Sequence record: OQ873415.1
Direction: 5' to 3' (one strand)
Length of the DNA: 64,000 nucleotides
Source: Escherichia phage PECP20
Of this stretch, positions 1-64,000 are shown in pieces. Within the stretch, counting starts at the first letter, position 1; the number at the start of each line of letters is the position of its first letter. The notes under the pieces are model-generated. The model did no database searches, was not told where the DNA came from, and worked only from the letters and a program-made list of their open reading frames with translations. Made by a program: the position numbers and the translations under genes.

Positions 1-145
1 AGACATGAACTGCTTTAACTTCATTGCCTTCAACGCGTAATGGCTCAATCCAATACTTGATAGTGTTCTCGAATCCATCATCATCTTTAACGTCTATTTC
101 AACTTCAAGCCCGAGCCCAGCATTATTAAATTCATCTAAAGTCAT
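1..145 (-). CDS. Hypothetical protein, N-terminal fragment (gene runs off the window); start overlaps gene 47 stop (ATGA)
   Basis: Minus-strand ATG at 143-145 overlapping the gp47 stop; translation MTLDEFNNAGLGLEVEIDVKDDDGFEN... has no P-loop, so it is not gp46 and is more likely a small 46.x-like ORF. Confidence 0.3.
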   Translation of the reverse strand, partial: MTLDEFNNAGLGLEVEIDVKDDDGFENTIKYWIEPLRVEGNEVKAVHV

Positions 146-1161
146 TGTGTTGCCTCAATATAAAGTTCGTTGGAATATTTGACCAGCGCTTCTCTGTCTT
201 CGTCTGAGATATCTGGAATCGCGTCAATATATTCTTTAATGATATCTTGAAGTGATTTAATCTCGATTTCCTGGTCGTCATCAGATTCAACACTGTTATC
301 AACTTTAGAAACCATACGAAGAGAGTGAACTACTTTTTCAAGTTCAGATTCAAACTTAGTCAACTCTGAATCAATTTCTGATACTATAACACGTACGGCT
401 AGATTAGTATAATCAGAATAATTGATTTTGCCTTTAAATGGATAAGTGATTCGTCGATGCCATGTTGTTTCATTAGGAATAAATTCCATACGTTCAACAT
501 CAGTGTCAAATACCCAGAATCCACGTGGGTCGTTCTCGTCACCTGCAGTAAGGGTCCATGGTGTCCCAATATATTTGACGTTAGCAGCTTCAGAGATTGT
601 GTGGAAGTGGCCGGACCAGACTTGTTTATAGGTCTTTAAGAAATCAGGTTCAAGCCCATGGGACTTCATTCCTTTATAGAAATAAAAGCCGTTCAGTTCC
701 CAGTGACCAACACAATACGCAGCAGAAGAAGTCTTGATGTGCTCTAAGATTTCACCTGTATTTTCTTCACACATCCATGGAACGATATCAATCAGACATC
801 CGTCAAAATCTACAGTAGTTGGATGCTCGTAAATAGTAAAGTTTTCAAATTGAGTTAACAATTCAGAAACAGTGTTAGGTGTTATTGTATTCTTAAACGC
901 CATGTCATGGTTTCCTATCGTGACATGAACGTGAATGCCTGCTTTAGAAATCATATCAACGATTTCACGATTGAATTCCATTGTACGATGTGTTATTGCT
1001 TTACGGACGTCAAACCAATCACCGTACTGAATCCAAGTTTTAATCCCGTGTTTCTTAGAGTATTCAATTGCTTGTCGAATACCATCACGTTGAATATCTT
1101 GAACCCATGGGTCGTCTTGTTTGACTCCGATATGGAAGTCGCCTAAGTGCAAAATTTTCAT
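142..1161 (-). CDS. 47: Recombination endonuclease subunit gp47 (Mre11/SbcD-like calcineurin-type phosphoesterase)
   Basis: 339-aa ORF; N-terminus MKILHLGDFHIG and GNHD metallophosphoesterase motifs; same length as T4 gp47. Confidence 0.9.
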   Translation of the reverse strand: MKILHLGDFHIGVKQDDPWVQDIQRDGIRQAIEYSKKHGIKTWIQYGDWFDVRKAITHRTMEFNREIVDMISKAGIHVHVTIGNHDMAFKNTITPNTVSELLTQFENFTIYEHPTTVDFDGCLIDIVPWMCEENTGEILEHIKTSSAAYCVGHWELNGFYFYKGMKSHGLEPDFLKTYKQVWSGHFHTISEAANVKYIGTPWTLTAGDENDPRGFWVFDTDVERMEFIPNETTWHRRITYPFKGKINYSDYTNLAVRVIVSEIDSELTKFESELEKVVHSLRMVSKVDNSVESDDDQEIEIKSLQDIIKEYIDAIPDISDEDREALVKYSNELYIEATQ

Positions 1162-1204
1162 ATTATTTCCTCATTAGTTAATTCATTCTATCATCCGTTT
1201 ATAA

Positions 1205-1231
1205 AGCAAAAAAGGAACTCCGAAGAGTTCC
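1205..1231 (-). terminator. Intrinsic terminator-like hairpin (GGAACTC-TTCG-GAGTTCC followed by a U-run on the minus strand)
   Basis: Perfect 7-bp stem with 4-nt loop followed by TTTTTTG, read on the minus strand. Confidence 0.5.
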
Positions 1232-1404
1232 TATCCACATAGTACACCGTACAGAGGCTCATTTGAACTTTTAAATCGAATGGGCTTGTACGTAATAGTT
1301 CCTTCGGCTTTAGCTTTATCATAAGACTCTTTAAAACGTCTCATTCTTTCTGCTTTGCCTTTACGGATTTTATCGAAATTTTCAGAAGTCGGGATGTTCG
1401 TCAT
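1231..1404 (-). CDS. Small hypothetical protein (57 aa), not in the ORF track
   Basis: Hand translation MTNIPTSENFDKIRKGKAERMRRFKESYDKAKAEGTITYKPIRFKSSNEPLYGVLCG; GAGGTG upstream; terminator directly after. Confidence 0.35.
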   Translation of the reverse strand: MTNIPTSENFDKIRKGKAERMRRFKESYDKAKAEGTITYKPIRFKSSNEPLYGVLCG

Positions 1405-1443
1405 GCATAAGCACCTCTCAGAAAATACCTAAATCGATTTCTC

Positions 1444-1650
1444 TCATCGTTTCCACCATTTCTTAACTTGAAATGAATCGACCCACACGAGTTGTTTTGG
1501 GTCTGCCTTTACAATAGGCGGACAAATTTCTGTAATAGAACCGTCGTGATATTCCTTTTCAGAAATTTTAACGCAAAGAGGACCACCCAATTTAACGGTG
1601 AACCCTGCGTTCAGCTTCAGACGTTTAAACTTTGTTTGAACTAGCGCCAT
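1444..1650 (-). CDS. Hypothetical protein (~68 aa)
   Basis: ORF track; internal ATG with GAGGA ribosome-binding site; first codon of the track ORF is TTG. Confidence 0.45.
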   Translation of the reverse strand: MALVQTKFKRLKLNAGFTVKLGGPLCVKISEKEYHDGSITEICPPIVKADPKQLVWVDSFQVKKWWKR

Positions 1651-1948
1651 TAATGATGTCCTCAATAGCCTGACGAGTAGTAACCCACTGGATTTTAATT
1701 AACTTGTCATTATACGGTTGTCGTAGAATATCCCGAGATTTCTTAATAGCATATTCGTAAGCTTCGAAGTTGTTTTGAATTGCTGCTTCTTGAGCATGTG
1801 CATAAAGACGGTTTAGTTCAAAACGATTCTTTTTAAGAATCTTTTCGGATTTTTTACGTGCTTCAGCTTCATTTTTCTTTTGGATTTCTTGTAGCATTTT
1901 AGCTACTGCATCTTCTGCTTCTTTATTTTCAATAATCTCGGTAGTCAT
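1625..1948 (-). CDS. Hypothetical protein (107 aa), charged/helical
   Basis: ORF track; packed head-to-tail in the minus-strand operon. Confidence 0.5.
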   Translation of the reverse strand: MTTEIIENKEAEDAVAKMLQEIQKKNEAEARKKSEKILKKNRFELNRLYAHAQEAAIQNNFEAYEYAIKKSRDILRQPYNDKLIKIQWVTTRQAIEDIINGASSNKV

Positions 1949-1949
1949 A

Positions 1950-2165
1950 TTATCTCATTAAATTAAAATAAAAACGTCCATCCTCTTCAATACAGAACTC
2001 GTACTCAACTGGAGTCCCATTTATCGAAAATGACACGTCATGTGGGTTCAAAGGGTCGATGTCAAAATTAATTTTAAATTCACGACCCAACAGTTTTACC
2101 AAATAAGGGATTGCTTCGTCAAAAGGTTCTTCTAAGTAGTTAGAGATGTCAATTGTCATCCTCAT
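1950..2165 (-). CDS. Hypothetical protein (~71 aa)
   Basis: ORF track, start moved to an internal ATG to limit overlap with gene 55. Confidence 0.4.
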
Positions 2166-2706
2166 ATAAAAAATCCAAACTAGGCGAATCGCTAACAACT
2201 TCCTTCTTTTCAGCCCCAGGAGCTTTATAAGCGGATTCTTCATAATGCGTCATTTTATCGTAGATGTCTTGAATAAACGTTTCATCTACCAACGCTACCA
2301 TATCATCGTCATGACTGTCGTAGACATTATGAACGAAGTAACTATATTTCTTTGCAACTTCCTTACGTTCTTTTTTGATACGTTGGACAAAAGCATTAAA
2401 ACAAGCTCGAGTTATGTATGCATGTGGGTTATTGTACTTAGTTTCGTCGAAATTATGAAGTCCCTTAATAGAGGCTTCAATCCCATCTGCAATCATCTCC
2501 TGCTTCCAAGACTGGGTATATCCTGAAAAGTTGAAACGTTTGGACAGGCCTTCGGCGATAAGCATAATTGCTAAACCGATGGTATCATTCTGACGAATAA
2601 TTTTGTTTGGGTCTTTATTATTTAAGAGCTCCTTTTTCCACTCGATTATAGCAGCGAGAAGCTCTTTATTATTCACATAGTTATTTTTAGGTTTTTGTTC
2701 AGTCAT
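2149..2706 (-). CDS. 55: Late-transcription sigma factor gp55
   Basis: Translation ...[79 protein letters not shown]... is near-identical to T4 gp55 as I remember it; start placed at the internal ATG (185 aa). Confidence 0.9.
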
Positions 2707-2778
2707 AAGTACCTCTTGGCTCAATTCATAGGTCTATTATATCATAATATTTAGAGACCTATCTTAAAGCACGAGATA

Positions 2779-3048
2779 CTATCGGAGCAAACAATAAGCC
2801 TGAAACACTTTTTCCATTAAACGTTTGAACTCATGGATATCGATATAAAGCTCAGTAAGACCGGCATTATAAAGAAAATCTAAAAAGTTCTCATGTGTTT
2901 CGTTATAGTCGCCTTCGTTTAATTGAGATACATGAGTTTCCCAAAAACCGACACCTTTAACAAATGGAAAATACGTAACTTTCATAAAGTTGTCGACGTA
3001 AAATTCGCCCAGCTTTTCTTCAGTTATACTGATTCGAGTTAATTTCAT
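2779..3048 (-). CDS. Hypothetical protein (89 aa)
   Basis: ORF track; ATGA overlap with neighbour. Confidence 0.5.
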   Translation of the reverse strand: MKLTRISITEEKLGEFYVDNFMKVTYFPFVKGVGFWETHVSQLNEGDYNETHENFLDFLYNAGLTELYIDIHEFKRLMEKVFQAYCLLR

Positions 3049-3272
3049 TCTAGTTCCTTTGCTGCAAATAAGGCAGCATCCAATGAATCAAATTGGTCAA
3101 CGAAATCAATATTCAACGCATCGTCAACCGTAGCATATAGCCACCATTGTTTGAATTCGTATTCTAGAATAAATCCAGGACCTTCGATCTGAGGAAGACC
3201 TAGACTATTTGTACCAACTTCGTAACCAGCTAGACGCAGGTCATTAATCAAAGTTTCTGTTAATACGCTCAT
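3045..3272 (-). CDS. Hypothetical protein (75 aa)
   Basis: ORF track. Confidence 0.5.
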   Translation of the reverse strand: MSVLTETLINDLRLAGYEVGTNSLGLPQIEGPGFILEYEFKQWWLYATVDDALNIDFVDQFDSLDAALFAAKELE

Positions 3273-3601
3273 TTTACCGCCTTAACAATTTTAAGGTCAA
3301 CGAATTTTTTCTTACGTTGATTTTTCATACGACGGATAGTCTTTTCAGAGATTTCATGTTTCTGATAAGCTTTAGATTCAACACCAAATGCAGCAACGTC
3401 AAATTCAGAAAGAATATATTGTACTAGAATTTCACGAATAGAATTACGTCCAATTTTCTGGTCGTGTTTTTGCATGATTTCATAAAGACGGAATTCCCAC
3501 GCGTCAAGAACTTGAGGAGTAACAATATTGCCGGATTCCAGAAGAGCAACAACTTTATCGAAAGCGAAAGAATTAACTACGTTTTTGATTTTAGTAGACA
3601 T
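3269..3601 (-). CDS. Hypothetical protein (~110 aa)
   Basis: ORF track; internal ATG preceded by GAGGAAAATAAT. Confidence 0.5.
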   Translation of the reverse strand: MSTKIKNVVNSFAFDKVVALLESGNIVTPQVLDAWEFRLYEIMQKHDQKIGRNSIREILVQYILSEFDVAAFGVESKAYQKHEISEKTIRRMKNQRKKKFVDLKIVKAVK

Positions 3602-3638
3602 ATTATTTTCCTCGGTTATTTTATTATCCAACGAGAGA

Positions 3639-3667
3639 ATTATACTCATCTCTCAAGAGTTTGTATA
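3639..3667 (-). promoter_or_regulatory. T4-type early promoter (-35 TATACA, 17 nt, -10 TATAAT) with the -10 inside a GAGAGA/TCTCTC inverted repeat
   Basis: Read on the minus strand; the ~50-nt element recurs at 33090-33140. Confidence 0.5.
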
Positions 3668-3907
3668 TTATTTTTTAAGCATGAAAAGTAAGTAATTTGT
3701 ATCACGTGGAGTAATATCAACACCCATATCAAAGATGCCTTTATAGATTGGGTATTTGTTTTCGGTTGTATCGAAGCTGAAACTATTTCCATCACAACTA
3801 ACAGTAATAGCATCTGTTAAAATGTCATACTCAATCCTAACAATTGAATTCCCAATTTTAACGTCGAGGTGTTTTTTGAATTTGATAAAATCTAATTCTT
3901 GGGCCAT
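3668..3907 (-). CDS. Hypothetical protein (79 aa)
   Basis: ORF track; GAGGAAAATATC ribosome-binding site upstream. Confidence 0.5.
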   Translation of the reverse strand: MAQELDFIKFKKHLDVKIGNSIVRIEYDILTDAITVSCDGNSFSFDTTENKYPIYKGIFDMGVDITPRDTNYLLFMLKK

Positions 3908-3970
3908 GATATTTTCCTCATTTTAAGACGATAGAAAGATAATAACATGTCTTCCTATCGTTGTACATTA

Positions 3971-4171
3971 TTAACCGAACTTTTTAGCGCCTTTCCAGCC
4001 TTCGTACATAGCTGCACAAGTCAATAGTACAGCGTGCTGGCATTCTTTGTATTTGTAAATCCAGAACCAGCGTAAGAAGTCTTCATCCTCAACGCCGTTG
4101 AGTTTCATATTGGCAAAGAATTCGGCACGTTCTTCACGAAGCTTTTGCGATAACATAGATTCAGGATTCAT
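3971..4171 (-). CDS. Hypothetical protein (~66 aa)
   Basis: ORF track; start set to the first ATG (track start is GTG). Confidence 0.4.
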   Translation of the reverse strand: MNPESMLSQKLREERAEFFANMKLNGVEDEDFLRWFWIYKYKECQHAVLLTCAAMYEGWKGAKKFG

Positions 4172-4302
4172 TTTGTATTCCACGCCCCATTTTCATCGAT
4201 GAACTTAATCCAGTCATTTACAGACCATTTAGTTGTATCACCCTTTGGATTAACATTTAAAGTATATAATCCTTGCTTAAAAAGCATTCGTTTAATATTC
4301 AT
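4168..4302 (-). CDS. Small hypothetical protein (~44 aa)
   Basis: Internal ATG of track ORF 4168..4395 with GAGGAA ribosome-binding site; the upstream part of the track ORF overlaps the next gene. Confidence 0.3.
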   Translation of the reverse strand: MNIKRMLFKQGLYTLNVNPKGDTTKWSVNDWIKFIDENGAWNTK

Positions 4303-4309
4303 AATTTCC

Positions 4310-4603
4310 TCAACTGTAACGATAACATTCGTTAGCTTTACGTTTGGCTTCAGTATGAGAAGTATTATAATCATACTCTTCTTTACTGTAAACATCTTTT
4401 TTCAACTTACGAACCTCTTTGCGGAGTTGTCGATTCATTTCATTCTTGACTTCAGAATCAACACCTTTCATACGTTTCCATTTATCTGAGCGGAAGATGT
4501 TTTCAACCATGTCTTTGTGGCTAACACCGTCAGGAGCTTTACGCTTACCAAAATAGTCGTAATCGCGAACTTTCAAATCTTTACGACGATATGTTTTACC
4601 CAT
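4310..4603 (-). CDS. Hypothetical basic (Lys/Arg-rich) protein (~97 aa)
   Basis: ORF track; internal ATG with GAGGT ribosome-binding site. Confidence 0.45.
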   Translation of the reverse strand: MGKTYRRKDLKVRDYDYFGKRKAPDGVSHKDMVENIFRSDKWKRMKGVDSEVKNEMNRQLRKEVRKLKKDVYSKEEYDYNTSHTEAKRKANECYRYS

Positions 4604-4610
4604 AAGTACC

Positions 4611-4859
4611 TCAGAGGTTGATTGATACAATGCGTTTGATAAAATTCACTTCACTTACTGAAAGGTCTTTAAGACCGATTGATTCTAAACGCTGAGTAAG
4701 CGTCAACATTGGGATATAGTCCCATTGAGTTTTAGACATTTGATAAGTACGAACGCCATTAGCAATTTCAACATGCAAATCTGAAATGGTAACGAATACC
4801 GGTCGCTCATCATTAACTTTAAGGGTTAGAACAACTTTCTTTGAATCTAAACTAATCAT
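4611..4859 (-). CDS. Hypothetical protein (82 aa)
   Basis: ORF track. Confidence 0.45.
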   Translation of the reverse strand: MISLDSKKVVLTLKVNDERPVFVTISDLHVEIANGVRTYQMSKTQWDYIPMLTLTQRLESIGLKDLSVSEVNFIKRIVSINL

Positions 4860-5038
4860 AGTTTAATTTCCTTCGCAATTGAACAGAAGATACTACGGTC
4901 ACAAAGCATTTCACCAATTTCTGGATATTTGATTGAACGGTACCAAACATCCAGGCTTGAAACTCTGGTTATCTGTACTGCATTACCGTTGACAGAATAG
5001 TACTGGTCAACCTTAATTTCTTTATCTTCAATTGTCAT
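4856..5038 (-). CDS. Hypothetical protein (~60 aa)
   Basis: Internal ATG with AGAGGAAAACAAA ribosome-binding site; track start is TTG. Confidence 0.4.
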   Translation of the reverse strand: MTIEDKEIKVDQYYSVNGNAVQITRVSSLDVWYRSIKYPEIGEMLCDRSIFCSIAKEIKL

Positions 5039-5066
5039 TTTGTTTTCCTCTATAGCAGATGGTTTA

Positions 5067-5095
5067 ATCTTAACACATCTATCGAGGATGTAAAC
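5067..5095 (-). promoter_or_regulatory. T4-type early promoter candidate (-35 GTTTAC, -10 TAAGAT)
   Basis: Minus-strand GTTTAC followed 17 nt later by a TAAGAT hexamer. Confidence 0.35.
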
Positions 5096-5175
5096 TGTTT
5101 TATGAAAAATATTTTTGATTTGAGAGGGGCGCAAGGAGATAGTGAAGTGAAGATTCCAATGGATTATATTAGAAA

Positions 5176-5207
5176 TAGGATAAAGAAGACCAGGCGCCGC
5201 CTGGTCA
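5176..5207 (-). terminator. Intrinsic terminator-like hairpin (GACCAGGCG-CCG-CCTGGTC) at the stop of the redoxin gene
   Basis: Palindrome followed by a T-rich tract on the minus strand. Confidence 0.45.
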
Positions 5208-5528
5208 ATCTTCTATGATATCAGAGTCATATCCTAATGAAATCAAGGACTTTTTAAACTCTGCAATATTCTTTTGTTTCTTATCATTTAAAAATATGAC
5301 AGGATAACGAATATTAAGTGAAGTGAATCCTGCACGTTTAGCAAGAGATACGATTAAAGGACGGTCGTATTCAATCTTACCATTATTAGTGAGGACTTTA
5401 TAAAATGTATAAGGAACATTGAGCTCCTTTAAAAGTTTTGTAACAGTATAACATCCTGGACAACGTCCAACTTCTTCAGGGATGCCATAAATTTCAATCT
5501 TGTTCTTTAAGTTCGAGTTTTGTTCCAC
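5205..5528 (-). CDS. Glutaredoxin/NrdH-like small redoxin (CPGC active site)
   Basis: Motif ...KIEIYGIPEEVGRCPGCYTVTKLL... typical of the thioredoxin-fold N-terminus; no in-frame ATG near the domain start; GTG at 5526-5528 with AAGGAA upstream proposed as start. Confidence 0.5.
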   Translation of the reverse strand: MEQNSNLKNKIEIYGIPEEVGRCPGCYTVTKLLKELNVPYTFYKVLTNNGKIEYDRPLIVSLAKRAGFTSLNIRYPVIFLNDKKQKNIAEFKKSLISLGYDSDIIED

Positions 5529-5811
5529 GAGAAATAATTCCTTGATAAGCCCAATAAGGAGGATTAACAGAATCATCACCAGAGTTTTCTTCAGGAAAAT
5601 AAACCTGGATAACAAATCCAGATGCATCAAATGTAAAATAAACTGTAGGCAGTTCACCTAACAATTCGACACGAGCATTAATTTCTTCGAGATCTCGTTC
5701 GCGTCCAGCCCAAAAACTAGGATTTAGATTACATTCGTAAAAATAATAGTCATTACCGAACATATCAAACCCATTCCAACTCTCTACCACGTACCGCTCA
5801 AAACTAATCAT
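5494..5811 (-). CDS. Hypothetical protein (105 aa)
   Basis: ORF track; 3' end overlaps the redoxin gene in another frame. Confidence 0.45.
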   Translation of the reverse strand: MISFERYVVESWNGFDMFGNDYYFYECNLNPSFWAGRERDLEEINARVELLGELPTVYFTFDASGFVIQVYFPEENSGDDSVNPPYWAYQGIISRGTKLELKEQD

Positions 5812-5813
5812 AA

Positions 5814-6029
5814 TTAAGCCTTTTTATCAAGAACAGCATTCAGCTTGTTAGTAATTTTATCCAGACGCTCATTGAACTCACTAGAAGATAAGCCCTTTTC
5901 TGGAGAAATTAAACTAATCACGAAAAATACACCAGTAAAAGGAATAAGAAAAATAGCTCCAACTGCCATAAACAAAAAGAACGTTACAGTTGTAAGAAAA
6001 TCAGCTAAACCTTTACGAAATTTATACAT
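5814..6029 (-). CDS. Small membrane protein (71 aa, one predicted transmembrane helix)
   Basis: Hydrophobic stretch TVTFFLFMAVGAIFLIPFTGVFFVISLI. Confidence 0.5.
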   Translation of the reverse strand: MYKFRKGLADFLTTVTFFLFMAVGAIFLIPFTGVFFVISLISPEKGLSSSEFNERLDKITNKLNAVLDKKA

Positions 6030-6140
6030 ATTTACCCCTAATTAATTAACCAAGCATTGATAAGCAAACCATATTGCGAATAAAATTCTGGACCAAAATG
6101 AAAAATCATATCATTTATAGTATCCATAATGTAATTCAAT

Positions 6141-6611
6141 TTAATCATGTTTCCACACCCCATCGGTATTTGACCAAAGTCGCTGATTATCTGATCCTCG
6201 CCACAGCTTTTTGGTCGGAAGATTTTTCTCATACTTCCCATCAATAATAACATCAACATATTTAAGCATTTCTAGCTGTTTAATATCTTCAAACTTATAT
6301 CCTGTCCACAACCAAATGCTTTTATTGGGATAAAGATTTTTAATAGTTTGAACTACAGAGTGAATAACATCTCGGTTATCAGGATAGAGAGGGTCTCCTC
6401 CGGTTATAGTCAATCCTTCTATATAATCATTATTCAAACATTCAATTAATTGTTCTAGTGTTTCACCAGTGAATGGAATACCATTTCTAGCATTCCATGT
6501 TGATTTATTATAACACCCTTCGCATTTATGCAAACAACCTGTAACGAAAAGAACGACCCTGCAACCAGGGCCATTAACAAAATCGCAAGGATAAAATCTA
6601 TCATAATTCAT
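6141..6611 (-). CDS. nrdG: Anaerobic ribonucleotide reductase activating protein NrdG (radical SAM)
   Basis: N-terminal CLHKCEGC cluster (CxxxCxxC); 156 aa; directly downstream of nrdD. Confidence 0.9.
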   Translation of the reverse strand: MNYDRFYPCDFVNGPGCRVVLFVTGCLHKCEGCYNKSTWNARNGIPFTGETLEQLIECLNNDYIEGLTITGGDPLYPDNRDVIHSVVQTIKNLYPNKSIWLWTGYKFEDIKQLEMLKYVDVIIDGKYEKNLPTKKLWRGSDNQRLWSNTDGVWKHD

Positions 6612-8425
6612 TGGTGTTTAACCCTATGCATGATTTCTTTATTTTTACCGAGATTAAATCCGCGTTCGTTCGGATTTCCCAAATAACCGCATGTCCTTCT
6701 TATAGTGTTCATCTTTTTAGGATCAGTTTCTCCACAAACTGAACAAACAAATCCGTTTTCAGTAGGAGTCATTTCATGAGTACTTCCACACGTAAAACAT
6801 TTATCTACTGGCATATTAACACCAAAATAATCTAAATGTTGTGCAGCATAATCCCACACGGCCTCAAGACCTTTTAGGTTATTTTTCATATCAGGAAGTT
6901 CAACATAAGAAATGTGACCACCTGTCGCAATGAAATGATATGGCGCTTCACGAGAAATCTTTTCAAACGGAGTAATATTTTCTTCTACTGAAACGTGGAA
7001 ACTATTAGTGTACCAGCCTTTATCGGTAACATCTTTTACGCTTCCATATTTTTCTGTATCAAGTTTACAGAAACGATAACACAAGTTTTCAGCAGGAGTA
7101 GAATATAAACTAAAAGCAAATCCAGTTCTTTCGGTCCACTGTTTAAGATGAGCATTCATTTTAGTTAAAATTTCTTGCCCAATATCACGACCGACAAGAA
7201 TATTCAATTCGTGAATACCAATGTATCCCAAAGACACTGAACTTCTACCGTTTTTAAATAACTCAATTATATCGTCGTCAGGTTTAAGACGAACCCCAAA
7301 TGCACCTTCTTGGTAAAGAATAGGAGCAACAGTCGCTTTAACTCCTTTTAAGGAACTAATTCTACACATCAAGGCTTCAAAGCACAGATCCATTCGTTCA
7401 TTAAATAACTCAACAAATTTCTGTTCATTGAACTGTGTTCCAATATAAGAATCTAACGCGATGCGAGGAAGATTCAGTGTTACAACACCGAGATTATTAC
7501 GTCCATCAAGAATTTCATTACCAGTCGAATCTTTCCATACACTCAAGAAACTACGGCAACCCATTGGAGAAACTGGAACTGAAGAACCAGTAATAGCTTT
7601 ATTATTCTTAACCGAAATAATGTCAGGATACATTCTTTTGCTTGCACATTCTAACGCAAGTTGTTTAATATCATAGTTCGGATCATCTTTATAAAGATTA
7701 ACACCTTCTTCAACAAACATAACAAGTTTAGGAAAAATAGGAGTTATTCCATCACGACCAAGACCTTTAATCCGATTTTTCAGAATTGCTTTCTGAATCA
7801 TTCGTTCGGTCCAATCAGTTCCAGTACCAAATGTAATTGTTACAAAAGGCGTTTGCCCGTTTGAACTAAAAAGAGTATTTACCTCATACTCATAAGCTTG
7901 AAATGCGTCATATACATCTTTTTCTGTTTTAGATTGAGCATAATTCAGAATGTCTGGTATTTGCCATTTTTCTGCATCTTCAACATGTTTAGCGTATGTA
8001 CGTTTAACATAAGGAGAAAGAACTTTATCGACATTCGCAAATGTAGTTCCGCCGTACTGATGTGAAGCAACTTGTGCAGTAATTTGTGCCATAATTGCAG
8101 TAGCAACACCAATCGATTTAGGCGTTTCAATTTGAGCATTGCCCAATTTAAATCCGTTCTCAAGCATCCCCTTTAAATCGACTAAACAGCAATTGGTAAA
8201 CGGAAGAGCAGGAGAATAATCAATATCATGCATGTGGATAATTCCACTTTCATGCGCATTCATAATAAAAGACGGGACCATATTTTTGGCAATGTGCTTA
8301 GACACAATACCAGCCATAAGGTCCCGTTGAGTTGGAAAAACACGAGAATCTTTATTAGCATTCTCGTTCAAAAGATCTTTATTAGTTTTATAAATTAATC
8401 CTTCAATTTCTTTTTCAATTTTCAT
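6608..8425 (-). CDS. nrdD: Anaerobic ribonucleoside-triphosphate reductase NrdD (glycyl radical enzyme), uninterrupted
   Basis: 605 aa; C-terminal glycyl-radical motif RRTCGYLG and Zn-ribbon cysteines; same length as T4 NrdD; one continuous ORF, no intron. Confidence 0.95.
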   Translation of the reverse strand: MKIEKEIEGLIYKTNKDLLNENANKDSRVFPTQRDLMAGIVSKHIAKNMVPSFIMNAHESGIIHMHDIDYSPALPFTNCCLVDLKGMLENGFKLGNAQIETPKSIGVATAIMAQITAQVASHQYGGTTFANVDKVLSPYVKRTYAKHVEDAEKWQIPDILNYAQSKTEKDVYDAFQAYEYEVNTLFSSNGQTPFVTITFGTGTDWTERMIQKAILKNRIKGLGRDGITPIFPKLVMFVEEGVNLYKDDPNYDIKQLALECASKRMYPDIISVKNNKAITGSSVPVSPMGCRSFLSVWKDSTGNEILDGRNNLGVVTLNLPRIALDSYIGTQFNEQKFVELFNERMDLCFEALMCRISSLKGVKATVAPILYQEGAFGVRLKPDDDIIELFKNGRSSVSLGYIGIHELNILVGRDIGQEILTKMNAHLKQWTERTGFAFSLYSTPAENLCYRFCKLDTEKYGSVKDVTDKGWYTNSFHVSVEENITPFEKISREAPYHFIATGGHISYVELPDMKNNLKGLEAVWDYAAQHLDYFGVNMPVDKCFTCGSTHEMTPTENGFVCSVCGETDPKKMNTIRRTCGYLGNPNERGFNLGKNKEIMHRVKHQ

Positions 8426-8895
8426 TTTAAACTCTTTCTAAGCTGCTTTTTGAATGAAGCTATTAATTGTGTTTTAGTATCAGATTCATTATATTCAAAT
8501 CCTCTTTGAAGCATCTCAGTCATCATTTCCTCTTTACCTAGTCTTGAGAACTCTTTAGTTTTGTCTGGAACAAAATTAGGATGGATATTATTATCAGAAT
8601 AATCTTGTTTCAAATAAGCAAGAAGAGCTTCAAGCCATTCGAGGTAGTCGACATCACGACCTTTAAGACCAGAACGGTTGAACTTATGCTTCATTTGGCC
8701 TTCTGCTGCGTTGCACAGATTACAGAGTAATCCACGAACTCTACCGGCTTTTGGCCCGTTTAACTCGTGGTCGTGGTCAAGATGGTTACCTTGAACATCA
8801 GGGTCTAATTCACGGTGGCAAATAGGACACTTACCGTTCTGTGCATCATAAAATTTTTGTTTTTCTTCTTTATATTTTGCGCCTGATAATAACAT
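8422..8895 (-). CDS. 49: Endonuclease VII gp49 (Holliday-junction resolvase)
   Basis: 157 aa; N-terminus MLLSGAKYKEEKQKFYDAQNGKCPICHREL... matches T4 endo VII as I remember it. Confidence 0.9.
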   Translation of the reverse strand: MLLSGAKYKEEKQKFYDAQNGKCPICHRELDPDVQGNHLDHDHELNGPKAGRVRGLLCNLCNAAEGQMKHKFNRSGLKGRDVDYLEWLEALLAYLKQDYSDNNIHPNFVPDKTKEFSRLGKEEMMTEMLQRGFEYNESDTKTQLIASFKKQLRKSLK

Positions 8896-8924
8896 GATAA
8901 ACCCTTACCTTAAATAGATAAGGG

Positions 8925-8932
8925 TATTTATA
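8925..8932 (-). promoter_or_regulatory. T4 late promoter (TATAAATA) upstream of gene 49
   Basis: Exact TATAAATA on the minus strand about 30 nt upstream of the gp49 ATG. Confidence 0.6.
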
Positions 8933-8934
8933 AT

Positions 8935-9105
8935 TTAGTAAATGTTATAAAAGTTACGATGAGAACGTTTAGCTTTGCGAAGCTGACGTTTAGTAGGACG
9001 AACTGTAAATGGTTGTCCAGAGAAAAAATTCGGATCGGTTTTAATAAGCAAATACCAATCACGCTTGCCATTTTTTAATAAACGGTACAATAATTTAACT
9101 TGCAT
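8935..9105 (-). CDS. Small basic hypothetical protein (56 aa), not in the ORF track
   Basis: Hand translation MQVKLLYRLLKNGKRDWYLLIKTDPNFFSGQPFTVRPTKRQLRKAKRSHRNFYNIY; GGAAGAG ribosome-binding site. Confidence 0.35.
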   Translation of the reverse strand: MQVKLLYRLLKNGKRDWYLLIKTDPNFFSGQPFTVRPTKRQLRKAKRSHRNFYNIY

Positions 9106-9233
9106 AATAATCTCTTCCCATTTCCATATCGATTAATTCATTTATTGAAGGTTCATCATAACATGGTTCTTCGTCGTTGTAAACTGTTTCGACGTCTGGC
9201 TCGACAGTCTCCCATCGAGCAGAATACCACGGT

Positions 9234-9590
9234 TTAACCCCGGAGTTTATTGAGCTCTTCATAATCAATCCAGGATTCTAGCCCTGACGGCAGGTCACAT
9301 TCAATGTTCCACAGAAGCTCTTCAATGGCTTGCAGGCGATTATATTCTTCAACGGTAATGGTAACCATTGGTGCAACCGGTTCTGCCTTTTTAACCATCA
9401 TGTCATTCATCAGGACATACAAGTCATCACGAACGACGGTGTCGTTCCAACCCCATGATTTGGCTTCATACGCTAATGATGAAGGGAGCACATTTAAAAC
9501 TTCAATAATAGATGGAGATTCAGGACCAAGCTCTGATACACAAACTTCGTATGCATCTTGGAAATCTTTAAGATTTAATGAATATGTCAT
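9234..9590 (-). CDS. Hypothetical protein (118 aa)
   Basis: ORF track. Confidence 0.5.
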   Translation of the reverse strand: MTYSLNLKDFQDAYEVCVSELGPESPSIIEVLNVLPSSLAYEAKSWGWNDTVVRDDLYVLMNDMMVKKAEPVAPMVTITVEEYNRLQAIEELLWNIECDLPSGLESWIDYEELNKLRG

Positions 9591-9609
9591 TTAAAATATT
9601 CTCGCAGTT
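9588..9609. repeat. 22-bp direct repeat CATTTAAAATATTCTCGCAGTT, copy 1 (gene junction)
   Basis: Exact match to 9903-9924. Confidence 0.8.
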
Positions 9610-9905
9610 TATTGTTCTACCCAGGCATAGGAAACTTCGAAATCAGGACCACCGTATTCCCAGTGATATTCACCAACAGGAATCCAGTCACCGTGCTCGT
9701 TTTCTTCATAGTCCTCAGCCTCAAGGCCAACGAATCGCCATTGGACACCGATGATTCGATTACCCATCATTACTCTAAATTCACCCCATGGATTATCGAT
9801 AGCATATTGGATATCGTTCTTAGCACGAGAACACATTTCTTGATATAACAAAGCTTCTAATTTACCCTGGTCATAAGAGCCCGGGAAAGTTAAATCAATA
9901 CTCAT
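9609..9905 (-). CDS. Hypothetical protein (98 aa), flanked by the 22-bp direct repeats
   Basis: ORF track. Confidence 0.5.
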   Translation of the reverse strand: MSIDLTFPGSYDQGKLEALLYQEMCSRAKNDIQYAIDNPWGEFRVMMGNRIIGVQWRFVGLEAEDYEENEHGDWIPVGEYHWEYGGPDFEVSYAWVEQ

Positions 9906-10165
9906 TTAAAATATTCTCGCAGTTGGTCAAATCCACCAATATGACTTCCATCAGGAGCAAACACTTGAGGCATAGTCAATCCGACTTGTGATTCACGTCC
10001 AAGCTTAACCAGAAGCTCAGCAATTTTCTCATCATCAAAAACACCTTTTTCTGGCATAACATTAATGAATTCGAATGGCTGTTTCTTAACAGTCAGCAAT
10101 CGTTTCGCATTATCACAATAAATGCATTTATGAATAGTAGAGTCATACCCGTACACTTTAAACAT
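9902..10165 (-). CDS. nrdC: Glutaredoxin NrdC (phage thioredoxin), CIYC active site
   Basis: MFKVYGYDSTIHKCIYCDNAKRLLTVKKQPFEFINV... near-identical to T4 NrdC; 87 aa from the internal ATG. Confidence 0.9.
   Translation of the reverse strand: MFKVYGYDSTIHKCIYCDNAKRLLTVKKQPFEFINVMPEKGVFDDEKIAELLVKLGRESQVGLTMPQVFAPDGSHIGGFDQLREYFK
9903..9924. repeat. 22-bp direct repeat CATTTAAAATATTCTCGCAGTT, copy 2 (encodes the nrdC C-terminus ...REYFK and stop)
   Basis: Exact match to 9588-9609. Confidence 0.8.
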
Positions 10166-10571
10166 TATTTTTCCTTTCATCGATTAAATATGCAATGCCA
10201 AATACAATACATGTAATAAAACCTGTGATACAGATAGAAACCAACAACACTGTACCAAAGAACCAAATCAAGTTATCTTTAGTAGTTTGTTTGATATCCA
10301 TCTCACGAATTTCTATAGCTATCGTATCACCTTTATTCAGAAGCGTATAAAACGACGGTGATACACGCCTGTCAAAAACTCGTCCTTGCTCATCTTTATA
10401 GACTGCAATAAATTCTAATTTAGAATATTTTCCTGTAGATTGGCCTGAGATTAATTCCACTACCTCCACAGGAATTACTTTAGTTTCCATGTAAGTATTC
10501 TGGCTGTTCCAAATGAATGGAATAATGGCAAAAACTAAAGCTGCGATAAAACAACGAAGGCTATATCTCAT
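10158..10571 (-). CDS. Hypothetical membrane protein (137 aa; N- and C-terminal transmembrane helices)
   Basis: Hydrophobic segments in the translation. Confidence 0.5.
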   Translation of the reverse strand: MRYSLRCFIAALVFAIIPFIWNSQNTYMETKVIPVEVVELISGQSTGKYSKLEFIAVYKDEQGRVFDRRVSPSFYTLLNKGDTIAIEIREMDIKQTTKDNLIWFFGTVLLVSICITGFITCIVFGIAYLIDERKNNV

Positions 10572-10876
10572 TATAATGTTCTCTCAAATTTGTGGAAGCA
10601 TTTACGGCATTTCAATTTCAAGTTATCAGTGGTCCAGTTAACCAGTTGGACTTGGATAGTTCCACATTCCGGGCATGGATGTTTTGCTGCTGATTTGGCA
10701 GCATTTTCACGTCGTTCAACCATTTTCATTATTTCGTTCCATGCTGGAGGAACGAACTCTTCTTCACCGTGGATTTTATCTCGCTGAACAAATTCAATCT
10801 TTGAACTATCGTCAATAAACTTAACCAAGCCATGATTAGTGCTCATATCAATATCCTCTAAAAGACGTAGTTTCAT
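10571..10876 (-). CDS. Hypothetical protein with C-terminal zinc-ribbon (CPEC...CRKC), 101 aa
   Basis: Cys pairs CPEC and CRKC about 20 aa apart. Confidence 0.5.
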   Translation of the reverse strand: MKLRLLEDIDMSTNHGLVKFIDDSSKIEFVQRDKIHGEEEFVPPAWNEIMKMVERRENAAKSAAKHPCPECGTIQVQLVNWTTDNLKLKCRKCFHKFERTL

Positions 10877-11826
10877 TATAACACCTCAATGGCATTTCGT
10901 AAACCGTCCGCTTTCGCATTCAGAGTTTTTAACGATTTAGTCTGTTCTTTAATCTGGGCTTCGACTTCTTTCAGACGAGATTTGAGATATTCACGTTCTT
11001 CGCTCAAGTTGTCAACTTTTTCTACTTTAGGTTCTTTAATAGTCTTAAGTTTATACTCGTTAGGGTTCTTCAGCTTAATTCGGGTGCGAGAACTGTATAA
11101 CATTGAACCGTTATCTTCGGATTCGTCGAACGTTTCAACAACATCCATAGTCTCTAACAATGTAATAAGTTTATAAGACAATGAACGAACGGTTTTATTA
11201 TGCTTATTAATTTCTTCAGCTTTCATGGTACCGAGATTACGTGAGTAGTAATAAGGAACCTGGATATCAATTGATAATGATGCGTTACCATTACCGGTCG
11301 GTTTGAATACTGCAGTAACCCAATCTTTAACATGAACTTTATTTGTACGACAATCACCGCCCGTGAATAATTTACGAGAATGTTTAAAAAGCATATTCAC
11401 TTGGTTATTGAATTCACAAGCAAATTTATCAGCGAATTTAGTTTCAGGAATGGTAGATAACCAATCAGCCAAATGAGTCTTTTTAACATCATTAACAATA
11501 GTGAATTCAACCAAATCAGTTTTAGATGTCACAGATTTAATAAAGCTCGGTTTCATAAAGTTTTTAATGTTATCGCGAGCTACAGTAGAAGATAATAAAC
11601 GAGAACGTTTGAACCATTGAAGCAGTGTCCCTAATGAATGAGAATACGCATTCTGAGTATCTTTACAGATATGATTTTCTTGACCTGTGTATGTACCAAA
11701 ATCGCGAAGAATACCACTTACTACATCTCGGTGTGGAACATCAAATCCTAGTGCACCAACAGCGCGCTGGGCACGAACGTTAGCGATAAGACCGGCAAAG
11801 TATTCAATGTAATGTGAACGTGTCAT
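10876..11826 (-). CDS. Hypothetical protein (316 aa) with C-terminal coiled coil
   Basis: ORF track; own promoter; no recognisable catalytic motif. Confidence 0.55.
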   Translation of the reverse strand: MTRSHYIEYFAGLIANVRAQRAVGALGFDVPHRDVVSGILRDFGTYTGQENHICKDTQNAYSHSLGTLLQWFKRSRLLSSTVARDNIKNFMKPSFIKSVTSKTDLVEFTIVNDVKKTHLADWLSTIPETKFADKFACEFNNQVNMLFKHSRKLFTGGDCRTNKVHVKDWVTAVFKPTGNGNASLSIDIQVPYYYSRNLGTMKAEEINKHNKTVRSLSYKLITLLETMDVVETFDESEDNGSMLYSSRTRIKLKNPNEYKLKTIKEPKVEKVDNLSEEREYLKSRLKEVEAQIKEQTKSLKTLNAKADGLRNAIEVL

Positions 11827-11854
11827 AATATTTTCCTCTCGTTAAGATAGATTT

Positions 11855-11883
11855 ATTATACTCCAACCATCCTTGGTTGTAAA
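11855..11883 (-). promoter_or_regulatory. T4-type early promoter (-35 TTTACA, 17 nt, -10 TATAAT) inside a 30-bp repeat
   Basis: The 30-mer ATTTATTATACTCCAACCATCCTTGGTTGT (11851-11880) is identical to 12871-12900. Confidence 0.55.
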
Positions 11884-11888
11884 CCGTT

Positions 11889-12848
11889 TTATGATTTTAA
11901 TGCATTCATTGCATTAAAAAGTTTAGAGTACTGCAACTGGAGATTCGTTACAACACTTTGAGCATCACGAAGCTTAGCTTGTGCTTTGTCAAGTTCAACG
12001 GACAGTTGGTCTGCAGTAGCCTTGATTTGGTTGTAATGATAATCTTCGGCCGGAAGAAGGTCATTAGAAACATTTAGTTTTACTGCCGACAGTTTGCACA
12101 CATTTGGCAAACCTTTAAACATACCGGGTTGTGTCGGAGAATATGCGCTTAGAACCTCTGCATTACCGACTGGTGTTGCTGTGATATTGCCTTCGAACGT
12201 TGCATTTTCCTTTTTAAGATTTTGATAGTATTCAGAGTCTTTGTGCCACCATGGCGCAGGAACCTTTTTACCAATAGATACACGAGCCTGGATAGCGATA
12301 TGGCCCTTATTCTTGATAGGGTCGATAATATTAAGCTCACGAGAATAAATTGCTTTAATCTGGTGGATATTATCACCTAAAACTTCTAACGCTTGGTGGA
12401 ATACACGAGCAACGTTATCGTTCTTAGGTTTATACGTGAGAGTGAACTCGTTCTCGCTGATAACCATGATTTCCAACTTATCGTAAGTATATTTCAAATG
12501 TTTCATGTTAATTGCTTGAGGACGAATACGAGAAGCAATGGCCATCAGATTGTTAAGGTTATTCCGGAACTGCTTAGCGAAATATTGTCCTTCACCGCCA
12601 ATACAAAAATTACGAAGTTTCTGTTTGGCTAATAAACGGCTGAACTCACCATTTTTAATGAACTCTTTAACGGGCGTGTTAGTAACACATTCAAATTGAG
12701 TAAACATACGAGAAGTAATCCCATAATACGAACAGACTTCCTCAATCTCTTCAGGAGTTTTTACAGGCATACGGATAGGATTAGGTCCTGGAGTATATGC
12801 GTTCGAGGTAAATTCTTTGATAAGTTCTCTACGTGTAATAAAAGCCAT
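11889..12848 (-). CDS. Hypothetical protein (319 aa) with C-terminal coiled coil
   Basis: ORF track; own promoter. Confidence 0.55.
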   Translation of the reverse strand: MAFITRRELIKEFTSNAYTPGPNPIRMPVKTPEEIEEVCSYYGITSRMFTQFECVTNTPVKEFIKNGEFSRLLAKQKLRNFCIGGEGQYFAKQFRNNLNNLMAIASRIRPQAINMKHLKYTYDKLEIMVISENEFTLTYKPKNDNVARVFHQALEVLGDNIHQIKAIYSRELNIIDPIKNKGHIAIQARVSIGKKVPAPWWHKDSEYYQNLKKENATFEGNITATPVGNAEVLSAYSPTQPGMFKGLPNVCKLSAVKLNVSNDLLPAEDYHYNQIKATADQLSVELDKAQAKLRDAQSVVTNLQLQYSKLFNAMNALKS

Positions 12849-12874
12849 TTTATATTCCTCATGTTGAAAAATTT

Positions 12875-12903
12875 ATTATACTCCAACCATCCTTGGTTGT
12901 ACA
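12875..12903 (-). promoter_or_regulatory. T4-type early promoter (-35 TGTACA, 17 nt, -10 TATAAT) inside the second copy of the 30-bp repeat
   Basis: Identical 30-mer at 12871-12900. Confidence 0.55.
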
Positions 12904-13899
12904 TCATTCCTTAAGAAGTTTTACTACTTGAATAAGATTAGCTCGTTCTGTTTTATTTTTACCATTTAAGCCTGCTAATCGTGAGATTTCATCGTCAGTC
13001 TGTTGAATAGTTACATTAAGTTCGTTAATCAAAGCTTCAAAGTATTTGATTTGCTCAGCATGTTTTGATTCAAATTTCTGAACCGGAATAACGTCTTGGT
13101 TCAGTTCATCAATAAGGTCTTTAAGAGCATCTTCTTGGTTGATATCGTATTCAACTTCTTTTATTTCTTCAACGAACTCGTTTTTATATCTAACATCTTT
13201 TAGTCCTGGTGCCGGTCCTGAAATCTCTTCTTTAAGAGTACAAACATACCCAATACGGTATTGGATACCGTCTCGCTTGATATCAACTTCGTCGATAAAT
13301 CCGCAATGTTTAAGACCAGAGCCGATTAGGTCAAAATATCCTTGACGTCGTCCTTCAAACGTTACACGAACTACTAAGACAGTTTTGCCAGCGACCTTTT
13401 GAAGCTCACATTTATAAAAGTTCGTTGAACCTGAATAACGTGGATGAGTTTTAAAGTTCATCTGACGATCTAGGCCCATTTGTAAACGTGCTGTTACGGC
13501 CATAAAACGTGTTTGGTTCTCGTTAAGATGAGCAACAATCCATTTCAAAGGCATTTTACCCTGTTCACGACCGAACAAATCAGTACATCCTAGATTACGC
13601 AGGATGTTGTTAGAGTTAATCATCGACAGAACGTTAAGTTTATTCAGCGCGCTGAAGATTCCATCAGCCATTGATTTTCCATAACCTTTACACGCTTTAA
13701 TAAGTGCTCGCGGCAGATTAGTATAGATTTCAGACGGCATATGAAAATCAAATTTACTAGTCAGTAATTGATGAACTTGGATAGCAATTTGCTCGTAATT
13801 AAGTGCTCTGCGATCATTATGGTCTTTAAACCACACTTTAATCTGTGAAGCACATAAACCGTTAATTTCATGTTTTACCGCATCAGATGTAATGCTCAT
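12904..13899 (-). CDS. Hypothetical protein (331 aa) with C-terminal coiled coil
   Basis: ORF track; related CCNTCCTTGG promoter element upstream. Confidence 0.55.
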   Translation of the reverse strand: MSITSDAVKHEINGLCASQIKVWFKDHNDRRALNYEQIAIQVHQLLTSKFDFHMPSEIYTNLPRALIKACKGYGKSMADGIFSALNKLNVLSMINSNNILRNLGCTDLFGREQGKMPLKWIVAHLNENQTRFMAVTARLQMGLDRQMNFKTHPRYSGSTNFYKCELQKVAGKTVLVVRVTFEGRRQGYFDLIGSGLKHCGFIDEVDIKRDGIQYRIGYVCTLKEEISGPAPGLKDVRYKNEFVEEIKEVEYDINQEDALKDLIDELNQDVIPVQKFESKHAEQIKYFEALINELNVTIQQTDDEISRLAGLNGKNKTERANLIQVVKLLKE

Positions 13900-13961
13900 A
13901 ACTATTTCCTCAGATTGAATTGGAACTCAAAACCATTATAACCCGTCCTTGGGTAAAGCGT

Positions 13962-14489
13962 TTATGCGTGAACCGTCTTTAAACGTTCTTCAAATTTCCG
14001 AAGAGTACTAATACGTTCTGCTTTCTGTTTTGTATAGTTTGCAATACGTTCTGAAGTGAGAGCGTATCGTTCGTTTACTGTTTCTTTCATGAAGTCAGGG
14101 ATTTCACGAGAAGCTTTAATTTCATCAAACTTGTCGAGTACTGCCTGGTCTTCAGCGATTAAATTTTCATACATCTCGATATCTTTCTTGATAAACTCGA
14201 TATCTTCCTGGGTTACTTTGGATAAACGAGACGCTTTATCCTTTTTGTACTGCTCGTTAGTTTCACGAGACCAGAATAATGTACGTTTTTTGTTAGTGTT
14301 TTTGTAGACTTCCACAATTCCAACTGAATCGATGATAACAATCCAATTCCAGCGAGATTTGAAAATCTGACCTCCGTCCACGGTAATCTCGTTATCATAA
14401 GCAACGTCATTAAAGAACTTGCTTTGTGCTTCAGATTTAAATTTACCGTCGTTATAATTTACCAGGTTGAAAATATCTTTAGCGTTCAT
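13962..14489 (-). CDS. Hypothetical protein (175 aa)
   Basis: ORF track; GGAGG ribosome-binding site; early promoter upstream. Confidence 0.55.
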   Translation of the reverse strand: MNAKDIFNLVNYNDGKFKSEAQSKFFNDVAYDNEITVDGGQIFKSRWNWIVIIDSVGIVEVYKNTNKKRTLFWSRETNEQYKKDKASRLSKVTQEDIEFIKKDIEMYENLIAEDQAVLDKFDEIKASREIPDFMKETVNERYALTSERIANYTKQKAERISTLRKFEERLKTVHA

Positions 14490-14516
14490 GTTTTACCTCC
14501 AGTAGTTGATAGGTCT

Positions 14517-14545
14517 ATAATAACATAACCATAGACCTTGTAAAC
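14517..14545 (-). promoter_or_regulatory. T4-type early promoter (GTTTACA ... TATTAT) with AGGTCTAT/ATAGACCT inverted repeat in the spacer
   Basis: Minus-strand GTTGTTTACA, 17 nt, TATTAT. Confidence 0.5.
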
Positions 14546-14547
14546 AA

Positions 14548-14835
14548 CTAAAAGAAACTTTTTTCAGTATTTTTTCCACTGAACCAAACAGACTTCGGGA
14601 TTTTTTGTAATTTTTCAGACTTAAGTTTCTCTTCCTGTTCTTTCTTATATACTCCCTTGTCGTACTGGAGCATCTCTAGGGCATTCTTTTGCAAACGATC
14701 TAAGGTAATTAAGGCTTTAGTTTTTCCTTTCAAGGAAGAGTCCTGGCGAACTTCCTCGCTATATTGCATCGTAGAACTAACCATACGATGTGCATACAGT
14801 TCGACTGCGGCTTTGATTTTTTGCATAAAATCCAT
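14548..14835 (-). CDS. Hypothetical protein (95 aa)
   Basis: ORF track. Confidence 0.45.
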   Translation of the reverse strand: MDFMQKIKAAVELYAHRMVSSTMQYSEEVRQDSSLKGKTKALITLDRLQKNALEMLQYDKGVYKKEQEEKLKSEKLQKIPKSVWFSGKNTEKSFF

Positions 14836-14973
14836 AACATATCCTCTTTGATTTGTACATCATTATTTTTAAATATTTCTATGCCCTCAGTAGGTTCCTG
14901 GTGTCCTTCTTTGAGGTAAGCCATATGGTTATTAATCTTTGTGGCTTTTGTTACCTCAGGACTTCCTGTAAGC

Positions 14974-15954
14974 TTATTTCAGTAAAGTTACTTCAGAGAT
15001 TTCCTCCCAACCATCTTTATCGGTTGAAATAAAATCTGCTACATAAAGAGCCGTACGTAATGATACATTGCGAAGACGAGATACATTAGCCTTCATCCAG
15101 GACAATGCTTTATACGTTTCAGCATCAGTCAAGCCACGTTTCTGCATCATATCAGTAGATAATATTACATCTTCAACTCGAACCATAATCTCTTCATTAG
15201 AGTGTACTCCAAGGTCGAGATACACTGAACGAGATACTAAAGCTTGAAGGTGTGGAGCAAGTTTCGAACCCCGTTCTAACTCTTTATCGATATCAACGTT
15301 TGTAATGAAAACGATAGTACCTTCAAACTCAAATTCTTTATCAATACCCTTATCCTCGAGATAAGATGACGCAGTGCTCCAACAAACTTTGCGTTTATCT
15401 CCGGTATCTAATGCTGCTTTAAGAAGGTTCAGGATGTCCATATCTGAGAATACGTCAACGTCATCGATTAAGAGAACGCTGTCTTCATCACGGTTGAGCC
15501 AAAGTTGTTCGTAAAGGCCAATACCGGAGATTTTACCATTAATGCTTTTGTATTTGATGAAACCATTATCATTAGCATTATTAAGTGCTTTATCCAGAGA
15601 ATACGTCTTACCAATACCAGCTGCACCTGAAATAATGAGTGAACGAATTTTGCCATCAATAATGCCATTCGTCATCATGTTCATTACTTTAAAGCGTTTG
15701 TTGATACGAGTTTTCATATCTTCAGTGCTTTCAACAACTGCAACTGGTGACGTCTCAACTCCTTCCATTACGATGTCTGATTTGAAGACCCATACTCCAC
15801 GTTCAGAACCATCAATCATAACGAAAATTTTACCATCACCTAAGTGGGAACATTCAGGATTAAGCTTTGCCGGGAACCATGTCTTTGTGGCAACATAAGA
15901 ACCAGAGATTTCGTTATTACGATAGATACCTTTTTTGATTTGAACGTTGAACAT
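14974..15954 (-). CDS. P-loop NTPase, AAA-like (Walker A GAAGIGKT, Walker B LLIDDVD)
   Basis: Motifs read in the translation; start at internal ATG with GGAG ribosome-binding site. Confidence 0.6.
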   Translation of the reverse strand: MFNVQIKKGIYRNNEISGSYVATKTWFPAKLNPECSHLGDGKIFVMIDGSERGVWVFKSDIVMEGVETSPVAVVESTEDMKTRINKRFKVMNMMTNGIIDGKIRSLIISGAAGIGKTYSLDKALNNANDNGFIKYKSINGKISGIGLYEQLWLNRDEDSVLLIDDVDVFSDMDILNLLKAALDTGDKRKVCWSTASSYLEDKGIDKEFEFEGTIVFITNVDIDKELERGSKLAPHLQALVSRSVYLDLGVHSNEEIMVRVEDVILSTDMMQKRGLTDAETYKALSWMKANVSRLRNVSLRTALYVADFISTDKDGWEEISEVTLLK

Positions 15955-15992
15955 TTTATTCTCCAATTTACTCATTTCGTTTCGATAGGTCT

Positions 15993-16020
15993 ATAGTATC
16001 ATATCCTAAAAGCATGTACA
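15993..16020 (-). promoter_or_regulatory. T4-type early promoter candidate (TGTACA ... TACTAT); also carries a TGCTTTTA MotA-box-like sequence
   Basis: Minus-strand read. Confidence 0.4.
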
Positions 16021-16041
16021 CTACTTTTTAAAAATATTTTG

Positions 16042-16069
16042 ACCCCCTAAAGGGACCCGAAGGTCCCCA
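16042..16069 (-). repeat. Dual-hairpin element ACCCCCTAAAGGGACCCGAAGGTCCCC (possible terminator half of a promoter/stem-loop cassette), copy 1
   Basis: GC-rich palindromes; near-identical element at 34001-34026. Confidence 0.5.
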
Positions 16070-16144
16070 CATTTACTTATCGCACTTAGCAACATAATTA
16101 GGCATATCACAGAATACGGAGCGTGTAACTACTCGACCCTTTGA

Positions 16145-16333
16145 CTATGCTTCAGTTGCTTGTCCGGCAGTGCTATTAATATAGCTCGATTTGATATTCT
16201 CAATACCCTGAGAATGTGATGCATTTACCGAACCGTTGGAAGGCCCAGAAGACTGGTTACCACCAGCTCCTGTGGTAGCACCAACAGAGAATGCCATCAT
16301 TACTGCGAATAAACCAATTGCTAATTTTTTCAT
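16145..16333 (-). CDS. Small secreted Ser/Gly/Asn-rich protein (62 aa) with N-terminal signal peptide
   Basis: MKKLAIGLFAVMMAFSVGA followed by a low-complexity tail. Confidence 0.45.
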   Translation of the reverse strand: MKKLAIGLFAVMMAFSVGATTGAGGNQSSGPSNGSVNASHSQGIENIKSSYINSTAGQATEA

Positions 16334-16364
16334 ATTTACCTCAAGTTAAGGGTTATTTATCTAC

Positions 16365-17354
16365 TTATTTATAGTAAGAATTATGATTTTCGAGATAGAC
16401 TTGCTCAAGGAAATCATCCCAGAAACTCATATCTACTTTTTGTTGCATACCATTCTTGGCAGCTTGTTCTGACGCATGTTCAACTTGGTCAACGATATCT
16501 TCTAGGAATTCTTGTACAGTTTTAAACGTATGTTTACCAAGCTTAACATCGAGAATAAATGGAGCATCCTGAAGTGGGTAAACCAGGTCGCCGGTTTTGT
16601 AAATTTCCAATAATTGAAGTCCACCACGACATGCATGACTCAATGCTTTCCAGTCAATACCTTCGTTAGCTTCTGCTTTACGAGCACGTTCACCATAGTT
16701 CTCTTCCAGTTTAACCAGGATAGCATTGAACTCTTTATTGGTTAACGTGTCTTGGAATTTACGGTCTAACAGACTATAGAATGTTTGCTTACCTGTTTTC
16801 TCGTTTTCGGTTTCAACCCATGAAGCAAATTCACCTACAGGTAGAACATTCTTCATATGTGATAAACGAATTACTGCACCATTATCAAAGTATTGTCCCC
16901 ATTCATTAGAACGTTTAAGGGCTTGACGAAGAACAGCCAGTCGAGAACCCTTGACACCGTATTTAGAAGCTTGCTTACGGACGTACCCTAAATAAGATTT
17001 CATGTTAGTGGTATAGAAACGAGACCTGTTATCTTGAATATACTTCCATACATCAGGCAAATCAGATTTAACTACTAGACTTGGTGGAGTATGAAGCATA
17101 TCTAATGCGACGGTTTCACCATCTGCAGCTAGTTTAAAGAAATATTTGAGACTATATAACTCATGGTCTACGTCGTCTTTTGTGTTCTTAGAAGATGTGT
17201 TATTCGTGTTCTTGCTCATATGTTCTTTAACGTTACCGGTCAAAATATCACGAGCATGAGGGACATAAATTTCTTTAAAATCGACGTCAGATTCAGGAGT
17301 AGACGTTCCATAAAGGTGGCTACCAAAGTAGCTTTTCATAATTGTTTTCATCAT
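16365..17354 (-). CDS. Predicted nucleotidyltransferase-fold protein (Pol-beta-like GS...DVD motif), 329 aa
   Basis: N-terminal YFGSHLYGTSTPESDVDF matches the hG[GS]x(9-13)DhD signature of the minimal nucleotidyltransferase fold; rest helical. Confidence 0.55.
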   Translation of the reverse strand: MMKTIMKSYFGSHLYGTSTPESDVDFKEIYVPHARDILTGNVKEHMSKNTNNTSSKNTKDDVDHELYSLKYFFKLAADGETVALDMLHTPPSLVVKSDLPDVWKYIQDNRSRFYTTNMKSYLGYVRKQASKYGVKGSRLAVLRQALKRSNEWGQYFDNGAVIRLSHMKNVLPVGEFASWVETENEKTGKQTFYSLLDRKFQDTLTNKEFNAILVKLEENYGERARKAEANEGIDWKALSHACRGGLQLLEIYKTGDLVYPLQDAPFILDVKLGKHTFKTVQEFLEDIVDQVEHASEQAAKNGMQQKVDMSFWDDFLEQVYLENHNSYYK

Positions 17355-17824
17355 TTAGCCTTATATTCAAGAGTAGGACAGACTTTTTCTTTACGAGCTT
17401 TAAGGTATTCACCTATTAATGATTTCTTACGTTCAATAGGCTCAAGTCCATTTTTAATTCGTTCTTGGTTTTGCGCAATGAGCTCAATTTCTTTATAATA
17501 TTTTCTGTCGTTATATTTGTCTAACAACCAAGACGGACCAATTACCAACCCGGTAGCAATAAAAGCCATGACTGCTACAATTAAAATGCCTACACCAATT
17601 GAGGCTGGAACTAATGTCCATAGACTGCTAAAAACAAAGAATTTAGTTAAAATTTCCTGGCCAATGATTGTGACTGCTGCTAAAATCGCAAATCCAATAA
17701 TTGAAACAGCCAATACCGGGATTAACGTTTTCCAAAAATAAGCACACAACGTTTTCGGACGATTCCATGTACTATTGAACGCGGCATAAATTTTAAAGTG
17801 CCAAGAGTTTTCATTGATAATCAT
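17351..17824 (-). CDS. Hypothetical membrane protein (157 aa, 2-3 transmembrane helices); stop overlaps the nucleotidyltransferase start (ATGA)
   Basis: Hydrophobic segments LIPVLAVSIIGFAILAAVTII and GVGILIVAVMAFIATGLVIG. Confidence 0.5.
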   Translation of the reverse strand: MIINENSWHFKIYAAFNSTWNRPKTLCAYFWKTLIPVLAVSIIGFAILAAVTIIGQEILTKFFVFSSLWTLVPASIGVGILIVAVMAFIATGLVIGPSWLLDKYNDRKYYKEIELIAQNQERIKNGLEPIERKKSLIGEYLKARKEKVCPTLEYKAK

Positions 17825-17833
17825 AATAATTCC

Positions 17834-18364
17834 TTATTTCAAAGTTGGGATAATAGAATCGAGATAAGCTTTAAGAGCAACTGCTTCATCTTTGTCTAAT
17901 GTAACGATATGTTGACGAAGGTCATCAATTTGACGAATAACTACAACATCGCCATCTTCATAAGAAGGATTAACGCCTAGGACCGTTGTATAGTCAGGGC
18001 GGTCCTGATTTGTAATAAAAGCATTACGGCATTTAGCCCATTGAAGTTTGGCCTTTTTGGCTATTTCAGATTCCATTAATTCTTTCACCTTAGTGACGAA
18101 TGTTTTCCAATTATTGATAGAAAGGCATTCATCTTCTGTTTCGATATTAACCCCACTATAAAGACCGTGATAAAAACGAACTTGAAGGTCTTCATCGATG
18201 TTAATTACAGATGCATGGCCCGGCGGATTGAGTTTCAAAATCTTGTCCAGTTCCATAGGAAGAATAGTAACAGAATCATCTTCTTGTGTCAGAACGTAAG
18301 CATAACCACGTTTTTCGATACATAAATCACCAAACAACTCGGTTGTTTCAATTACAATTTTCAT
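17834..18364 (-). CDS. Hypothetical protein (~176 aa)
   Basis: ORF track, start at internal ATG. Confidence 0.45.
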   Translation of the reverse strand: MKIVIETTELFGDLCIEKRGYAYVLTQEDDSVTILPMELDKILKLNPPGHASVINIDEDLQVRFYHGLYSGVNIETEDECLSINNWKTFVTKVKELMESEIAKKAKLQWAKCRNAFITNQDRPDYTTVLGVNPSYEDGDVVVIRQIDDLRQHIVTLDKDEAVALKAYLDSIIPTLK

Positions 18365-18376
18365 ATTATTCACCAA

Positions 18377-18544
18377 TTAAAGTTTCAACAAAATTCACCA
18401 AAGCATTCTGGCACGCATCAACCTGATTTTCATAAAAGTCTCCGTTATCATTTACCGCGTGATAAGCTACATCATTCAAATCTGAATCGGCTTCACGTAG
18501 GTCACGGATAAGGTCCATCAATTTATTAGCTTGTTCACGGGTCA
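18377..18544 (-). CDS. Small hypothetical protein (55 aa), not in the ORF track
   Basis: Hand translation MTREQANKLMDLIRDLREADSDLNDVAYHAVNDNGDFYENQVDACQNALVNFVETLIGE. Confidence 0.3.
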
Positions 18545-18680
18545 TTTTACCATACTCGTTTCAATAAGATTCACTATGCCGTTTACCATGTTATAAGTAA
18601 ACATCGGATAATTGTATTGTACTACAACATAAGCGATAAGCAAAAGTTTCATTTTGTTCTCCGTTCGTTTTGGTAGGACT

Positions 18681-18710
18681 ACTATAACATAGTCCTACCA
18701 AGATGTAAAC
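18681..18710 (-). promoter_or_regulatory. T4-type early promoter (GTTTAC ... TATAGT) with perfect 10-bp inverted repeat GGTAGGACTA/TAGTCCTACC around the -10
   Basis: Minus-strand read. Confidence 0.5.
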
Positions 18711-18916
18711 TACCGATTGTGTTTTAAATGTTGATAAAGTTCTTCAACTTGTTTAGGGTCCAAAACAATTAGGTCATTTTCTTGACGAAGATAAATCCAT
18801 CCCTTATCCCCAGGGCCATTTTTACAAAACATCACCACCATATCATCATCTTCAGCGCTTTCAGGCAAAAGTTCAAGTACACCGTCTTCAGATTTTCCAG
18901 TATAATCGTAAAGCAT
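18710..18916 (-). CDS. Hypothetical acidic protein (~68 aa)
   Basis: ORF track, start at internal ATG. Confidence 0.4.
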   Translation of the reverse strand: MLYDYTGKSEDGVLELLPESAEDDDMVVMFCKNGPGDKGWIYLRQENDLIVLDPKQVEELYQHLKHNR

Positions 18917-18923
18917 AATGTCC

Positions 18924-19103
18924 TCACATAATCTCGTTAACATACATTTGCAATTCGGTGTGGGCGTCGGCCATCTTTTTCATAGCTCTGTTAATGTCGA
19001 TGTCTCCATCTTCGCAACCATGAGCATTTTCCCAATCAGATACCGCATTAGCGTACTCTTCAATCAAAAACATCAACTTAGAAATCTTTTCTTTACGTGT
19101 CAT
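18924..19103 (-). CDS. Hypothetical protein (~59 aa), at the T4 rI.-1 position
   Basis: Internal ATG with GAGGAG ribosome-binding site; lies downstream of rI. Confidence 0.4.
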   Translation of the reverse strand: MTRKEKISKLMFLIEEYANAVSDWENAHGCEDGDIDINRAMKKMADAHTELQMYVNEIM

Positions 19104-19130
19104 AACGTTCTCCTCTAGTAAGTAAGGACT

Positions 19131-19159
19131 ACTATAACACATCTCAAGGAGAAGTAAAC
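19131..19159 (-). promoter_or_regulatory. T4-type early promoter (GTTTAC, 17 nt, TATAGT)
   Basis: Minus strand: GTTTACTTCTCCTTGAGATGTGTTATAGT. Confidence 0.55.
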
Positions 19160-19170
19160 TGTTAAATACC

Positions 19171-19198
19171 AAAAAGCCCCAACCATAAGGAAGGGGCT
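19171..19198 (-). terminator. Intrinsic terminator after rI (AGCCCC stem, then TTTTTGG)
   Basis: Hairpin plus U-run on the minus strand just past the rI stop. Confidence 0.6.
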
Positions 19199-19204
19199 AG
19201 TAAA

Positions 19205-19507
19205 TTAGATAGATGTAGGCTCTAATTTTATTTTCATGAACTCAGCAAATTGTCTGGCAGTTTTTATGCCTTGTTCATGACATTCAAATGCATCATCACA
19301 GGGGCTATTTTTGTAATGCTTTGCCATATACTTATAGAATTTTTCAGAATTCTCGACATTTTGAATTTCAAACAAAGTATATACGTTTTTAATCCCTGAT
19401 TCCATAAAGTTATCAAAATATGGGTCAATATGTGCAGTACCAACGATAGGAGTTGTTGCTGCAAAAAACCCCAGCATCGCCATGACAGCTATCGCTCTTA
19501 AGGCCAT
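19205..19507 (-). CDS. rI: Lysis-inhibition regulator rI (signal-anchored periplasmic protein)
   Basis: MALRAIAVMAMLGFFAATTPIVGTAHIDPYFDNFMESGIKNVY... matches T4 rI in length (100 aa) and sequence as I remember it. Confidence 0.8.
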   Translation of the reverse strand: MALRAIAVMAMLGFFAATTPIVGTAHIDPYFDNFMESGIKNVYTLFEIQNVENSEKFYKYMAKHYKNSPCDDAFECHEQGIKTARQFAEFMKIKLEPTSI

Positions 19508-19519
19508 ATAGGCCTCCTG

Positions 19520-19732
19520 TTAATTTTGGCCAGTATTTATTTTTCGCCTTTGGACGGCCTTAACATCTGTGAGGTATTTTTCCAGCTTGCGCTTGCGTGT
19601 ATAATCAGCTTTAGAACCAGTTTGACGGATATCCTCGTTTAAATGAGAAATAGAATGTCCTAATTCTCTTCGGATTTCATCCAATTGGGTTACAGTAAGA
19701 TTACGAAGTTGTCTTTCGTTTAATTGCTGCAT
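19520..19732 (-). CDS. Hypothetical protein (70 aa), at the T4 rI.1 position
   Basis: ORF track; synteny. Confidence 0.45.
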
Positions 19733-19759
19733 ATATACCTCTTGGTTAGATATTAGTAT

Positions 19760-20341
19760 TTATAACAACCCTGTCAAATCATTCCAATGCTTCCGGCATA
19801 ATGACACATATCTATCGGTATCACCAATTTCAATTTGACTGCCATCTGTAATTGGAAGTCCGTCTTCCGTGACTCTAGCTACCATTGTGGCCTTTTTACC
19901 ACAATGACAGACACCTTTAAGTTCAACAAGCTTATCGGCAATAGCCATTAATGCTTGAGAACCTTCAAATAGATTACCTTTAAAATCTGTTCGTAGTCCA
20001 TATGCCATTACCGGCACATTGTATACGTCAACAATACGACTAAGTTGATACACCTTTTCAGTAGTTAAGAACTGAGCTTCGTCAACAAATACGCAGTGAA
20101 TATCCTTTTGTGCTGCAGCCCATTTATAGAATTCAAAGATATCCATGTCTTTTGTAATTATATTGGCATCCTGACGAATACCAATACGAGAGACTATTTC
20201 ACCTTTTGAATCACGAGTATCAATAGCCGGTTTAAGAACTAATACACCCATGCCACGTTCTTTATAGTTATGTGCGGCAGTAAGTAATGAAGCAGACTTA
20301 CCAGCGTTCATAGCGGCATAGGTAAAAATTAAACTAGCCAT
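19760..20341 (-). CDS. tk: Thymidine kinase
   Basis: 193 aa; P-loop NAGKSASLL; same length as T4 Tk. Confidence 0.9.
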   Translation of the reverse strand: MASLIFTYAAMNAGKSASLLTAAHNYKERGMGVLVLKPAIDTRDSKGEIVSRIGIRQDANIITKDMDIFEFYKWAAAQKDIHCVFVDEAQFLTTEKVYQLSRIVDVYNVPVMAYGLRTDFKGNLFEGSQALMAIADKLVELKGVCHCGKKATMVARVTEDGLPITDGSQIEIGDTDRYVSLCRKHWNDLTGLL

Positions 20342-20350
20342 AAGAGTCCC

Positions 20351-20533
20351 TTATAGTGAATTCACGTAGTCAATGAGTTCTTGTTCTTTCCTGTCAAATG
20401 ATTCCATCAATGCTTGATATTCTTCGTCTGTTAAAGGAGCATATTCATCGTACGCATTAGTGGCTGCTTGCTCATCCAATAGGTCATGGATAAGTTCGAA
20501 CAGTTTAGTTTTCTCTTCTTTAGTCAATTTCAT
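20351..20533 (-). CDS. Hypothetical acidic protein (60 aa), tk.1 position
   Basis: ORF track; synteny. Confidence 0.45.
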   Translation of the reverse strand: MKLTKEEKTKLFELIHDLLDEQAATNAYDEYAPLTDEEYQALMESFDRKEQELIDYVNSL

Positions 20534-20736
20534 TTAGGTTCACCTTCTTTAACGAAATCTGGGTAAGGGTAAAATCCTGAGTAAAACCCTTCACCTTTAT
20601 GATTGCTACAACCTTTGTTCGAACAGTAACACCAATAATCAAAATCACAAGCCATTTCGTCATTGCATAAAGCAAAAACTACAGGCCATTCGCATTTTTC
20701 GCATTTAGCACCTGTAAGAATTTTTGTTTGACTCAT
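20530..20736 (-). CDS. Small Cys-rich protein (~68 aa; CEKC...C...C), tk.2 position
   Basis: ORF track; multiple Cys pairs suggest metal binding. Confidence 0.4.
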   Translation of the reverse strand: MSQTKILTGAKCEKCEWPVVFALCNDEMACDFDYWCYCSNKGCSNHKGEGFYSGFYPYPDFVKEGEPK

Positions 20737-20945
20737 AACCATTTGACCTGCATGCAATATTCTTCGACATGCTTTTTACGACATTTCTTATCAATAAAGG
20801 TATATTCCATAAAGCGTCCATGATAACGACGTTCAACATCGTGAGGGGTGTTAATAGGACACTTAGTCTGGCGAATTTCTTCCCATTCACGAATAATAAC
20901 TGCTTTATTCTTTGGGTCATACGGGTGAGGATAATGCACATTCAT
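20733..20945 (-). CDS. Hypothetical protein (~70 aa), tk.3 position
   Basis: ORF track. Confidence 0.4.
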   Translation of the reverse strand: MNVHYPHPYDPKNKAVIIREWEEIRQTKCPINTPHDVERRYHGRFMEYTFIDKKCRKKHVEEYCMQVKWL

Positions 20946-21409
20946 AACAATGGTTCCCAATCAACAATCACAATTTCTAGTTTAGTGGAATACGTATCTA
21001 AAATCTCTTCGATGACATCCCAGTTTCCACCACCAATACCTGCACCAATTCTTGGCATATAAATTACAGGCTTTGTTATCTTATTTTTTCCGAATTCATT
21101 TAATTCTATTATACAATTCATTAAAGCAGAGTACTCAAAATTAGGTCCCGGCTCAAACTGTGTATAAAGATTAAAGCAATAAGCTTTATGGGTCTTAAAA
21201 TATTTTTCATAAACCGAATAAGTCCCGAGTTTAGACTCGTCTCCGAATTCGGTTTGAAGTTTATCGGCTTCTAAAATTTTTGGATAAGCCTTTGCCAATT
21301 GACCTGCTACACCGGCACCCATTGTATGAAAACAATTGCACCCATGAGCAATATTATTACCTTTAGAAAACAGGGCGACAATATCGCCCTTGATATAGTT
21401 TTTAATCAC
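20942..21409 (-). CDS. Macro-domain-like protein (candidate ADP-ribose binding/processing), 155 aa
   Basis: Gly-rich motifs HGCNCFHTMGAGVAGQLAKAY and GAGIGGGNW resemble macrodomain signatures. Confidence 0.45.
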   Translation of the reverse strand: MIKNYIKGDIVALFSKGNNIAHGCNCFHTMGAGVAGQLAKAYPKILEADKLQTEFGDESKLGTYSVYEKYFKTHKAYCFNLYTQFEPGPNFEYSALMNCIIELNEFGKNKITKPVIYMPRIGAGIGGGNWDVIEEILDTYSTKLEIVIVDWEPLL

Positions 21410-21749
21410 TTGCTACAAGTCCTCTAGTATAAGAGTCAACTAGACGGTCCACCATAGAATTGCATGCTGCCTTATCTTTAGGTTCCGCCACCGAGCATTC
21501 TAATATTTGCCATTTTTTATAGTATCTTTTAATTAAGGTAGACGCCTTGAACCTACTAGACGCCCCATCTTTTTCTCCGTCTTTATACGCATATAACAAT
21601 TTTTGTGAAAAATCTACTTTACACTCTTGACTTTTACCACAATAATCAGACGCCGTTCTGTTTGTATACTCCGTTACATCAGTATATGTAGTATTAGCAA
21701 GAGCGTTAAATGAAACCAAGCCAACTATTAAAGCTAACATTTTGGTCAT
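21402..21749 (-). CDS. Secreted protein with signal peptide (115 aa); position and length match T4 vs
   Basis: MTKMLALIVGLVSFNALA signal peptide; synteny only. Confidence 0.4.
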   Translation of the reverse strand: MTKMLALIVGLVSFNALANTTYTDVTEYTNRTASDYCGKSQECKVDFSQKLLYAYKDGEKDGASSRFKASTLIKRYYKKWQILECSVAEPKDKAACNSMVDRLVDSYTRGLVASD

Positions 21750-22288
21750 TCTTTTATTTCCAGTAGTTTATTTGATTTAAGGTAATTAGCCTTTTCTAGG
21801 ACTTCAGAAGCATATTTACTTCCAGCACTTGTCTTCCACCCCGCATTATATGAGGATATAGCTTTTCTTATATCCCCGTTATGTATATTTAACCAATAAG
21901 AAAATTCGATATAAGCCCATCTGGCCGAATTAGACCGCTTAGATAGCATTTTCTTAATTTGGGCATCAGACATATTATAACCAAGCTGGTTAATTCTTGC
22001 CCTCATTGTTGGTAGATAGTTTTGGAACATTCCATACGCATGGTGACCTTTCTTATCTTTAAGATTAATACCGGCAGATGATTCTTGCCATAGTATTGCG
22101 GCCATTATGTATCCAAGTCCTTTCTTATGCATATTTTCATGCGTTTTAAATTTTCCGTCCTTAGAAAACTGTTCCCCAAACTGATAAGCATAATTCAAGT
22201 TATCGAGTTGGACATTACTAAAAGTATGCTCGGAGCTATGTGCTGATAACGAAAGAGCAAATAGACCAGCGAGTAGTGCTTTTCTCAT
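21746..22288 (-). CDS. Secreted lytic transglycosylase-like protein (SLT domain; ES, GMFQ and SYNAG motifs), 180 aa
   Basis: Signal peptide MRKALLAGLFALSLSA plus motifs WQESSAG / YGMFQ / SYNAGW. Confidence 0.55.
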   Translation of the reverse strand: MRKALLAGLFALSLSAHSSEHTFSNVQLDNLNYAYQFGEQFSKDGKFKTHENMHKKGLGYIMAAILWQESSAGINLKDKKGHHAYGMFQNYLPTMRARINQLGYNMSDAQIKKMLSKRSNSARWAYIEFSYWLNIHNGDIRKAISSYNAGWKTSAGSKYASEVLEKANYLKSNKLLEIKE

Positions 22289-22296
22289 GTTTACCT

Positions 22297-22755
22297 CTAG
22301 ATTTTAATCACTGCTTTAGAAGCTTTTCCTGGTAGTCGTTTACTGTTAATAATAGCCATTCTACATTGAAGAGTCTTCATTTTGAATGTTGGATTTTCGC
22401 GACAGACTGTAAGTCCTAACCAAAGATTTCCATCAGTTATTTCTAAACGGCCTGGGCGATATTCGACACCTTCGACAAAATCTTCATCAACATCTGGACG
22501 TGCCGGCATTGATAAAAATTCTGCAACTTCTTTAACATGATTTTTTACTTTATGAAATAATTCAAAAACGTAATTCTCATCTATTTCTCTCTGGATGGCG
22601 CGATCTAAGAGATGTTGAGAATACTTGATATGAAAGCCTGGTAGTCCAAAAGACTTTGCAGCATCTTTTATACCGGCATTTATTTTGCGGAACTCCGTTT
22701 CAAAGATTCGACGGAGTTTATTACGGCGGATAAAAACTTCCGAATTGATAGTCAT
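22297..22755 (-). CDS. regB: Site-specific RNA endonuclease RegB
   Basis: MTINSEVFIRRNKLRRIFETEFRKIN...HLLDRAIQREIDE...QCRMAIINSKRLPGKASKAVIK is near-identical to T4 RegB as I remember it. Confidence 0.9.
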   Translation of the reverse strand: MTINSEVFIRRNKLRRIFETEFRKINAGIKDAAKSFGLPGFHIKYSQHLLDRAIQREIDENYVFELFHKVKNHVKEVAEFLSMPARPDVDEDFVEGVEYRPGRLEITDGNLWLGLTVCRENPTFKMKTLQCRMAIINSKRLPGKASKAVIKI

Positions 22756-22783
22756 TTTGATTTCTCCTCTAGTTGACAGGTCT

Positions 22784-22812
22784 ATAGTAACACAACTAGA
22801 GGAGAAGTAAAC
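22784..22812 (-). promoter_or_regulatory. T4-type early promoter (GTTTAC, 17 nt, TACTAT) with 11-bp inverted repeat TCCTCTAGTTG/CAACTAGAGGA around the -10
   Basis: Minus-strand read; upstream of regB. Confidence 0.55.
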
Positions 22813-23111
22813 TACTCTTTGAAAGGAATTAACTTTTTAACTGCTTTAGATACTTCGTCACGAACCTGATGGAAGTTCTTGAGCTGTTCAAGGCGTTGTT
22901 CGTAATACGCAATCTCATCTTCTTCAAGACAATCGTCAGCGTCTTCTTTCAGATATGCCTTGTACTCATTAAAGAGGGCCCATAGGCGGTTCTCAAAGTC
23001 ATCAAGGCTTTGAATTTTCTTGTGCTTCGGAACAAGGCCAAAAGGATTGCTTTCAGTTATGCGTCTAGATGCTTCATAATGAGTTCCAAAGCCTGATAGG
23101 ATTTGAGCCAT
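22812..23111 (-). CDS. Hypothetical protein (99 aa), vs.3 position
   Basis: ORF track. Confidence 0.45.
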
Positions 23112-23377
23112 TAGTATTTTTCCTCAGGTCGAAATACTGCACGACAGGCCCACATGCTGGCTTCTTTTAGATGTTGCTTAGCATACTTAAGAGCCTGTAC
23201 TGCATCCATATCTTCTTTGGTTTGTTGCTCTGTTTCATTTTCTTTCAAGATATATGCTTCTTCAATCAGAGCATCAAACAACAATCCAAGACGGACTTCT
23301 GCATCTTTAATAGCGTTCACTTTACCGATTTTATCGTCGGTATGTGGCTTGTAGCCTTTAATATCTTCAATCGACAT
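23111..23377 (-). CDS. Small protein at the T4 vs.4 position; candidate Acb2-like cyclic-oligonucleotide sponge
   Basis: Synteny (regB - vs.3 - this gene) and size (~88 aa); start at internal ATG with GAGGAA ribosome-binding site; identity not confirmed. Confidence 0.4.
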
Positions 23378-23591
23378 AAGGAATTTCCTCATCGGTGGCA
23401 AGGTCATATTCGACCAATTGGATAGGCTCATTAATACCATATCCACGTACAGTGATATCAGTTGCCGGATAGTTTCCAGTAATATCACCCATTCTAAATG
23501 CTTCAATGAATGATTGCTCGCCTGAGCAACTAAACCAGGCGGCAAAACATTTTAAAACATCTTCAGACCCTTCTATAATCAATTTAGCCAT
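23367..23591 (-). CDS. Hypothetical protein (74 aa)
   Basis: ORF track. Confidence 0.45.
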   Translation of the reverse strand: MAKLIIEGSEDVLKCFAAWFSCSGEQSFIEAFRMGDITGNYPATDITVRGYGINEPIQLVEYDLATDEEIPYVD

Positions 23592-23953
23592 TATAGACTC
23601 TCAGTAAAGGTACGAGCGATAACGTCACGCTGCTGTTCCGGAGTCAGAGAGTTAAAGCGAACTGCATAACCGGATACACGGATGGTCAGCTGCGGATATT
23701 TTTCCGGATGCTTAACTGCATCTTCCAGAGTTTCACGACGCAGAACATTAACGTTCAGGTGTTGACCACCTTCAATTTTAACTTTAGGTTGATGTTCAAT
23801 TTCAATTTCGCGGGCATGTAAACCGTAGAAAATTTCCGGGTCTACAATAGCGTCTTCTTTAAAAGTCTTAGAGACAATAATCCGGGCTTGAGTACCGTCT
23901 TCAAAATAAATAGTGCCTTTGTGTGTGCCTTCAAGAATTTGATATGCTTTCAT
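23591..23953 (-). CDS. Autonomous glycyl radical cofactor (GrcA/YfiD-like)
   Basis: C-terminal half ...[60 protein letters not shown] carries the glycyl-radical signature RVSGY and matches E. coli GrcA as I remember it. Confidence 0.8.
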
Positions 23954-23959
23954 ATAACC

Positions 23960-24268
23960 TCAATTAGAAAATAAATTTATCCAAGTTTTTTCTTTAATCA
24001 AAAATGGGTCGGAATTAAACGCCATTAAACTTTGAGTGATTAATCCCTTAAATGGCCCATCAATAAATTCCATTTTGAAATGCGGAATACTAGTCATCAA
24101 CCGTGCATTAGGAGCAGTACAAAGAACCTGCTGCCCTGCGAACGGACCTTTAGTCAAACGGTATCGTTTAGGTTTAAAATGGTAAATCTCGTAATTTTCT
24201 ACAAGAGCCCTTTTATTGCATACTGGGCTGTTATAACAATACTCAAAAACTTCAATAGTGGTCATCAT
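23960..24268 (-). CDS. Hypothetical protein (102 aa)
   Basis: ORF track. Confidence 0.45.
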   Translation of the reverse strand: MMTTIEVFEYCYNSPVCNKRALVENYEIYHFKPKRYRLTKGPFAGQQVLCTAPNARLMTSIPHFKMEFIDGPFKGLITQSLMAFNSDPFLIKEKTWINLFSN

Positions 24269-24804
24269 TGCATTCCAATCACAAAAAATTGAGGACGAGC
24301 ATTACCGCCGATGCAATATTTGCTTTTGCAACAGTGTTGGACTGTTTTAATATGTACATTGTAAATCTTATCCATATCAGGAGCTTTAATAGGCTCGTCA
24401 ATTATATACAGAATACGAGAAAGCGTTAATCCACGGAATTTAGAACCTTCATTGCCAATAAAACTACGAACAGAATCAGTAAATAAACGGAATCGAATAT
24501 CGTCGCTAGAATAACGAGAAAATTCTTTTTTAATGTTGCCAGCAGAAATTTTAGAATAAGCTGAAGTATTAGAAAGAACAATAACTGTTCCACCATCATA
24601 CAGCCAATTAACAGCAAAATTAGTTACTGCGGTCGATTTACCTGATTGTCGGCCGCCGTCTAAACGAAGTGTACAGTACTGCTTGAGTACGTCTTCAAAC
24701 GGTGGGATATAACCGTTCTTACAAATTTCTTCTACTCTAGCATCAGAATGGTGTGTAAAAGCATTCATCAGGGATAGATAAGGTCCAGTTAAAAATGTTC
24801 TCAT
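24265..24804 (-). CDS. Hypothetical P-loop protein (Walker A GGRQSGKST), 179 aa
   Basis: Walker A motif in the translation. Confidence 0.5.
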   Translation of the reverse strand: MRTFLTGPYLSLMNAFTHHSDARVEEICKNGYIPPFEDVLKQYCTLRLDGGRQSGKSTAVTNFAVNWLYDGGTVIVLSNTSAYSKISAGNIKKEFSRYSSDDIRFRLFTDSVRSFIGNEGSKFRGLTLSRILYIIDEPIKAPDMDKIYNVHIKTVQHCCKSKYCIGGNARPQFFVIGMQ

Positions 24805-24976
24805 TTAGTTTCTCTTAAGGTTGGGGCCATTCCATGGCACATGTTAGGTCCTTCGACTCGCTATGTAAACCCATTACCGCATTGCGCTCGACCTTATTAC
24901 AGGTTGGAAAAGGTACATCACTCAGAGGACTCGACGTTCATGAGGAGAGGTTGCGTTTCCCTTTATTAGGCAAGAA

Positions 24977-25306
24977 TTATACTCTAGGCTTTTGAGCTTG
25001 TTTGGTATTGGATTCCCATGTGGCTTTGGTAATTTTGTTAGCGGCATAACCAAAGGCATTAGATAGAACACCTTTAGAGTTGAATACATCCAATCCAATA
25101 AGTACACCGGCTGTGTTAAATTTAGGAGCAAAGTACGCATTAGTTTTAGAAAGAGCTTTTTTCAATTCAGGGTCTTGAACCAAGTCATCAAAAACGCCTT
25201 TACTATTTACTTTATATGTTACTTTGGGATTTTTACTTTCTTCGATAGCAGCTTTCTGTTCCGCAGATAATGTAACTTCAGTGATAAACTCTTGATATGT
25301 TTTCAT
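24977..25306 (-). CDS. Internal-protein-like head protein with N-terminal capsid-targeting sequence (MKTYQEFITE...)
   Basis: N-terminus matches the T4 internal-protein targeting consensus MKTYQEFIAE; AAGGAAAAA ribosome-binding site. Confidence 0.55.
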   Translation of the reverse strand: MKTYQEFITEVTLSAEQKAAIEESKNPKVTYKVNSKGVFDDLVQDPELKKALSKTNAYFAPKFNTAGVLIGLDVFNSKGVLSNAFGYAANKITKATWESNTKQAQKPRV

Positions 25307-25313
25307 TTTTTCC

Positions 25314-25727
25314 TTAGTAAATTGATTTACCATAGTATTTGTACCAAGTCGGACGTTGAGCAATTTTTTCATCTAAGCGTGCTTGACTTATCGCAATGGA
25401 CACTTCGGACGGGACATAATTATTACGAAATTCGGCAGGAATGTCGGAAATATCCTGGACTGTCGTGTCCTTGATTTTGAAACCACGTTTCAAACATTCA
25501 GCGATTAGCTCGATTTGTCGTAAACGTAAAAATTCAAGTTTGTCGTAAAAGAATGTTACGTGACCTGTGCCTAAGATAAATGTTGGAGAGATTTTAAAAT
25601 CCTTTACACGTTTACCGTTTTGAACATGTTTACGGACTGCACCAAATACGCGTGGTAATTCACGATACTCAGCCATAAGATGTTGGTCGGACAGTTCAGA
25701 AACAAGTGTTAAATTGATACGAGTCAT
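25314..25727 (-). CDS. denV: Endonuclease V (pyrimidine-dimer DNA glycosylase) DenV
   Basis: [34 protein letters not shown]... near-identical to T4 DenV; 138 aa. Confidence 0.9.
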
Positions 25728-25754
25728 AATTTCCTCCAAGTAGTTGATGAATGT

Positions 25755-25784
25755 ATAGTATCAAAACCCTTGGAGGAAGTAAAC
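25755..25784 (-). promoter_or_regulatory. T4-type early promoter (GTTTAC, 18 nt, TACTAT) upstream of denV
   Basis: Minus-strand read. Confidence 0.5.
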
Positions 25785-25785
25785 A

Positions 25786-26067
25786 CTATTTTTCTGAAGC
25801 GCCTGAAATATATTTTTCAAGACGTTGTTTCATCAGCGAGCCGTTCTTAGCGATTTCTTCTGGTTTATCGCACATACGCAACAAGGCTTCAAGCTTAGCG
25901 ATATCGCTGGTACGTTCAAATTTGCGAGTATCTATCTTACTAGCAAGTTCAGAAATACGTGCTAATAGACTTTCAGCTTCAACCAAAGCTGCACCTAGCT
26001 TAGTTGCAAATGTGTCAGTAGCTTCGTTAAGAATAGATTCTGATAAAAATTCACTATATGTTTTCAT
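25786..26067 (-). CDS. Internal-protein-like head protein with capsid-targeting N-terminus ([10 protein letters not shown]...)
   Basis: Capsid-targeting consensus; start ATG overlaps the e stop (ATGA). Confidence 0.55.
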
Positions 26068-26552
26068 ATATACGCTTTCCAAGTTCCTGTTTTAAATGTT
26101 GAGATTACGCGTTTCGCGCGATTAGGTGTCTGACGATACCATTTAGATTGAGCTAGATTTACTGCCGCTTCATCCCAACGTTTCTGTTTAAGCATACGAA
26201 GAGAATTAGTAAAACCGGCGACTCCTGCTACACCCATTTGGAAGACCATATTGACCAATGCACACCGACGAACTGCATCTAAAGAATCATATACCGGTTT
26301 AAGTTTAGCATTACCCAAGATTCCGCGAACGGCTTTATCGACGTCTTCATTAAATAGCTTTTCAGCCTCATCAAGGGTAATTGTACCGTTGCATTTACGA
26401 CCGATCATTCTGTCAAGTTCAGCTTTAGCTACGGCTAAAGACTGGTTCTTTGTTACCAAGTGGCCTATGCCAATCGTCCAAAAGCCTTCAGTGTCTTTGT
26501 ATAAAGTCAGTCTAAGACCTTCGTCATTACGAAGCATTTCAAATATATTCAT
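26064..26552 (-). CDS. e: Lysozyme (endolysin) e
   Basis: [32 protein letters not shown]... roughly 80% identical to T4 lysozyme by eye. Confidence 0.95.
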
Positions 26553-26554
26553 AA

Positions 26555-26578
26555 TACCTCCCACGTTTATAGGAGGTA
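26555..26578 (-). promoter_or_regulatory. Hairpin that sequesters the gene e ribosome-binding site (TACCTCC ... GGAGGTA), with a late-promoter-like TATAAACG in its loop
   Basis: 7-bp inverted repeat whose 3' arm is the Shine-Dalgarno sequence; same arrangement as described for T4 gene e. Confidence 0.6.
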
Positions 26579-26586
26579 TTTATTAC

Positions 26587-27045
26587 TTATAGGATGGTAG
26601 TGAGCACCTTATATAATGATTTGCCCATTACATATTCCCATTGAGAAGGTTTAATTAAAGCGAATGCATCAAATTCAGGAATCTGTCGTCCGTCTGGGAA
26701 TGTATGATAGGAATTACAAACACTGTTTCTGAATTGCTCGTGCTCTACAGGGATGGTATATAGGAACAGATGAATATTCTTATTATCTGAGTAATGATGT
26801 TCACCTAGGTCTTTCAGGAAGACAGGGTCATATTGTGTAAACCCAGTTTCTTCTTCGCATTCACGAATAGCGGCTTCAATAGGAGATTCGCCAGGTTCGA
26901 CATGGTCTTTAGGAATATCCCACCGATGAGCTAAAGAACCTTTAGGACGAGAACCAGTTACACGACCCATGAATAACTCTTTATCTTTTGTCATGAAGAT
27001 AATACCGGCTGATAGTTCTTTCACTTTATTTTTCTTACTCATCAT
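26587..27045 (-). CDS. nudE: Nudix hydrolase NudE
   Basis: Nudix box ...GESPIEAAIRECEEETG; 152 aa. Confidence 0.85.
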   Translation of the reverse strand: MMSKKNKVKELSAGIIFMTKDKELFMGRVTGSRPKGSLAHRWDIPKDHVEPGESPIEAAIRECEEETGFTQYDPVFLKDLGEHHYSDNKNIHLFLYTIPVEHEQFRNSVCNSYHTFPDGRQIPEFDAFALIKPSQWEYVMGKSLYKVLTTIL

Positions 27046-27271
27046 ATCGGTCCCATGATTTGGCCATCAATTCGGACATAAATTCTTCAATGCGCGTTTC
27101 TTTAGATGGACTTTCACTATTAGAGACCGCAAGTTTGTAATCTGCAATAGGACAGAACATATCAAGGTCCATATTAAGATCGTCTTTGATTTTTTCTTCT
27201 GACACATCTTTATCATACGTGTACAGATAACTATCGCATGATTCTGATTTAATGTAAATTGCTATACTCAT
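27035..27271 (-). CDS. Hypothetical acidic protein (~78 aa)
   Basis: ORF track; internal ATG with AGGAAT ribosome-binding site. Confidence 0.4.
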   Translation of the reverse strand: MSIAIYIKSESCDSYLYTYDKDVSEEKIKDDLNMDLDMFCPIADYKLAVSNSESPSKETRIEEFMSELMAKSWDRYDE

Positions 27272-27759
27272 CTCAAATTCCTGCATTCGGTAATAAAACG
27301 TTCAACTTCGTTATTCTTGGCCTTTATCTTGTCTTTACGTTCCTGTAAACTACTTTTAACAAGATTAATAATGATGGCGGCGGTACCGCCGCCAATGATG
27401 CCACCAACAACACTTACGATACTAGATGCTAATAAGATAGCAATAATATCAACAAAACCGAAAGAACTCACCTTAGTACTGAAAAACCATACCGACGGTA
27501 CAAATATAATCCATCCTGTTATCCATTGGCACTTATTGAAAAACTTTTCAAGCTCAGCTTGAGTTGTTCGTATTACTTCATCGATAGGTTGATATCCATT
27601 AATGTATCTGTTCACGATAATACCTGCTGGCTGGTCGATTTTAAATTCTTGGCAAATACGTTTCACTAAGTAGGATGGACATCCTGTCCAATCCACTGAA
27701 TAGTACGAAATACCTTCGTTGCCATCGTCTATATTAGACCAATATGTTTTGTTAATCAT
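27268..27759 (-). CDS. Membrane protein, C-terminal ...ERFITECRNLR (FIxECR-tail family member 1)
   Basis: Transmembrane segments plus conserved C-terminal motif shared with ORFs at 28447, 31113, 31451 and 31815. Confidence 0.5.
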   Translation of the reverse strand: MINKTYWSNIDDGNEGISYYSVDWTGCPSYLVKRICQEFKIDQPAGIIVNRYINGYQPIDEVIRTTQAELEKFFNKCQWITGWIIFVPSVWFFSTKVSSFGFVDIIAILLASSIVSVVGGIIGGGTAAIIINLVKSSLQERKDKIKAKNNEVERFITECRNLR

Positions 27760-28445
27760 TACCAGCCTTCCATAGGGAATTCCAGATAAACTTGAGCATT
27801 GACACGAATTTCATTGGTAATCTTTTTAACTCGGTCTGTATTACGAGATACACGTCCGAACCAACGCCATCCATTACTAATTGCACGAGAACCAGTGTGC
27901 CATGTTTGCCAATCAAACTGAAGAAGAGTACGGTCCGGAGCTTCCCATTTCTCTAGTTCACCTTTTTCAATTTTTTCGAGGACTTCTTTGTGCCACTGGC
28001 GATAGATAAGTTCGCCATCAGGAATCTGACTGAACTCTGCAGTTCCTGTTGCAAAATGAGTAGGACACACATCAGCGTTAACAAGACCAAGAATATGTTC
28101 AGACAAATAGCGAGGATTGTCATAGTCAGGTTGTCCTGCAGTAATAAAATGTTGACCAACCGGAATATCCGGGCGTGGTACGTCATCATGGTGATAACCA
28201 GGAATAGCAGGATACCAACCAGGCATCAGCATATGGACTCGTGAATCAAATACTACATCTGAGTCTTTCCAATCGTCAGGGAGATTTTGGATAAAGCTAC
28301 GAGTAATTGGACCGCCGTTATCAAAAGCAAAATTCAAATCGCAATTAAAGAACATAGGCTCGTTTTTAATCTGGTCATTTTTAATCGCATGAGCAAAACC
28401 ACCTACTGCACGAGCTTGACTATTAAACACTTTAGAACTATTCAT
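27759..28445 (-). CDS. Hypothetical protein (228 aa)
   Basis: ORF track. Confidence 0.5.
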   Translation of the reverse strand: MNSSKVFNSQARAVGGFAHAIKNDQIKNEPMFFNCDLNFAFDNGGPITRSFIQNLPDDWKDSDVVFDSRVHMLMPGWYPAIPGYHHDDVPRPDIPVGQHFITAGQPDYDNPRYLSEHILGLVNADVCPTHFATGTAEFSQIPDGELIYRQWHKEVLEKIEKGELEKWEAPDRTLLQFDWQTWHTGSRAISNGWRWFGRVSRNTDRVKKITNEIRVNAQVYLEFPMEGW

Positions 28446-28446
28446 A

Positions 28447-28752
28447 TTATTTTCCTCGACATTCTTTAATGAAATTTTCTAGATTGGTAGATTCAATAGC
28501 TTTTTTACGAGCTTCTGCGTGTTCTTCTTCAGACAATTTACATTTATAATTGACCCAGACGTTATGGTCGAAACTAGTCGTGGCATATAATAACAATGCT
28601 CCAACGAATAGCAAAAACGGCGATAAGAATACAAAACCAGGAACACCATCCATACTGTAAGCCTTTTGTAATACTGCAACAGAAAGAGCTGCGTAAAAAA
28701 GTGATACAAATATTGTTAAAAGACCAATTCGGTTGGTTTCGCCTAATTTCAT
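28447..28752 (-). CDS. Membrane protein, C-terminal ...ENFIKECRGK (FIxECR-tail family member 2)
   Basis: Two transmembrane helices plus conserved tail. Confidence 0.5.
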   Translation of the reverse strand: MKLGETNRIGLLTIFVSLFYAALSVAVLQKAYSMDGVPGFVFLSPFLLFVGALLLYATTSFDHNVWVNYKCKLSEEEHAEARKKAIESTNLENFIKECRGK

Positions 28753-28780
28753 AATATTCTCCTCATGTTTTAATAGGACT

Positions 28781-28809
28781 ACTATAACATAGTCCTATCA
28801 GTTTGTACA
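28781..28809 (-). promoter_or_regulatory. T4-type early promoter (TGTACA, 17 nt, TATAGT) with inverted repeat ATAGGACTA/TAGTCCTAT around the -10
   Basis: Minus-strand read. Confidence 0.5.
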
Positions 28810-28810
28810 C

Positions 28811-29011
28811 TTATTTTGACATTTCTTCGATGTCACGACGATACCCATCACGAACTTCACGAAGAGCTTCAAGGCCACACATAGGCTCGATACCAGTAAT
28901 GTGAACTTGATTAATCTGATACTCTACATCTTCTAACTGAGCGAAAACATAACGACGTTCTGCTGCACAACCAGGTTTAGCTTTACCGAAACGTTTATTC
29001 AAAGTAGTCAT
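28811..29011 (-). CDS. Hypothetical protein (~66 aa)
   Basis: ORF track, internal ATG. Confidence 0.4.
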   Translation of the reverse strand: MTTLNKRFGKAKPGCAAERRYVFAQLEDVEYQINQVHITGIEPMCGLEALREVRDGYRRDIEEMSK

Positions 29012-29049
29012 TTTTATATCTCCATTCACTCATTTGTTTTGATAGGTCT

Positions 29050-29079
29050 ATAGTATCAACAACTACAGACCTTGTAAAC
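29050..29079 (-). promoter_or_regulatory. T4-type early promoter (GTTTAC ... TACTAT) with AGGTCT/AGACCT inverted repeat
   Basis: Minus-strand read. Confidence 0.45.
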
Positions 29080-29091
29080 TGTTTTGTGAAA

Positions 29092-30048
29092 TTATTTGAA
29101 AGGTTTTACCATATGAAAGTTTTGTTTGAAACGCTTGACGTAATCGTCGTGTCCTAAGCTTTGGTACATACTTACTACTTTGTTATAATTTTCCCAAGCG
29201 AACTCACGGAACCATCCTGATGTGATTGATGTACAGACCTTTTCAAGGGCCATCATAAAACTATCACGTGGATGGATTTCAAAGTTATTAGGAATCTGAG
29301 AACGTTCTAACGCTAGTACACATGATTCTTCGTATACGCCGGCCAATTTGACCATTTCTGGTAATGATTCGAACTTCTCGCGTGAGGTCATGACTTCAGA
29401 ACCATCTTTCATATAAAATGTATACGCTGGACGGTCTGTTAGTGCAATGGCTTCATGAATAGTATCATGGTCATATGTATAGATGTCATCTTTAAAGAAC
29501 GCACTTTTAGAAGTGTCAAGAACTGGGTGAGCATAATTCAAGGTTTCTTTCTGGCGTTTCAGCATAATTTCAGTAAGTTCATCGTTCAGTGTAACACCTT
29601 TACCACGAAGATACTGAATATGGTTCATAGTCTTTAAAAAGAATGGATTATTTTTCTTGAAACGATGAGACATCTTAATTGCAAGACATATCTCAGGAGT
29701 TGCCCAGTAAAACCCGTTCAAACGGTCTTTAGTCAAATTTTTCTTGGCGTATTTTAAAAGGTCATAAGAAGACGTGAAATCTTCAGGAGTGAGTTCACCG
29801 ACTAGTTCGCGAACGTTAGTGATAGCCGGAACGATGTATGCTTCAAAATGAGTTTCGCGTCCATTATGGAAGCATTTGAAAACTTGGACATCAGGGTTAT
29901 CTTGGTGAACATATACACCCATCATTTGATTTTTGAATGCATTCCAAGAACCTTGGTCCGCAATAAAGTCCCAATCACTATTTTTAATAGCGCTAGAATC
30001 AATAAGACCGTGATAGTGAAGTGCACGAGAACCAATAACTAACATCAT
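29092..30048 (-). CDS. Hypothetical protein (318 aa); weak nucleotidyltransferase-like N-terminal motif (IGSRALHYHG...SDWDF)
   Basis: GS ... DxD spacing is 17 residues, longer than canonical, so the fold call is tentative. Confidence 0.5.
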   Translation of the reverse strand: MMLVIGSRALHYHGLIDSSAIKNSDWDFIADQGSWNAFKNQMMGVYVHQDNPDVQVFKCFHNGRETHFEAYIVPAITNVRELVGELTPEDFTSSYDLLKYAKKNLTKDRLNGFYWATPEICLAIKMSHRFKKNNPFFLKTMNHIQYLRGKGVTLNDELTEIMLKRQKETLNYAHPVLDTSKSAFFKDDIYTYDHDTIHEAIALTDRPAYTFYMKDGSEVMTSREKFESLPEMVKLAGVYEESCVLALERSQIPNNFEIHPRDSFMMALEKVCTSITSGWFREFAWENYNKVVSMYQSLGHDDYVKRFKQNFHMVKPFK

Positions 30049-30076
30049 AATATTTTCCTCGGATTAATTCATTAAC

Positions 30077-30328
30077 TTAAATTTCACGACATGCGATATT
30101 ATATTCATCCCAGAGGTCATCATGTGAAGCCTCTACCAATGGAACGATTGTACCGTTTATGTCTTCATTATAAGGGCAAATTGTACAGTGCGCATCTTCG
30201 AATCGGATGCCTTTGTGTTCAGATTTTTTATAACGCATATCGAATATCTTTGCAAACTTTTCACGAGTAATGGTTTTACCAACCACTTTGGTTCCGATAC
30301 TTTCGTAATAAATCATTGTGGACTCCAT
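30077..30328 (-). CDS. Hypothetical protein (83 aa)
   Basis: ORF track. Confidence 0.45.
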   Translation of the reverse strand: MESTMIYYESIGTKVVGKTITREKFAKIFDMRYKKSEHKGIRFEDAHCTICPYNEDINGTIVPLVEASHDDLWDEYNIACREI

Positions 30329-30344
30329 TTGTTTTGATAGGACT

Positions 30345-30374
30345 ACTATAACATAGCCCTATCTTGTTGTAAAC
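30345..30374 (-). promoter_or_regulatory. T4-type early promoter (GTTTAC ... TATAGT) with inverted repeat ATAGGGCTA/TAGTCCTAT
   Basis: Minus-strand read. Confidence 0.5.
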
Positions 30375-30378
30375 TGTT

Positions 30379-30576
30379 TTAGCAAGAATAACTAGATGAT
30401 ACCCAGCCTTGAACAGTGATACTATTGTGGGATAATGAGATCGCGTCCTGGAGATTCAGACCTGCGTTATCTTCAATCCATAATGTAACTTCTTCGCGTT
30501 CTTCTGCTGCAATTTGGAACAGGTTTTCCAGAGCAGCTACTGCCGTACGTACAGCACAATCTAATTCACGAGACAT
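30379..30576 (-). CDS. Small acidic protein, C-terminal ...GWVSSSYSC (SSSxxC-tail family member 1)
   Basis: C-terminal motif shared with the two genes upstream. Confidence 0.5.
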   Translation of the reverse strand: MSRELDCAVRTAVAALENLFQIAAEEREEVTLWIEDNAGLNLQDAISLSHNSITVQGWVSSSYSC

Positions 30577-30585
30577 ATTGTTTCC

Positions 30586-30813
30586 TTAGCAAGACATAGA
30601 GGAAGAGAACCAGAAACCTTTGCCTTCCGGAATTCCATAATCGTTACGGATCCAGCCATATTCATCATATTCTGAACTGGTCGCCGGAATATATCGGTTA
30701 AGTCCTTCAGCATACACATGAAAATACTCGCCGGTTTTATCAGCTAATTGTTGGCCTTCACAGATTAGTGCTCGAATTTGGTCTTCAATTTCTTTAACGG
30801 TTTTAGTGGTCAT
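30586..30813 (-). CDS. Small acidic protein, C-terminal ...GFWFSSSMSC (SSSxxC-tail family member 2)
   Basis: Conserved tail; junction TGCTAAGGAAACAATATG. Confidence 0.5.
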   Translation of the reverse strand: MTTKTVKEIEDQIRALICEGQQLADKTGEYFHVYAEGLNRYIPATSSEYDEYGWIRNDYGIPEGKGFWFSSSMSC

Positions 30814-30822
30814 TTTATTTCC

Positions 30823-31116
30823 TTAACATATTTGAGAAGAGGAGATCCATACACCGGAAGTAACGATACCATTTTCGTCAACTTCACCGCCATAGTTTTC
30901 AATTTCATCGCGCATCCAGCGACTACATTCATAACCAACAGGATAGTAAGTACGACCTGAACCATATTCACCTACATCAAATGAAACACCATACTTATCT
31001 GCGATAATAGTAGCTTCATTCTCGATATGGTCTTGAGCACGAAGAAGTTTGCTGATTGCTTCTTCTGCAGATTTAGCGTCATTGTATTCAGGGATTACGA
31101 TTTCAATTTTACTCAT
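30823..31116 (-). CDS. Small acidic protein, C-terminal ...GVWISSSQIC (SSSxxC-tail family member 3)
   Basis: Conserved tail; junction TGTTAAGGAAATAAAATG. Confidence 0.5.
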   Translation of the reverse strand: MSKIEIVIPEYNDAKSAEEAISKLLRAQDHIENEATIIADKYGVSFDVGEYGSGRTYYPVGYECSRWMRDEIENYGGEVDENGIVTSGVWISSSQIC

Positions 31117-31472
31117 TTTCTACATTCCTTAATAAAGTTTTCGATTGTTTCATTTTCACGTTTAGCTAGGAGTTCATTATAACTAATCATTTGAGAAGCG
31201 TAAACCTTTTTATTTTTCTTGTTGTGGTTTATAAAATCGTAGTAAAAATAGACTACAGTACAAAATGATGCGATGGATGCAAAGGCTTGGGTATACCGTA
31301 AGTCCTGCCATTGGTCTGTGAATCCACCAGTGTTCCCTATAAATCCTAACACAACGCCGTCAATAAGAAATCCAACTAATCCAAAGGCAAATCCCATGCC
31401 AATACTCATAATAAAAATTAGAATGTTCTCACCAAGAGAAGGCCATACGGTTAAGAGTTGAGGCTTTTGCAT
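31113..31472 (-). CDS. Membrane protein, C-terminal ...ENFIKECRK (FIxECR-tail family member 3)
   Basis: Transmembrane segments plus conserved tail; stop overlaps the next start. Confidence 0.5.
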   Translation of the reverse strand: MQKPQLLTVWPSLGENILIFIMSIGMGFAFGLVGFLIDGVVLGFIGNTGGFTDQWQDLRYTQAFASIASFCTVVYFYYDFINHNKKNKKVYASQMISYNELLAKRENETIENFIKECRK

Positions 31473-31846
31473 CTTATTTCCTTAACGAATTCCATAGCTT
31501 CTTCATATTCATACTTTTTAACAGCTTCATCATACTGAGCTTGGGCTTTTGCGCACTGAACTTTCCATTCTCTTAATCGGGCTCTGTGATGACGGCCTTG
31601 GTGCCAATATCCTACCCAATTAATAGGCATTAATAAAAACGGTACAATAAGTGGTGCGACGAACATTAATGAAAATGCTGCATCAGACGATATAACTTCA
31701 CTAGAATCTAAAACAGCTCCTATAATCATAAAGATTAAAAATGCTAAAGCTAAAATAGGACCAAATAATACTTCATACGGGATTAATTTACGTTTGTATT
31801 CGTAGGCCCAGGGCTTACTTGGCATGTATAGGGTTGGCTTTGACAT
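31451..31846 (-). CDS. Membrane protein, C-terminal ...EFVKEIRCKSLNS (FIxECR-like tail, family member 4)
   Basis: Transmembrane segments; related tail. Confidence 0.45.
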   Translation of the reverse strand: MSKPTLYMPSKPWAYEYKRKLIPYEVLFGPILALAFLIFMIIGAVLDSSEVISSDAAFSLMFVAPLIVPFLLMPINWVGYWHQGRHHRARLREWKVQCAKAQAQYDEAVKKYEYEEAMEFVKEIRCKSLNS

Positions 31847-32438
31847 ATTCTCTACATTCCATAATAAATTGCTCAAGGATTAAATTGTTAGTGAAATTAG
31901 GACTAACAACCATAGTTTCATAAAGCGCATCAATAGCACTTAAAGCATCAACTCTTTTAAGCAAAGGCTTGCCTTCATACATAGTTTCAGAATCGATGAT
32001 TAACGTAAAGTAATATTTTTTATTATCGACTAGAACTTCTGTATCGATATAAAACATATTAGACCTCAGAAGCTTATCTCTAAAACCATAATAATCTTCA
32101 GAGCGTTCGCTGATATATTCCCATTCAGTGTTTAAACAACAAACAGACCACGTAGGAGCAACGAAATCAGTGAATCTAATATCATGGTCTGCAACTAGTT
32201 TAGCAATAGCTCCGATATCATGAATCATAATACCTGGGGCTAATAAAGATTTTCTGCTATGGCTAGCCGTTTTCTCGGTGGTCTCATAAGAAGACGACCA
32301 GTACCATTTACGTCCGGTTGCAACATATCGTAATGAATCAACTAAAGACGTAGGTGGATTTACCTTATCTCGGAACTCTTCGAACATTGAGTCAATATCA
32401 TTATTTTGGTTTCGCATGTTAGCTCCTTTATTATCCAA
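31815..32438 (-). CDS. Hypothetical protein (207 aa) with internal ...EQFIMECREYVK motif
   Basis: ORF track; start uncertain. Confidence 0.45.
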   Translation of the reverse strand: MDNKGANMRNQNNDIDSMFEEFRDKVNPPTSLVDSLRYVATGRKWYWSSSYETTEKTASHSRKSLLAPGIMIHDIGAIAKLVADHDIRFTDFVAPTWSVCCLNTEWEYISERSEDYYGFRDKLLRSNMFYIDTEVLVDNKKYYFTLIIDSETMYEGKPLLKRVDALSAIDALYETMVVSPNFTNNLILEQFIMECREYVKANPIHAK

Positions 32439-32466
32439 AAGGAGGACCGGAGTCCTCCGTATTATT

Positions 32467-33060
32467 TTATTTCAAAGAGTTAATATATTCTTGTACATCA
32501 GCAGAAGTGGTTTCGACACCAGCTGGAGTGCCATTGAACGTTTCAACACGAGTCAGAGTGTCTTCGATATCAACCTTAGTCAGTGCAGCGATTTCAATTA
32601 CATCGTCAGCGGTAGAGATACCAAGGGCATTGGCTGCTCGAGTTTCACGAATGTATTCGAGTTTGATTGCCAGGTTCTGACGAGCATCGTCAAGTTCAAC
32701 CACCTTACGAGCAATTTCAATTCGCATAGCGGCATACCCGTCAGCTTTTGTATTAAGTTGTTCGGCAGTTCGACGATACAGAAGACCAAGCTTAGCATGC
32801 ATGGTAACATCTTGTCCTTCAGCCAGGAGTTTACGAATTTCACGTTCCTTAGAAGCGGCTTGCTTGTTCTTTTCATTAACAAGTTCGCGAATACGTTTTT
32901 CTTCATTAATAGATTTAACAGAAGCCGTTTTTAGTTCTTTGATTTGGGTAATCAACTTATCTGCAGCTGCGTTATACTGTTCTTCGACAGTCAGATTTTT
33001 AGCCATGGCAGTACCCAGTTTAGTGCGAATGAATTCAACAAGTTTCTTCAGAGTGTTCAT
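32467..33060 (-). CDS. Coiled-coil protein (197 aa)
   Basis: Long heptad-like charged helices; no catalytic motif. Confidence 0.5.
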
Positions 33061-33102
33061 ATTATTACCTTTTCAATTAGTGGGTTTATTATCCATGAGA
33101 GC

Positions 33103-33131
33103 ATTATACTCTGCTCTCAAGAGTTTGTAAA
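33103..33131 (-). promoter_or_regulatory. T4-type early promoter (-35 TTTACA, 17 nt, -10 TATAAT) with GAGAGC/GCTCTC inverted repeat around the -10
   Basis: Second copy of the ~50-nt element at 3615-3670. Confidence 0.55.
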
Positions 33132-33359
33132 TTATTTTTTAATCAAATTGACATAAAACTTGGCGTCTTCGGGGTGCATGCCTTCGCAGTATTCTTCAAC
33201 CATGAACTTCTTAACAGCTTCATAAGGACCACTCAGATTAAGCTCGGTTGTCCAGAACTTGGAATCTTGTACTGAATCGATACGAACTTCAGGGTGACGG
33301 TTGCGAATAACTTCTTCTGTGTATTCATAATCAACGACATCAATACTAACTTTAGCCAT
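33132..33359 (-). CDS. Hypothetical acidic protein (75 aa)
   Basis: ORF track. Confidence 0.45.
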   Translation of the reverse strand: MAKVSIDVVDYEYTEEVIRNRHPEVRIDSVQDSKFWTTELNLSGPYEAVKKFMVEEYCEGMHPEDAKFYVNLIKK

Positions 33360-33388
33360 TTTGTTTCTCCTCTTGATTTGATAGGTCT

Positions 33389-33417
33389 ATAGTAACACCA
33401 TCCTTGGCGTTTGTACA
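33389..33417 (-). promoter_or_regulatory. T4-type early promoter (TGTACA, 17 nt, TACTAT)
   Basis: Minus-strand read; contains the CCATCCTTGG core. Confidence 0.45.
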
Positions 33418-33921
33418 TCATTTATTTTTAATTTTACAAATTTTTCCAGCTTCGATACACGCGGCATAGATGATGCTCTGGGCAATTTTATTGCTAGTAG
33501 ACCTTGCAATCACACTAAGAACAATTTCTTTTTCTTCACCACCCCATCCCCAGCTATTTTGTCCATAGGTACCTTTAACTACGGCCGAAACTTCAACAGA
33601 ACGTCCACCATCAGAAGTTTTAACATCTACAACCCAATCGCCATCTTTCTCTTCAACTCGTGGTTTATCCCAAGAAATACTAATATATGATTCACTGCCG
33701 ATAGAAGTTGCCGGGTTTTTCTCTATCGTAAGCCCTTCACTTTCCAGCCATTCAATAGTATTTGCACATAAATCCGAAGAACACCTCATCGGAAAGCGGC
33801 AAGATTTTTCACCTTTAGAGGCGGCTTCATACGTCTTTTCTAAAATACGCTTTTGCACGTTTTTAAAAATAGTTTCAGCAGATTCTTCAGATTTTTTATT
33901 CAGTTCAGTATAAAGACTCAT
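33418..33921 (-). CDS. Hypothetical protein (167 aa)
   Basis: ORF track. Confidence 0.5.
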   Translation of the reverse strand: MSLYTELNKKSEESAETIFKNVQKRILEKTYEAASKGEKSCRFPMRCSSDLCANTIEWLESEGLTIEKNPATSIGSESYISISWDKPRVEEKDGDWVVDVKTSDGGRSVEVSAVVKGTYGQNSWGWGGEEKEIVLSVIARSTSNKIAQSIIYAACIEAGKICKIKNK

Positions 33922-33950
33922 AACATTTTCCTTTGTGGTTGATATGTCTT

Positions 33951-33979
33951 ATAGTATCATGTCCTTAGAAGAAGTAAAC
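33951..33979 (-). promoter_or_regulatory. T4-type early promoter (GTTTAC, 17 nt, TACTAT)
   Basis: Minus strand: GTTTACTTCTTCTAAGGACATGATACTAT. Confidence 0.5.
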
Positions 33980-34000
33980 AACTTTTTCAGTAAGTTGTAG

Positions 34001-34026
34001 ACCCCCTAATGGGGACCGAAGTCCCC
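34001..34026 (-). repeat. Dual-hairpin element ACCCCCTAATGGGGACCGAAGTCCCC, copy 2
   Basis: Near-identical to 16042-16069; directly upstream of an early promoter. Confidence 0.5.
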
Positions 34027-34031
34027 ATTCT

Positions 34032-34658
34032 TTACTTACGAGTTTTTGCATACTGAGCAGCGTCAGCAGCCAAACGACCTGCTTGTCGAAGTTTTTCTTT
34101 AATCTCATCATGAAGTGGTTGAGTATACTTCAAACCTTCGATAGTCAAATAAAGACGATAAAGGTCTGGGGTATCAAGGTTGTTGATATGTTGGCCATTA
34201 CGAAGACTATTGAATTCACGAACGAGTGAAGATGTATCAGATTCAATATCACGAACAAGCGAAGATAGTTGTTTATATTTTTTTTCCAGGCTAGAAGTAT
34301 CAAACTTAAGAGCAGGAGCTTTAGGAGTTGCTTTTACTTCCGGCTTAGGCTCAGGTTTTGCTACTGCTTTAGGGGTCGCAGGTTTAGGAGTGGTAGGAGC
34401 AGGTTTTACTTTAGGCGAACCAGATTTAGCAGAAACACCACCACTAACAATATCTTTGAATGCTTTAGAAGCTCTGTAATATTCTTTTTGGCTGGAAGTG
34501 TCGATACCGTACATGGCTTGAACGTTTTTGAAAAACTCTGTACTAGTTTTTGTACCAGAAATAGCATCGTAAGCAGCTTGCCATTTCTCTTTTGTCATAC
34601 GTACACCGGCTTCGGTGATTACTTCCGTTTCGGCTAAAAATTCATTAAAAGTATACAT
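34032..34658 (-). CDS. Internal-protein-like head protein (208 aa) with capsid-targeting N-terminus (MYTFNEFLAE...) and Pro/Lys-rich low-complexity core
   Basis: Capsid-targeting consensus; preceded by late promoter TATAAATA. Confidence 0.55.
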   Translation of the reverse strand: MYTFNEFLAETEVITEAGVRMTKEKWQAAYDAISGTKTSTEFFKNVQAMYGIDTSSQKEYYRASKAFKDIVSGGVSAKSGSPKVKPAPTTPKPATPKAVAKPEPKPEVKATPKAPALKFDTSSLEKKYKQLSSLVRDIESDTSSLVREFNSLRNGQHINNLDTPDLYRLYLTIEGLKYTQPLHDEIKEKLRQAGRLAADAAQYAKTRK

Positions 34659-34693
34659 TGATGGTCCTTAGAAAGTAGGTTTATTGTTTACTA

Positions 34694-34701
34694 TATTTAT
34701 A
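34694..34701 (-). promoter_or_regulatory. T4 late promoter TATAAATA for the internal-protein gene
   Basis: Exact octamer on the minus strand about 35 nt upstream of the ATG. Confidence 0.6.
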
Positions 34702-34702
34702 C

Positions 34703-34731
34703 AAAAAAGCCCCAACCTTTCGGAAGGGGCT
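34703..34731 (-). terminator. Intrinsic terminator (GCCCC stem, then TTTTTTG) ending the tRNA/small-RNA transcription unit
   Basis: Hairpin plus U-run on the minus strand. Confidence 0.6.
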
Positions 34732-34740
34732 ATATACCTT

Positions 34741-34900
34741 GTCGGGGTTTCCACCTACTAGGTAAGTGTTTGTACGAAACGCCGGGATTCGAACCCGGTT
34801 ATTAAGCAGTTGACGCTACTCAATATTTTTAAAAGGCCATATCTCTACCATATCCGAACGTCCCGTCAAAAACGCTACTCGGCTTACGGCAAAGATATTT
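34741..34900 (-). ncRNA. tRNA-like element with canonical T-arm (CCGGG-TTCGAAT-CCCGG) but no canonical acceptor stem; possible small stable RNA or tRNA remnant
   Basis: T-loop consensus at complement(34781..34799); I could not fold a full cloverleaf; sits in a 330-nt non-coding stretch. Confidence 0.3.
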
Positions 34901-35033
34901 CCTCGAATCGATAATTCTGTGCGCCGTTTCTGCTGTGATGTAAGGGGATATTAACGAATCATAAAGATTTATTAAGACCAGTCCCTACTCAGGGAACATC
35001 AGTCCGACGACTTGCCGGTAGCGACCCGGCTTC

Positions 35034-35378
35034 TTATTTTGGCATATCATCAATTTGCTCTCGACGCCGACGCCATAGATTAATCGCTTCATAGGCACAT
35101 TCTGCGTTTGGTATATGACGGCAATAATATAATGATTCGCGTTTCTGGAACCGATGTTGTAATGGAATTTCGTTTAAAAGGTCTTTACGGTCAAAGTATT
35201 CAAAACTAGTTAACCCAGAACGGTTTTTAAGAAACTTCCAATGTCCGAATTCATTTTGAACATAGATGTAATCGGCATGCTGATACAGCGAATTAATCAA
35301 TCGATGAGAAATAACTGTATCATATTCGTTAAAATAAAACGTTAAATCATGAACTACCAGATAAATATTGCCTTTCAT
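35034..35378 (-). CDS. Hypothetical protein (~114 aa)
   Basis: Internal ATG with GAGGAAAAT ribosome-binding site; track start is TTG and would run into the tRNA. Confidence 0.45.
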   Translation of the reverse strand: MKGNIYLVVHDLTFYFNEYDTVISHRLINSLYQHADYIYVQNEFGHWKFLKNRSGLTSFEYFDRKDLLNEIPLQHRFQKRESLYYCRHIPNAECAYEAINLWRRRREQIDDMPK

Positions 35379-35396
35379 ATTTTCCTCACTTAAAGT

Positions 35397-35473
35397 TGGT
35401 CGAGACAGAAGGATTCTAACCTTCAACCTACGGATTAGAAGTCCGTTGCTCCATACAATTGAGCTATGCCTCG
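35397..35473 (-). tRNA. tRNA-Arg (anticodon TCT), CCA encoded
   Basis: Hand fold: acceptor CGAGGCA/TGTCTCG, D-arm GCTC...GAGC, anticodon stem ACGGA/TCCGT with loop CTTCTAA, T-stem GAAGG/CCTTC, discriminator A plus CCA. Confidence 0.75.
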
Positions 35474-35479
35474 AATATA

Positions 35480-35553
35480 TGGCCCAGACCAGATTCGAAC
35501 TGGTAACCTTTCCCTTATGAGGGGACTGCTGCTAACCATTGAGCTACAGGGCC
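35480..35553 (-). tRNA. tRNA with anticodon CAT (Met, or Ile if lysidine-modified)
   Basis: Hand fold: acceptor GGCCCTG/CTGGGCC (one U-U mismatch), anticodon loop CTCATAA, T-arm ACCAG-TTCGAAT-CTGGT; no encoded CCA. Confidence 0.7.
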
Positions 35554-35632
35554 TAAATAACTTTCTATTATGAAAGGCACTTTAGAGCACCTTTGGTAAT
35601 AGAGAGTATGAATTAATAATAACACATAATTC

Positions 35633-36148
35633 TTAAAGCAAATCAATCATTTTAACGGTTGGCAAAACGATTTCTTCTTCAATATAAGCAAATTCGACAC
35701 GTTCAACTACACGCAAGAAATCGTAATCATAGTATTCAGAAGCATAGCCAAGAATATCAATAAGTCCTTGAGATATCTCATCGCCTTTCACAAAGAACAG
35801 GTCGAATACGCGGGCTTCGTCTTCTTCAGATTTATCACCAAGGTCTACTTCGATGCCAAAGACCTTTTTAATAAATTCCGGTTGGAGTTGGTCTGAGAAC
35901 AGTCCTTCAACCAGATATTCGTAGATAATAAGCGAGCAACGACCGAATGGTGTATTACCGCAATAACGTTCGGCTTTGGTGCTAGAATGACGGCTCTTAA
36001 ATTTCTTCAAGAGATATTTAAACTGTTGGAGCTCATGCTCTTCCACTTCAAACAATGTTTTGGTTTTATAGTTGTCACCATCACTTTCATAGGTAGTGAC
36101 ATCAATTACGTAGCCCTTAGGAATTGTACTGCCTAATCGAATATTCAT
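35633..36148 (-). CDS. Hypothetical protein (171 aa)
   Basis: ORF track. Confidence 0.5.
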   Translation of the reverse strand: MNIRLGSTIPKGYVIDVTTYESDGDNYKTKTLFEVEEHELQQFKYLLKKFKSRHSSTKAERYCGNTPFGRCSLIIYEYLVEGLFSDQLQPEFIKKVFGIEVDLGDKSEEDEARVFDLFFVKGDEISQGLIDILGYASEYYDYDFLRVVERVEFAYIEEEIVLPTVKMIDLL

Positions 36149-36152
36149 TTAA

Positions 36153-36443
36153 TCACCGTACCATATTAATGTAATTATATTCAATGCAACGTAATTTCAA
36201 AGGATTCTTGAAAATATCATATTCAAGAGGGCCTTTTTCTGTTTCAATAAAGAAATCAAAGTTAACTGTGTTAAATTTATCATCTTCACAGAGTAATTTA
36301 ACCTGTGAAGACGAACGGTCAATGTAAACCTTTTCAACTTCAAAATATGTTAAAATGCCATAATCATCGATCAATGCTTTAGCTGCACGTTGATCGCTTT
36401 CGTATCCATTCTCGACAGATTTTACTTTAGCATAAAGAATCAT
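36153..36443 (-). CDS. Hypothetical protein (96 aa)
   Basis: ORF track. Confidence 0.45.
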   Translation of the reverse strand: MILYAKVKSVENGYESDQRAAKALIDDYGILTYFEVEKVYIDRSSSQVKLLCEDDKFNTVNFDFFIETEKGPLEYDIFKNPLKLRCIEYNYINMVR

Positions 36444-36802
36444 GAGTGTTCCACCACTTCAAAAGTATGTGCATTTACAATCTGGTACCAGTCAAAATTT
36501 TCTTCAGCATTTTTGTAGATTTCACGAAGAGCTTCAGCAGTTTTTCCTGTAGCAACAAGATCGTCAATACCGCCAAGAGGATAACAGTCGTAACCAGCAA
36601 ACAGAAGGAAATTAATAGTTTCTGTAGGTTCTGGATGCAGTGTACCATTGTCATCGACTACTTCAAAGAACATATAACCAGGCGATTTAGATTTAATCCA
36701 AGCCCATGCTTGAGCTGCTGAATCAAATGGTCTGCGTATCAAACGACAATCAGGGTCTTTAGAAGGATTTGCTTCAAAATCTGCATATACATGATATTTC
36801 AT
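36440..36802 (-). CDS. Hypothetical protein (120 aa)
   Basis: ORF track. Confidence 0.45.
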   Translation of the reverse strand: MKYHVYADFEANPSKDPDCRLIRRPFDSAAQAWAWIKSKSPGYMFFEVVDDNGTLHPEPTETINFLLFAGYDCYPLGGIDDLVATGKTAEALREIYKNAEENFDWYQIVNAHTFEVVEHS

Positions 36803-37009
36803 TTACTCACCTTTTGCAATTTTATCCATAACGATAGCGATTAAGCCGATTAGAAATGCTACTACCAATGAGATAGAGTTTTCAGTTGTTGTCAGTAGTC
36901 CACAAATGAATCCTACAAACATCGAAAAGCTAAAAGCCATTGAAGCAATTACTACAGCAACATTACGAATCAGTTCAGCGCGTTTCATTTTATTTCTCCA
37001 TTTACTCAT
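36803..37009 (-). CDS. Small membrane protein (68 aa, two transmembrane helices)
   Basis: Hydrophobic segments. Confidence 0.45.
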   Translation of the reverse strand: MSKWRNKMKRAELIRNVAVVIASMAFSFSMFVGFICGLLTTTENSISLVVAFLIGLIAIVMDKIAKGE

Positions 37010-37026
37010 TTTGTTTTGATAGGACT

Positions 37027-37056
37027 ATTATAACATAGTCCTATCGGCATGTAAAC
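37027..37056 (-). promoter_or_regulatory. T4-type early promoter (-35 TTTACA, 17 nt, -10 TATAAT) with inverted repeat ATAGGACTA/TAGTCCTAT around the -10
   Basis: Minus-strand read. Confidence 0.55.
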
Positions 37057-37059
37057 TAC

Positions 37060-37347
37060 TTACAGAAGAGTTTTTGCAATAATTTTAAGCTGAGCTACAG
37101 AAATGTGCTTAGCTTTAAACAGTGCAGTCTCTTCAGCCGGAGAGATAACAATAGTAGCGCCATCTTTCTTAGCAGACCATCCGTCCCCTAAGTAAACAGT
37201 ACCTTTTACTTCTTCACCGTCAACCAGACTAATCATTGGTTTACCCTCACGTCCTTTATTTGTTTTAATAACTTCAGAAGTAAGGGATGCTTCGGTCAGA
37301 GTAGAAACGTTAGCAACAGGTGATATAAATTCTTTATAGGTTTTCAT
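37060..37347 (-). CDS. Internal protein I-like head protein (95 aa) with capsid-targeting N-terminus MKTYKEFISP...
   Basis: Capsid-targeting consensus; same length and position (next to 57B) as T4 IPI. Confidence 0.6.
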   Translation of the reverse strand: MKTYKEFISPVANVSTLTEASLTSEVIKTNKGREGKPMISLVDGEEVKGTVYLGDGWSAKKDGATIVISPAEETALFKAKHISVAQLKIIAKTLL

Positions 37348-37380
37348 TTTATTTCCTTGGGGCTGTTTATTTGATAGGAT

Positions 37381-37410
37381 GATAGTAACACACCATCATC
37401 TTTATGTAAA
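37381..37410 (-). promoter_or_regulatory. T4-type early promoter (GTTTAC ... TACTAT)
   Basis: Minus-strand read. Confidence 0.45.
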
Positions 37411-37424
37411 CTGTTTTGTGAAAA

Positions 37425-38110
<686 letters not shown>

Positions 38111-38114
38111 TTTA

Positions 38115-38849
38115 TTACCTTAAGATTTTTTCAATTTTAGAATAAAGCTCTTCTAACGAGCCGTCGTTTGTAATAACTAAGTCGCCTTCTTCAATAGGCA
38201 ACCCAGCTTCTGTAATATGTTTATCAGTGGATTCCGTACCAGAGCGAACCACATGAATAACTGTAGCACCCATCGCTCTAGCGGTTTCCATTTCATGGAC
38301 TTGGCGTGTATCGGTCACAACGTAGTAATCGAAATCACTTCCAATATAATCCATATAGTTTAATGCAAAAAGCTTAACCCAATACATACGGTCAAATAAA
38401 TTAACGACAACATCCGTACCGAGGGCTTGCATAAGACGGCGGATCGACCATGTGTCGTTGATATTATTTATAGCTTCACGCAGGGCTTCATATGGTTTAA
38501 TATCTAGATATGAATATCCACCTTCTAACGATGATAATACTTTAACATTATTAATTGGTAAATATTGACTTTGTAAATAAATTAGCGCTTCTTCCAATAA
38601 TTCAATAACATCCAACTTATTGAGATTTAATGGTGTTTCACGGTCGTATCCAATGCCTTCAAAGTATTCGTATTTCAACTCTGTGAATACATCAGGATTT
38701 TCAGCATGTCTACGTCCCCAGGCTATTGCTAGAGCGTCTTTAATTGGATATGCTAATTGGTATTTTACGGATTTAAAGTTTGAATTGATGTAATCAGCAG
38801 TAGTGTCTTTACCACTACGTTTGATGCCACTTAAAAAGATTAGCTCCAT
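38115..38849 (-). CDS. 1: Deoxynucleoside monophosphate kinase gp1
   Basis: MELIFLSGIKRSGKDTTADYI... P-loop; similar in length to T4 gp1. Confidence 0.85.
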   Translation of the reverse strand: MELIFLSGIKRSGKDTTADYINSNFKSVKYQLAYPIKDALAIAWGRRHAENPDVFTELKYEYFEGIGYDRETPLNLNKLDVIELLEEALIYLQSQYLPINNVKVLSSLEGGYSYLDIKPYEALREAINNINDTWSIRRLMQALGTDVVVNLFDRMYWVKLFALNYMDYIGSDFDYYVVTDTRQVHEMETARAMGATVIHVVRSGTESTDKHITEAGLPIEEGDLVITNDGSLEELYSKIEKILR

Positions 38850-38902
38850 AGGTTTTCCTCATATAATTTATAAGTGATTATAACATACGGAGCTAGAAGC
38901 GA

Positions 38903-39487
38903 TTAACGCAAGGAAGGGTGTCTAGAAATGGATTTAGATTCGGCTGCTTGACGAGGCTGTTGAGATACAATGACTTCGCCGTCTTTTTCTATCGTCATAT
39001 ACGCGTAGTGAATAGTTGCTACGCACGTAACGGCAGGATCAGAATCTTCAGTGTAACTAAATTCAATTTCGCTCAAATCGGAAATCCATGGTTTATAGAA
39101 ATTTGCCGTCAAAACGACTTCAGTCTTATTGTTGTTTAAAATGTGCAAAGTAACAAACTCAGGACCATCGGCATGGGCTGTATTATGACCGGTTATATAG
39201 TTATTAGTGCTGAGCATCCATTTATACATGTTCATCCAGGACGTCATGTCTTCATCAACTATAAATCGTACAATAAAAGGGTCATATTCAAATGTAGTGC
39301 CTGCGCGCATTGCACGTCCTAACCCCATTGTGCCTGTCACAGTTTCAACAACAGGAATTCTCACACCTGGCAATGGTGCCGTTTGGGCATTGAGCACAAA
39401 ACCTGAAGTTCGTGTACTATCTGGGATATCCACAACAAAGTTTGTTATATTTGTTTGGTTAAAAATCTGTCTCGTTGGACGAGTCAT
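38903..39487 (-). CDS. 3: Tail completion / sheath stabiliser protein gp3
   Basis: Position between genes 1 and 2; size; start uncertain. Confidence 0.65.
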   Translation of the reverse strand: MTRPTRQIFNQTNITNFVVDIPDSTRTSGFVLNAQTAPLPGVRIPVVETVTGTMGLGRAMRAGTTFEYDPFIVRFIVDEDMTSWMNMYKWMLSTNNYITGHNTAHADGPEFVTLHILNNNKTEVVLTANFYKPWISDLSEIEFSYTEDSDPAVTCVATIHYAYMTIEKDGEVIVSQQPRQAAESKSISRHPSLR

Positions 39488-39589
39488 AAGCACCTCAAAA
39501 ACGCTTTAATAAAAATACAGTATAATGGTTTTAGGTCTCTTCCATTAATCCGGTTCAACAGAATATCAGAAGAACGGAAGAGAATAGAA

Positions 39590-40411
39590 TTAAGATTTCC
39601 AAACAGTATTCGCAGAGAAACGTTTTCCTTTTGACATAAATTGCTGAGTAGGTAACATGATTATGTTAGCCCAGTCTTTAGGAGCGATTTCTGTTATTGT
39701 TCCTCTAATGTGGCCTGGCAGGTATGCTTTAATCATTTTGTCAGCACCTTGAAATCCTTTCACCTTGCTCCAGTCTATCTTCAACTTTGTGTTATTAGTA
39801 ATAGTAGTTGTGCTAGCATATTGCTTCAGCAATTCTTCAAGAAACTGTTGACGTGCTTTAGGTGGGATATAGTGCAAGTTTAACCCGTACATCAAATTAT
39901 GTTTACCTAATCCTAAATAAATAATCAAAGGATATCGGTCCCAGTATGGCAGAGTATCTTTATGTTTAGCATCATACACGTAAGTATAAATTTTGCCTGG
40001 CGTAGGCTTGACTACTTTATGACCTTTTACACTTTTCTTAATTGTTTCAACAAACCACTTAGATGATTTGTTGTTTACTGCTGCGCCTTCATTTCTAATC
40101 TTTTCTCGTATTGAACTGCGAAACGAGTTTATCATCAGAAGTTGACGTTCTTGCTTATTGAGTTTATTTTTAGGTTTAGATTCAAGCGTTTCAATTTTCT
40201 GTGCAGTCTTAATAGATGATGCATATCTAGACATTGCAGATGTAAACGACGAGTATTTTATTCCTTTTGATTCTGCAAATGCTTTTGCAGTGATTCCTTT
40301 CTCTTTAGCTTTCTTGTATTCTAATCCTATCTCAATCCATTTTCTTTCATTCATAGACTGAGCAATCTTAGGGGCTTGTACGCCTTCAGATATAATTTGG
40401 AATATACTCAT
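39590..40411 (-). CDS. 2: DNA end protector protein gp2
   Basis: 273 aa; synteny between genes 3 and 4. Confidence 0.8.
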
Positions 40412-40413
40412 AA

Positions 40414-40863
40414 TTACCCCTTGTATCCGAGTTTCCTAAGTCCGTCTTCGGTTAGAACTCGAAATTTTATATTTCTCTTTTCTGCGACAGCAGAAGCAGC
40501 TTTCCATTTGTCGCAGTTCACAGACCAGGTGTATATTTCATTCATATAACGTTTCTTTGCTGCGGTCGTAAGATTTGCAGGCTTAATAGGTGGTTGAGTT
40601 TCTTTCTTTGGTTTTATTTCTACAAAGAACTCTTGACCTGATGCATCTTTCATCCATATGTCCATATAGTATCGACGTTTCTTACCTTCAGCATTACAAA
40701 AATATGGAATTACGGCTGTTTCACTACCCCATGCAATAATTTCCGGATTTTTATCCAACCATTCGAAAAAGAATTTTTCCCAGTTTGAACGATACGTTAT
40801 TTTGGTATGGTCTCCACGGTATTTTTTTAAATTTTTTGGGACCCATTTACCAGAGTAGGCCAT
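40414..40863 (-). CDS. 4: Head completion protein gp4
   Basis: 149 aa; synteny; divergent from gene 53. Confidence 0.8.
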
Positions 40864-40874
40864 GTTGTCCTCCT

Positions 40875-40882
40875 TATAAATA
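40875..40882 (+). promoter_or_regulatory. T4 late promoter TATAAATA for gene 53
   Basis: Exact octamer about 40 nt upstream of the gp53 ATG. Confidence 0.65.
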
Positions 40883-40889
40883 GTATTAT

Positions 40890-40897
40890 TATTTATA
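40890..40897 (-). promoter_or_regulatory. T4 late promoter TATAAATA for gene 4 (divergent)
   Basis: Exact octamer on the minus strand upstream of gp4. Confidence 0.6.
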
Positions 40898-40924
40898 CCA
40901 ATTTAATATTGGAAGGAGACTATT

Positions 40925-41500
40925 TTGTTATTTACATTCTTCGACCCAATAGGATATAGTGCTAAAACAGTTGATAAGAATGCACCTACTATTCCTATGA
41001 CAGACATATTTCGTAACTATAAAGAGTACTTTAAACGTGTTGCTGCCAATTATAGATTACGTTCTTATTACATTAAAGGCTCTCCACGTCCTGAAGAACT
41101 AGCAAACATAATTTATGGCAACCCTCAATTATACTGGGTCCTTTTGATGTGTAATGATAACTATGATCCGTATTATGGTTGGATTACATCTCAGGAAGCA
41201 GCGTATCAAGCGTCTATTCAGAAATATGCAAATGCTGGCGGAGACCAAATTCTTTACCATATTAACGAGAACCGTGAGAAATTTTACAATTTAGTTTCAT
41301 ATCCAGACGAGCCTTTAGTGTGGTACGATAAAGGTGATGAAGCTCGTAAGTATCCGCAATATAAAGGACCTTTAGCTGCAGTAGATACTTATGAAGCGGC
41401 AATATTAGATAATGAAAAACTTCGTAAAATAAAAATTGTTGCAAAAGAAGATATAAACTCGTTTATTACTGATTTGATTCGTGAGATGGAGATTGCATAA
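40925..41500 (+). CDS. 53: Baseplate wedge protein gp53
   Basis: MLFTFFDPIGYSAKTVDKNAPTIPMTDIFRNYK... matches T4 gp53 N-terminus. Confidence 0.9.
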   Translation: MLFTFFDPIGYSAKTVDKNAPTIPMTDIFRNYKEYFKRVAANYRLRSYYIKGSPRPEELANIIYGNPQLYWVLLMCNDNYDPYYGWITSQEAAYQASIQKYANAGGDQILYHINENREKFYNLVSYPDEPLVWYDKGDEARKYPQYKGPLAAVDTYEAAILDNEKLRKIKIVAKEDINSFITDLIREMEIA

Positions 41501-43233
41501 TGGAAATGATTAGCAGTAGCCTTAATTGGTTCGTGGGTGTTGTTGAGGACAGAATGGACCCATTAAAACAAGGGCGAGTTCGAGTTCGAGTCGTTGGTCT
41601 TCATCCAGCACAGAGAGCACAAGGTGATGTACAAGGTATTCCTACAGAAAAACTTCCGTGGATGACTGTTATTCAACCTATTACGTCTGCATCAATTTCA
41701 GGTATTGGTGGTTCTGTTACAGGTCCTGTTGAAGGAACTCGAGTATACGGTCATTTCTTAGACAAATGGAAAACAAACGGGATTGTACTTGGTACATACG
41801 GCGGAATCGTACGTGAAAAGCCTAATAGACTTGAAGGTTTTTCAGACCCGACTGGCCAATATCCGCGACGTTTAGGTAATGATACGAACGTATTAAACCA
41901 AGGTGGTGAAGCTGGTTATTATTCAAACTCTAACGTAATTCAAGATAACAACTTGGATTATGGTATAAACCCAGATGATACAGATTTGGCAAATATTCCA
42001 GAAGATGATGACCCTAATTTTACAATAACAGAAATGTTACGTCGTGACGAAGGACTTCGTGATAAAGTGTATTGGGACCATCTAGGGTATCCTACAGTAG
42101 GTATTGGACACCTTATCGTAATGGAAAAGACCCGAGATATGTCTCGAATTAATAAATTGTTATCTGATCAAGTAGGGCGTGAAGTAACAGGAAATCCAGG
42201 GACTATTACATTAGAAGAAGCAACAGCGTTATTTGAGAAAGACCTTGCTAAGATGCAGAAAGATATTCGTTCTAATTCTAAAGTAGGTCCTGTTTATGCC
42301 AAAATGAATAGGTCTCGCCAAATGGCATTAGAAAACATGTGCTTCCAAATGGGTGTTGGCGGTGTAGCAAAATTCAATACTATGCTTAAAGCAATGGCCA
42401 CAGGTGATTGGAAAACTGCATACAAATCTGGGCGTGATTCGTTATGGTTCCAACAGACTAAAGGACGTGCTTCACGCGTAACAACAATTATTTTAACTGG
42501 TAACATGGAATCATACGGTGTTCCTGTTAAAACACCACCTTCGCCTGGTGTTGGTGCCGATTTAGTTACTAGAAATACAGATCCAGAAGACCCGGCTGGT
42601 CCTCCTGTTCCATTAGATTCGCGTATCCTTTTTAAAGAACCTGAATCAAGTTATCGCGGTGAATACCCGTATGTTCATGCTATGGAAACAGAAAGCGGTC
42701 ATATCCAAGAATTTGATGACACTCCAGGTAACGAACGTTATCGCTTAGTTCATCCAACAGGGTCATATGAGGAAGTTTCTCCATCCGGGCGTCGTACTCG
42801 TAAAACTGTAGAAGACCTTTTTGACATCACTAATGGTGATGGGAATTTCCTGGTTTCTGGTGATAAACTTGTTAACGTTGGTGCTAATGAAATATATTAT
42901 AACATGGCAGACCGCCTCCATCAAATAGATGGCAACGACACAATCTTTATTCGTGGCAACCAAGTTAAAACTGTTGAAGGCGATGGAACTCTTTACGTTA
43001 AGGGCAATATCAAAATAGTCGTTGACGGGAATGCAGATATTCTTGTTAAAGGCGATGCTAAAACTCAAGTTGAAGGGAATCATGACTATACTGTCAATGG
43101 TAATGTTAAATGGACTGTCAATGGTAATGTTGATATGACTGTTGCTGGTGATTGGTCGGAGACAATGACTACAATGAGCTCAATAGCTTCAGGACAATAT
43201 ACTGTTGACGGATCTCGTATTGATATTGGGTAA
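41500..43233 (+). CDS. 5: Baseplate central spike / tail lysozyme gp5
   Basis: 577 aa; internal lysozyme domain ...ITEMLRRDEGLRDKVYWDHLGYPTVGIGHL...; C-terminal beta-helix repeats VxGxxxxxV. Confidence 0.95.
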   Translation: MEMISSSLNWFVGVVEDRMDPLKQGRVRVRVVGLHPAQRAQGDVQGIPTEKLPWMTVIQPITSASISGIGGSVTGPVEGTRVYGHFLDKWKTNGIVLGTYGGIVREKPNRLEGFSDPTGQYPRRLGNDTNVLNQGGEAGYYSNSNVIQDNNLDYGINPDDTDLANIPEDDDPNFTITEMLRRDEGLRDKVYWDHLGYPTVGIGHLIVMEKTRDMSRINKLLSDQVGREVTGNPGTITLEEATALFEKDLAKMQKDIRSNSKVGPVYAKMNRSRQMALENMCFQMGVGGVAKFNTMLKAMATGDWKTAYKSGRDSLWFQQTKGRASRVTTIILTGNMESYGVPVKTPPSPGVGADLVTRNTDPEDPAGPPVPLDSRILFKEPESSYRGEYPYVHAMETESGHIQEFDDTPGNERYRLVHPTGSYEEVSPSGRRTRKTVEDLFDITNGDGNFLVSGDKLVNVGANEIYYNMADRLHQIDGNDTIFIRGNQVKTVEGDGTLYVKGNIKIVVDGNADILVKGDAKTQVEGNHDYTVNGNVKWTVNGNVDMTVAGDWSETMTTMSSIASGQYTVDGSRIDIG

Positions 43234-43236
43234 TAT

Positions 43237-43752
43237 ATGGCACAAATACTTCCTTTAAATACCGACTTAGGAGAAGACATGGAAGGGGCGTCTATTGACG
43301 TCCTTTTTACTCCGCAGCTAGAAACGTCCGAAACTTTAGTGTCAATAAATATAACAGATTATGAACCGACACAAGGCATTACGGTAGATGGTAATCGTTT
43401 ATATGGAACATATGAAAGTGTGTTTAGCTTTTCTTCGGATGCATTGAAATATCGATTAAATGATGATTTTAAAACTGCATCTTCATGGGATGATTTACCG
43501 AAAGATGAATCCGCACAGTTATATTTGTGGAGAGCTCCTCAGAATCTTCGTAAAGTGTTTAGTTATACGGTTGAAATGATTTATAACTACCAAGAAGAAA
43601 GTTCATCAGGCGGCTCAAGAAGTGACTCTAGTACAGAACCTCCGCCAGCTCCGGTACAAAAAACTCTTACTAAGGTTTATACAAAAACTATAGTAGGAAA
43701 TTGGAGCAAATGGGCCCAACAATTACGAAACTATGTTTATGCGAGGTCATAA
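43237..43752 (+). CDS. gp5.1-like protein (171 aa)
   Basis: Position between genes 5 and 5.4. Confidence 0.55.
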
Positions 43753-43754
43753 AA

Positions 43755-44048
43755 ATGTCTGGATTAAGTTACGACCAGTGCGTTACAACAGGTCATGAAG
43801 CATGGCCTCCTACAGTAATTAATGCTTCTCAATCTAAAGTATTCACAGGCGGTATTCCTGTTCTTGTAGCAGGAGACCAAATAACACCTCATACAGAAAT
43901 TAAAAAACCGTACGAGACTCATGGTGGTGTTACTGAACCTCGTACATCTAAAGTATATGTCACCGGTAAAAAGGCCGTTCAAATGGCTGACCCAATTTCA
44001 TGCGGGGACACTGTTTCTCAGGCCTCGTCAAAAGTCTTTATAAAATAG
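43755..44048 (+). CDS. 5.4: PAAR-repeat spike tip protein gp5.4
   Basis: 97 aa from the internal ATG with GAGGT ribosome-binding site; synteny. Confidence 0.7.
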
Positions 44049-44056
44049 GAATTAAA

Positions 44057-46027
44057 ATGGCAAACACTCCTGTAAATTATCAGTTAGTCAGAACGGCGAA
44101 TGCTATTCCCGAAATTTTTATCGGGGGCACATTTGCCGAAATTAAAACAAATATAATCGAATGGCTCAATGGACAGAACGAATTTCTTGATTATGATTTT
44201 GAAGGTTCGCGTTTAAACGTATTGTGCGACCTTTTAGCATATAATACTCTTTATATCCAACAGTTCAGTAATAGTGCGGTGTATGAAAGCTTTATGCGCA
44301 CTGCAAACTTGCGTAGCTCTGTTGTACAAGCGGCTCAAGATAACGGATACCTGCCTTCATCTAAATCGGCAGCACAAACAGAAATTATGCTCACATGTAC
44401 GGATGCATTAAATAGAAACTATATCACTATTCCACGTGGTACTCGTTTCCTGGCGTATGCTAAAGGTACTTCTGTAAATCCATATAACTTTGTTTCCACA
44501 GAAGACGTCATTGTAGTTAAAGACAAAAATAATCAATATTTCCCACGTCTTAGGTTAGCTCAGGGACGTATTGTTCGTACTGAATTAACATTTGATAAAT
44601 TAAAACCTATCATTATTCGTGATAAGAACATTGACCGTAATTTGGTTAAATTGTATGTTGACGGAGCAGAATGGATTAACTGGACTCGCAAATCGATGGT
44701 TCATGCTGGTTCTACTTCAACCATTTATTATATGCGAGAAACTGTTGACGGGAACACTGAATTTTATTTTGGTGAAGGTGAAATCTCTATTAACACGTCA
44801 GAAGGTGCTTTAACATCTAACTACATTGGCGGCCTTAAACCTGTCCAGGGTTCTAAAATCGTAATTGAATATATTTCTACTAATGGTGCTGAAGCAAATG
44901 GTGCAGTAGGATTCTCTTATGCTGATACATTAGCTAATATCACAGTTATTGGAATTAATGAAAACCCAAGTAATAACCCTGACTTCGTTGGTGCGGATGG
45001 CGGTGGCGACCCTGAAGATATTGAACGTATCCGTGAATTAGGTACAATTAAACGCGAAACTCAACAACGATGTGTGACTGCGACCGATTACGACACATTC
45101 GTCTCTGAACGATTTGGTTCTATTATTCAAGCGGTTCAGACATTTACGGATTCATCTAAGCCTGGGTACGCATTTATTGCTGCTAAACCTAAGTCTGGGC
45201 TATATTTGACTTCCGTCCAACGAGACGATATTAAAAATTATCTTAATGAGTATAACTTAGGGACGATAACTCCTGTTGTTATTTCTCCTGATTATTTGTT
45301 TATTAAAATGAATATTCGCGTTACGTATGCATTGAACAAATTACAAGAATCTGAACAATGGTTAGAAGGCCAAATTATTAATAAAATCGACCGGTATTAT
45401 ATTGAAGACGTGGAAATTTTTAACTCGTCATTCGCAAAATCTAAAATGCTAACGTATGTCGATGACGCAGATATTTCTATCATTGGTTCGTCTGCGACTA
45501 TTCAAATGGTTCGCGAGGTACAGAACTTCTACAAAACACCTGAAACAGGTATTAAATACAATAACCAGATTAAAGATAGAACATTAGAATCTAACGTGTT
45601 TTCATTTGATAGTTTACGCGTTGACCCTGAAACGGAAGATACTATTAAATATGACGTTCGCATTGTAGGTTCAGATAGAAATGACCGTGGCATTGGACAA
45701 GTTATTATTGGCCCGTTTGCAGATGGTGACGTTATAGAAAATGCTTATATTCAACCATATACTGGTGACGATTTTAATAAACTTCATGTTACGGACGGAA
45801 GAAACAAATATTACTCTATAGGTGAAGTAAATTATCCGGCTGATTCAATTTATTGGAATATAGCTAAAATTGATTTAACTTCCGATAGATTTGAAGTTCA
45901 AACTATTGAACTCTATTCAGACCCAGCTGATGATGTTATCTTTACTAAAGACGGGTCATTAATTGTATTTGAAAATGACTTACGTCCACAATATTTAACC
46001 ATAGATTTGGAGCCTATTTCACAATGA
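44057..46027 (+). CDS. 6: Baseplate wedge protein gp6
   Basis: About 656 aa from MANTPVNYQ...; synteny and size. Confidence 0.9.
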   Translation: MANTPVNYQLVRTANAIPEIFIGGTFAEIKTNIIEWLNGQNEFLDYDFEGSRLNVLCDLLAYNTLYIQQFSNSAVYESFMRTANLRSSVVQAAQDNGYLPSSKSAAQTEIMLTCTDALNRNYITIPRGTRFLAYAKGTSVNPYNFVSTEDVIVVKDKNNQYFPRLRLAQGRIVRTELTFDKLKPIIIRDKNIDRNLVKLYVDGAEWINWTRKSMVHAGSTSTIYYMRETVDGNTEFYFGEGEISINTSEGALTSNYIGGLKPVQGSKIVIEYISTNGAEANGAVGFSYADTLANITVIGINENPSNNPDFVGADGGGDPEDIERIRELGTIKRETQQRCVTATDYDTFVSERFGSIIQAVQTFTDSSKPGYAFIAAKPKSGLYLTSVQRDDIKNYLNEYNLGTITPVVISPDYLFIKMNIRVTYALNKLQESEQWLEGQIINKIDRYYIEDVEIFNSSFAKSKMLTYVDDADISIIGSSATIQMVREVQNFYKTPETGIKYNNQIKDRTLESNVFSFDSLRVDPETEDTIKYDVRIVGSDRNDRGIGQVIIGPFADGDVIENAYIQPYTGDDFNKLHVTDGRNKYYSIGEVNYPADSIYWNIAKIDLTSDRFEVQTIELYSDPADDVIFTKDGSLIVFENDLRPQYLTIDLEPISQ

Positions 46028-49000
46028 CAGTAAAAGCGCCAGCAGTCACGAGTCTCAGATTATCTAAATTGTCCGCAAACCAAGTTCAAATTCGCTGGGA
46101 TGAGGTTGGCGCTAATTTCTACTATTTTGTGGAAATAGCTGAGACCAAAACAGCTAACGGGGAAGAAATTCCCCGTAATAGCTATAGATGGACTAATTTA
46201 GGATATACCGCTGATAACAATTTCTTTGAGTCTGGTTTAAATTCATTAACAACATATATGATGCGTGTGGCTACAGCAGCGGAGGGATTTGAGCAGTCTG
46301 ATTGGAGATACACTGAAGAGTTTGAAACATTTGAAATAAACGCTTACACATTCCAACATATGATTGAAATGCAATTAGCTAACGAGTTTATTTCTGAAAA
46401 ATTTACAAAAAATAATACAAACTACGTTGATTTTAATAATGACACGATCATGGCAGCACTGATGAGCGAGTCGTTCCAATTTAGTCCTGCATACACCGAT
46501 GTGTCGTCGATTAGAAATTTTATAATTGGTGAAAATCAGTATCATGAAATCCAGGGGCATATCCAGGATGTATGTAAAGATATAAATCGAGTATATCTAA
46601 TGGAATCTGAAGGAATTCTTTACCTTTTTGAAAGATTCCAACCTATTGTAAAAGTATCTAATGATAAAGGCCAAACATGGAAAGCGGTTAAATTGCTTAA
46701 TGACCGTGTAGGATATCCACTTTCACGAACCGTATATTACCAATCAGAATATACGACGTATTTGCTCGGCTATGATAAGATTTTTTACGGGCGTAAATCA
46801 TCGGATATTCGTTGGTCTGCTGATGATGTTCGTTTCAGTTCACAAGACGTAACATTTGCTAAAATCGGGGACCAATTAAATTTAGGTTTTGATGTAGAGA
46901 TTTTCGGTACATACGCGTCATTACCAGGAAACGTATCACGTATTGCAGAAGCTATTACTTGTAATGATGACTATGTTTATATTGCGGCCAGAGATAAAGT
47001 TCGCTTCGTTAAAACCAGTAACGCTCCTATTGATTCAGATCCATTATCTCCGACCTATTCCGAACGGTTGTTTGAACCTGAGACGTTTACAATAACAGGC
47101 AACCCTAAAGCAGTTTGTTATAAAATGGATTCTGTTGGTGGAAGAATATTCGCTCTTATTATTGGTGAAGTTGAAAACGTTAATGACGACCCAAGAACAA
47201 AGCCTATTTTGGATTCCGTTGATAAAGGTGTATACGTTTTAGACCATGACGCTGGAACATTTAAAAGGATATTTGGTAATACCGAAGAAGAACGCCGTCG
47301 TATAGAACCGGCTTTCACCAATATGTCTACTGATGGTGTTGAGCTTTATATCTCTTCTAGTAATTTTAAATTTTTAGAATCTGATATTGTTGACGACCCA
47401 GAAACGCAATCTAAGTACGGACTTTTTGGAGCAGTTAAGTATGAATATCCTAGAGAATGGCTCGCAGATAAACATTACCATATGATGATTTTCGCATCAA
47501 ACGAAGAAAGTAATTGGGAAACTTTTTCACCAACTCCTATGCAGTATTATGCAGAACCTTTCTTTAGTTATTCTAGAAAATCAGGCACACGTTCTTGGAT
47601 TAATAACTCTGATAGAGCGGTAGTGATTTATTCTGATTTGCTTTACACAAAGGTAGTGGAAAGCTACCCTAGCACTTCACCTGATCGTAAAGTTCACGAA
47701 TACTGGAATGATGGCGATTGTAAGATTGTTATGCCGAATATAGAATTCACTGGATTTAAAAAATACGCATCTGGTATGTTGTTTTATAAATCATCAGGTG
47801 AAATAATTTCATATTATGATTTTAGTTATCGTGTTAGAGATAACGTTTCTATAATTTGGAAGCCCACTAACGTATTTTTGACCGCCTCATTACAAAACCA
47901 AGAAAAAGAAACTTCTTGGGTTCCTGTTGAAGAGACAGGTCTAGCTGACCCGGATTTACGCCCATTACTCACTACAATGATGCCAGAGTCTTATCTGTTG
48001 GATAGTACAAACTTTGAAGCATTTTGTGAAGCGTATATTCAATATCTTTCTGATGGATACGGGACTCATTATAATAACTTATTGAATTTGATTAAAAATA
48101 AATACCCACGAGAAGAACACGCATGGGAATATCTTTGGTCTGAAATTTATAAACGGAACATTTATTTGAATGCTGAGAAACGTGATTTAGTTTCTAGGTT
48201 CTTTGAGTCCAGAAGTTATGATTTTTATTCTACTAAAGGAACTGAAGCGTCGTATAAGTTTTTGTTTAAAGTTCTTTATAACGAAGACGTTGAAGTGGAA
48301 ATTGAGTCATCTGCTGGAACAGAGTACGATATCATAATTCAATCTGATTCTATAAGTGAAGATTTGGTTGGACAAACTATATACACCGCTACAGGTAGAT
48401 GTAATGTTACATATTTAGAAAGAAGCTATTCTAAAGGTAAATTACAATGGACTGTGACTATTCATAACCTTTTAGGTAGGCTTTTAGTCGGTCAAGAAGT
48501 AAAAGCCGAAAGACTAGCAGATTTTGAAGGTGAAATAGTTCGCGGTATTAAAGGTAAAGAACTTGCCCAAAACACTATCGATTATTTTAATCGTGGTAGA
48601 GCTTATTACGTCATGAAAATAAAGTCAAATCTTCCATCCTCTCGTTGGAAATCTGACGTACTACGTTTTGTACATCCGGTAGGATTTGGATTTATTGCAA
48701 TAACCTTATTAACAATGTTTATTAATACAGGATTAACGCTTAAACATGTTGAAACTATTATTAATAAATATAAAAATTATAAGTGGGATTCCGGACTGCC
48801 TACGGAATATGCAGACCGCGTCGCTCGTTTAGACCCTCAAGGTAATGTAGAATTCAATCCTGTTACAGGTGAAGTAATTTATGATGCTGGTCCTTATGCC
48901 GGTATCGAATACCCTTTACCTGCAAATTATAATGAAGAAAATGATAACTCTATTTTCCAAGGACAATTACCGTCCGAACGACGCAAGCCAATGAGCCCAT

Positions 49001-49122
49001 TATTTGATGCATCAGGTACAACGTTCTCTAGATTTAGAGAGCTTGTTAATGAAAGATTGTTAGATAACGTGGGAAATCCTAGAGACCCGATTAATCCACC
49101 ACAGGTTAAATTAGATGAATGA
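46024..49122 (+). CDS. 7: Baseplate wedge initiator gp7
   Basis: 1032 aa, identical in length to T4 gp7. Confidence 0.9.
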   Translation: MTVKAPAVTSLRLSKLSANQVQIRWDEVGANFYYFVEIAETKTANGEEIPRNSYRWTNLGYTADNNFFESGLNSLTTYMMRVATAAEGFEQSDWRYTEEFETFEINAYTFQHMIEMQLANEFISEKFTKNNTNYVDFNNDTIMAALMSESFQFSPAYTDVSSIRNFIIGENQYHEIQGHIQDVCKDINRVYLMESEGILYLFERFQPIVKVSNDKGQTWKAVKLLNDRVGYPLSRTVYYQSEYTTYLLGYDKIFYGRKSSDIRWSADDVRFSSQDVTFAKIGDQLNLGFDVEIFGTYASLPGNVSRIAEAITCNDDYVYIAARDKVRFVKTSNAPIDSDPLSPTYSERLFEPETFTITGNPKAVCYKMDSVGGRIFALIIGEVENVNDDPRTKPILDSVDKGVYVLDHDAGTFKRIFGNTEEERRRIEPAFTNMSTDGVELYISSSNFKFLESDIVDDPETQSKYGLFGAVKYEYPREWLADKHYHMMIFASNEESNWETFSPTPMQYYAEPFFSYSRKSGTRSWINNSDRAVVIYSDLLYTKVVESYPSTSPDRKVHEYWNDGDCKIVMPNIEFTGFKKYASGMLFYKSSGEIISYYDFSYRVRDNVSIIWKPTNVFLTASLQNQEKETSWVPVEETGLADPDLRPLLTTMMPESYLLDSTNFEAFCEAYIQYLSDGYGTHYNNLLNLIKNKYPREEHAWEYLWSEIYKRNIYLNAEKRDLVSRFFESRSYDFYSTKGTEASYKFLFKVLYNEDVEVEIESSAGTEYDIIIQSDSISEDLVGQTIYTATGRCNVTYLERSYSKGKLQWTVTIHNLLGRLLVGQEVKAERLADFEGEIVRGIKGKELAQNTIDYFNRGRAYYVMKIKSNLPSSRWKSDVLRFVHPVGFGFIAITLLTMFINTGLTLKHVETIINKYKNYKWDSGLPTEYADRVARLDPQGNVEFNPVTGEVIYDAGPYAGIEYPLPANYNEENDNSIFQGQLPSERRKPMSPLFDASGTTFSRFRELVNERLLDNVGNPRDPINPPQVKLDE

Positions 49123-50119
49123 TTCAAGTGTTGTCTATCGTGCGATAGTTACTTCAAAATTTAGAACTGAAAAAATGTTGAATTTTTACAATTCAATAGG
49201 TGATGGCGATAATAAAAACACCATCTTTATAACGTTTGGTCGGTCTGAACCATGGGCTGCTAATGAAAATGAGGTGGGCTTCGCCCCACCGTATCCAACA
49301 GACTCGGTTTTAGGTGTAACAGATATGTGGACTAACATGATGGGTTTAGTTAAAGTTATCCCATCTATGTTAGACTCGGTTATTCCTAGACGTGACTGGG
49401 GAGATATTCGTTATCCGGACCCTTATACATTCAAAATAAATGATATAGTCGTATGTAATACAGCCCCATATAATGCCACTGAAGTCGGAGCTGGATGGTT
49501 AGTATACCGTTGCGTAGATGTTCCTGATGTTGGGATGTGTTCTATTGAGTCTCTCGACAACAAAGAAGAATGTCTTAAATTAGGCGGTAAATGGACTCCA
49601 TCTGTTAGGTCTTTAACCCCTCCTGAAGGCCGTGGAGACGCTGAAGGGATTATCGAAGTTGGTGATGGATATATATGGGAGTATCTTTATGAGATTCCAC
49701 CCGATGTGTCTATAAACCGATGTACTAATGAATATATAGTCGTTCCATGGCCGGAAGAAGTTAAAGAAGACCCTGCTCGGTGGGGATATGAAAACAATCT
49801 AACCTGGCAACAAGATGATTTTGGCCTTGTGTATAGAGTTAAAGCAAACATAATTCGTTTTAAAGCCTATTTAGACTCAGTTTATTTCCCTAATGCAGCA
49901 CTGCCTGGTAATAAAGGATTTAGACAAATTTCTATTATCACAAACCCCTTGGAAGCTAAACTCCGTCCTAATGACCCTAATATAAAAGCTGAAAAGGATT
50001 ATTATGACCCCAGAGATTTACAGCGTCATTCGGGTGAAATGATTTATATGGAAAACCGTCCACCTATTATTATGGCAATGGACCAAACCGAAGAGATCAA
50101 TATTTTGTTTATGTTCTAA
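49115..50119 (+). CDS. 8: Baseplate wedge protein gp8
   Basis: 334 aa; synteny. Confidence 0.9.
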   Translation: MNDSSVVYRAIVTSKFRTEKMLNFYNSIGDGDNKNTIFITFGRSEPWAANENEVGFAPPYPTDSVLGVTDMWTNMMGLVKVIPSMLDSVIPRRDWGDIRYPDPYTFKINDIVVCNTAPYNATEVGAGWLVYRCVDVPDVGMCSIESLDNKEECLKLGGKWTPSVRSLTPPEGRGDAEGIIEVGDGYIWEYLYEIPPDVSINRCTNEYIVVPWPEEVKEDPARWGYENNLTWQQDDFGLVYRVKANIIRFKAYLDSVYFPNAALPGNKGFRQISIITNPLEAKLRPNDPNIKAEKDYYDPRDLQRHSGEMIYMENRPPIIMAMDQTEEINILFMF

Positions 50120-50123
50120 TTTA

Positions 50124-50147
50124 GGGAGACTTCGGTCTCCCTTTCGT
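50124..50147 (+). terminator. Terminator-like hairpin (GGGAGAC-TTCG-GTCTCCC) after gene 8
   Basis: Perfect 7-bp stem followed by TTTCGTG. Confidence 0.5.
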
Positions 50148-50148
50148 G

Positions 50149-50156
50149 TATAAATA
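50149..50156 (+). promoter_or_regulatory. T4 late promoter TATAAATA for gene 9
   Basis: Exact octamer 26 nt upstream of the gp9 ATG. Confidence 0.65.
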
Positions 50157-50181
50157 GTATAAACTATTAAGGATTAGCCAC

Positions 50182-51045
50182 ATGTATATTCAAACTCCAA
50201 AACAATTGATTGACGTTGGCGAAATTGGTAACGCTTCTACAGGCGATATCCTTTTTGACGGCGGTGTTAAAATAAACAATGATATAAATGCTATTTACAA
50301 TGCGTTTGGCGACCAACGAAAAATGGCAACTGCTAATGGGACAGGACCAAATGGACAAATAATCCATGCTACTGGATACTACCAAAAAGGAGGTCCTACT
50401 GATTATTTCACCCCTGTTCCAGTAGGAAGTAGACACGACATAGATGCTTCCACCGGTGGTGTTATTGTTACTGTTGCTAGAGGTGAACTCGGTGATTCCG
50501 TGGAATTTATAAATTCAAACGGGTCAATTTCGGTAAACAACCCATTAAGTATCCAAGCATTAGATTCTATTAAAGGTGTTGCAGGTAATTTAGTTATAAC
50601 CACACCTTATACTAAAGTTACTCTTCGTTGTATTTCTTCTGGTACAGGCGGCTCAATATGGGATTATTCTACAGAAAGTATGTTTAGTCATACCGAAATT
50701 CCTGTAGACGGGACATGGAATATTATTTCAGACTATGTCAATATTCCTCTATTTTATAAAACTGAATATAATGCTGCTAAACTTTTGGTTACATGCCAAT
50801 CTGCCAACGGCAGAAAAATTAAATCATGCGAAATAAATATTCTAATAGATACAATTAATTCAAGAGTTATTTCAACCGAATACGCAGTGATGCGCGTTGG
50901 TAATGATAACGAAGAAGATGAAATTGCGAATATTAGTTTTTCGATAATTAACAATTTTGCCACTATGACAGTTTCTTCACATATAAATGGTCTTCGAGTG
51001 GCAGCTAAAGTTATTTCAACTCAGAAAATTAGGGTCGCTCAATAA
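50182..51045 (+). CDS. 9: Baseplate wedge / long-tail-fibre socket protein gp9
   Basis: 287 aa; synteny. Confidence 0.85.
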   Translation: MYIQTPKQLIDVGEIGNASTGDILFDGGVKINNDINAIYNAFGDQRKMATANGTGPNGQIIHATGYYQKGGPTDYFTPVPVGSRHDIDASTGGVIVTVARGELGDSVEFINSNGSISVNNPLSIQALDSIKGVAGNLVITTPYTKVTLRCISSGTGGSIWDYSTESMFSHTEIPVDGTWNIISDYVNIPLFYKTEYNAAKLLVTCQSANGRKIKSCEINILIDTINSRVISTEYAVMRVGNDNEEDEIANISFSIINNFATMTVSSHINGLRVAAKVISTQKIRVAQ

Positions 51046-52859
51046 TGAAACAAAATATTAAAATTGGGAACGTCGTTGATGACGGACAAGGCGATTACCT
51101 TCGTCGTGGTGGTGCAAAAATTAATGAAAACTTTGATGAGTTGTATTATGAATTAGGCGATGGCGAAGTTCCATATTCCGCTGGTGCCTGGAAAACATAC
51201 CATTCTTCAGATGGACTTAATTTAGCTGCTGAATGGGGTAAATCATACGCAATTGATACTTCAACAGGGCGTGTTTCTATAAATTTACCTAAAGGAACAG
51301 TGGAAGATTATAATAAAGTAATTAGAGCCCGTGATGTATTCGCCACGTGGAATATTAACCCTGTAACATTAATTGCTGCCAGCGGTGATACTATTAAAGG
51401 TTCTTCCAGCCCAGTAGAAATCAATGTGCAGTTTTCAGACTTAGAATTAGTTTACTGTTCTCCTGGGCGCTGGGAATACGTTAAAAATAAACAAATAGAC
51501 AAAATTACTAGTTCTGATATTAGTAGTGTAGCTCGTAAAGAATTTTTAGTCGAAGTTCAAGGTCAAACTGATTTTCTTGATGTATTTGGGTCTGTTTCTT
51601 ATAATGTGAATAATATCCGTGTAAAACATCGTGGTAACGAATTATACTACGGTGATGCGTTCAGTGACAATAGCGACTTTGGTTCTCCAGGAGCTAATCC
51701 TGGAGAAATCGTTGCATTAGATGGTAAAAACATCCGTTTAAGACAACCATGTAATATTGGCGACACCGTACAAATTGAAACCTTTTTGGATGGGATTACA
51801 CAATTACGCAGTTCTTATTCTCGCCGCCAAATACGTATTTTAGATTCGAAATTAACAACCCGTCCTTCCTTAGAAGGAAGTGTATATGTCGCTGATTTGT
51901 CAACTTTGAAATCTATTCCTTTTTCCGCATTTGGAGTTAATCCTTCAGAACCGGTCAATACCAATTCTTTAGAAGTTCGTTTTAACGGTATTCTTCAAGA
52001 ATTAGCTGGTACTGTTGGTTTACCTATGTTCAGGTGCGAAGGTGCTGATGCAGAAACTTCTACCGAGTGTTCAGCTTTAGGTGGGACTTGGGTTACATCT
52101 AATACCGATTATTCTATTGAATATGATGATAATGATGCAACTATTGCACGTGCTTTAGTCTTTGACCGTAAGTTTGAAGACCAAGACATTATTGATATTA
52201 CATGGTTTAATAACGATTTAGGCACTTTATTAAGTATCGATGACATTTTAGATACAACTGATGAAAGGTATGTCGCACAAGGCGCAACCGTAAATGTGAC
52301 AGGCGATGTGGCTTTGACCGATTTCAATAATATCGGATGGCCTAATGTAGAACCTGTTCCGACATATAGCAGGGAATTCTCGTCTATTGCAAATATTTTT
52401 AACACCATTTACCCTGTCGGTACTATTTACGAAAATGCAGTGAACCCTAATAACCCAGCCACATATTTAGGATTTGGCTCTTGGAAATTATGGGGACAAG
52501 GAAAAGTATTAGTTGGATGGAACGACGATATTAGCGATCCTAATTTTGCATTAAATAATAACGACCTTGATTCTAGCGGGAATCCTACACATACCGCCGG
52601 TGGAACAGTCGGAACAACGTCTAACACACTAACTAATTCTGATTTACCTCCTACTCAAACTGACGAGAAAGTTCTTATTTCCGATGAGAACGGTACAATT
52701 ATTATTGGTGGTTGTCAATACGACCCTGATGCGGAAGGTCCTATATACACCAAATACCGTGAAGGCCACGCCACAACGAATAGTACACACGTACCGCCTC
52801 AAGCTGTAAATAATATTCAACCGTCAATTACCGTATACCGTTGGGTAAGGATTGCATAA
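51045..52859 (+). CDS. 10: Baseplate wedge / short-tail-fibre attachment protein gp10
   Basis: 604 aa; synteny. Confidence 0.85.
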
Positions 52860-53518
52860 TGACCATACTTAATACTAAAGCGGGAGTAATATCCCGCGAA
52901 GCAGATTTTTTAGGATTTAGAAAAAATCCTACTCAAATTGATATTTTAAACAACCAAGGCGTAGGTTCTGTAACTATTTCTCAATTGGCAAAAGGATTCT
53001 ACGATGATAACGTGGAATCTGCAATAAACGATGTTCATAATATTGCTAGAGCAGATGTAGGAACAGTTACAATTAACACCTCAGGTGTATCTCCTGAAGG
53101 AACTTCACAGGTAGATTATTGGTCATTTAGTGGAAGTGTAACTGACCCTAGTTTGCCCGATGGAAGCCCTGTTATTGTAAAAGTTTACGGGCTTCCTGTT
53201 AACGCTACTGTAGGTATGACAGCCGACGAATTTGTTGTACAATTACGTACTACTCTCCGGAATGCGATTTCCGACCAATTGGCTATTGCAGAGTATAAAG
53301 ATGACCCTACTGTTGGGACTAAATTACAAATAACATATTTAGATAACCAAAGACACATACTCCCAACGTATTCCGCTTATGGTATCACGGTTTCTCAAGA
53401 AATAGTGTCTCAGGCTAAGTCCGGATACGGCACTTGGAATTTACTAGGTGCGCAAACCATTACTCTTGACAACCATACTTCACCTACAACCTTTTATTAT
53501 TTTGTGAGAAGCGCATGA
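52859..53518 (+). CDS. 11: Baseplate wedge protein gp11
   Basis: 219 aa from the ATG overlapping the gp10 stop (TAATG). Confidence 0.85.
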
Positions 53519-55065
53519 GTAACAATACATATCAACACGTTTCGAATGAATCGGTATATGTTGAATTTGACCCTGCAGGGTCAAATTTTGATAGTTCAAT
53601 AACCAATGTCCAGGCAGCCTTAGCCTCAATTAGCGCATATGGTGTTAAAGGTGTTCCGGACGCAAGCGAAGCAGAAAAAGGTGTAATTCAATTAGCGACA
53701 GAACAAGAAGTTCTTGATGGATTTAATAGTACTAAAGCCGTTACACCCGCCACATTAAATGCAAGACTTCAGTATCCGAACGCGTCAGAAACACAATACG
53801 GTGTAACTAAATATGCAACACAAGAGGAAGCCATTGCCGGCACTTTAGACACTGTTTCTATTACTCCACTTAAATTAAACCAAACTATTGATAACACGTT
53901 CTCTACTCGTTATTCCACCGAAACAACTAATGGTGTTATTAAAATTGCAACTCAAACCGCTGCACTTGCCGGGTCTGATGATACCACGGCAATGACACCG
54001 CTTAAAACTCAGCAATTAGCAATAAAATTAATTTCTCAAATAGCTCCTAATAACGACCCGGCTTCAGAATCTATTACCGGTGTTGTGCGTTTAGCTACGG
54101 TGGCTCAAACACGTCAAGGAACTCTTCGCGAAGGATATGCAATTTCCCCATACACCTTTATGAATTCTGTTGCAACACAAGAATATAAAGGTGTTATACG
54201 TCTAGGAACACAAGCGGAAATTAATAGTAATTTAGGAGATGTTGCTGTAACAGGTGAAACGCTAAATGGTAGAGGAGCTACCGGTTCTATGCGTGGAGTC
54301 GTAAAATTAACGACGCAGGCCGGTGTTGCACCCGAAGGCGATAACTCTGGAGCATTAGCATGGAACGCGGATGTAATTAATACACGCGGTGGGCAAACTA
54401 TTAATGGTTCTTTAAATTTAGCCCATCTCACAGCAAATGGAATTTGGTCACGTGGCGGAATGTGGAAAAACGGTGACCAGCCGGTTGCAACAGAGCGATA
54501 TGCATCTGAACGTGTTCCTGTTGGAACAATTCAAATGTTCGCAGGTGATAGCGCTCCTCCAGGTTGGGTTTTATGTCATGGCGGGACCGTTTCTGGGAAC
54601 CAATTTCCGGACTATCGAAATGTGGTTGGAACGAGATTTGGTGGTGATTGGAATAATCCTGGAATTCCAGACATGCGCGGTCTTTTTGTTAGAGGAGCTG
54701 GTACAGGCAGCCATATTTTAAATAATCGCGGTCAAGACGGCTATGGAAAGGATAGATTAGGTGTAGGATGTGACGGTATGCATGTTGGTGGTGTCCAAGC
54801 ACAGCAAATGTCATATCATAAACACGCTGGTGGATGGGGCGAATATCAACGTCATGAGGCACCATTCGGAGCATCCGTATATCAAGGTTATTTGGGTACT
54901 AGAAAATACGCTGATTGGGATAACGCATCATATTTCACAAATGACGGCTTCGAATTAGGTGGTCACCGCGACGCAACAGGCACTCTTAACCGTGAAGGAC
55001 TTATCGGATATGAGACTCGTCCATGGAATATATCTTTAAATTATATTATTAAAGTCCATTACTAA
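53515..55065 (+). CDS. 12: Short tail fibre gp12
   Basis: 516 aa; synteny. Confidence 0.85.
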
Positions 55066-55074
55066 GGGTAAAAA

Positions 55075-56517
55075 ATGATCGAATTAAAAAGTCTACCATA
55101 CGTTGATGGCCCTCCTGATGAGGGTCAAAAACGTTTAAACTGGATTAAAAATTCAGAAGAAATAACTGGCGCTGATACGTTATACGGTTCTGAAGGAGTA
55201 ATGAACCGTCCAATAACAGAAGTTCAACGAAATGTAGAAACAATTAACGATAACGTTAAGACTATCGCAGAATCTTTAGATACCGCTAATGCTGATATTG
55301 TCACAATTAAAAGTATCTTGGATGTTTCTGGTGACGTAGATGCTTTAGCACAAATTGGACATAACACTGATGATATTGAAGTATTAAAACACACTGTAAA
55401 TTCACACGGTGTTGATATTTTAAACACTGAAGAAAAACTAGATGATACTATTGCTAATATCGGAGTAGTTAATCCAGAAACAGATTCAGTGTATCGTACG
55501 GTGCGTAACGACCTTCTTTGGATTAAAACCGAATTAGGGCAATATACTGGACAAGATATTAATGGTGTTCCGACCGAAGGTAATGAAAGCACCGGGATGA
55601 AACGACGTATTATTACTAACAGCTCAGTGTTGGTTGACCAAGGCGTTCGTTTAACCGAGTTAGAAAATAAATTTGCCGATTCTGATGTTGGGGCTCTGAC
55701 AACCGAAGTTGAAAACCTCCGTCAAGAAATAGGTCCTAGACCATCGTTAACAGTACCGGTTTACACTCGTTTATCCGGTATTGATTCATCCATTTCTATC
55801 CAAACCAGAGATATTGCGGCATTAAAAGATTTTGTTGGATATCCTAATTCAACCGCTATTAAAACTCAAGACGAGGCCAATCGTCTTTCTATATCAACAA
55901 TAAATTCAGACATTAACTCGCCTGGTGGTATTAAACCACGTTTGACAACGTTAGAAACTACTATAGGCTCTCCAGATTTACCAACTACTCTTCAGGGTAA
56001 GATCAAATTAAATACCGATTCCATTTCAGGTATTAACACAGTTTTAGGTGTTGATTCTTCTAGTGGTTTACGTTTTAATGTAGCATGGCTTAATCAGGTG
56101 GTTGGAGTTGATTCAAACGGTGGACAACCTGAACCGGTTGGTTCACTTTTATATAGGACTCGTATTCTTGAAACCGGTGTTACCGACCTAGGCAATAACA
56201 TTCAAAACGTTCAAACTGAATTGGGAACTAATTCGTCTGGTATTAAAGGACAAGTAACTAGTTTAAATAAACTTATAAGCGGCACTAACCCAAACGGTCA
56301 AACCATAGAAGAACGTGGTATATTGCCAACAGTTAAAAACCACGACACGACAATTACGGATTTAACTACGCGTGTTACCACTTTAGAAACAGACCTTGCT
56401 GCAGCAGAAGCAGAAATTCAAGCCCTTAAAGAGGCTGGATATATCGAAGATGCTCCTTCAGACGGTAAATTCTATGTTCGTAAAGATGGTGCTTGGGTTG
56501 AACTTCCTACAGCTTAA
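55075..56517 (+). CDS. wac: Fibritin (whisker antigen control, wac)
   Basis: 480 aa with segmented coiled coil and C-terminal foldon-like ...GYIEDAPSDGKFYVRKDGAWVELP. Confidence 0.85.
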   Translation: MIELKSLPYVDGPPDEGQKRLNWIKNSEEITGADTLYGSEGVMNRPITEVQRNVETINDNVKTIAESLDTANADIVTIKSILDVSGDVDALAQIGHNTDDIEVLKHTVNSHGVDILNTEEKLDDTIANIGVVNPETDSVYRTVRNDLLWIKTELGQYTGQDINGVPTEGNESTGMKRRIITNSSVLVDQGVRLTELENKFADSDVGALTTEVENLRQEIGPRPSLTVPVYTRLSGIDSSISIQTRDIAALKDFVGYPNSTAIKTQDEANRLSISTINSDINSPGGIKPRLTTLETTIGSPDLPTTLQGKIKLNTDSISGINTVLGVDSSSGLRFNVAWLNQVVGVDSNGGQPEPVGSLLYRTRILETGVTDLGNNIQNVQTELGTNSSGIKGQVTSLNKLISGTNPNGQTIEERGILPTVKNHDTTITDLTTRVTTLETDLAAAEAEIQALKEAGYIEDAPSDGKFYVRKDGAWVELPTA

Positions 56518-56523
56518 TGAAAA

Positions 56524-56537
56524 GGGCCTTCGGGCCC
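56524..56537 (+). other. RNA hairpin GGGCC-TTCG-GGCCC between wac and gene 13
   Basis: Perfect palindrome; no clear U-run. Confidence 0.4.
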
Positions 56538-56549
56538 TAAAGGATTTAT

Positions 56550-57476
56550 ATGTCAGGTTATAATGCACAAAACCCTAAAGAATTAAAGGATGTAATATTA
56601 CGTCGTTTAGGCGCTCCTATTGTAAATGTTGAATTAACTGCAGACCAAATTTATGATTGTATTTCACGGGCGTTAGAACTTTATGGCGAATATCATTTTG
56701 ATGGATTGAATAAAGGTTTCCACGTATTTTTTGTTGACGACGAAGAAAAATATCGTCATGGCGTATTTGATATGCGTGGTTCTAATGTATTTGCTGTAAC
56801 AAGAATTATAAGAACAAACGTTGGCTCTATTACTTCAATGGACGGTAATGCAACTTATCCTTGGTTCACTGATTTCCTTTTAGGAATGGCCGGTGTTTCT
56901 GGTGGTATGGGTAGTAATTGTGGTAAATTCTACGGTCCGAACGCTTTTGGTGCCGACCTCGGGTATTATTCTCAATTAGTATCTTATATGGGTATGCTTC
57001 AAGATATGATTGCTCCTCTTCCGGATTTTTGGTTTAACTCTGCAAACGAGCAATTAAAAGTAATGGGTAATTTTAGACAGAAAGATGTCATTATCGTTGA
57101 ATCGTATGTTCGCTCTTATATCGAGACCCATAAGATGGTAGGAAATACAGTAGGGTACGGACAGGTCGGTCCTCGTGATTCATGGTCTCTTTCTGAACGT
57201 TATGACAACCCAGACCATAATTTGGACGGACGACGAGTCGGTGAAGATCCTGCAACCAAACAAGGCGCATATAACAACCGCTGGGTTAAAGATTATGCGA
57301 CTGCATTAGCTAAAGAGCTTAATGGACAAATTCTTGCTAAACATCAAGGTATGATGTTACCTGGTGGTGTCACTGTTGATGGTGTTCGATTAATTGAAGA
57401 AGCTCGTTTAGAGAAAGAAGCTTTACGAGAAGAGTTATATTTACTAGACCCTCCTGCAGGTATTTTGGTAGGTTAA
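56550..57476 (+). CDS. 13: Neck protein gp13
   Basis: 308 aa; synteny. Confidence 0.85.
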
Positions 57477-57477
57477 T

Positions 57478-58242
57478 ATGGCGACTTATGATAAAAATCT
57501 TTTCGCCAAACTAGAAAATCGTGGCGGGTATTCTCAGACAAATGAGACCGAAATCCTCAATCCATTTGTCAATTTTAATAACTATGAGAATAGTCAGACA
57601 TTAGCTGATGTTCTAGTGGCAGAAAGCATACAAATGCGCGGTATTGAATGTTTTTATGTTCCACGTGAATATGTTGCTGTGGATCTTATCTTTGGTGAGG
57701 ACCTTAAAAATAAATTTACTAAAGCATGGAAATTTGCTGCGTATCTGAACTCTTTTGAAGGTTATGAAGGAGCGAAATCGTTCTTCAGCAACTTCGGAAT
57801 GCAAGTTCAAGATGAAGTTACATTATCTATTAACCCGGGTCTTTTCAAACACCAGGTCAACAATCAGGAGCCTAAGGAAGGTGATTTAATATACTTCCCA
57901 ATGGACAACAGTTTGTTTGAGATTAACTGGGTTGAACCATATGACCCGTTCTATCAAGTAGGTAAAAATGCGATTCGTAAAATTACTGCAGGCAAGTTTA
58001 TTTACTCTGGCGAAGAAATCAATCCGGTGCTTCAGAAAAATGAAGGTATCAATATACCTGAATTTAGTGACTTGGAACTTAACCCTGTTAGAAATCTTGA
58101 CGGTATCCATGACATTAATATCGATGAATATTCTGAAGTTGAGCAAATCAATTCAGAGGCAAGTGAATACGTTGAACCATATGTAGTAGTTAACAACCGT
58201 GGTAGACAAAATTCACCATTTGACGATGGGTTTATGAATTAA
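57478..58242 (+). CDS. 14: Neck protein gp14
   Basis: 254 aa; synteny. Confidence 0.85.
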
Positions 58243-58294
58243 TAAATAGATAAGATAAAGCAAACACCGGTCGAAAGGCCGGTTAGGAGAAATG

Positions 58295-59116
58295 ATGTTT
58301 GGTTATTTTTACAACTCGTCGTTCAGGCGATATATCACAATGATGGGCGATTTGTTTTCAAATATCCAAGTTAACCGTCAATTGACTACAGGCAATAAAT
58401 TAATTAGAGTTCCTATTACGTATGCATCTAAAGAGCACTTTATGATGAAACTTAATAAATGGACCTCTATAAACTCACAAGAAGATGTGGCTAAAGTCGA
58501 AACTATTCTACCACGTATAAATCTCCAAATGGTAGATTTCGTTTATAACCCGACTTTTAAAACGAATATATTGAATAACTCTCTTTTGAGTAAATCGACT
58601 AAGGATATTGTAGACCAATACAACCCATCACCAATTAAAATGATTTTTGAACTGAGCATCTTTACTCGTTACGAAGATGATATGTTCCAAATCGTTGAGC
58701 AAATTATTCCATATTTTCAGCCGCATTTTAATACGACTATGATTGAGCAATATGGGCAGGATATTCCATTTGAAAGGGATATTAAAGTCGTATGGATGGC
58801 GGCAGCAATGGATGAACAAATAGACGGTGATAATTTATCCCGTCGACGTTTAGAGTGGTCATTAACATTTGAAGTAAATGGATGGATGTATCCTCCGGTA
58901 GGCGCAGCTGAAGGCCTTATTAAAACGACTTATCTTGATTTTCATGCTAATGAACGAGACCTTCAAACAGCCGCCAGCGTTTTTGAATCAGTTGATACAG
59001 AAATTAAACCGAGAGACGTTGAAGCACAAGATTGGAATGGTGAAGTTGAACAAACTTATACTCATGATATTCCAATCCCGACTCCACCAACCCCTCCTGG
59101 TCCTAGAAAACAATAA
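58295..59116 (+). CDS. 15: Tail sheath stabiliser / tail terminator gp15
   Basis: MFGYFYNSSFRRYITMMGDLFSNIQ... near-identical to T4 gp15. Confidence 0.9.
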   Translation: MFGYFYNSSFRRYITMMGDLFSNIQVNRQLTTGNKLIRVPITYASKEHFMMKLNKWTSINSQEDVAKVETILPRINLQMVDFVYNPTFKTNILNNSLLSKSTKDIVDQYNPSPIKMIFELSIFTRYEDDMFQIVEQIIPYFQPHFNTTMIEQYGQDIPFERDIKVVWMAAAMDEQIDGDNLSRRRLEWSLTFEVNGWMYPPVGAAEGLIKTTYLDFHANERDLQTAASVFESVDTEIKPRDVEAQDWNGEVEQTYTHDIPIPTPPTPPGPRKQ

Positions 59117-59125
59117 GAGGTAAAT

Positions 59126-61441
<2,316 letters not shown>

Positions 61442-61469
61442 AAAATAAAGCAAATTAAGAGGAATTAAA

Positions 61470-63452
61470 ATGTCACTTCTCTCTCCGGGCGTTGAGCTCA
61501 AAGAAACTACCGTACAGAGTACTGTAGTTAATAACTCCACTGGTACTGCTGCTCTGGCTGGAAAATTCCAATGGGGCCCTGCATTCCAGATTAAACAAAT
61601 CACCGATGAAGTTGCATTGGTTGATATGTTTGGTACTCCTAATACGGATACAGCAGATTATTTCATGTCTGCTATGAACTTCCTTCAATACGGTAATGAC
61701 CTTCGTGTTGTACGCGCAGTTGATCGTGATACTGCTAAGAACTCATCTCCTGTAGCAGGCAATATCGAATTCACAATCTCAGCTGCAGGTAGTAACTATG
61801 CGGTTGGTGATAAAATTATCGTTAAGTATTTGTCCGAAACTGTTGAAGCAGATGGTTATGTCACTTCAGTTGATGTCGATGGTAAAATCCTTAACATTTA
61901 TATCCCAACCGGTAAAATTATTGCTCGTGCAAAAGAAATTAATGAATATCCGGCATTAGGTTCTAACTGGACCGCCGAAGTTGCCGGTTCTTCTTCTGGA
62001 CTCTCTGGCGTTATTACAATTGGTTCTATCGTAACCGATTCAGGTATTCTGTTGACTGAAGTTGAAACTTCAGAAGAAGCTATTACTTCTCTAACTTTCC
62101 AAGAATCTATTAAAAAATATGGTGTCCCAGGCGTAGTTGCTCTTTATCCTGGTGAACTTGGCGACCGGCTCGAAATTGAAATCGTATCTAAAGCAGACTA
62201 TGACAAAGGTGCTTCAGCCCAGTTAAAAATTTATCCTGATGGTGGTACTCGCGCATCTACTGCTAAAGCAATCTTTGGGTATGGCCCACAAACTGATGAC
62301 CAATATGCGATTATCGTTCGTCGTAACGATGCTGTAGTCCAGAGTGTAGTTCTTTCTACTAAACGCGGTGAACGCGATATTTATGGTAGTAATATCTTTA
62401 TTGATGATTTCTTTGCTAAAGGCGCAAGCAATTATATTTTCGCTACTGCACAAGGTTGGCCAAAAGGTTTCTCTGGTGTAATCAAACTGAGTGGTGGCTT
62501 ATCATCTAATGAAACGGTTGACGCTGGTGATTTAATGGAAGCTTGGGATTTGTTTGCGGACCGCGAATCTGTTAATGCGCAGTTGTTTATTGCCGGTTCT
62601 TGTGCAGGTGAATCTTTAGAAGTTGCTTCTACAGTTCAGAAACATGTTGTAGCAATTGGTGATTCTCGTCAAGATTGCTTGGTTCTTTGCTCACCACCAC
62701 GTGCAACTATAGTCGGTATTCCTGTTAATCGTGCAGTTGATAATCTGGTTGATTGGCGTACTGCATCAGGATCTTACACTGATAATAACTTTAATGTAAG
62801 TTCTACTTATGCTGCTATTGACGGTAACTATAAATATCAATACGACAAATATAACGATGTGAATCGTTGGGTTCCGTTAGCTGCTGATATTGCCGGTCTT
62901 TGTGCTCGCACAGACAATATTTCTCAGCCTTGGATGTCTCCGGCCGGTTATAACCGTGGACAAATTCTTAACGTTATTAAGCTTGCAATTGAAACTCGTC
63001 AACCACAACGTGATCGTTTGTATCAGGAAGCTATTAACCCTGTTACTGGTACCGGTGGTGACGGATATGTTCTGTACGGCGATAAAACTGCCACTTCCGT
63101 TCCTTCACCATTTGACCGTATTAACGTTCGTCGTTTGTTCAATATGGTTAAAACGAACATTGGTTCAGCATCTAAATATCGCCTGTTTGAATTGAACAAC
63201 GCATTTACCCGTTCTTCTTTCCGTACAGAGACTTCTCAATATCTACAGGGTATTAAAGCTCTCGGTGGTGTATATAACTTTAAAGTTGTTTGTGATACTA
63301 CCAATAACACCCCAGCAGTTATCGACCGTAATGAATTTGTAGCTACTTTCTACTTACAACCTGCCCGCTCGATAAATTATATTACGTTGAACTTTGTAGC
63401 AACAGCAACTGGTGCCGATTTCGACGAACTGATTGGTGCTGTAGGTGGTTAA
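61470..63452 (+). CDS. 18: Tail sheath protein gp18
   Basis: 660 aa; MSLLSPGVELKETTVQS... Confidence 0.95.
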   Translation: MSLLSPGVELKETTVQSTVVNNSTGTAALAGKFQWGPAFQIKQITDEVALVDMFGTPNTDTADYFMSAMNFLQYGNDLRVVRAVDRDTAKNSSPVAGNIEFTISAAGSNYAVGDKIIVKYLSETVEADGYVTSVDVDGKILNIYIPTGKIIARAKEINEYPALGSNWTAEVAGSSSGLSGVITIGSIVTDSGILLTEVETSEEAITSLTFQESIKKYGVPGVVALYPGELGDRLEIEIVSKADYDKGASAQLKIYPDGGTRASTAKAIFGYGPQTDDQYAIIVRRNDAVVQSVVLSTKRGERDIYGSNIFIDDFFAKGASNYIFATAQGWPKGFSGVIKLSGGLSSNETVDAGDLMEAWDLFADRESVNAQLFIAGSCAGESLEVASTVQKHVVAIGDSRQDCLVLCSPPRATIVGIPVNRAVDNLVDWRTASGSYTDNNFNVSSTYAAIDGNYKYQYDKYNDVNRWVPLAADIAGLCARTDNISQPWMSPAGYNRGQILNVIKLAIETRQPQRDRLYQEAINPVTGTGGDGYVLYGDKTATSVPSPFDRINVRRLFNMVKTNIGSASKYRLFELNNAFTRSSFRTETSQYLQGIKALGGVYNFKVVCDTTNNTPAVIDRNEFVATFYLQPARSINYITLNFVATATGADFDELIGAVGG

Positions 63453-63464
63453 TAAGACGCCTGA

Positions 63465-63484
63465 TGGGCTATTTCGGTAGCCCA
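63465..63484 (+). other. Hairpin TGGGCTA-TTTCGG-TAGCCCA between genes 18 and 19
   Basis: 7-bp palindrome immediately before a late promoter. Confidence 0.45.
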
Positions 63485-63492
63485 TATAAATA
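63485..63492 (+). promoter_or_regulatory. T4 late promoter TATAAATA for gene 19
   Basis: Exact octamer about 70 nt upstream of the gp19 ATG. Confidence 0.55.
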
Positions 63493-63563
63493 TACTATAT
63501 CGTTTAAAAATTAATTCTATGGGCATCTGGTTAATCCTAAGCCCATATTACTACAGAGGCTAA

Positions 63564-64000
63564 TATGTTTGTAGATGATGTAACTCGCGCCTTCGAATCT
63601 GGTGATTTCGCTCGCCCTAACCTGTTCGAAGTAGAAATCTCTTATCTTGGGCAAAACTTTAGCTTCCAGTGTCGTGCTACGGCTCTTCCTGCTGCAATTG
63701 TTGAAAAGGTTCCTGTTTCTTATATGAACCGTAAAATTAACGTGGCCGGTGATCGTACATTCGATGATTGGACTATTACAGTAATGAACGACGATGCTCA
63801 TAGTATTCGTCAGAAATTTGTTGATTGGCAAGGTATTGCAGCAGGCCAAGGTAATGAAATTACCGGTGGTAAACCTGCTGAATATAAAAAGACTGCTATC
63901 GTTCGTCAATTTGCTCGTGATGCTAAAACGGTCACTAAAGAAGTTGAAATTGTTGGCTTGTGGCCTACTAACGTTGGTGAAGTATCTCTTGACTGGGATT
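63564..64000 (+). CDS. 19: Tail tube protein gp19, N-terminal part (runs off the window)
   Basis: MFVDDVTRAFESGDFARPNLFEVEISYLGQNF... matches T4 gp19 N-terminus. Confidence 0.9.

Follow-up and report, generated by a model that had tools for sequence, protein, structure and literature searches.

Inverted repeats at early promoters of the Mosigvirus PECP20 resemble promoter-early stem-loop cassettes

Introduction

Promoter-early stem-loop (PeSL) cassettes have been described in phages of the T4 family (Arbiol 2010; Comeau 2014). In the published layout, an upstream stop codon is followed by T4-type -35 and -10 elements, a stem-loop, and then a Shine-Dalgarno sequence (SD) and ATG. The stem-loop lies between the -35 and -10 or overlaps the -10, and G-T pairs are included. 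One PeSL stem-loop of RB49 was as effective as rrnB T1 in reducing lacZ read-through (Arbiol 2010). For RB49/phi1, inverse PCR has shown circles or deletions that arise between neighboring cassettes within one infection.

We analyzed 64,000 nucleotides of Escherichia phage PECP20 (OQ873415.1), referred to here as the window. PECP20 is a Mosigvirus (RB69-like T-even) with 96-98.5% identity to CAU_ECP01, TH12, and SA79RD. Its cassettes, listed in Table 1, match the published PeSL layout, and their copies are dispersed direct repeats. The resemblance to PeSLs proposed in a first-pass annotation held for every sequence-level feature of the published definition. The cassettes are, therefore, not a novel kind of element; they are a further case of the promoter/stem-loop cassettes already described. 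The details that are new compared to published PeSLs are G·U-only mismatches on the sense strand, no U-tracts, and an SD-masking subclass. The same arrangement was found at 8 of 15 promoters of the corresponding region in a Tequatrovirus and so is not peculiar to PECP20. We consider it likely that these are PeSL-type composite elements with a hairpin specific to read-through RNA and a role in crossover.

Results

The T4-type early promoter pattern TTAC-N17/18-TAYWRT matched the window 24 times, compared to 4.65 ± 2.24 matches in shuffles, and 0 of 100 shuffles reached 24. Eighteen of these matches were minus-strand sites within 4.3-38.6 kb. For the GTAC variant, there were 7 matches versus 2.7 in shuffles. 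Twenty-one promoter-like sites were located just upstream of minus-strand ORF starts. This systematic motif search bore out the early promoters that the first-pass annotation had placed before minus-strand genes: the pattern is about five times over chance and is strand- and region-specific. Across the whole genome of TH12, 57 promoter matches were counted, 52 of them on one strand and 45 with an SD and start codon downstream. At the orthologous regB site of T4, a typical early promoter has been described (PMC3014915). Start sites were predicted solely by rule, at 7 nt past the -10.

Table 1. Cassettes and promoter-like sites in the window. The last column gives the predicted probability that the SD is unpaired in read-through RNA / own-promoter RNA.
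Site	Coordinates	Strand	Class	Sequence features	Fold z	SD unpaired
Before gene 55 (late sigma factor)	2728..2768	-		8-bp stem ATAGGTCT/AGACCTAT around -10 region	-1.7 (weak)	
3667	3632..3667	-	I	-35 TATACA, -10 TATAAT, stem TGAGAGA/TCTCTCG		
	3928..3967	-	I	12-bp stem ACGATAGGAAGA/TCTTTCTATCGT	-3.7	
Before 60-aa ORF	5046..5094	-	III	outer helix UCCUC/GAGGA, predicted to mask SD; inner 6-bp hairpin	-4.2	0.00 / 0.66
10903	10862..10903	-	weak stem	promoter-like, TTTACG-17-TATAAT, at 3' end of upstream ORF		
11883	11855..11883	-	II	small hairpin CAACCA-agga-TGGTTG, all in spacer (family D6)		
12903	12875..12903	-	II	88% identity to 11883 cassette		
	13897..13964	-	II, degraded copy	TTTACC-11 nt-TATAAT		
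	14511..14544	-	I	11-bp stem AGGTCTATGGT/ATTATAGACCT with two G·U pairs	-2.1	
16020	15983..16069	-	hairpin-preceded	TGTACA-16-TACTAT; nearly no internal repeat; C(UUCG)G hairpin 16042-16069 ahead		
18709	18670..18709	-	I, family A	13-bp stem TTGGTAGGACTAT/GTAGTCCTACCAA	-5.9	
Before 59-aa ORF	19109..19158	-	III	UCUCCU right after -35, pairing with SD AGGAGA		0.01 / 0.65
Before regB	22762..22811	-	III	14-bp helix TTCTCCTCTAGTTG/CAACTAGAGGAGAA around -10 and predicted start	-4.7	0.00 / 0.58
Before denV	25731..25783	-	III	10-bp helix TTCCTCCAAG/CTTGGAGGAA, predicted to mask SD	-5.4	0.00 / 0.24
28809	28771..28809	-	I, family A	12-bp stem	-4.3	
	29044..29078	-	I	11-bp stem AGGTCTGTAGT/ACTATAGACCT, one internal G·U pair	-4.3	
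30373	30336..30373	-	I, family A	11 bp	-5.0	
33131	33096..33131	-	I	8-bp stem TGAGAGCA/TGCTCTCA	-3.6	
	33389..33417	-	II	7-bp spacer hairpin AACGCCA-agga-TGGTGTT		
33978	33951..34026	-	hairpin-preceded	TTTACT-16-TACTAT; no internal repeat; C(UUCG)G hairpin 34001-34026 ahead	-2.6	
37055	37018..37055	-	I, family A	perfect 11-bp stem	-7.9	
Before ipI	37378..37410	-	I	10-bp stem GATGATGGTG/TACTATCATC holding entire -10	-3.3	

Inverted repeats were tested at 23 promoter-like sites, namely the gene-proximal sites without 3667 and three sites inside ORFs. Perfect Watson-Crick stems reached 6 bp or more at 13 of them and 8 bp or more at 8; the latter length occurs in just 1.5% of random 47-mers. When the spacer and downstream parts were shuffled and the -10 was kept, a mean of 3.8 sites had a stem, and none of 1000 shuffles gave more than 9. 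Summed over the tested sites, stem length was 152 compared to 107 ± 4.5 in shuffles. With G·U pairs permitted, 8-14 bp stems were present at 12 sites, and 11 of 13 cassettes folded with z ≤ -3.3 (ΔG -10.5 to -20.6 kcal/mol).

Of the 21 sites, about 13-16 carry an inverted repeat at the -10 or spacer. The core of the first-pass annotation, early promoters with inverted repeats, was thus upheld, but several details were exaggerated. It had counted at least 18 sites with perfect 6-11 bp repeats, which is too many: 13 are perfect, and about 16 are reached only by adding G·U pairs, arms overlapping the -35, and site 3667. One quoted example, 22764-22802, was exact. Four others had been given as ATAGGACTA...TAGTCCTAT, which is correct for 28809 and 37055; the 18709 site actually reads GTAGGACTA/TAGTCCTAC, and 30373 contains a G·T pair (ATAGGGCTA). 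A convincing hairpin is lacking at approximately one third of the sites (33978, 16020, and 10903, with only 6-7 bp at 11883 and 12903) and, therefore, the hairpin is not obligatory.

The classes differ in where the hairpin lies. Class I has its 5' arm in the spacer and its 3' arm from the -10 to about +3. The gene 55 site could be a middle promoter, judging from a possible MotA box (TGCTTTA, 2765-2771). In class II, the cassettes at 11883 and 12903 are alike although their neighboring genes are unrelated. Similarity between cassettes is not due to gene duplication. The spacer of the degraded copy at 13897..13964 is too short for a sigma-70 promoter. The sites at 15983..16069 and 33951..34026 are paralogous cassettes of about 100 nt with 78% identity. 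What had been described as a dual GC-rich hairpin at these two sites consists of just one C(UUCG)G tetraloop hairpin with a run of GGGGGTC after it.

The arms are unrelated between cassette families, with at least six distinct arm sequences, yet they are complementary every time. The regB helix is maintained in about seven T-even genera (Mosig-, Tequatro-, Gelderland-, Dhaka-, Winkler-, Karam-, and Jiaodavirus), in which the distal arms differ and complementarity is kept. Together with the compensatory and G·U-only changes described below and the 13 sites observed versus 3.8 in shuffles, this makes it extremely improbable that the repeats arose by chance, or neutrally through copying of a promoter consensus that is AT-rich and partly self-complementary. 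Such an origin would fit the partial self-complementarity of a TATA-type -10 and a generic sigma-70 scan, which gave no excess (65 promoter-like sites vs 63.7 expected). In addition, the counts are not independent because several cassettes are paralogous copies.

On the sense strand, the internal mismatches in long helices were 11 G·U, 0 A·C, and 3 other (p = 5e-4). Stems counted with G·U summed to 199 on this strand compared to 168 on the antisense strand. About 15 transitions between orthologues keep pairing versus about 7 that give A·C, a count that, taken alone, is only suggestive of RNA pairing. A compensatory GC>AT change was found at 18709 in LNA2, with a G·T intermediate in p000y. A compensating arm change was also seen between the paralogues 3667 and 33131, which share 90% identity over 49 nt (family D5). 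The single internal G·U pair of the 3928..3967 stem is G-C in relatives, and that of the 30336..30373 stem is A-U in LNA2. These patterns indicate that the hairpins are under selection and that the structure is sense-strand RNA. Since the mismatches on this strand are G·U-only, the helices would act in read-through RNA.

The same bias bears on whether the repeats work as DNA, either as palindromic operators or as supercoil-driven cruciforms that hide the -10 and aid shut-off of early promoters. We regard this as very unlikely. In a cruciform, the G·T pairs of the sense strand would correspond to A·C mispairs on the opposite strand, and such mismatches would not be accepted in a symmetric binding site for a protein. 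There is no common operator because the arms differ wholly between families, the repeat is present in only about half of early promoters, and the 17-28-nt loops of class III disfavor cruciform extrusion. In favor of a DNA-level role, the repeat consistently covers or abuts the -10, which is an ideal place for repression, and family A (TAGGACTA-N8-TAGTCCTA) is near-identical at four sites. Engineered promoters with a palindrome between the -35 and -10 were reportedly repressible by cruciform extrusion in work of Horwitz and Loeb from 1988. Published work also describes early-promoter shut-off as not relying on AsiA or ModA and as still without a known mechanism (PMC3014915, PMC2988021).

The terminator role ascribed to PeSLs is doubtful in PECP20. 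U-tracts are absent downstream of all cassette hairpins: the 8 nt that follow contain 0-3 T, compared to 5-6 T at canonical terminators in the region (1159-1233, 5150-5207, 19160-19207, 21340-21404, and 32420-32469). The cassette hairpins are, therefore, not canonical terminators. None satisfied the terminator rule applied, their AT-rich stems hold 3-6 GC pairs each, and canonical terminators are used where needed, in some cases directly upstream of cassettes (19158, 5094). It is thus rather unlikely that the hairpins are terminators or attenuators insulating early units from upstream transcription, even considering the strength of the RB49 stem-loop on lacZ read-through. The SA79RD annotation does have a "rho-independent terminator (WebGeSTer)" overlapping a "T4 early promoter" at corresponding sites, and stable helices of -10 to -21 kcal/mol formed only in read-through RNA would also suit this role.

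In class III, the predicted probability that the SD is unpaired was 0.00-0.01 in read-through RNA versus 0.24-0.88 in own-promoter RNA. Folding, therefore, strongly suggests that the SD is masked in read-through RNA and free in promoter-proximal early RNA. In the denV helix, substitutions in two relatives preserve pairing as G·U. A canonical terminator (19166-19199) is located immediately upstream of the 19109..19158 cassette.

Gene content was compared with nine relatives at 20 cassette junctions and 69 other junctions. A breakpoint was present at 17 of the 20 cassette junctions and 29 of the 69 others (Fisher p = 8e-4), which supports the proposal that gene boundaries coincide with the repeats across phages. 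Among direct repeats in the region, the cassette families are the largest. ESCO47 has an indel (3668-3961) with its lower end at the 3667 cassette, a 432-nt insertion at the 5046..5094 cassette, and a 993-nt unit deletion with its lower end at the 11883 cassette. A 262-nt ORF unit missing from 7 relatives has its lower end at the 28771..28809 cassette and its upper end at the 29044..29078 cassette. Insertions were found at the 33096..33131 cassette (291 nt, SA79RD), at the 33389..33417 cassette (182 nt, six relatives), and at the 3' edge of the 37018..37055 cassette (385 nt, TH12 and LF82-5). Breakpoints fell at 16014 and 16075 by the 15983..16069 cassette, and replacement breakpoints at 33927-33985 by the 33951..34026 cassette.

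The link may still be non-causal if transcription-unit boundaries merely tolerate gene gain and loss and the joins arise by ordinary illegitimate or microhomology joining. Cassettes are absent from both ends of about half of the events (1162-1444, 8931, 9609-9890, 20742-20942, 30593-30880, and the tRNA region), and the IP genes recombine at a conserved leader rather than at cassettes. However, the enrichment holds for junctions with spacers of at least 25 nt (17 of 19 vs 8 of 22, p = 1e-3). Four ORF-sized unit indels have both ends in cassettes in register and a hybrid cassette at the join, where a functional promoter and hairpin are predicted to be regenerated. The parents switch at the -35 or in a shared core. 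In three of these hybrids, the crossover homology is merely the -35 hexamer of about 7 nt, as microhomology joining would have it, but the 11883/12903 hybrid overlaps in a 27-30-nt identical core. A search for variable segments at a second locus found none, which fits non-causal joining and lends no support to cassette mobility by transposition. Overall, we consider a non-causal link fairly unlikely. The claim that the cassettes bracket most accessory genes was overstated, as there are about 21 cassettes for about 90 genes and a single ORF makes up only 6-7 of the 19 inter-cassette units.

Discussion

We propose that each cassette is a strong T4-type sigma-70 early promoter with an A-rich upstream region, GTTTACA or TGTACA, a 16-17 nt spacer that is mostly TG-terminated, and TAYWRT. 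It is squeezed into a gap of about 55 nt from the stop codon of the preceding gene to the SD of the following gene, and the hairpin would be built from the sequence-free promoter positions, which are the spacer and the -10 to +1. The promoter's own start is predicted in the 3' arm or loop, so its own RNA should not be able to fold. Only RNA reading through from upstream would form the helix and, from these predicted starts, we infer that the hairpin distinguishes transcripts by origin.

The consequence would differ by class. Class I leaves the SD untouched, and its most likely, if tentative, role is protecting or delimiting read-through RNA, acting as a weak attenuator or as a barrier at the 3' end or against RNase. 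The small hairpin of class II lies entirely within the spacer. In class III, an anti-SD straight after the -35 would pair with the SD. The SD of read-through RNA would then be masked unless the helix is opened by a ribosome that terminates 6-8 nt upstream.

Crossover would be a secondary consequence. The small genes are otherwise unrelated, and the direct repeats dispersed among them are mainly the cassettes, which would therefore serve as crossover points where units of half-cassette, ORF, and half-cassette are gained or lost between related phages. The cassettes are markers of where related phages gained or lost small genes.

Early promoters and inverted repeats

The stretch from 18000 to 24000 was 96-98.5% identical to about 160 coliphages in GenBank, several of which are classed in the taxonomy lines of their records under Straboviridae, Tevenvirinae, Mosigvirus, the RB69-like group. 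Between about 140 and 40860, every gene lies on the minus strand (47, 55, nrdG/D, 49, nrdC, tk, vs, regB, ipII, denV, e, nudE, two tRNAs, ipI, 57A, 1, 3, 2, and 4), and the plus-strand baseplate genes come next.

All the minus-strand intergenic gaps were read in the sense orientation. The order within a gap was a stop codon, GTTTACA or TGTACA, a 16-17-nt spacer that often ends in TG, TAYWRT, about 25 nt, a Shine-Dalgarno sequence (SD), and ATG. The distance from the stop codon to the -35 was usually 0-5 nt, as seen at 13 of the 21 gene-proximal promoter-like sites. Like the promoter-early stem-loops (PeSLs) described for other T4-type phages, these cassettes, each a T4-type early promoter with a hairpin-forming inverted repeat, are located after one ORF's stop codon and before the SD and ATG of the next, and they carry a putative sigma-70-type early promoter with an A/T-rich upstream region.

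The recurrence of the promoter motif, which had been claimed in the first-pass annotation, was upheld. The pattern TTAC-N17/18-TAYWRT matched 24 times compared to 4.65 ± 2.24 times in dinucleotide shuffles (0 of 100 reached 24), and 18 of these matches were on the minus strand of the early region. The GTAC variant matched 7 times compared to 2.7 in shuffles. A scan with a permissive generic sigma-70 consensus showed no overall excess (65 vs 63.7), its best minus-strand matches being the cassette sites. It was dropped because it cannot discriminate, and the T4-type pattern was used instead.

The inverted repeats were examined at 23 promoter-like sites, comprising the gene-proximal sites then known and three inside ORFs, against a null in which the -10 was fixed and the spacer and downstream parts were shuffled separately. 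The repeats reported around the promoters proved to be present: 13 of the 23 sites had a perfect stem of at least 6 bp, compared to a shuffle mean of 3.8 (maximum of 9 in 1000), and the summed stem length was 152 compared to 107 ± 4.5. Only 1.5% of random 47-mers contained an 8-bp stem. Once G.U pairs were admitted, helices of 8-14 bp were found at 12 sites. ViennaRNA folding energies lay between -10.5 and -20.6 kcal/mol, and 11 of the 13 folded cassettes had z <= -3.3. The stem-loop is inside or next to the promoter with G-T pairs allowed, as in PeSLs, and a convincing stem is absent at about one third of the promoters. The association of promoter and hairpin is real, far beyond chance, and functionally constrained.

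Some details of the first-pass annotation did not stand. Its figure of at least 18 perfect repeats was too high in view of the 13 perfect stems among the 23 sites tested, and two of its four quoted examples of "ATAGGACTA...TAGTCCTAT" are as it gave them while the other two differ. What it called a dual GC-rich hairpin is just one C(UUCG)G hairpin with a G-run after it, found in two paralogous cassettes of about 100 nt.

Three geometries of the cassette

The same three geometries were seen in the window and across the whole TH12 genome. A class I cassette has its 5' arm within the spacer, and its 3' arm begins at the end of the -10 and reaches about +3, with a loop that is often GTTATA, the TGn/-10 region. 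Class II is a 6-7-bp hairpin with an AGGA loop, entirely within the spacer. In class III, an anti-SD 5' arm (TTCTCC...) directly follows the -35 and pairs with the SD (GGAGAA), and the -10 and start site are inside a 17-28-nt loop. The TH12 genome gave 57 pattern matches, 52 of them on one strand and none within the late structural block. An SD and start codon then followed at 45, and 20 of these 45 had a stem of at least 8 bp.

When the start site was put 7 nt past the -10, which is a rule of thumb, it fell in the 3' arm or the loop at every cassette. Therefore, RNA from a cassette's own promoter should be unable to form the helix, which would form only in read-through RNA coming from upstream. 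The 3' arm is built upon an (A/T)CCTATCAA motif near the predicted +1. This motif was found at 13 of the 21 promoter sites and is also present at promoters that have no complementary 5' arm. It may correspond to one of the "additional regions of consensus" reported for T4 early promoters, and the unconstrained spacer positions seem to have evolved complementarity to the motif.

Three further observations concern individual cassettes. The gene 55 cassette has a perfect MotA-box-like sequence (TGCTTTA) overlapping its -35 position and may be a middle-mode promoter/stem-loop (PmSL) and not an early one. A decayed copy of the 11883/12903 cassette, missing about 6 nt from its spacer (TTTACC-11 nt-TATAAT), is presumably a dead promoter and is comparable to the "half PeSLs" described for T4/PST. 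Lastly, three cassettes have a further leader of about 25 nt in common, AAAATGAGTAAATGGAGAAATAAAATG, that places an upstream ATG and GGAG just 5' of the true start of three unrelated ORFs. This leader could function as a very short upstream ORF or as a target for RegB/S1.

Table. Coordinates of cassettes and other features (window positions unless indicated otherwise)
Feature	Position	Remark
Class III cassette, regB	22811	handle (higher coordinate), minus strand
Class III cassette, denV	25783	handle, minus strand
Class III cassette, 59-aa ORF	19158	handle, minus strand
Class III cassette, 60-aa ORF	5094	handle, minus strand
Upstream C(UUCG)G tetraloop hairpins	16042-16069; 34001-34026	only two such sites (promoters 16020, 33978)
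(A/T)CCTATCAA motif, examples	37018-37026; 29044-29052; 14511-14519	
MotA-box-like sequence	2765-2771	gene 55 site, 2728-2771
Decayed cassette copy	13897-13964	
Cassettes with AAAATGAGTAAATGGAGAAATAAAATG leader	15952-16003; 29009-29060; 36986-37037	
Unit indels	3668-3961; 11881-12875; 18711-19125	missing in ESCO47
Unit indel	28810-29073	missing in seven phages
Internal-protein leader copies	25277-25320; 26038-26067; 37325-37359	breakpoints at 24843-25314 and 37325
Canonical terminators	19166-19199; 34699-34732	AGCCCC...GGGGCTTTTT
Doubly labelled elements, examples	16482-16526; 27043-27101; 40373-40418	SA79RD coordinates
tRNA genes Arg(tct) and Met(cat)	35397-35473; 35480-35553	minus strand
ORF-free stretch	34659-35033	upstream of tRNAs
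Insertion between genes 2 and 4	43534-44184	ChristianSchoenbein coordinates (= window 40411/40442)

The helices as RNA structures

Between cassette families, the arms are unrelated in sequence (TAGGACTA, AGGTCTGTAGT, TGAGAGCA, GATGATGGTG, ACGATAGGAAGA, and TCTCCTCTAGTTG), and despite this difference they are complementary in every family. This favors a structure over a half-site for a protein. Internal single mismatches were pooled from the long helices of the window, nine relatives, the whole TH12 genome, and one Tequatrovirus. On the sense strand 11 of them were G.U, 0 were A.C, and 3 were other mismatches (binomial p = 5e-4). In the window, the stem sum with G.U allowed was 199 for the sense strand vs 168 for the antisense strand, and the summed folding energies were -250 and -213 kcal/mol, respectively. 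Among orthologues, about 15 transitions keep the pairing compared to about 7 that give A.C, and one site shows a GC>AT change with a G.T intermediate in a third phage.

Our conclusion is that selection acts on the helices in sense-strand RNA. Another possible explanation for the repeats is a DNA element, either a cruciform or an operator, and this is unlikely given the G.U-only pattern on the sense strand. A palindromic operator is also at odds with the absence of a shared half-site. At the gathering score, the Rfam covariance models matched only two tRNAs in 1-42000 and none of the cassettes. Scanning IMG/VR with a pattern for cassettes with unconstrained arms gave 12 loci, which is too few for covariation and, therefore, GenBank relatives were used.

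Cassette hairpins and terminators

A terminator role has been proposed for PeSLs and was shown for one GC-rich stem-loop of RB49 (PMC2839356). The cassettes share with intrinsic terminators a stable intergenic RNA hairpin but not the defining U-tract. All 14 cassette hairpins examined had 0-3 T in the 8 nt past the stem, compared to 5-6 T in the corresponding 8 nt of five canonical terminators in the same region, and no cassette passed a hairpin-plus-T-run rule. Furthermore, canonical terminators are found directly upstream of some cassettes (those of the 59-aa and 60-aa ORFs). Since the U-tract is absent and canonical terminators stand just upstream, termination may be possible for these hairpins but is not the best reading. 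In the GenBank annotation of SA79RD, the same elements are labelled both "rho-independent terminator (WebGeSTer)" and "T4 early promoter"; these terminator calls have no U-tract and are probably artefacts of the hairpin.

A role as a barrier or stabilizer in polycistronic RNA is at least as likely as termination. REP-like 3' barriers are stabilizer hairpins without U-tracts that lie between the cistrons of polycistronic RNAs, and C(UUCG)G hairpins were reportedly found in T4 intercistronic regions by Tuerk and colleagues in 1988. The cassettes are likewise located between cistrons without a U-tract, and the hairpins upstream of the 16020 and 33978 promoters have C(UUCG)G tetraloops. Class I differs from stabilizer hairpins in that it overlaps the promoter and is placed so that a local start leaves the helix out of the local transcript. 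As a separate observation, two canonical terminators 15.5 kb apart are 88% identical, indicating that terminators too are dispersed repeats here.

Cassettes and gene shuffling

Independently, a repeat finder identified the cassettes as the largest families of dispersed direct repeats at 2-38 kb, including 8 copies of 48 nt and 4 copies of 87 nt. As with PeSLs, the copies have the same orientation and are dispersed in variable early (hyperplastic) regions. The 11883 and 12903 cassettes, both of class II, are 88% identical and their neighboring genes are unrelated. A tandem duplication of five ORFs of about 320 aa (10.9-17.4 kb) was considered as the source of the cassette similarity and rejected because blastp found no similarity among them.

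The window was then compared to nine relatives (88-98% identity) by chained blastn. A synteny breakpoint in at least one relative was found at 17 of 20 cassette junctions and at 29 of 69 other gene junctions (Fisher p = 8e-4). When only junctions with a spacer of at least 25 nt were counted, breakpoints were present at 17/19 cassette junctions compared to 8/22 others (p = 1e-3). A null based on random-junction sampling was set aside, as the sample was nearly the whole set, and the Fisher tests were relied on. Four indels take out exactly one unit between two cassettes. In all four, the single cassette remaining in the shorter genome is a hybrid that matches the upstream cassette up to the -35 hexamer (or through a shared 30-nt core) and the downstream cassette beyond. 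Ends of indels and replacements between these close relatives are found in or at cassettes, as the PeSL model predicts. The first-pass annotation had named beforehand, as a check, whether gene boundaries coincide with the repeats across phages, and the junction counts and the four hybrids bear this out.

About half of the events occurred without any cassette. The genes for internal proteins recombine instead at a conserved N-terminal leader (MKTYQEF...), whose 5' coding sequence is repeated and carries several indel and replacement breakpoints. This leader is, therefore, a second kind of recombination substrate. The link between cassettes and breakpoints could also partly reflect where insertions are tolerated. 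Translocation of the variable ORFs within the genome was rejected, since neither the TH12 genome nor the window contained a second copy.

Other loci were noted as well. The number of tRNA genes at the tRNA locus ranges from 2 to 10 in relatives (ten in p000y), making the cluster itself a variable region, and several breakpoints there have no cassette. Upstream of the tRNAs is a 375-nt ORF-free stretch that has a canonical terminator at its end and contains the tRNA T-arm-like GGTTCGAATCC. ARAGORN and Rfam called nothing in this stretch. It may represent the remains of a decayed tRNA or encode a small stable RNA resembling species C/D RNAs of T4. In phage ChristianSchoenbein, a 676-nt insertion encodes a putative homing endonuclease, which is an indel mechanism unrelated to the cassettes.

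Predicted masking of the Shine-Dalgarno sequence

For the class III sites, the partition function predicted a probability that the SD is unpaired of 0.00-0.01 in read-through RNA and 0.24-0.88 in RNA from the cassette's own promoter. At a class I site, the two values were alike (0.60 vs 0.56). In these models, only class III would show the T4-type masking pattern, in which the SD is paired in a long RNA and free in a shorter one.

The regB leaders were taken from eleven other genera and their helices were compared sequence by sequence, as the arms were out of register in a MAFFT alignment. With the Mosigvirus window counted, seven genera in all had the class III arrangement at regB. Tequatro-, Gelderland-, Dhaka-, and Winklervirus have one helix, and Karam- and Jiaodavirus combine an outer SD helix with an inner hairpin. 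Pairing is kept in the distal arms in spite of their different sequences (TAGTTG/CAACTA, TTGACTG/CAGTTAA, TTTATG/CATAAA, TGTAG/CTACA, and ATTTG/CAAAT). The Marfavirus leader has a class I hairpin, and the leaders of Gaprivervirus P479, Serratia phage 4S, Krischvirus JSE, and Aeromonas phage 31 showed no clear equivalent of the arrangement.

Translation-masking hairpins are known for T4 e, soc, 49, and I-TevI; regB and denV are absent from the examples listed in the review (PMC3014915). Class III resembles the T4 cases in that the SD would be buried in the long read-through RNA and free in the shorter RNA from a promoter within the helix. The internal promoter of the T4 genes is late (or middle), and masking stops premature early expression, whereas in class III the internal promoter is early and in the loop. 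Therefore, the effect would be the reverse, and translation would be restricted to the first minutes, favored during them, or coupled to that of the upstream ORF. At regB and denV, the upstream stop codon is 0-2 nt before the -35, so a terminating ribosome would reach the base of the helix. This makes translational coupling through the predicted helix an equally good reading as masking.

It is a tentative and somewhat doubtful proposition that the promoter-in-hairpin is a general T-even device that tells transcripts apart by their origin and acts as a temporal or coupling gate for early genes. With an early start inside the helix, only read-through RNA would fold. The RegB nuclease, DenV, and some small ORFs would be freely made only from their own early promoter in the first minutes, and from longer RNAs only if a ribosome terminating 6-8 nt upstream opens the helix. 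Such a gate would work as the reverse of the classic masking described for T4 lysozyme.

Relation to described stem-loop cassettes

PeSLs were defined in RB49/phi1, which are Krischvirus (Arbiol et al. 2010; PMC2839356), and extended to T4/PST and KVP40/nt-1 as PeSL/PmSL by Comeau et al. (2014; PMC4122927), who proposed that they are probably present in all T4-like phages. At the sequence level, our cassettes have all the features of PeSLs and belong to this already described class. Shared with RB49/phi1 are the stop codon in an A/T-rich stretch followed by a sigma-70-type -35/-10, SD, and ATG, the stem-loop between the -35 and -10 or over the -10 with G-T pairs included, and the many dispersed direct copies in variable early regions that match ORF indels between close relatives. 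The -35 is TTGACA in RB49/phi1 but GTTTACA or TGTACA in this Mosigvirus, and the stems are polyG/polyC there but AT-rich and heterogeneous here. The stems described here also have no U-tract after them, making terminator activity doubtful.

The T4/PST set shares the promoter consensus, TTTACW-N17-TAYWAT, and in both T4/PST and KVP40/nt-1 the stem-loops are likewise associated with indels in hyperplastic regions. With its possible MotA box, the gene 55 site would match the PmSL of KVP40/nt-1. The T4/PST stem-loops are just upstream of the promoter (PMC4122927), whereas most of those described here are embedded in it. In one Tequatrovirus, 8 of the 15 promoters of the equivalent region also had embedded hairpins, showing that this feature is not specific to Mosigvirus. 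The literature searched contained no paper naming PeSLs together with RB69 and no usable T4 transcript-end maps.

Implications

These findings extend the PeSL concept to the RB69-like genus. What is new compared to the original PeSL papers is a quantitative test consisting of the junction statistics, the hybrid cassettes, and the strand-specific G.U evidence. The proposed mechanism is also revised, as the helices look like RNA elements on read-through transcripts and not like canonical terminators. A predicted SD-masking subclass with an early promoter in the loop is added, which at regB extends over about seven genera with different complementary arms. For annotators, automated "terminator" calls at cassettes are probably wrong. 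For engineers, the units of about 50 nt are natural "landing pads" for small-gene swaps. The current understanding of T4 biology is not overturned, and the expression of regB/denV-type genes may hinge on which promoter made the RNA.

What the first reader, a model, noticed from the sequence alone, without database searches (positions are those of the whole stretch)
5205..5811. Glutaredoxin/NrdH-like redoxin with no ATG start, overlapping an upstream ORF in another frame
The CPGC thioredoxin-fold domain begins where the upstream 105-aa ORF ends (stop TGA at 5494-5496), in a different frame. The only plausible initiator is GTG at 5526-5528 with AAGGAA eleven nt upstream, giving a 35-nt overlap. 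Alternatively the two ORFs could be joined by a programmed frameshift.
Basis: seen in the sequence. Interest (0 to 1): 0.35.

Follow-up and report, generated by a model that had tools for sequence, protein, structure and literature searches.

The report
Phage nrdH redoxin, GTG start
This is the T4-type phage gene nrdH, a small glutaredoxin-like protein that starts at a GTG codon lying 35 bases inside the preceding gene; databases already annotate it this way and no frameshift is needed, so the finding is ordinary.

Summary
On the minus strand a 107-aa CPGC redoxin (5205-5528) starts at GTG 5528..5526. An AAGGAA Shine-Dalgarno lies at 5543..5538, with a 9-nt spacer rather than 11. The redoxin overlaps a 105-aa upstream ORF (5494-5811) by 35 nt and reads in its +1 frame.

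The window is an RB69-like (Mosigvirus) T4-type phage. The redoxin is the orthologue of T4 nrdH. T4 itself lacks the upstream ORF, yet its nrdH is also annotated from GTG after AAGGAA. All 23 loci that carry the upstream ORF's conserved tail have GTG or TTG at the homologous position, while the overlap length varies (20/26/29/35 nt). Substitution patterns show that the redoxin frame is not coding upstream of the GTG. The overlap itself is almost invariant.

Nothing supports a programmed frameshift. There is no slippery motif and no Rfam match, and the RNA is less structured than shuffled controls. Homology searches found no fused protein. The only fused ORF seen, in Pectobacterium phage PM2, differs by one A in an A7 run.

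More distant homologues use ATG, some through an ATGA junction.

Verdict: GTG initiation from a ribosome-binding site embedded in the upstream gene. Already known, low interest.

The parts
5205..5528 (-). nrdH-like glutaredoxin-fold redoxin CDS (107 aa plus TGA stop at 5207..5205). It is the orthologue of T4 nrdH.
   Evidence: ORF and translation. It is 84% identical to T4 NrdH. Pfam Glutaredoxin scores 23.1 bits against a cut-off of 22.9, and it matches phrog_22 'thioredoxin domain'. The AF2 model has pLDDT 81; its closest PDB fold by TM-score is T4 glutaredoxin 1ABA, TM 0.79 normalised by target length. The same 324-nt CDS is annotated in relatives.
5526..5528 (-). GTG initiation codon of nrdH. 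In the upstream gene's frame it is formed by the last two bases of Arg95 (CGT) and the first base of Gly96 (GGA).
   Evidence: GTG or TTG occupies the homologous position in 23 of 23 loci. The upstream-frame codon changes between CGT, TGT and CTT (AGT in PM2), so the amino acid varies while the start codon is kept. T4 nrdH is annotated from a homologous GTG.
5538..5543 (-). Shine-Dalgarno AAGGAA, 9 nt upstream of the GTG. In the upstream gene's frame it falls on Gln90-Gly91-Ile92 (cAA GGA Att).
   Evidence: It is conserved as AAGGAA, AAGGAG or GAAGGTGG across lineages. It is retained in T4-type phages that lack the upstream ORF (AAGGAATAGTTGTG). It is annotated as an RBS in phage Mizar.
5494..5528 (-). 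35-nt dual-coding overlap. It encodes the nrdH N-terminal tail (MEQNSNLKNKIE) and, in the other frame, the upstream ORF's C-terminal tail (RGTKLELKEQD*).
   Evidence: Only 1 variable site in 35 nt among 10 close relatives, against 52 in the 283 nt upstream and 68 in the 285 nt downstream. That one change (CAA>TAA) is nonsense in the upstream frame and synonymous (AAC>AAT) in the nrdH frame. Residues 1-7 of the NrdH model are disordered.
5494..5811 (-). Upstream 105-aa gene of unknown function, the RB69ORF082c family (phrog_2749). Its 3' end carries the nrdH translation-initiation region.
   Evidence: phrog_2749 at E 1.2e-48. Substitutions are 39 synonymous to 13 non-synonymous in its own frame. 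The AF2 model has pLDDT 86.5 and pTM 0.76, with no PDB fold match. The family is small, 88-105 aa, and none is fused. It is present in 526 phage records.
5451..5462 (-). CPGC active-site motif (Cys23-Pro-Gly-Cys26) of the redoxin.
   Evidence: Read directly from the sequence. C23, G25 and C26 are invariant in the family alignment. The motif sits just before the N-terminus of helix 24-35 in the model, after strand 11-15.
5814..6029 (-). Homologue of T4 gene 55.8, a predicted membrane protein of 71 aa. It lies immediately upstream of the 105-aa gene.
   Evidence: phrog_1930 at E 1.4e-35. Annotated as gp55.8 in relatives. In T4 this gene directly abuts nrdH.
5188..5206 (-). GC-rich hairpin followed by a T-run, overlapping the last two bases of the nrdH stop codon and extending downstream. 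It is a terminator-like end to the nrdD-nrdG-55.8-ORF-nrdH gene string.
   Evidence: The terminator scan finds GACCAGGCGGCGCCTGGTC followed by TTCTTTAT. The equivalent site is annotated as a terminator in phage ATK47.

Best explanation
The redoxin is the phage's nrdH gene. It is the last gene of the anaerobic ribonucleotide-reductase gene string nrdD-nrdG-55.8-ORF082c-nrdH. It is translated as a separate 107-aa protein.

Ribosomes initiate at GTG 5528..5526, directed by the AAGGAA Shine-Dalgarno 9 nt upstream. Both signals are written into the codons of the last 16 residues of the upstream gene (Gln-Gly gives AAGGA; Arg-Gly gives GTG). The two genes therefore overlap by 35 nt, with nrdH in the +1 frame.

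The first ~10 residues made from the GTG form a disordered tail ahead of the glutaredoxin fold.

What is shown: the anatomy, conservation of the start signals with and without the upstream gene, and coding signal in each frame. What is inferred: the weak start codon and traffic of ribosomes finishing the upstream gene set a modest NrdH level that is partly coupled to the upstream gene.
For: 1. Five independently deposited relatives annotate the same 324-nt CDS from this GTG. Reference T4 nrdH (NP_049686) is also annotated from a GTG after AAGGAA.
2. T4-type phages lack the 105-aa gene, and Shigella phage CT01 has lost most of it. Both still retain AAGGAA...GTG(A/G)AACAAAA ahead of nrdH. The start site therefore works without the upstream protein.
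3. In 23 of 23 loci carrying the upstream tail, GTG (21) or TTG (2) lies at the homologous position. The upstream-frame codon varies among CGT, TGT and CTT (Arg, Cys, Leu), so selection acts on the start codon and not on that residue.
4. Upstream of the GTG, substitutions are 39 synonymous to 13 non-synonymous in the upstream gene's frame but 3 to 49 in the nrdH frame. Several relatives also have nrdH-frame stops just upstream of the GTG. A longer N-terminus from the upstream ATGs is thereby excluded.
5. Between the GTG and strand beta-1 there is no other ATG, GTG or TTG. The fold starts at residue 11.
6. The region around the start is less folded than shuffled controls (z = +2.29), as expected for an accessible initiation site.
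Against: No experiment on the N-terminus of NrdH was found for this phage or for T4. The start therefore rests on comparative inference and annotation. A GTG start inside a translated gene may be used inefficiently. Pectobacterium phage PM2, as deposited, has the two ORFs fused in frame, so a fused form cannot be called impossible.
Confidence: 0.9

Rival explanations
1. Programmed +1 (or -2) ribosomal frameshifting within the 35-nt overlap joins the 105-aa protein to the redoxin. The result would be a fusion of about 200 aa, made instead of or in addition to free NrdH.
For: The two ORFs are always adjacent with a constant +1 frame relation. The deposited PM2 genome encodes a 199-aa in-frame fusion of the same two modules.
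Against: - The overlap (CGU GGA ACA AAA CUC GAA CUU AAA GAA CAA GAU UGA) has no recognised +1 slippery or stall motif, and no Shine-Dalgarno is placed 3 nt before a shift site (sequence).
- The upstream stop codon moves between lineages, giving overlaps of 20, 26, 29 and 35 nt. In close relatives CAA>TAA cuts two residues with no effect in the nrdH frame.
- The RNA is less structured than shuffles, and no Rfam element is found.
- T4-type and CT01-type phages lack an intact upstream gene yet keep nrdH with its own SD and GTG.
- Every family member returned by the profile searches of 5.8 billion and of 1.84 billion proteins is 88-105 aa, and none is fused. Of 543 phage records carrying both parts, every listed record other than PM2 (58 of the 60 rows shown) has them in two frames.
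- The PM2 fusion differs from the normal arrangement by one A in an A7 run. A8 would restore GTG-EKKYPKIEIYG and an upstream stop.
Confidence: 0.03
2. Translation starts further upstream in the redoxin frame, at ATG 5576..5574, ATG 5627..5625 or GTG 5657. This would give a 123-150-aa protein with a hydrophobic N-terminal extension.
For: The redoxin frame is open back to 5657 in the window and contains in-frame ATGs.
Against: The ATGs are replaced in close relatives (L002, L003, L005, L009). The frame is closed by stops just upstream of the GTG in other lineages (L014-16, L019, L024). Substitutions upstream of the GTG are 3 synonymous to 49 non-synonymous in this frame. T4 has stops immediately upstream.
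Confidence: 0.01
3. Initiation occurs downstream of the GTG at a non-canonical codon next to strand beta-1, for example ATT 5498..5496. This would mimic the M-IEIYG start of distant homologues.
For: Distant homologues start with ATG directly before I-E-I-Y-G. The window's Lys10 AAG occupies the position of that ATG. The N-terminal tail is disordered and varies in length.
Against: No ATG, GTG or TTG exists there. No Shine-Dalgarno precedes the ATT. The GTG and its SD are conserved across genera and in T4, and the MxQN tail is conserved in the nrdH frame even where no upstream gene constrains it.
Confidence: 0.04

Closest known systems
Bacteriophage T4 nrdH (NP_049686.1, 'NrdH glutaredoxin')
   Same: Orthologue: 84% identical. 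It occupies the same position downstream of nrdD-nrdG-55.8 and ahead of 55.6. It uses the same GTG start after AAGGAA and has the same MxQN...KIE(I/V)YGIP N-terminus.
   Different: T4 has no 105-aa gene between 55.8 and nrdH, so its GTG sits 2 nt after the 55.8 stop rather than inside a gene. The T4 spacer is 5 nt against 9 nt here, and the T4 protein is 5 residues shorter (102 aa).
Bacteriophage T4 glutaredoxin/thioredoxin NrdC (PDB 1ABA, 1AAZ)
   Same: It is the best sequence match among solved structures (E 0.014). It is also the closest fold by TM-score (0.79 normalised by target length, rmsd 2.2-2.3 A). Both are small phage CxxC redoxins.
   Different: Only 18-19% identical. The active site is CVYC in NrdC and CPGC here. 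The window protein has an extra disordered N-terminal tail and a C-terminal helix.
E. coli NrdH-redoxin (class Ib RNR reductant; PDB 1H75)
   Same: It shares the name, the thioredoxin/glutaredoxin fold and a CxxC site (rank 41, TM 0.61 normalised by target length).
   Different: There is no match to an NrdH-redoxin NCBIfam model; the only hit is a weak one to GlrX_YruB at 17 bits against a cut-off of 88.6. The motif is CPGC, not C(V/M)QC. The gene sits with class III (nrdDG) genes, not class Ib. The phage name is historical.
ATGA-type translational coupling of the same gene pair in a distant T4-like phage (KY593455.1, locus L044)
   Same: A homologue of the 105-aa gene is followed directly by the redoxin on the same strand.
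   Different: There the redoxin starts at ATG right before beta-1 (MIKVYGIP) with a 4-nt ATGA overlap. The upstream protein lacks the YQGIISRG tail that carries the SD and GTG in the window's clade.
prfB-type programmed +1 frameshifting (E. coli RF2)
   Same: The downstream frame is +1 relative to the upstream ORF, and the upstream ORF ends in a TGA.
   Different: The window lacks the CUU-UGA-type slippery codon at a poor stop and lacks an internal Shine-Dalgarno 3 nt upstream. The stop position is not conserved. Features of the prfB site are taken from established knowledge, not tested with a tool.

Membership tests
Glutaredoxin / thioredoxin-fold redoxin (Pfam PF00462) | Score above the Pfam gathering threshold | tested here: met
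   23.1 bits against a cut-off of 22.9, E 8.8e-05. This is a marginal pass. phrog_22 'thioredoxin domain' matches at E 4.5e-16.
Glutaredoxin / thioredoxin-fold redoxin (Pfam PF00462) | CxxC active site between strand beta-1 and the N-terminus of helix alpha-1 | tested here: met
   C23-P-G-C26 follows strand 11-15 and sits just before helix 24-35 in the AF2 model. C23, G25 and C26 are invariant in 16 homologues.
Glutaredoxin / thioredoxin-fold redoxin (Pfam PF00462) | Overall fold superposes on solved glutaredoxins | tested here: met
   The top Foldseek hits are glutaredoxins. T4 Grx 1ABA and 1AAZ give TM 0.66 by query and 0.79 by target, rmsd 2.2-2.3 A. E-values are only 1.6e-3 to 4e-3.
Glutaredoxin / thioredoxin-fold redoxin (Pfam PF00462) | Glutathione-dependent disulfide reductase activity | not testable with these tools
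   The only evidence is the T4 record's note 'has glutaredoxin activity'. No paper with the assay was found.
NrdH-redoxin family (class Ib RNR reductant) | Match to an NrdH-redoxin family model | tested here: not met
   The NCBIfam scan returns only GlrX_YruB at 17.2 bits against a cut-off of 88.55. No NrdH model matches at E <= 0.1.
NrdH-redoxin family (class Ib RNR reductant) | C(V/M)QC active site and genomic association with nrdIEF | tested here: not met
   The motif here is CPGC. The neighbours are the class III genes nrdD and nrdG. The family's motif is taken from established knowledge.
T4 nrdH orthologue group | High sequence identity to T4 NrdH and conserved synteny (nrdD-nrdG-55.8-...-nrdH-55.6) | tested here: met
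   84% identity. Synteny is shown.
Programmed ribosomal frameshift site | Slippery sequence at a conserved position in the overlap | tested here: not met
   No heptanucleotide X XXY YYZ and no +1 slip/stall codon occurs in the overlap. The overlap sequence and the stop position differ between lineages.
Programmed ribosomal frameshift site | Stimulatory element (downstream hairpin or pseudoknot, or upstream internal SD at the right spacing) | tested here: not met
   MFE is -15.8 kcal/mol against -23.5 for shuffles, z = +2.29. No Rfam match is found.
Programmed ribosomal frameshift site | Trans-frame fusion product exists, or fused homologues are common | tested here: not met
   Every family protein returned by the two profile searches is 88-105 aa. 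The only fused ORF is in PM2 and is attributable to an A7 versus A8 run. Protein-level detection is not testable here.
Overlapping gene pair with an internal translation-initiation region | SD plus start codon of the downstream gene inside the upstream coding sequence, on the same strand and conserved | tested here: met
   AAGGAA, a 9-nt spacer, then GTG, all inside the last 16 codons of the upstream gene. This is conserved in 23 of 23 loci. The overlap is nearly invariant among close relatives.

The most novel reading that the evidence does not exclude
The 105-aa protein and the NrdH-like redoxin may be functional partners. The strict adjacency, the invariant Cys27 in the 105-aa family and the in-frame fusion deposited for phage PM2 all hint at this. 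In some phages a fused form might be produced on purpose, by rare +1 shifting in the overlap or by slippage on a poly-A run as in PM2, alongside free NrdH made from the GTG.
Probability: 0.04. Interest if true: 0.45.

Novelty: already known. Interest (0 to 1): 0.12.

Why it matters
It matters little beyond annotation hygiene. The GTG start and the overlap are already in the reference annotations of T4 and RB69-like phages.

The useful by-products are these:

- A clear comparative argument that the GTG is the true start. This can correct records that mis-annotate the pair: PM2's 199-aa 'glutaredoxin', UFV-AREG1's 173-aa protein, JS09's truncated upstream ORF, and records that omit the upstream ORF.
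- An example of a ribosome-binding site and start codon written into conserved codons of an upstream gene.
- The finding that this 'NrdH' is not a member of the class Ib NrdH-redoxin family.
- The observation that the upstream 105-aa family is a small T4-like-phage family of unknown function with no solved-structure relative, always linked to this redoxin.

Tried and rejected
1. Frameshift reading. I looked for slippery motifs in the overlap across 23 loci, for RNA structure, for Rfam elements and for fused homologues in protein collections and phage genomes. Nothing turned up except PM2.

2. Upstream ATG starts. These were rejected on non-conservation, in-frame stops in relatives and substitution pattern.

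3. UFV-AREG1. I first read its 173-aa protein (P0003) as a natural deletion fusing 55.8 to NrdH. No phage record contains that junction as contiguous DNA, and BFVD lists a separate 81-aa upstream-ORF protein for that phage. I therefore treat it as a probable annotation artefact, not as evidence.

4. Function of the 105-aa protein. Pfam, NCBIfam and PDB sequence searches gave nothing. Foldseek against the PDB gave only insignificant PCNA-like hits (best E 0.24, TM <= 0.35). BFVD returned only uncharacterised family members.

5. Literature. I found no experimental determination of the T4 NrdH N-terminus. The T4 genome review (PMC150520) and the PM2 genome paper are not held.

6. Promoter scan. 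It found only weak sigma-70-like matches, fewer than in shuffled sequence.

Full report
**What is there**

The window is from an RB69-like T4-type phage (Mosigvirus). Window 5100-5900 is 100% identical to Escherichia phage CCU7 and 96-99% identical to many Mosigvirus and Tequatrovirus genomes.

The genes run on the minus strand in this order:

- nrdD, 6608-8425
- nrdG, 6141-6611
- a 55.8 homologue, 5814-6029
- a 105-aa ORF of the RB69ORF082c family (phrog_2749), 5494-5811
- the redoxin, 5205-5528

A terminator-like hairpin follows at 5206..5188. The equivalent site is annotated as a terminator in phage ATK47.

**Checking the observation**

- CPGC is encoded at 5462..5451.
- The upstream ORF stops at TGA 5496..5494, which falls inside the redoxin's Ile11-Glu12 codons.
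- GTG is at 5528..5526 and AAGGAA at 5543..5538.
- The overlap is 35 nt, and the redoxin reads in the +1 frame of the upstream ORF.

Two details need correcting. The spacer between AAGGAA and GTG is 9 nt, not 11. The redoxin frame also stays open back to 5657 and holds in-frame ATGs at 5576 and 5627.

The arrangement is unusual for this genome. In a homologous annotated 50-kb stretch of phage JS09, 96 of 99 genes start with ATG, 2 with GTG and 1 with TTG. This 35-nt overlap is the longest of 98 junctions.

**What the redoxin is**

- It is 84% identical to T4 NrdH.
- It passes the Pfam Glutaredoxin threshold only marginally: 23.1 bits against 22.9.
- Its best match among solved structures, by sequence, is T4 glutaredoxin NrdC. 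By fold the top matches are glutaredoxins, and T4 glutaredoxin has the highest TM-score (0.79 by target, rmsd 2.2 A).
- It does not match any NrdH-redoxin model in NCBIfam, and its motif is CPGC.

'NrdH' is therefore a historical phage name. The protein is a glutaredoxin-fold redoxin attached to the class III (anaerobic) reductase gene string.

**Where translation starts**

Deposited annotations of five relatives use exactly this GTG. Reference T4 nrdH is also annotated from a GTG preceded by AAGGAA.

T4-type phages lack the 105-aa gene altogether. There the sequence AAGGAATAGTTGTGAAACAAAAT follows the 55.8 coding region directly. Shigella phage CT01 has lost the first ~79 codons of the 105-aa gene, but it keeps the tail that carries the SD and GTG, now fused to 55.8. 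The start signals therefore persist whether or not the upstream gene is intact.

Across 23 loci from several genera that carry the upstream gene's tail (W-x-Y-Q/E-G-x-I-S/T-x-G), GTG (21 loci) or TTG (2 loci) sits at the homologous position. The upstream-frame codon supplying its first two bases changes among CGT (Arg), TGT (Cys) and CTT (Leu), and is AGT (Ser) in PM2. The start codon is preserved while the residue is not. The SD is preserved as AAGGAA, AAGGAG or GAAGGTGG.

**Frame-specific selection**

Ten close relatives were compared.

| Region | Length | Changes, upstream gene's frame (syn / non-syn) | Changes, redoxin frame (syn / non-syn) |
|---|---|---|---|
| Upstream of the GTG | 283 nt | 39 / 13 | 3 / 49 |
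| Overlap | 35 nt | 0 / 1 | 1 / 0 |
| Downstream of the overlap | 285 nt | 5 / 63 | 42 / 26 |

The redoxin frame is thus non-coding upstream of the GTG. Several lineages also have redoxin-frame stops a few codons before the GTG. Together these points rule out the upstream ATGs.

The overlap has only one variable site, against 52 and 68 in the flanks. That single change (CAA>TAA) truncates the upstream protein by two residues and is silent (AAC>AAT) in the redoxin.

The structure model shows residues 1-7 disordered and strand beta-1 at 11-15. No other ATG, GTG or TTG lies between the GTG and beta-1.

**The frameshift alternative**

- The shift needed is +1. The overlap contains no recognised slippery or stalling motif.
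- The upstream stop moves between lineages, giving overlaps of 20, 26, 29 and 35 nt.
- The RNA is less folded than shuffled controls: MFE -15.8 against -23.5 kcal/mol, z = +2.29.
- No Rfam family matches.
- The 105-aa family is small. A profile search returned 26 clusters from 5.8 billion proteins and 8 representatives from 1.84 billion. All are 88-105 aa and none is fused to a redoxin.
- Of 543 phage records carrying both parts, every listed record except Pectobacterium phage PM2 (58 of the 60 rows shown) has them in two frames.
- PM2's 199-aa fusion differs from the standard arrangement by one A in an A7 run. With A8 the sequence would read GTG-GAA-AAA-AAA-TAT-CCT-AAA-ATT-GAA..., and the upstream ORF would stop at TAA. 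A homopolymer error and a lineage-specific fusion cannot be distinguished here.

**Wider comparison**

More distant T4-like phages start the redoxin at ATG directly before beta-1: MIEIYG, MKVEIYG, MSAKIEIYG, MNIEIYG and MKIEIYG.

In KY593455.1 a distant homologue of the 105-aa gene lacks the YQGIISRG tail. It is joined to the redoxin by a plain ATGA junction. The gene pairing is therefore older than the GTG/overlap junction, and the latter characterises the window's clade. By inference, the window's Lys10 codon AAG occupies the position of that ATG.

**The upstream protein**

The AF2 model is confident (pLDDT 86.5, pTM 0.76). It is a small alpha/beta protein. It has no significant PDB fold match and only uncharacterised viral relatives. 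Cys27 is invariant. Its function remains unknown. Its constant adjacency to the redoxin could reflect partnership, or simply that its tail carries the redoxin's start signals.

**Mechanism**

Shown: the anatomy, conservation of the SD and GTG in three different upstream contexts, and the coding signal of each frame.

Inferred: 30S subunits bind the exposed, A/U-rich AAGGAA...GTG site inside the upstream gene's last 16 codons and make a free 107-aa NrdH. The weak start codon and ribosome traffic on the upstream gene probably keep its level modest and loosely coupled to the upstream gene.

**Verdict**

The frameshift alternative is not supported. The feature is already annotated in reference genomes, so novelty is nil and interest is low.

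Noticed in passing
L027 1207-1806 (same as L040 708-1307; Pectobacterium phage PM2, NC_028940 41901-42500): The 105-aa-family ORF and the redoxin are deposited as one in-frame 199-aa 'glutaredoxin'. The junction holds an A7 run (GTGGAAAAAAATATCC). One more A would restore the usual GTG start and the upstream stop. This is either a homopolymer error or a real natural fusion.
   Followed up: partly
L042 712-975 and 947-1270 (Shigella phage CT01, OK018184): A natural deletion fuses gene 55.8 in frame to the last ~26 codons of the 105-aa gene (…DKITNKLN|SVNPPYWAYQGIISRGTKLELKE*). It removes most of that gene but keeps the tail that carries the nrdH SD and GTG.
   Followed up: yes
P0003 (Escherichia phage UFV-AREG1, 173 aa): This protein is annotated as 'glutaredoxin' and joins the N-terminal part of 55.8 to the redoxin frame (…DKITNK|ELFLVEQNS…). 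No phage record holds that junction as contiguous DNA, and BFVD lists a separate 81-aa upstream-ORF protein for the same phage. It is probably an annotation artefact.
   Followed up: partly
window 5494-5811 (-) and alignment A3: The 105-aa family (phrog_2749) gives a confident AF2 model with no PDB fold relative. It has an invariant Cys27 and is very small: 8 representatives at 50% identity among 1.84 billion proteins, and every member whose source is known is from a T4-like phage. Every member whose context was examined lies in the anaerobic-reductase region: directly upstream of the redoxin in all but one, and after nrdG in the short contig L045, where a membrane-protein gene follows instead. 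Function is unknown.
   Followed up: partly
L003 1638-1907 / L043 26886-27155 (phage JS09, RefSeq): The upstream ORF is annotated from an internal ATG (89 aa) rather than the 105-aa start. The N-terminal residues that this skips (E5, V8, W12) are conserved across the family, so the longer form (ATG at window 5811) is the likely true start. Some other records omit this ORF entirely, for example ATK47.
   Followed up: partly
window 6038-6148 (-): A 36-aa ORF (MIKLNYIMDTINDMIFHFGPEFYSQYGLLINAWLIN) lies between nrdG and 55.8 and overlaps the nrdG 3' end by 8 nt. It is annotated in ATK47 and CT01 (RB32ORF074c-like) but not in several other relatives.
   Followed up: no
window 6608-8425 (-): nrdD is a single uninterrupted 605-aa ORF here. 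In T4, nrdD is split by a group I intron carrying I-TevII, and mobC lies between nrdD and nrdG.
   Followed up: no
L017 and L018 about 1440-1510 (IMG/VR T4-like genomes; the upstream-ORF family proteins P0043 and P0044 come from Kosakonia phage Kc304 and Escherichia phage EcS1): In this lineage the redoxin start at the homologous position is TTG, formed by Leu-Gly codons CTT GGx of the upstream gene. The SD-like sequence GGTGA lies only 3 nt upstream, and a second in-frame TTG follows 3 codons later. The exact start in this lineage is uncertain.
   Followed up: partly
L045 333-629 and 713-895 (metagenome contig ERZ27241777): In this distant relative the gene order is nrdG, then a homologue of the 105-aa gene, then a 55.8-like membrane protein. 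The order of the two small genes is therefore reversed relative to the window.
   Followed up: no

Follow-up and report, generated by a model that had tools for sequence, protein, structure and literature searches.

A 23-bp copy of the nrdC coding end bounds a 315-bp presence/absence unit carrying the gene 49.3 homologue in Mosigvirus phages

Small accessory ORFs lying between direct repeats are known from the hyperplastic regions of T4-type phages. In RB49 and phi1, ORFan cassettes are flanked by PeSLs, a promoter-plus-stem-loop family of repeats; an ORF found in one phage may be cleanly missing from a close relative, where a single repeat marks its place, and such differences are proposed to arise by recombination between the repeats (Arbiol et al. 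2010, PMC2839356; Comeau et al. 2014, PMC4122927). T4 has been reported to join DNA at minihomologies of 3-4 nt in a way that depends on UvsX (Wu et al. 2021, PMC8262927), and during experimental evolution segments were amplified or deleted at microhomologies of 6-10 bp (Srikant et al. 2022, PMC9391042; earlier short-homology work cited there includes Kumagai 1993, Mosig 1987, and Wu, Wu and Black 1991). These events likewise take place between short direct repeats, leave one copy and concern non-essential accessory genes, and evolved T4 has lost dispensable regions, that of nrdC among them (PMC9391042). Integron cassettes and transposon target-site duplications also present a discrete, variably present gene between short direct repeats.

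The locus described here belongs to the window, a 64,000-nucleotide stretch of Escherichia phage PECP20. The window is from an RB69-like T4-type phage of the genus Mosigvirus, with Escherichia phage CAU_ECP01 as the best match (99.9% identity over the 1051 bp tested). All local genes lie on the minus strand. Their order on the coding strand is nrdC.7 (10158-10571); nrdC, encoding the phage glutaredoxin/thioredoxin (9902-10180, PF00462; the usual annotated start gives 87 aa, 9902-10165); a 98-aa ORF (9609-9905); a 118-aa ORF of the RB69ORF092c+091c family (9234-9590, phrog_11244), hereafter ORF118; a 49.1 homologue (9095-9268); a 56-aa ORF (8935-9105); gene 49, encoding endonuclease VII (8422-8895); and nrdD. 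The RB69 homologue of ORF118 is split into ORF092c and ORF091c.

An exact direct repeat brackets the 98-aa ORF. The sequence-only reading had reported a 22-mer, CATTTAAAATATTCTCGCAGTT, at 9588-9609 and 9903-9924, and it does occur exactly twice in the window at those positions. The length has to be corrected, as positions 9587 and 9902 are both T and add one more identical base. The repeat is therefore 23 bp long, at 9587-9609 and 9902-9924, with 23 of 23 bases identical, in direct orientation and with a period of 315 bp. No further near-copy of the 22-mer was found in the 64 kb with up to three mismatches allowed, which argues against a common junction motif, and 100 dinucleotide-preserving shuffles gave zero matches.

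The coding-strand sequence of the repeat is AACTGCGAGAATATTTTAAATGA; it comprises the final codons and the stop of nrdC, with the ATG of the following gene overlapping them. As first described, the upstream copy (9902-9924, minus strand) contains the 3' coding end of nrdC (..Q L R E Y F K stop; LREYFK codons plus TGA within the 23-mer) and carries the ATG of the 98-aa ORF, which was also correctly placed at 9609-9905 on the minus strand. This ATG (9905-9903) overlaps the nrdC TGA (9904-9902) in an ATGA arrangement. The downstream copy (9587-9609, minus strand) is intergenic and holds the ATG of ORF118 (9590-9588), again as claimed; base 9609 alone belongs to the 98-aa ORF, as the final base of its TAA. 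The copy contains a Shine-Dalgarno-like GAG triplet, a 10-nt spacer and the ORF118 ATG.

The 98-aa ORF is the Mosigvirus counterpart of T4 gp49.3. Its product falls in phrog_4203 (E = 2e-45), and tblastn against T4 49.3 gave 43% identity (1e-17) with 96% of the query covered. PF26871 is carried by all 34 database relatives of the protein; the Pfam search of the protein itself returned no match from a local Pfam copy that lacks the PF26871 model. T4 gene 49.3 (NP_049697, an uncharacterised 11.9 kDa protein of the pin-nrdC region) resembles the 98-aa ORF in length, in its place immediately 3' of nrdC and in the same ATGA overlap. The two loci part company beyond the stop codon: T4 has no duplicated nrdC tail after 49.3 and continues with 49.2, whereas the window continues with the tail copy and then ORF118. 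No homology was found between ORF118 and T4 49.2, and the two are unrelated. The gp49.3 homologue lies one gene further from nrdC in Merlin and two ORFs further in JS98, in both cases without repeats.

These homologues bear on the proposal that the 98-aa ORF was inserted or duplicated by short-homology recombination. The duplicated nrdC 3' junction on which that proposal was built stands. An incoming foreign cassette does not, since the ORF is the counterpart of a resident T4 gene. Moreover, the occurrence of the same gene without flanking repeats in related genomes, named at the outset as a finding that would count against the insertion, is what T4, JS98 and Merlin display.

The comparison with related phages that had been suggested was carried out, and the 98-aa gene is absent where only one repeat copy exists. 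About 60 records in all, RB69, ESh15, JQD51 and mar005P1 among them, lack exactly 315 bp. In RB69, the sequence ..GACCAACTGCGAGAATATTTTAAATGA (the nrdC end, AAATGA) is followed directly by CATATTCATTAAATC.., and the alignment corresponds to the window minus 315 bp with a single copy of the 23-mer, the match spanning 737 bp in RB69 against 1051 bp in the window. ESh15, JQD51, mar005P1 and one IMG/VR contig share this empty arrangement. The missing unit is 9610-9924, or equivalently 9587-9901, and its cargo is the 49.3 homologue. The copies thus bracket the variable segment, and the alternative allele has one copy and has lost one period, as in other indels at short direct repeats. In the empty-site phages ORF118 directly follows nrdC and the nrdC tail is its translation start region; in the window the duplicated copy would serve there.

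A 121-nt probe across the downstream junction matched 117 records. The full junction was present in 42; another 14 showed the 49.3 end and the repeat followed by a diverged 111-aa (PhAPEC2-type) allele of the next gene; and about 61 matched from the repeat onward only, the empty state. The 56 filled records (42 + 14) equal the 56 that carry a 49.3 allele of at least 80% identity by tblastn, and both copies are kept in all of them. GenBank/RefSeq duplicates inflate the filled and empty counts alike. About 20 of some 120 genomes were read base by base, and the remainder were classed by BLAST coverage; the 14 filled genomes read in this way all have the copies 315 bp apart. A scan of IMG/VR with the 118-aa protein gave 8 loci, and the population view was taken from the GenBank phage collection.

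The distribution of the two copies indicates which of them is derived. In every T4-type phage examined, the nrdC coding sequence ends in this 23-mer, with 0 to 3 mismatches: it is identical in Mosigvirus and several Tequatrovirus contigs and has 2-3 mismatches in T4, JS98, Merlin and Moon. A second copy 3' of 49.3 was found in Mosigvirus genomes only, the 49.3 homologues of T4, JS98 and Merlin lacking it. Because the 23-mer codes for the nrdC end throughout while the second copy is limited to Mosigvirus, the downstream, essentially non-coding 23-mer clearly reads as a duplicate of the nrdC 3' junction, and the upstream copy as the native one.

The likeness to the PeSL cassettes of RB49 and phi1 extends to the empty site, where the ORF is precisely absent and one repeat is left (RB69 and others). 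It does not extend to the repeat itself. No minus-strand promoter-like site overlaps either copy, the one plus-strand match (9/12) being at chance level. No terminator-like site was detected at the copies, and the RNA folds of the two junctions (z = +0.7 and +1.2) are no better than those of shuffled sequences. In addition, only two copies were found in the 64 kb with up to three mismatches, so membership of the 23-mer in the PeSL family was rejected for want of a promoter, a stem-loop and dispersal. Unlike PeSLs, the repeat is the 23-bp coding end of the upstream gene, doubling as a translation start region. As a separate observation, PeSL-like early-promoter repeats occur elsewhere in the window, at 11846-11888 and 12866-12908.

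The locus probably reflects an old illegitimate join of two gene orders, which is now a presence/absence polymorphism upheld by deletion between the repeats and by homologous exchange. Both parental orders still exist, nrdC-49.3 in T4 and nrdC-ORF118 in RB69. A single illegitimate join, or one at 1-2 nt of microhomology, would have brought them together at a point that directly adjoins the 49.3 stop codon and lies 19 nt before the ORF118 ATG, while on the other (left) side an ordinary homologous crossover inside nrdC would have been enough. An illegitimate step is invoked because a legitimate double crossover cannot create a second nrdC-tail copy. With the join 19 nt upstream of its ATG, ORF118 would have retained its native translation start region inside the last nrdC codons, and this is probably why the recombinant survived. 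Seen from an RB69-type parent, the event would be an insertion of 49.3; seen from a T4-type parent, it would be a replacement of the sequence 3' of 49.3. No intermediate, with a Mosigvirus 49.3 followed by a different downstream junction, was available among the records compared.

Once formed, the two 23-bp repeats 315 bp apart would be an obvious deletion substrate for T4-type recombination, by analogy with the laboratory events. The 315-bp unit, 49.3 plus one tail copy, could be lost precisely by recombination between the direct copies, and homologous exchange with a filled genome in the same cell could restore or reassort it. Deletion between the copies would regenerate the exact RB69-type site; present-day empty sites may therefore be RB69-type parental, secondary deletions, or both, and we infer that they include secondary deletions. 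The direction of the indel is not given by the repeat, and the empty sites can equally be explained as deletions between copies. Nor does the single copy at empty sites show a chimeric pattern that would be diagnostic, since the variants of the downstream copy would change amino acids in NrdC. The T4 laboratory events involve homologies of 3-10 bp; here the polymorphism is natural and long-standing, and the 23-bp repeat itself would be the product of an earlier rearrangement.

A second direct-repeat deletion lies 500 bp away in the same genome. The gene pin is missing, and the 56-aa ORF at 8935-9105 is chimeric. In its 5' part this ORF agrees with the 56-aa ORF found upstream of pin in WFbE185 and LF82-3; in its last codons and the sequence beyond them it agrees with ORF087c, on the downstream side of pin. 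The point of change lies in a short stretch (..TCATCG..ACTTTTATA..) common to these two small ORFs, paralogues that stand on either side of pin in RB69 and WFbE185. ST0 and PTK have the same pin-less arrangement as the window. The loss of pin is independent evidence that such events occur in this genome.

The sequence-only reading had taken the exact repeat as the footprint of an insertion, and its perfection in the window might suggest a fresh one. Copies elsewhere contradict this. In the 14 filled genomes, the two copies within one genome differ by 0-3 nt, with variants such as ACCTGCGAGAAAAT..; in ChristianSchoenbein, WFbE185 and ATK47 the upstream copy is AACTACGAGAATATTTT.. and the downstream copy ACCTGCGAGAAAATTTT.. 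The dS values of the 49.3 alleles (0.19-0.50) agree, compared with 0.01-0.07 for nrdC.7, 0.06-0.24 for nrdC and 0.03-0.17 for ORF118; synonymous divergence in 49.3 is thus at least as high as in the flanking genes. With as many as 3 nt separating the two copies of one genome, the duplication is old and predates the divergence of the filled lineages.

The filled or empty state does not track flank similarity. ChristianSchoenbein (filled) and RB69 (empty) share 98.7% and 99.0% identity in the two flanks, whereas ChristianSchoenbein and the window share only 95.6% downstream. The downstream identity between LF82-3 (filled) and PhAPEC2 (empty) is 98.8%, and the ICTV species phapec2 and mar005p1 each contain both states. 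In Mizar, 49.3 differs by 0.7% from that of ChristianSchoenbein, while the tail copy and the downstream allele are as in LF82-3. This combination places a recombination breakpoint at the boundary between the 49.3 stop and the tail copy.

The scatter of states is also what would be expected of a mobile unit. In such a scheme, 49.3 plus one 23-mer would be excised as a 315-bp circle and integrated by a single crossover at the nrdC tail, so that the filled genomes would be insertions into an ancestral RB69-type site. Precise one-copy empty sites exist, the flanking copies are exact in the window, and the nrdC tail, conserved from genus to genus, would offer a ready target. Moreover, there is a precedent in T4-type phages in the repeat-flanked ORFan circles, the PeSL mini-circles of RB49/phi1 (PMC2839356). 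Nevertheless, this scheme is rather unlikely. A circle could form only from a locus that already had two copies, so the origin of the duplication would be left unexplained and only its spread could be accounted for, and the scatter is explained equally well by ordinary exchange through flanking homology. The gene is native to the same slot in T4 without repeats, the deep divergence of its alleles is unlike that of a recently spreading element, and the 23-mer has neither promoter nor stem-loop and is present in two copies only. The Mosigvirus 49.3 allele was seen neither at another genomic site nor in another genus.

A broader form of the same idea, to which we give still less weight, would make the nrdC tail a promoter-less counterpart of a PeSL. 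It would be a portable joint that supplies both start signals and a recombination target, and gp49.3, possibly with other genes of this slot, would circle out and reinsert behind nrdC in co-infecting phages. The nrdC tails of other Tevenvirinae genera match the 23-mer at 20-23 of 23 bases. If this speculation were true, the stop/start overlap of a conserved gene would be a general docking site for the exchange of accessory genes.

Differences per site in the downstream copy (0.059) are about half those at third codon positions of 49.3 (0.119). GAG...TTTTAAATG is kept in all downstream-copy variants, and the Mizar annotators marked ribosome-binding sites on the GAG of both copies. These observations are compatible with a modest constraint on the downstream copy as a translation start region, and it is plausible that it is a functional ribosome-binding region of ORF118. 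It would be a much stronger claim that the copies are alike by convergence or selection, as start regions tuned to one regulator or to translational coupling. The kept bases, the annotated sites and the position of both copies directly upstream of, and including, a start codon would suit this. Nevertheless, the 23/23 identity extends to bases whose only significance is as nrdC codons, other lineages show drift in the copy, the empty site fits to the single base and the RNA has no significant structure. With no third copy, even at three mismatches, among 64 kb of densely packed genes, the explanation is effectively refuted and we consider it very improbable.

Target-site duplication by a transposon, a homing-endonuclease gene or another enzyme-driven insertion can be dismissed as scarcely credible: direct repeats do surround a discrete insert and T4-type genomes carry homing endonucleases elsewhere, but neither the 98-aa protein nor its neighbours matched transposase, integrase or homing endonuclease families in PHROGs, Pfam and PADLOC, the predicted fold gave no informative match, there are no terminal inverted repeats, and 49.3 is a stable syntenic resident in other genera. 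The locus likewise differs from integron cassettes and transposons in having no integrase, attC, transposase or terminal inverted repeat and in a repeat derived from neighbouring coding sequence.

The cargo of the unit was examined by structure and profile searches. The AlphaFold model of gp49.3 has a pLDDT of 96.4, compared with 58.7 for an earlier model built from 6 sequences. A structural search with the model gave no informative match, and the sequence-profile search against the PDB returned only chance-level nanobody matches (E > 0.3). PADLOC gave no match for the 98-aa protein and its neighbours. Among lineages, dN/dS of 49.3 is about 0.03-0.17. The gene would be dispensable and often lost, yet it is under purifying selection, which makes it a candidate host-range or counter-defence factor. 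In the same region, nrdC.5 counters Dsr1 (PMC9391042).

The locus is distinctive in that the duplicated sequence is no promoter/terminator element but the 3' coding end of a conserved gene, which at the same time provides the start region for translation of its neighbour. The proposed join and its later loss and exchange would make it a natural case, precise to the base, of small accessory genes entering and leaving T4-type genomes with the expression of the neighbours undisturbed, the rearrangement having duplicated exactly that coding end of the upstream gene which serves as the predicted ribosome-binding region of the next. No description of this nrdC-tail duplication was found in the literature, within a coverage that was not exhaustive. 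The presence or absence of 315 bp also offers a simple PCR-sized marker for typing Mosigvirus isolates.

Various genes are found after the nrdC tail. The slot holds a gene for a 71-aa protein in mobillu, moskry, Merlin and several Tequatrovirus contigs, and a small membrane-like ORF in JS98. The stop/start overlap at the nrdC end is therefore a recurrent module boundary, which means that the module boundaries of hyperplastic regions include stop/start overlaps of conserved genes and not PeSLs alone. The small ORF of JS98 itself ends in ..FK-stop and has TTCAAATGA in common with the nrdC tail, a 9-nt match that is too short to tell from chance.

In several genomes, the slot directly 3' of the nrdC tail is occupied by genes other than the 49.3 homologue. 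A different gene of ~70 aa (MLEGTDYIHDYRG...) holds this position in certain genomes of the genera Mosigvirus, Moonvirus and Tequatrovirus, as at 1708-1923 of the mobillu locus (L004), 1289-1504 of the moskry locus (L023), 1277-1486 of the Merlin locus (L006) and in the IMG/VR loci L010-L012. The nrdC ATGA junction can therefore be followed by any of at least four unrelated genes. In JS98 (L007), nrdC and the ORF092c-like gene have a small ORF inserted between them, and this ORF likewise ends in ..NFK-stop. Its terminus (about 1272-1292) and the nrdC tail (1112-1134) have TTCAAATGA in common. The end of this ORF could be a heavily eroded counterpart of the nrdC-tail junction duplication, or the likeness may be due to chance.

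The 118-aa ORF (9234-9590, minus strand) seems to encode a protein made of two parts. The match over residues 64-118 is to phrog_3402, annotated as "antitoxin from a toxin-antitoxin system" (E = 1e-32); for the N-terminal half, the matches are to other PHROGs and to the JS98 orf81 protein. In Merlin, Moon, mobillu and moskry the C-terminal part alone is present, encoded by a small ORF of its own, and in the RB69 reference a frameshift divides the homologue into ORF092c and ORF091c. PhAPEC2, LF82-3 and Mizar have an allele of 111 aa that is 68% identical.

A 56-aa ORF on the minus strand (8935-9105) lies between the 49.1 homologue (9095-9268) and gene 49 (8422-8895). It marks a second scar of deletion between direct repeats, at a distance of 500 bp from the 23-bp repeat. 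The protease-inhibitor gene pin is absent from the phage studied here, and two paralogous small ORFs that lie on either side of pin in RB69, WFbE185 and LF82-3 are fused in the 56-aa ORF as a chimera. The switch point falls within a short stretch common to both paralogues, ..ACTTTTATA... The same pin-less arrangement is present in ST0, PTK and CAU_ECP01.

Upstream of nrdC, two directly repeated 43-nt stretches (11846-11888 and 12866-12908) share 88% identity and hold strong minus-strand matches to early promoters, TTTACA-17-TATAAT and TGTACA-17-TATAAT. Each copy directly precedes one of two successive genes, the nrdC.3 homologue (10876-11826) and a 319-aa ORF (11889-12848). The 319-aa ORF is bracketed by the two promoter-bearing repeats, an arrangement like that of the PeSL (promoter-early stem-loop) cassettes. 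Three further direct-repeat families, 20-89 nt in length, are located at 28728-28816/30292-30380, 14508-14564/15984-16040 and 29031-29050/30326-30345. They resemble early promoter regions in reverse complement (GATAGG.CTA..TATAA....TTGTA.AC) and are probably dispersed promoter-type repeats, as is typical of the hyperplastic regions of T4-type phages.

Follow-up and report, generated by a model that had tools for sequence, protein, structure and literature searches.

Hairpin-bearing promoter cassettes and a repeat-bounded nrdC.5-like gene in the nrdC accessory block of a Mosigvirus phage

Genes of the block and relationships among their products

The window analyzed here, i.e., the whole 64,000-nt stretch of Escherichia phage PECP20 (OQ873415.1), derives from a Mosigvirus (RB69-like T-even phage). 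As described in the initial annotation, it contains three consecutive open reading frames for proteins of 316, 319 and 331 amino acids (W316, W319 and W331). All three are on the minus strand. W331 (12904..13899), which has a helical C-terminal region, is the orthologue of T-even NrdC.6 (29-33% identity); it matches PHROG 2257 (E 1e-126), and its homologues carry the precomputed Pfam assignment PF26899. W319 (11889..12848) belongs to the NrdC.5 family: Pfam DUF7235 (PF23882; gathering cut-off 30 bits) spans its full length (profile positions 1-307 of 307, E 9.6e-120, 400.1 bits), and the same model recognizes T4 NrdC.5 (E 5.3e-126, 420.6 bits). These two full-length DUF7235 proteins are similar in length, share a C-terminal coiled coil and, according to a comparison of gene orders, are encoded at syntenic positions, downstream of nrdC.6 and before the next paralogue, whereas their sequence identity is only 24.7% over 336 aa. 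W316 (10876..11826) is the orthologue of T4 NrdC.3 (56% identity, E 3.5e-118; PHROG 1435) and a paralogue of T4 NrdC.4. The conserved upstream neighbour at 13962..14489 on the same strand encodes a 175-aa orthologue of NrdC.8 (83% identity to the T4 protein; PHROG 2274) and provides a synteny anchor. By homology and gene order, the block corresponds in Mosigvirus to the nrdC.3-nrdC.6 accessory block of T4. In the window, a counterpart of T4 nrdC.4 is missing from it and nrdC.7 is relocated between nrdC.2 and nrdC; T-even lineages also differ in the genes that the block contains.

Many GenBank records label such proteins as thioredoxins or glutaredoxins. We rejected this label, as none of the three proteins has a thioredoxin or glutaredoxin match in Pfam or NCBIfam; the annotation is propagated from the gene name nrdC.x. 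Domain searches with W316, W319 and W331 returned only DUFs, and no relatives of the three were found among PDB sequences. The initial annotation assigned no motif to any of them and missed that W319 shares DUF7235 with T4 NrdC.5, a protein with a published anti-Dsr1 role (PMC9391042).

Each protein had also been proposed to end in a coiled coil. The C-terminal heptad signal is strong in W316 (residues ~268-316) and W319 (~262-319), in both cases matched by none of 200 shuffles, and the AF2 model of W316 contains a long helix at residues 275-315. The proposal fares less well for W331, whose C-terminus is helical in the AF2 model but whose heptad score is no higher than that of shuffled sequences (58/200), such that a coiled coil is only plausible there. 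The AF2 models of W316 and W331 are poor (pLDDT 50.5 and 46.5, respectively). Both match BFVD entry E5EYP0 with a TM-score of only ~0.2, and the order of secondary-structure elements in these low-confidence models is similar (67% agreement along the alignment vs. 41-59% when shifted).

Profile comparison points to a probable paralogy of the three proteins. A search of 1.84e9 proteins with the NrdC.3 profile recovered an NrdC.4-like protein at an E-value of 1.6e-6, and hhalign joins the two families with scores of 91-94 (probability 98-99%, E about 1e-13 to 1e-16); these two are clear paralogues. Alignment of NrdC.3 plus NrdC.4 with NrdC.5 scored 31-34 (probability 26-63% with expanded alignments, 81-93% with the first, smaller set), and that of NrdC.3, NrdC.4 and NrdC.5 with NrdC.6 scored 35-40 (64-81%), the latter covering a shared body motif outside the coiled coil; 46 decoy or unrelated comparisons reached at most 21.8 (local) or 12.0 (global). 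With these moderate profile scores, NrdC.5 and NrdC.6 are probably remote paralogues of NrdC.3/NrdC.4. The ~320-aa products of the three early/middle genes would then be diverged members of one family, composed of a helical or alpha-beta body followed by a C-terminal coiled coil.

Promoter cassettes and the stem-loop in their spacer

W316, W319 and W331 are each preceded by a promoter-like cassette of their own and a Shine-Dalgarno sequence. The cassettes are intergenic, and their -35 element follows the stop codon of the preceding gene after just 0-10 nt. Four copies occur in the 64 kb, three of them clustered in the nrdC-mobD block. The cassette upstream of W316 (11846..11888, minus strand) consists of a -35 element TTTACA (11883-11878), a hairpin CAACCA-AGGA-TGGTTG (11879-11864), the tetranucleotide GGAG and a -10 element TATAAT (11860-11855), with a predicted start at ~11848. 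The cassette upstream of W319 (12866..12908, minus strand) has a -35 element TGTACA (12903-12898) that abuts the W331 stop codon, the hairpin at 12899-12884, TATAAT at 12880-12875 and a predicted start at ~12868. These are the top-scoring sigma-70-like sites in the region (before W316, TTTACA-17-TATAAT with 11/12 positions; before W319, TGTACA-17-TATAAT with 10/12), and both fit the T4/PST PeSL promoter consensus TTTACW-N17-TAYWAT (PMC4122927).

The initial annotation had drawn attention to an identical 30-mer upstream of W316 and W319 on the coding strand (11851-11880 and 12871-12900). This repeat is exact and occurs twice, with 0 copies expected in shuffles and no further copy at up to three mismatches in the window; with just these two copies, it is no generic, widespread promoter. 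It had been said to contain a -35/-10 pair: the -10 element and the spacer are indeed included, but of the -35 element just the final 3 nt. The exact identity extends to 31 nt (11851-11881 and 12871-12901), within 43 nt that are 88% identical, and the two copies are 1,020 bp apart, start to start.

The related element reported before the third gene was likewise found, as CCAAGGACGG (plus strand CCGTCCTTGG) at 13943-13952; its core, CCAAGGAYGG, occurs four times in the window vs. 0.1 expected. It forms part of a cassette of the middle-promoter type (13928..13961, minus strand), in which a MotA-box-like CGCTTTA (13960-13954) is followed by a hairpin ACCC-AAGGAC-GGGT (13954-13941) and TATAAT (13940-13935). 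Read as AAACGCTTTA, 13 nt and then TATAAT, it agrees with the definition of a MotA-dependent middle promoter, (a/t)(a/t)(a/t)TGCTTtA 12 +/- 1 bp upstream of a TAtaaT -10 element, apart from one core mismatch (C for T). The same mismatch is present in its T4 orthologue PnrdC.7, an experimentally mapped middle promoter with a start site at 53325 (Hinton 2010 review, PMC2988021, Table 1; citing Stoskiene et al. 2007), and this start sits 7 nt past the -10 of the T4 sequence CGCTTTA-TACCAAGGATGG-TATAAT. Both elements lie directly after nrdC.8 and share the CGCTTTA box, the CCAAGGAYGG core and a TATAAT at 12-13 nt, whereas the T4 stem is of 8 bp (TTATACCA/TGGTATAA) and that of the window is ACCC/GGGT. 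Because nrdC.7 has moved, the predicted PnrdC.7-type promoter of the window drives the nrdC.6 orthologue. The fourth member of this hairpin-promoter family lies at 33391..33417 on the minus strand (TGTACA-AACGCCA-AGGA-TGGTGTT-ACTAT).

The CAACCA-AGGA-TGGTTG hairpin is located within the 17-nt spacer between the -35 and -10 elements, and the folded RNA of the intergenic region upstream of W316 has an energy of -8.4 kcal/mol. Among seven independent T-even elements (12 sequence variants, alignment A4), the hairpin is kept via compensatory changes around an invariant AGGA loop, and four of the six stem pairs are changed on both sides. In this small sample, which was picked by its conserved core, 88.9% of cells are paired vs. 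62.7 +/- 4.1 in shuffles (0/500), and slid controls gave 15-42%. AGGA-loop hairpins beside a coding-strand -10 element are limited, in the 64 kb, to the four promoter-linked ones. The covariation argues that the stem-loop is conserved as a structure. It was not called an intrinsic terminator in a terminator scan and has no U-tract, and the region has zero Rfam matches.

Each gene has, in the short intergenic gap before it, a composite regulatory element built on a predicted promoter, which is of the T-even early type (TTTACA/TGTACA-N17-TATAAT) for W316 and W319 and of the MotA middle type for W331. The promoter spacer specifies a short stem-loop, the AGGA loop of which is conserved. The stem-loop would form in read-through RNA, at the 3' end of the upstream cistron, where it might act as an attenuator or 3'-end protector; transcripts initiated at the cassette's own promoter would be devoid of it.

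Repeat-bounded presence and absence of the nrdC.5-like gene

An in-silico junction of 657 nt, made by deleting all sequence between the two repeats, was recovered as a single contiguous HSP with 96-97.7% identity in 20 Mosigvirus records (~18 distinct), whereas ~132 records retain a W319-like gene. In p000v, for example, a single hybrid cassette is present and the W331 and W316 genes are adjacent. These contiguous junctions identify the nrdC.5-like gene as a repeat-bounded cassette, and in the aligned genomes its absence is bounded exactly by the repeats. ACG-C40 carries a deletion of genes in this block, which marks them as dispensable. Another nearby gene is bounded in like manner by 23-bp repeats that are not promoters, so that any short repeat may suffice and the promoter cassette would not have to be specialized for recombination.

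These features resemble the PeSLs and PmSLs of T4-like phages (Arbiol et al. 2010, PMC2839356; Comeau et al. 2014, PMC4122927), which are found between the genes of hyperplastic regions as short conserved cassettes; these pair a stem-loop with a sigma-70-like early or MotA-type middle promoter and flank non-essential ORFs. As with RB49 ORF192 vs. phi1, close relatives lack the ORF enclosed by two cassettes, the deletion running exactly from one cassette to the other, and deletion of PeSL-flanked ORFs together with the formation of mini-circles was shown experimentally in RB49/phi1 (PMC2839356). The published PeSL stem-loop lies just upstream of the -35 element, whereas that of the window lies within the spacer and represents a positional variant. 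In addition, the stem here is NNCCA/TGGNN with a conserved AGGA loop and without a U-tract, unlike the PeSL stem-loops, for which AGNA...TCNT or G/C-tract stems were reported. The Mosigvirus nrdC block is outside the cases analyzed in the two PeSL studies. By analogy, the cassettes match the PeSL shuffling model, from which we infer recombination at the repeats: the two identical 31-bp cassettes that bracket W319 would also provide short homologies for the phage recombination system, and the gene plus one cassette (1,020 bp) could leave the genome by excision and, in principle, return to it in the form of a mini-circle.

The cassettes could be read in other ways. The repeats might simply be one strong early promoter that occurs twice and whose sequence is maintained by selection for strength; they would then have no part in recombination, and the hairpin would be accidental. 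Many T-even early promoters in the window indeed have a spacer with (A/T)AGGA but no stem, and promoter-like sites in the region are not above shuffles (11 vs. 14.1), but an exact identity of 31 nt exceeds the demands of a consensus and the stems covary. This explanation, already weakened by a W319 indel that ends precisely in the repeats in ~18 phages, is very unlikely. We also regard as improbable that the AGGA-loop hairpin and the GGAG that follows it constitute an RNA-processing or protein-binding signal (e.g., a RegB/S1 cleavage module) that separates cistrons and caps the upstream mRNA with a hairpin, the promoter fit being secondary. The invariant loop, the GGAG directly after the stem in four of seven elements and the agreement of GGAG-UAUAAUA with 5/7 positions of the strong RegB consensus GG*AGRAYARAA (PMC3014915) would suit such a signal; the three elements devoid of GGAG, the mapped promoter that is the T4 counterpart of one element and the lack of Rfam matches in the region speak against it.

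Relics of the tandem duplication (unit = promoter + gene) that made the paralogue array, kept identical by gene conversion, offer a further explanation, in which the loss of W319 is ordinary unequal crossing-over without cassette mobility. It accords with the probable paralogy of the genes, with a repeat period of one gene unit, with the <50 bp of homology needed for T4 recombination (PMC2839356) and with the similar behaviour of the 23-bp non-promoter repeat. Set against this, the coding sequences have diverged past pairwise recognition while the cassettes are identical, and the Tequatrovirus nrdC.6-nrdC.5 junction has no cassette at all, and cassettes are therefore no invariable component of an ancient unit. 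We consider this explanation possible but doubtful; it overlaps heavily with the recombination-based reading given above and differs from it mainly in wording.

A putative counter-defence array

T4 NrdC.5 counteracts the Dsr1 sirtuin defence, which depletes NAD+, and a T4 deletion mutant regains the ability to plate on dsr1+ cells when T4 nrdC.5 is supplied from a plasmid (Srikant, Guegler and Laub 2022, PMC9391042). Given this role, the block is most readily interpreted as an array of anti-defence paralogues, and counter-defence is its most likely function as judged by homology. Between Mosigvirus and T4, identity amounts to 25% for NrdC.5, ~30% for NrdC.6 and 56% for NrdC.3, as opposed to 78-92% for NrdC, NrdC.8, NrdC.10 and NrdC.11; the divergence of the former three appears arms-race-like. 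In these proteins, the body would bind to an immune protein of the host, with oligomerization of the inhibitor provided by the coiled coil, and the paralogues would target different defences or variants thereof. Since W319 is just ~25% identical to T4 NrdC.5, its target may differ.

This low identity of W319 to T4 NrdC.5 would also suit proteins of another kind, namely host-takeover or scaffold proteins (coiled-coil cytoskeletal or nucleoid-associated factors), the anti-Dsr1 activity being peculiar to T4 NrdC.5. Domain matches limited to DUFs and the lack of relatives among PDB sequences leave room for such a role, whereas the full-length placement of W319 in the Pfam family of T4 NrdC.5, and the dispensable, patchy and fast-evolving nature of the genes, typical of arms-race genes, do not favour it; we hold it to be conceivable rather than probable. 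Taken together, the data make it probable that this is a T4-type accessory block with self-promoted hairpin cassettes, repeat-based gene excision and counter-defence paralogues. The original view, that accessory genes with promoters of their own form a modular array in the nrdC-tk hypervariable region, is borne out by the nrdC.x identities, the individual cassettes, the orthology with PnrdC.7, the varying gene content and the repeat-bounded W319 cassette. Rather unlikely, in our estimation, is a far-reaching version in which NrdC.3/4/5/6 form one fast-diversifying coiled-coil superfamily that inhibits host immune sensors (Dsr1-type sirtuin NADases being the first known target), each paralogue tuned to another defence, and in which the hairpin-in-spacer cassettes form an integron-like system dedicated to the exchange of these genes, as self-expressing 1-kb modules, among T-even phages.

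PeSL cassettes were already known; the hairpin within the spacer, the paralogy and the natural presence or absence of the cassette are new here. The analysis joins two published strands, PeSL cassette shuffling and the action of T4 nrdC.5 against Dsr1: a homologue of an anti-defence gene appears as a self-promoted, repeat-bounded cassette in ~130 sequenced Mosigvirus genomes and is cleanly missing from ~18. CCU7 or Shf125875 vs. p000v would provide natural isogenic-like pairs for host-range effects, and, through the probable NrdC.3/4/5/6 paralogy, three further T4 proteins become candidates for a counter-defence role. The design is compact, in that a single 30-bp element may combine a promoter for the downstream gene, a 3' RNA structure for the upstream gene and a recombination handle. 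The initial annotation had passed over the spacer hairpin, the PeSL precedent (PMC2839356, PMC4122927), DUF7235 and the probable paralogy.

The T-even internal-protein (IP) locus and the T4 dmd-tifA-adfA "anti-TA island" are likewise clusters of small, fast-evolving, dispensable early anti-defence genes that are shuffled between related phages (PMC4122927, PMC9391042). Their proteins are unrelated to those of the present block, which, unlike them, appears to consist of paralogues of one ~320-aa family.

Organization of the region and its relatives

The initial annotation of this region described a modular array of independently promoted accessory genes, and this description is supported by the present analysis: each gene is preceded by a cassette of its own, and the gene for the 319-residue protein is bounded by repeats. 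Both halves of the description are of known kinds, namely cassettes of the promoter-early stem-loop (PeSL) type and nrdC.x accessory genes, including the known anti-Dsr1 family. The new features are a stem-loop that lies within the promoter spacer and whose stems covary; an NrdC.5-like gene that is naturally present or absent among Mosigviruses and is bounded exactly by repeats; and the probable paralogy of NrdC.3, NrdC.4, NrdC.5 and NrdC.6. The result will be unsurprising to a T4 specialist, and it yields cheap, concrete experiments.

All three of the consecutive ~320-residue ORFs claimed initially were found on the minus strand, at 10876-11826 (W316, 316 aa), 11889-12848 (W319, 319 aa) and 12904-13899 (W331, 331 aa), and every gene of the surrounding region is carried by the same strand. 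The window phage is a Mosigvirus, i.e., an RB69-like T-even phage. Over positions 10500-14600 it shares 99.8% identity with Escherichia phage CCU7 and 99.5% with Shigella phage Shf125875, and its annotated relative ATK47 has been assigned to Mosigvirus. Compared with T4, W316 is NrdC.3 (56% identity), W319 is NrdC.5 (24.7% identity over 336 aa) and W331 is NrdC.6 (29-33% identity); W319, like T4 NrdC.5, is a full-length member of Pfam DUF7235. A counterpart of T4 nrdC.4 is absent from the window.

With the nrdC.x genes abbreviated as C.x, the gene order is C.8-C.6-C.5-C.3-C.2-C.7-nrdC in the window (Mosigvirus), C.8-C.7-C.6-C.5-C.4-C.3-C.2-C.1-nrdC in Tequatrovirus and C.8-C.6-C.5-C.4-C.2-C.1-nrdC in a third lineage, represented by the IMG/VR contigs L012 and L013. 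In Mosigviruses, the gene for an NrdC.7-like predicted membrane protein (10158-10571, minus strand; 41% identity to T4 NrdC.7) is located between nrdC.2 and nrdC, in the place of nrdC.1, and in T4 it is located between nrdC.8 and nrdC.6; the nrdC.7 module has been relocated between T4 and the Mosigviruses.

The families of NrdC.3 (653 phage records), NrdC.5 (157) and NrdC.6 (741) occur in T-even phages only. An exhaustive NrdC.3 profile search of 1.84 billion proteins retrieved only five, and provided no functional clue from a bacterial or distant relative. Homologues of NrdC.1 to NrdC.11 are labelled “thioredoxin” in many GenBank records (e.g., ATK47, L001, 3377-6400) without a thioredoxin-fold match, and we rejected these labels as name propagation. 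The “possible binding site of StbAB” in the ATK47 GenBank note, an 11-nt stretch within the coding sequence of the W331 orthologue, was dropped as unsupported.

Promoter cassettes with a stem-loop in the spacer

The two identical 30-bp promoter repeats reported initially were confirmed. The exact 30-mer occurs twice in the window, where none is expected by chance, and no other copy appears when up to three mismatches are allowed. The two copies, which read ACAACCAAGGATGGTTGGAGTATAATAAAT on the coding strand and lie 1,020 bp apart, are identical over 31 nt and 88% identical over 43 nt. Together with their flanks they form TTTACA-N17-TATAAT before W316 (cassette A, 11/12) and TGTACA-N17-TATAAT before W319 (cassette B, 10/12), which score best among the sigma-70-like sites of the region's coding strand. 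The 30-mer was also said to hold a -35/-10 pair; the -10 and the spacer are indeed inside it, but only half of the -35 is.

The promoter spacer contains an inverted repeat, CAACCA-AGGA-TGGTTG. The related element proposed before W331 is real; the window has four occurrences of the motif CCAAGGAYGG versus 0.1 expected. A six-pair stem was scored in an alignment (A4) of 12 sequence variants from 7 independent hairpin-promoter elements: 88.9% of the cells are paired, compared to 62.7 ± 4.1% in shuffled alignments (none of 500 reaching 88.9%) and 15-42% in slid-register controls, and four of the six pairs show changes on both sides (AU, CG, GC, UA). Because A4 is small and its elements were picked by their conserved core, the case that this covariation makes for selection on the stem-loop is good without being overwhelming. 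The AGGA itself was considered as the mark of these cassettes and rejected, since (A/T)AGGA is common in the spacers of T-even early promoters even where there is no stem; it is the covarying stem that sets the cassettes apart. Promoter-linked AGGA-loop hairpins number only four in the 64 kb, three of them within the nrdC.3-nrdC.6 block. The fourth hairpin-in-spacer promoter (33391-33417, minus strand; TGTACA-AACGCCA-AGGA-TGGTGTT-ACTAT) is found between genes for proteins of 167 and 75 aa in another accessory region, and has the stop/-35 junction ATGATGTACAA in common with cassette B.

An intrinsic terminator would be another reading of the hairpin; it was rejected, as the U-tract is missing and the terminator scan did not call it. 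Rfam gave no match in the cassette region. The GGAG immediately 3' of the hairpin (11861-11864 and 12881-12884) may represent an mRNA-processing site: with the following UAUAAUAAA, it agrees at 5 of 7 positions with the strong RegB/S1 cleavage consensus GG*AGRAYARAA (PMC3014915). GGAG is likewise found directly 3' of the stem before nrdC.3 in T4 and before nrdC.4 in L013. A separate sigma-70-like site, TTTACG-17-TATAAT with its -10 extended by a preceding TG, is located at the W316 coding end (10875-10903, minus strand), where its -10 overlaps the stop codon of W316 and the start codon of nrdC.2. Owing to these overlaps it would give no translatable nrdC.2 mRNA, and it may either have arisen by chance or serve as a promoter of more distal downstream genes.

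The cassette motif recurs at the equivalent T4 junctions, as CGCTTTA-TACCAAGGATGGTA-TAAT after nrdC.8, GTTTAC-TTTG-CCACAAGGATGTGG-TATAAT before nrdC.4 and AGCCAAGGATGGCT-CGGAG-TATAAAT before nrdC.3. PnrdC.7, a mapped MotA-dependent middle promoter of T4, has its start site at 53325 (PMC2988021, Table 1), which falls 7 nt past the -10 of the element after nrdC.8. This element is PnrdC.7, and the element before W331 is therefore its orthologue.

In T4-like phages, composite promoter/stem-loop cassettes known as PeSLs mediate the shuffling of modules and the formation of mini-circles (PMC2839356, PMC4122927). The repeats around the W319 gene show the published PeSL pattern of a repeat-bounded indel, and the distance from stop codon to -35 in the window cassettes is 0-10 nt. 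Among the defining PeSL features compared, the window cassettes deviate in position alone: the published stem-loop lies just upstream of the -35, whereas that of the window lies inside the spacer.

Repeat-bounded presence and absence of genes

A deletion junction was constructed in silico by joining window positions 11527-11880 and 12901-13203 (657 nt), with the inter-repeat sequence removed. It gave a single contiguous, full-length match (96-97.7% identity) in 20 records from about 18 distinct Mosigviruses, including p000v, G2469, G2285, PTE-Eco05, WFL6982, WFK, JM10, JM17, FL18, FL31, seven AV phages, F2 and F27. In p000v, W331 adjoins W316 with one hybrid cassette between them, composed of the 5' flank of copy B and the 3' flank of copy A. 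The W319 gene is kept in about 132 records. Since both other lineages have nrdC.5 at this position, its loss via repeat-to-repeat recombination would be simpler than its gain.

A second repeat-bounded cassette is formed by a gene for a 98-aa protein (9609-9905, minus strand). Its unit of 315 bp lies between two exact direct copies of a 23-bp sequence (9587-9609 and 9902-9924) that does not form a promoter and has the coding-strand sequence AACTGCGAGAATATTTTAAATGA, in which the nrdC 3' end is combined with an ATGA stop/start overlap. The repeat junction is contiguous, and the gene absent, in RB69, AV117, JN02, NHEP29 and DCP548; it is split by the 315 bp in CAU_ECP01, phiE142, CEV1 and SF.

A natural deletion of another form, about 2.9 kb from nrdC.5 to nrdC.3, is seen in ACG-C40 (L004, 5805-6215). 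What remains is a fusion of approximately 71 initial nrdC.5 codons with the region coding for the NrdC.3 C-terminus, and nrdC.4 is wholly gone; the end points of the deletion are away from the promoter cassettes.

Relatedness and possible role of the proteins

The three proteins were initially described as lacking an assignable motif. Pairwise BLAST revealed no similarity among W316, W319 and W331, and only a hint of a link between NrdC.3 and NrdC.4; the NrdC.3 profile retrieved an NrdC.4-like protein (E 1.6e-6 over 1.84 billion sequences). Profile comparison of the first, shallow alignments of the three families (A1-A3, Neff 1.2-1.5) gave no signal, which appeared in hhalign only after the alignments were enlarged to span three lineages, with orthologues from T4, RB10 and the third lineage added. 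NrdC.3 and NrdC.4 then matched with scores of 93.6 (local) and 91.3 (global) and a probability of 98-99%; the two combined matched NrdC.5 with 34.1, 30.6 and 26-63%, and all three combined matched NrdC.6 with 40.4, 35.1 and 64-81% (E 6.5e-5 and 1.4e-6). Against reversed or unrelated families (46 control comparisons), scores peaked at 21.8 (local) and 12.0 (global). The NrdC.6 alignment is on a shared body motif (…SRLLS…I.NF… F..N…L…A.RL..G.DR…), outside the coiled coil. Judging by these profiles, NrdC.3 and NrdC.4 are paralogues, and NrdC.5 and NrdC.6 are probably remote members of the same family.

Structure prediction by AF2 gave two low-confidence models (pLDDT 50.5 and 46.5), and a common fold is not proven because both are poor. 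Three weaker observations point to one: a similar order of elements (some four helices at the N-terminus, followed by a helix pair near 118-148, then two beta-hairpins separated by a helix and, after a linker, the C-terminal helix), a secondary-structure agreement of 67% along the alignment compared to 41-59% when shifted, and one BFVD entry matched by both models (TM ~0.2). The BFVD searches otherwise retrieved just orthologues and weak matches (TM ~0.2), no relatives were found among PDB sequences, and NCBIfam, PADLOC and Rfam searches yielded nothing useful. Of the C-terminal coiled coils predicted initially, those of W316 and W319 show strong heptad periodicity, and that of W331 is just plausible.

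An evolved T4 clone in which a deletion had removed nrdC.5 could no longer infect ECOR17 or MG1655 with the sirtuin defence gene dsr1, and plasmid-borne nrdC.5 restored infection of dsr1 hosts (Srikant, Guegler and Laub, eLife 2022, PMC9391042). We found in the literature no later mechanistic work on NrdC.5, and no functional mention of NrdC.3, NrdC.4 or NrdC.6. The nrdC.3-nrdC.6 block bears the hallmarks of arms-race genes. The block is dispensable, as the ACG-C40 deletion shows, its genes are patchily present, and its proteins are 25-56% identical between Mosigvirus and T4, compared to 78-92% for the neighbouring NrdC, NrdC.8, NrdC.10 and NrdC.11. In view of these hallmarks and the anti-Dsr1 role of nrdC.5, an array of counter-defence paralogues is the best-supported reading of the block. 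In such an array, the protein body would bind a host sensor directly, and the coiled coil would oligomerise the protein.

The length of the nrdC.6 product varies among the T-even phages, from 275 aa in the T4 reference to 295 aa in RB10, ACG-C40 and T6 and 331 aa in the window. A frameshift close to its 3' end (L002, NC_000866, 8067-8140) sets the T4 reference gene apart from other T-even versions, and the C-terminal helical segment thus lost is still readable in another frame.
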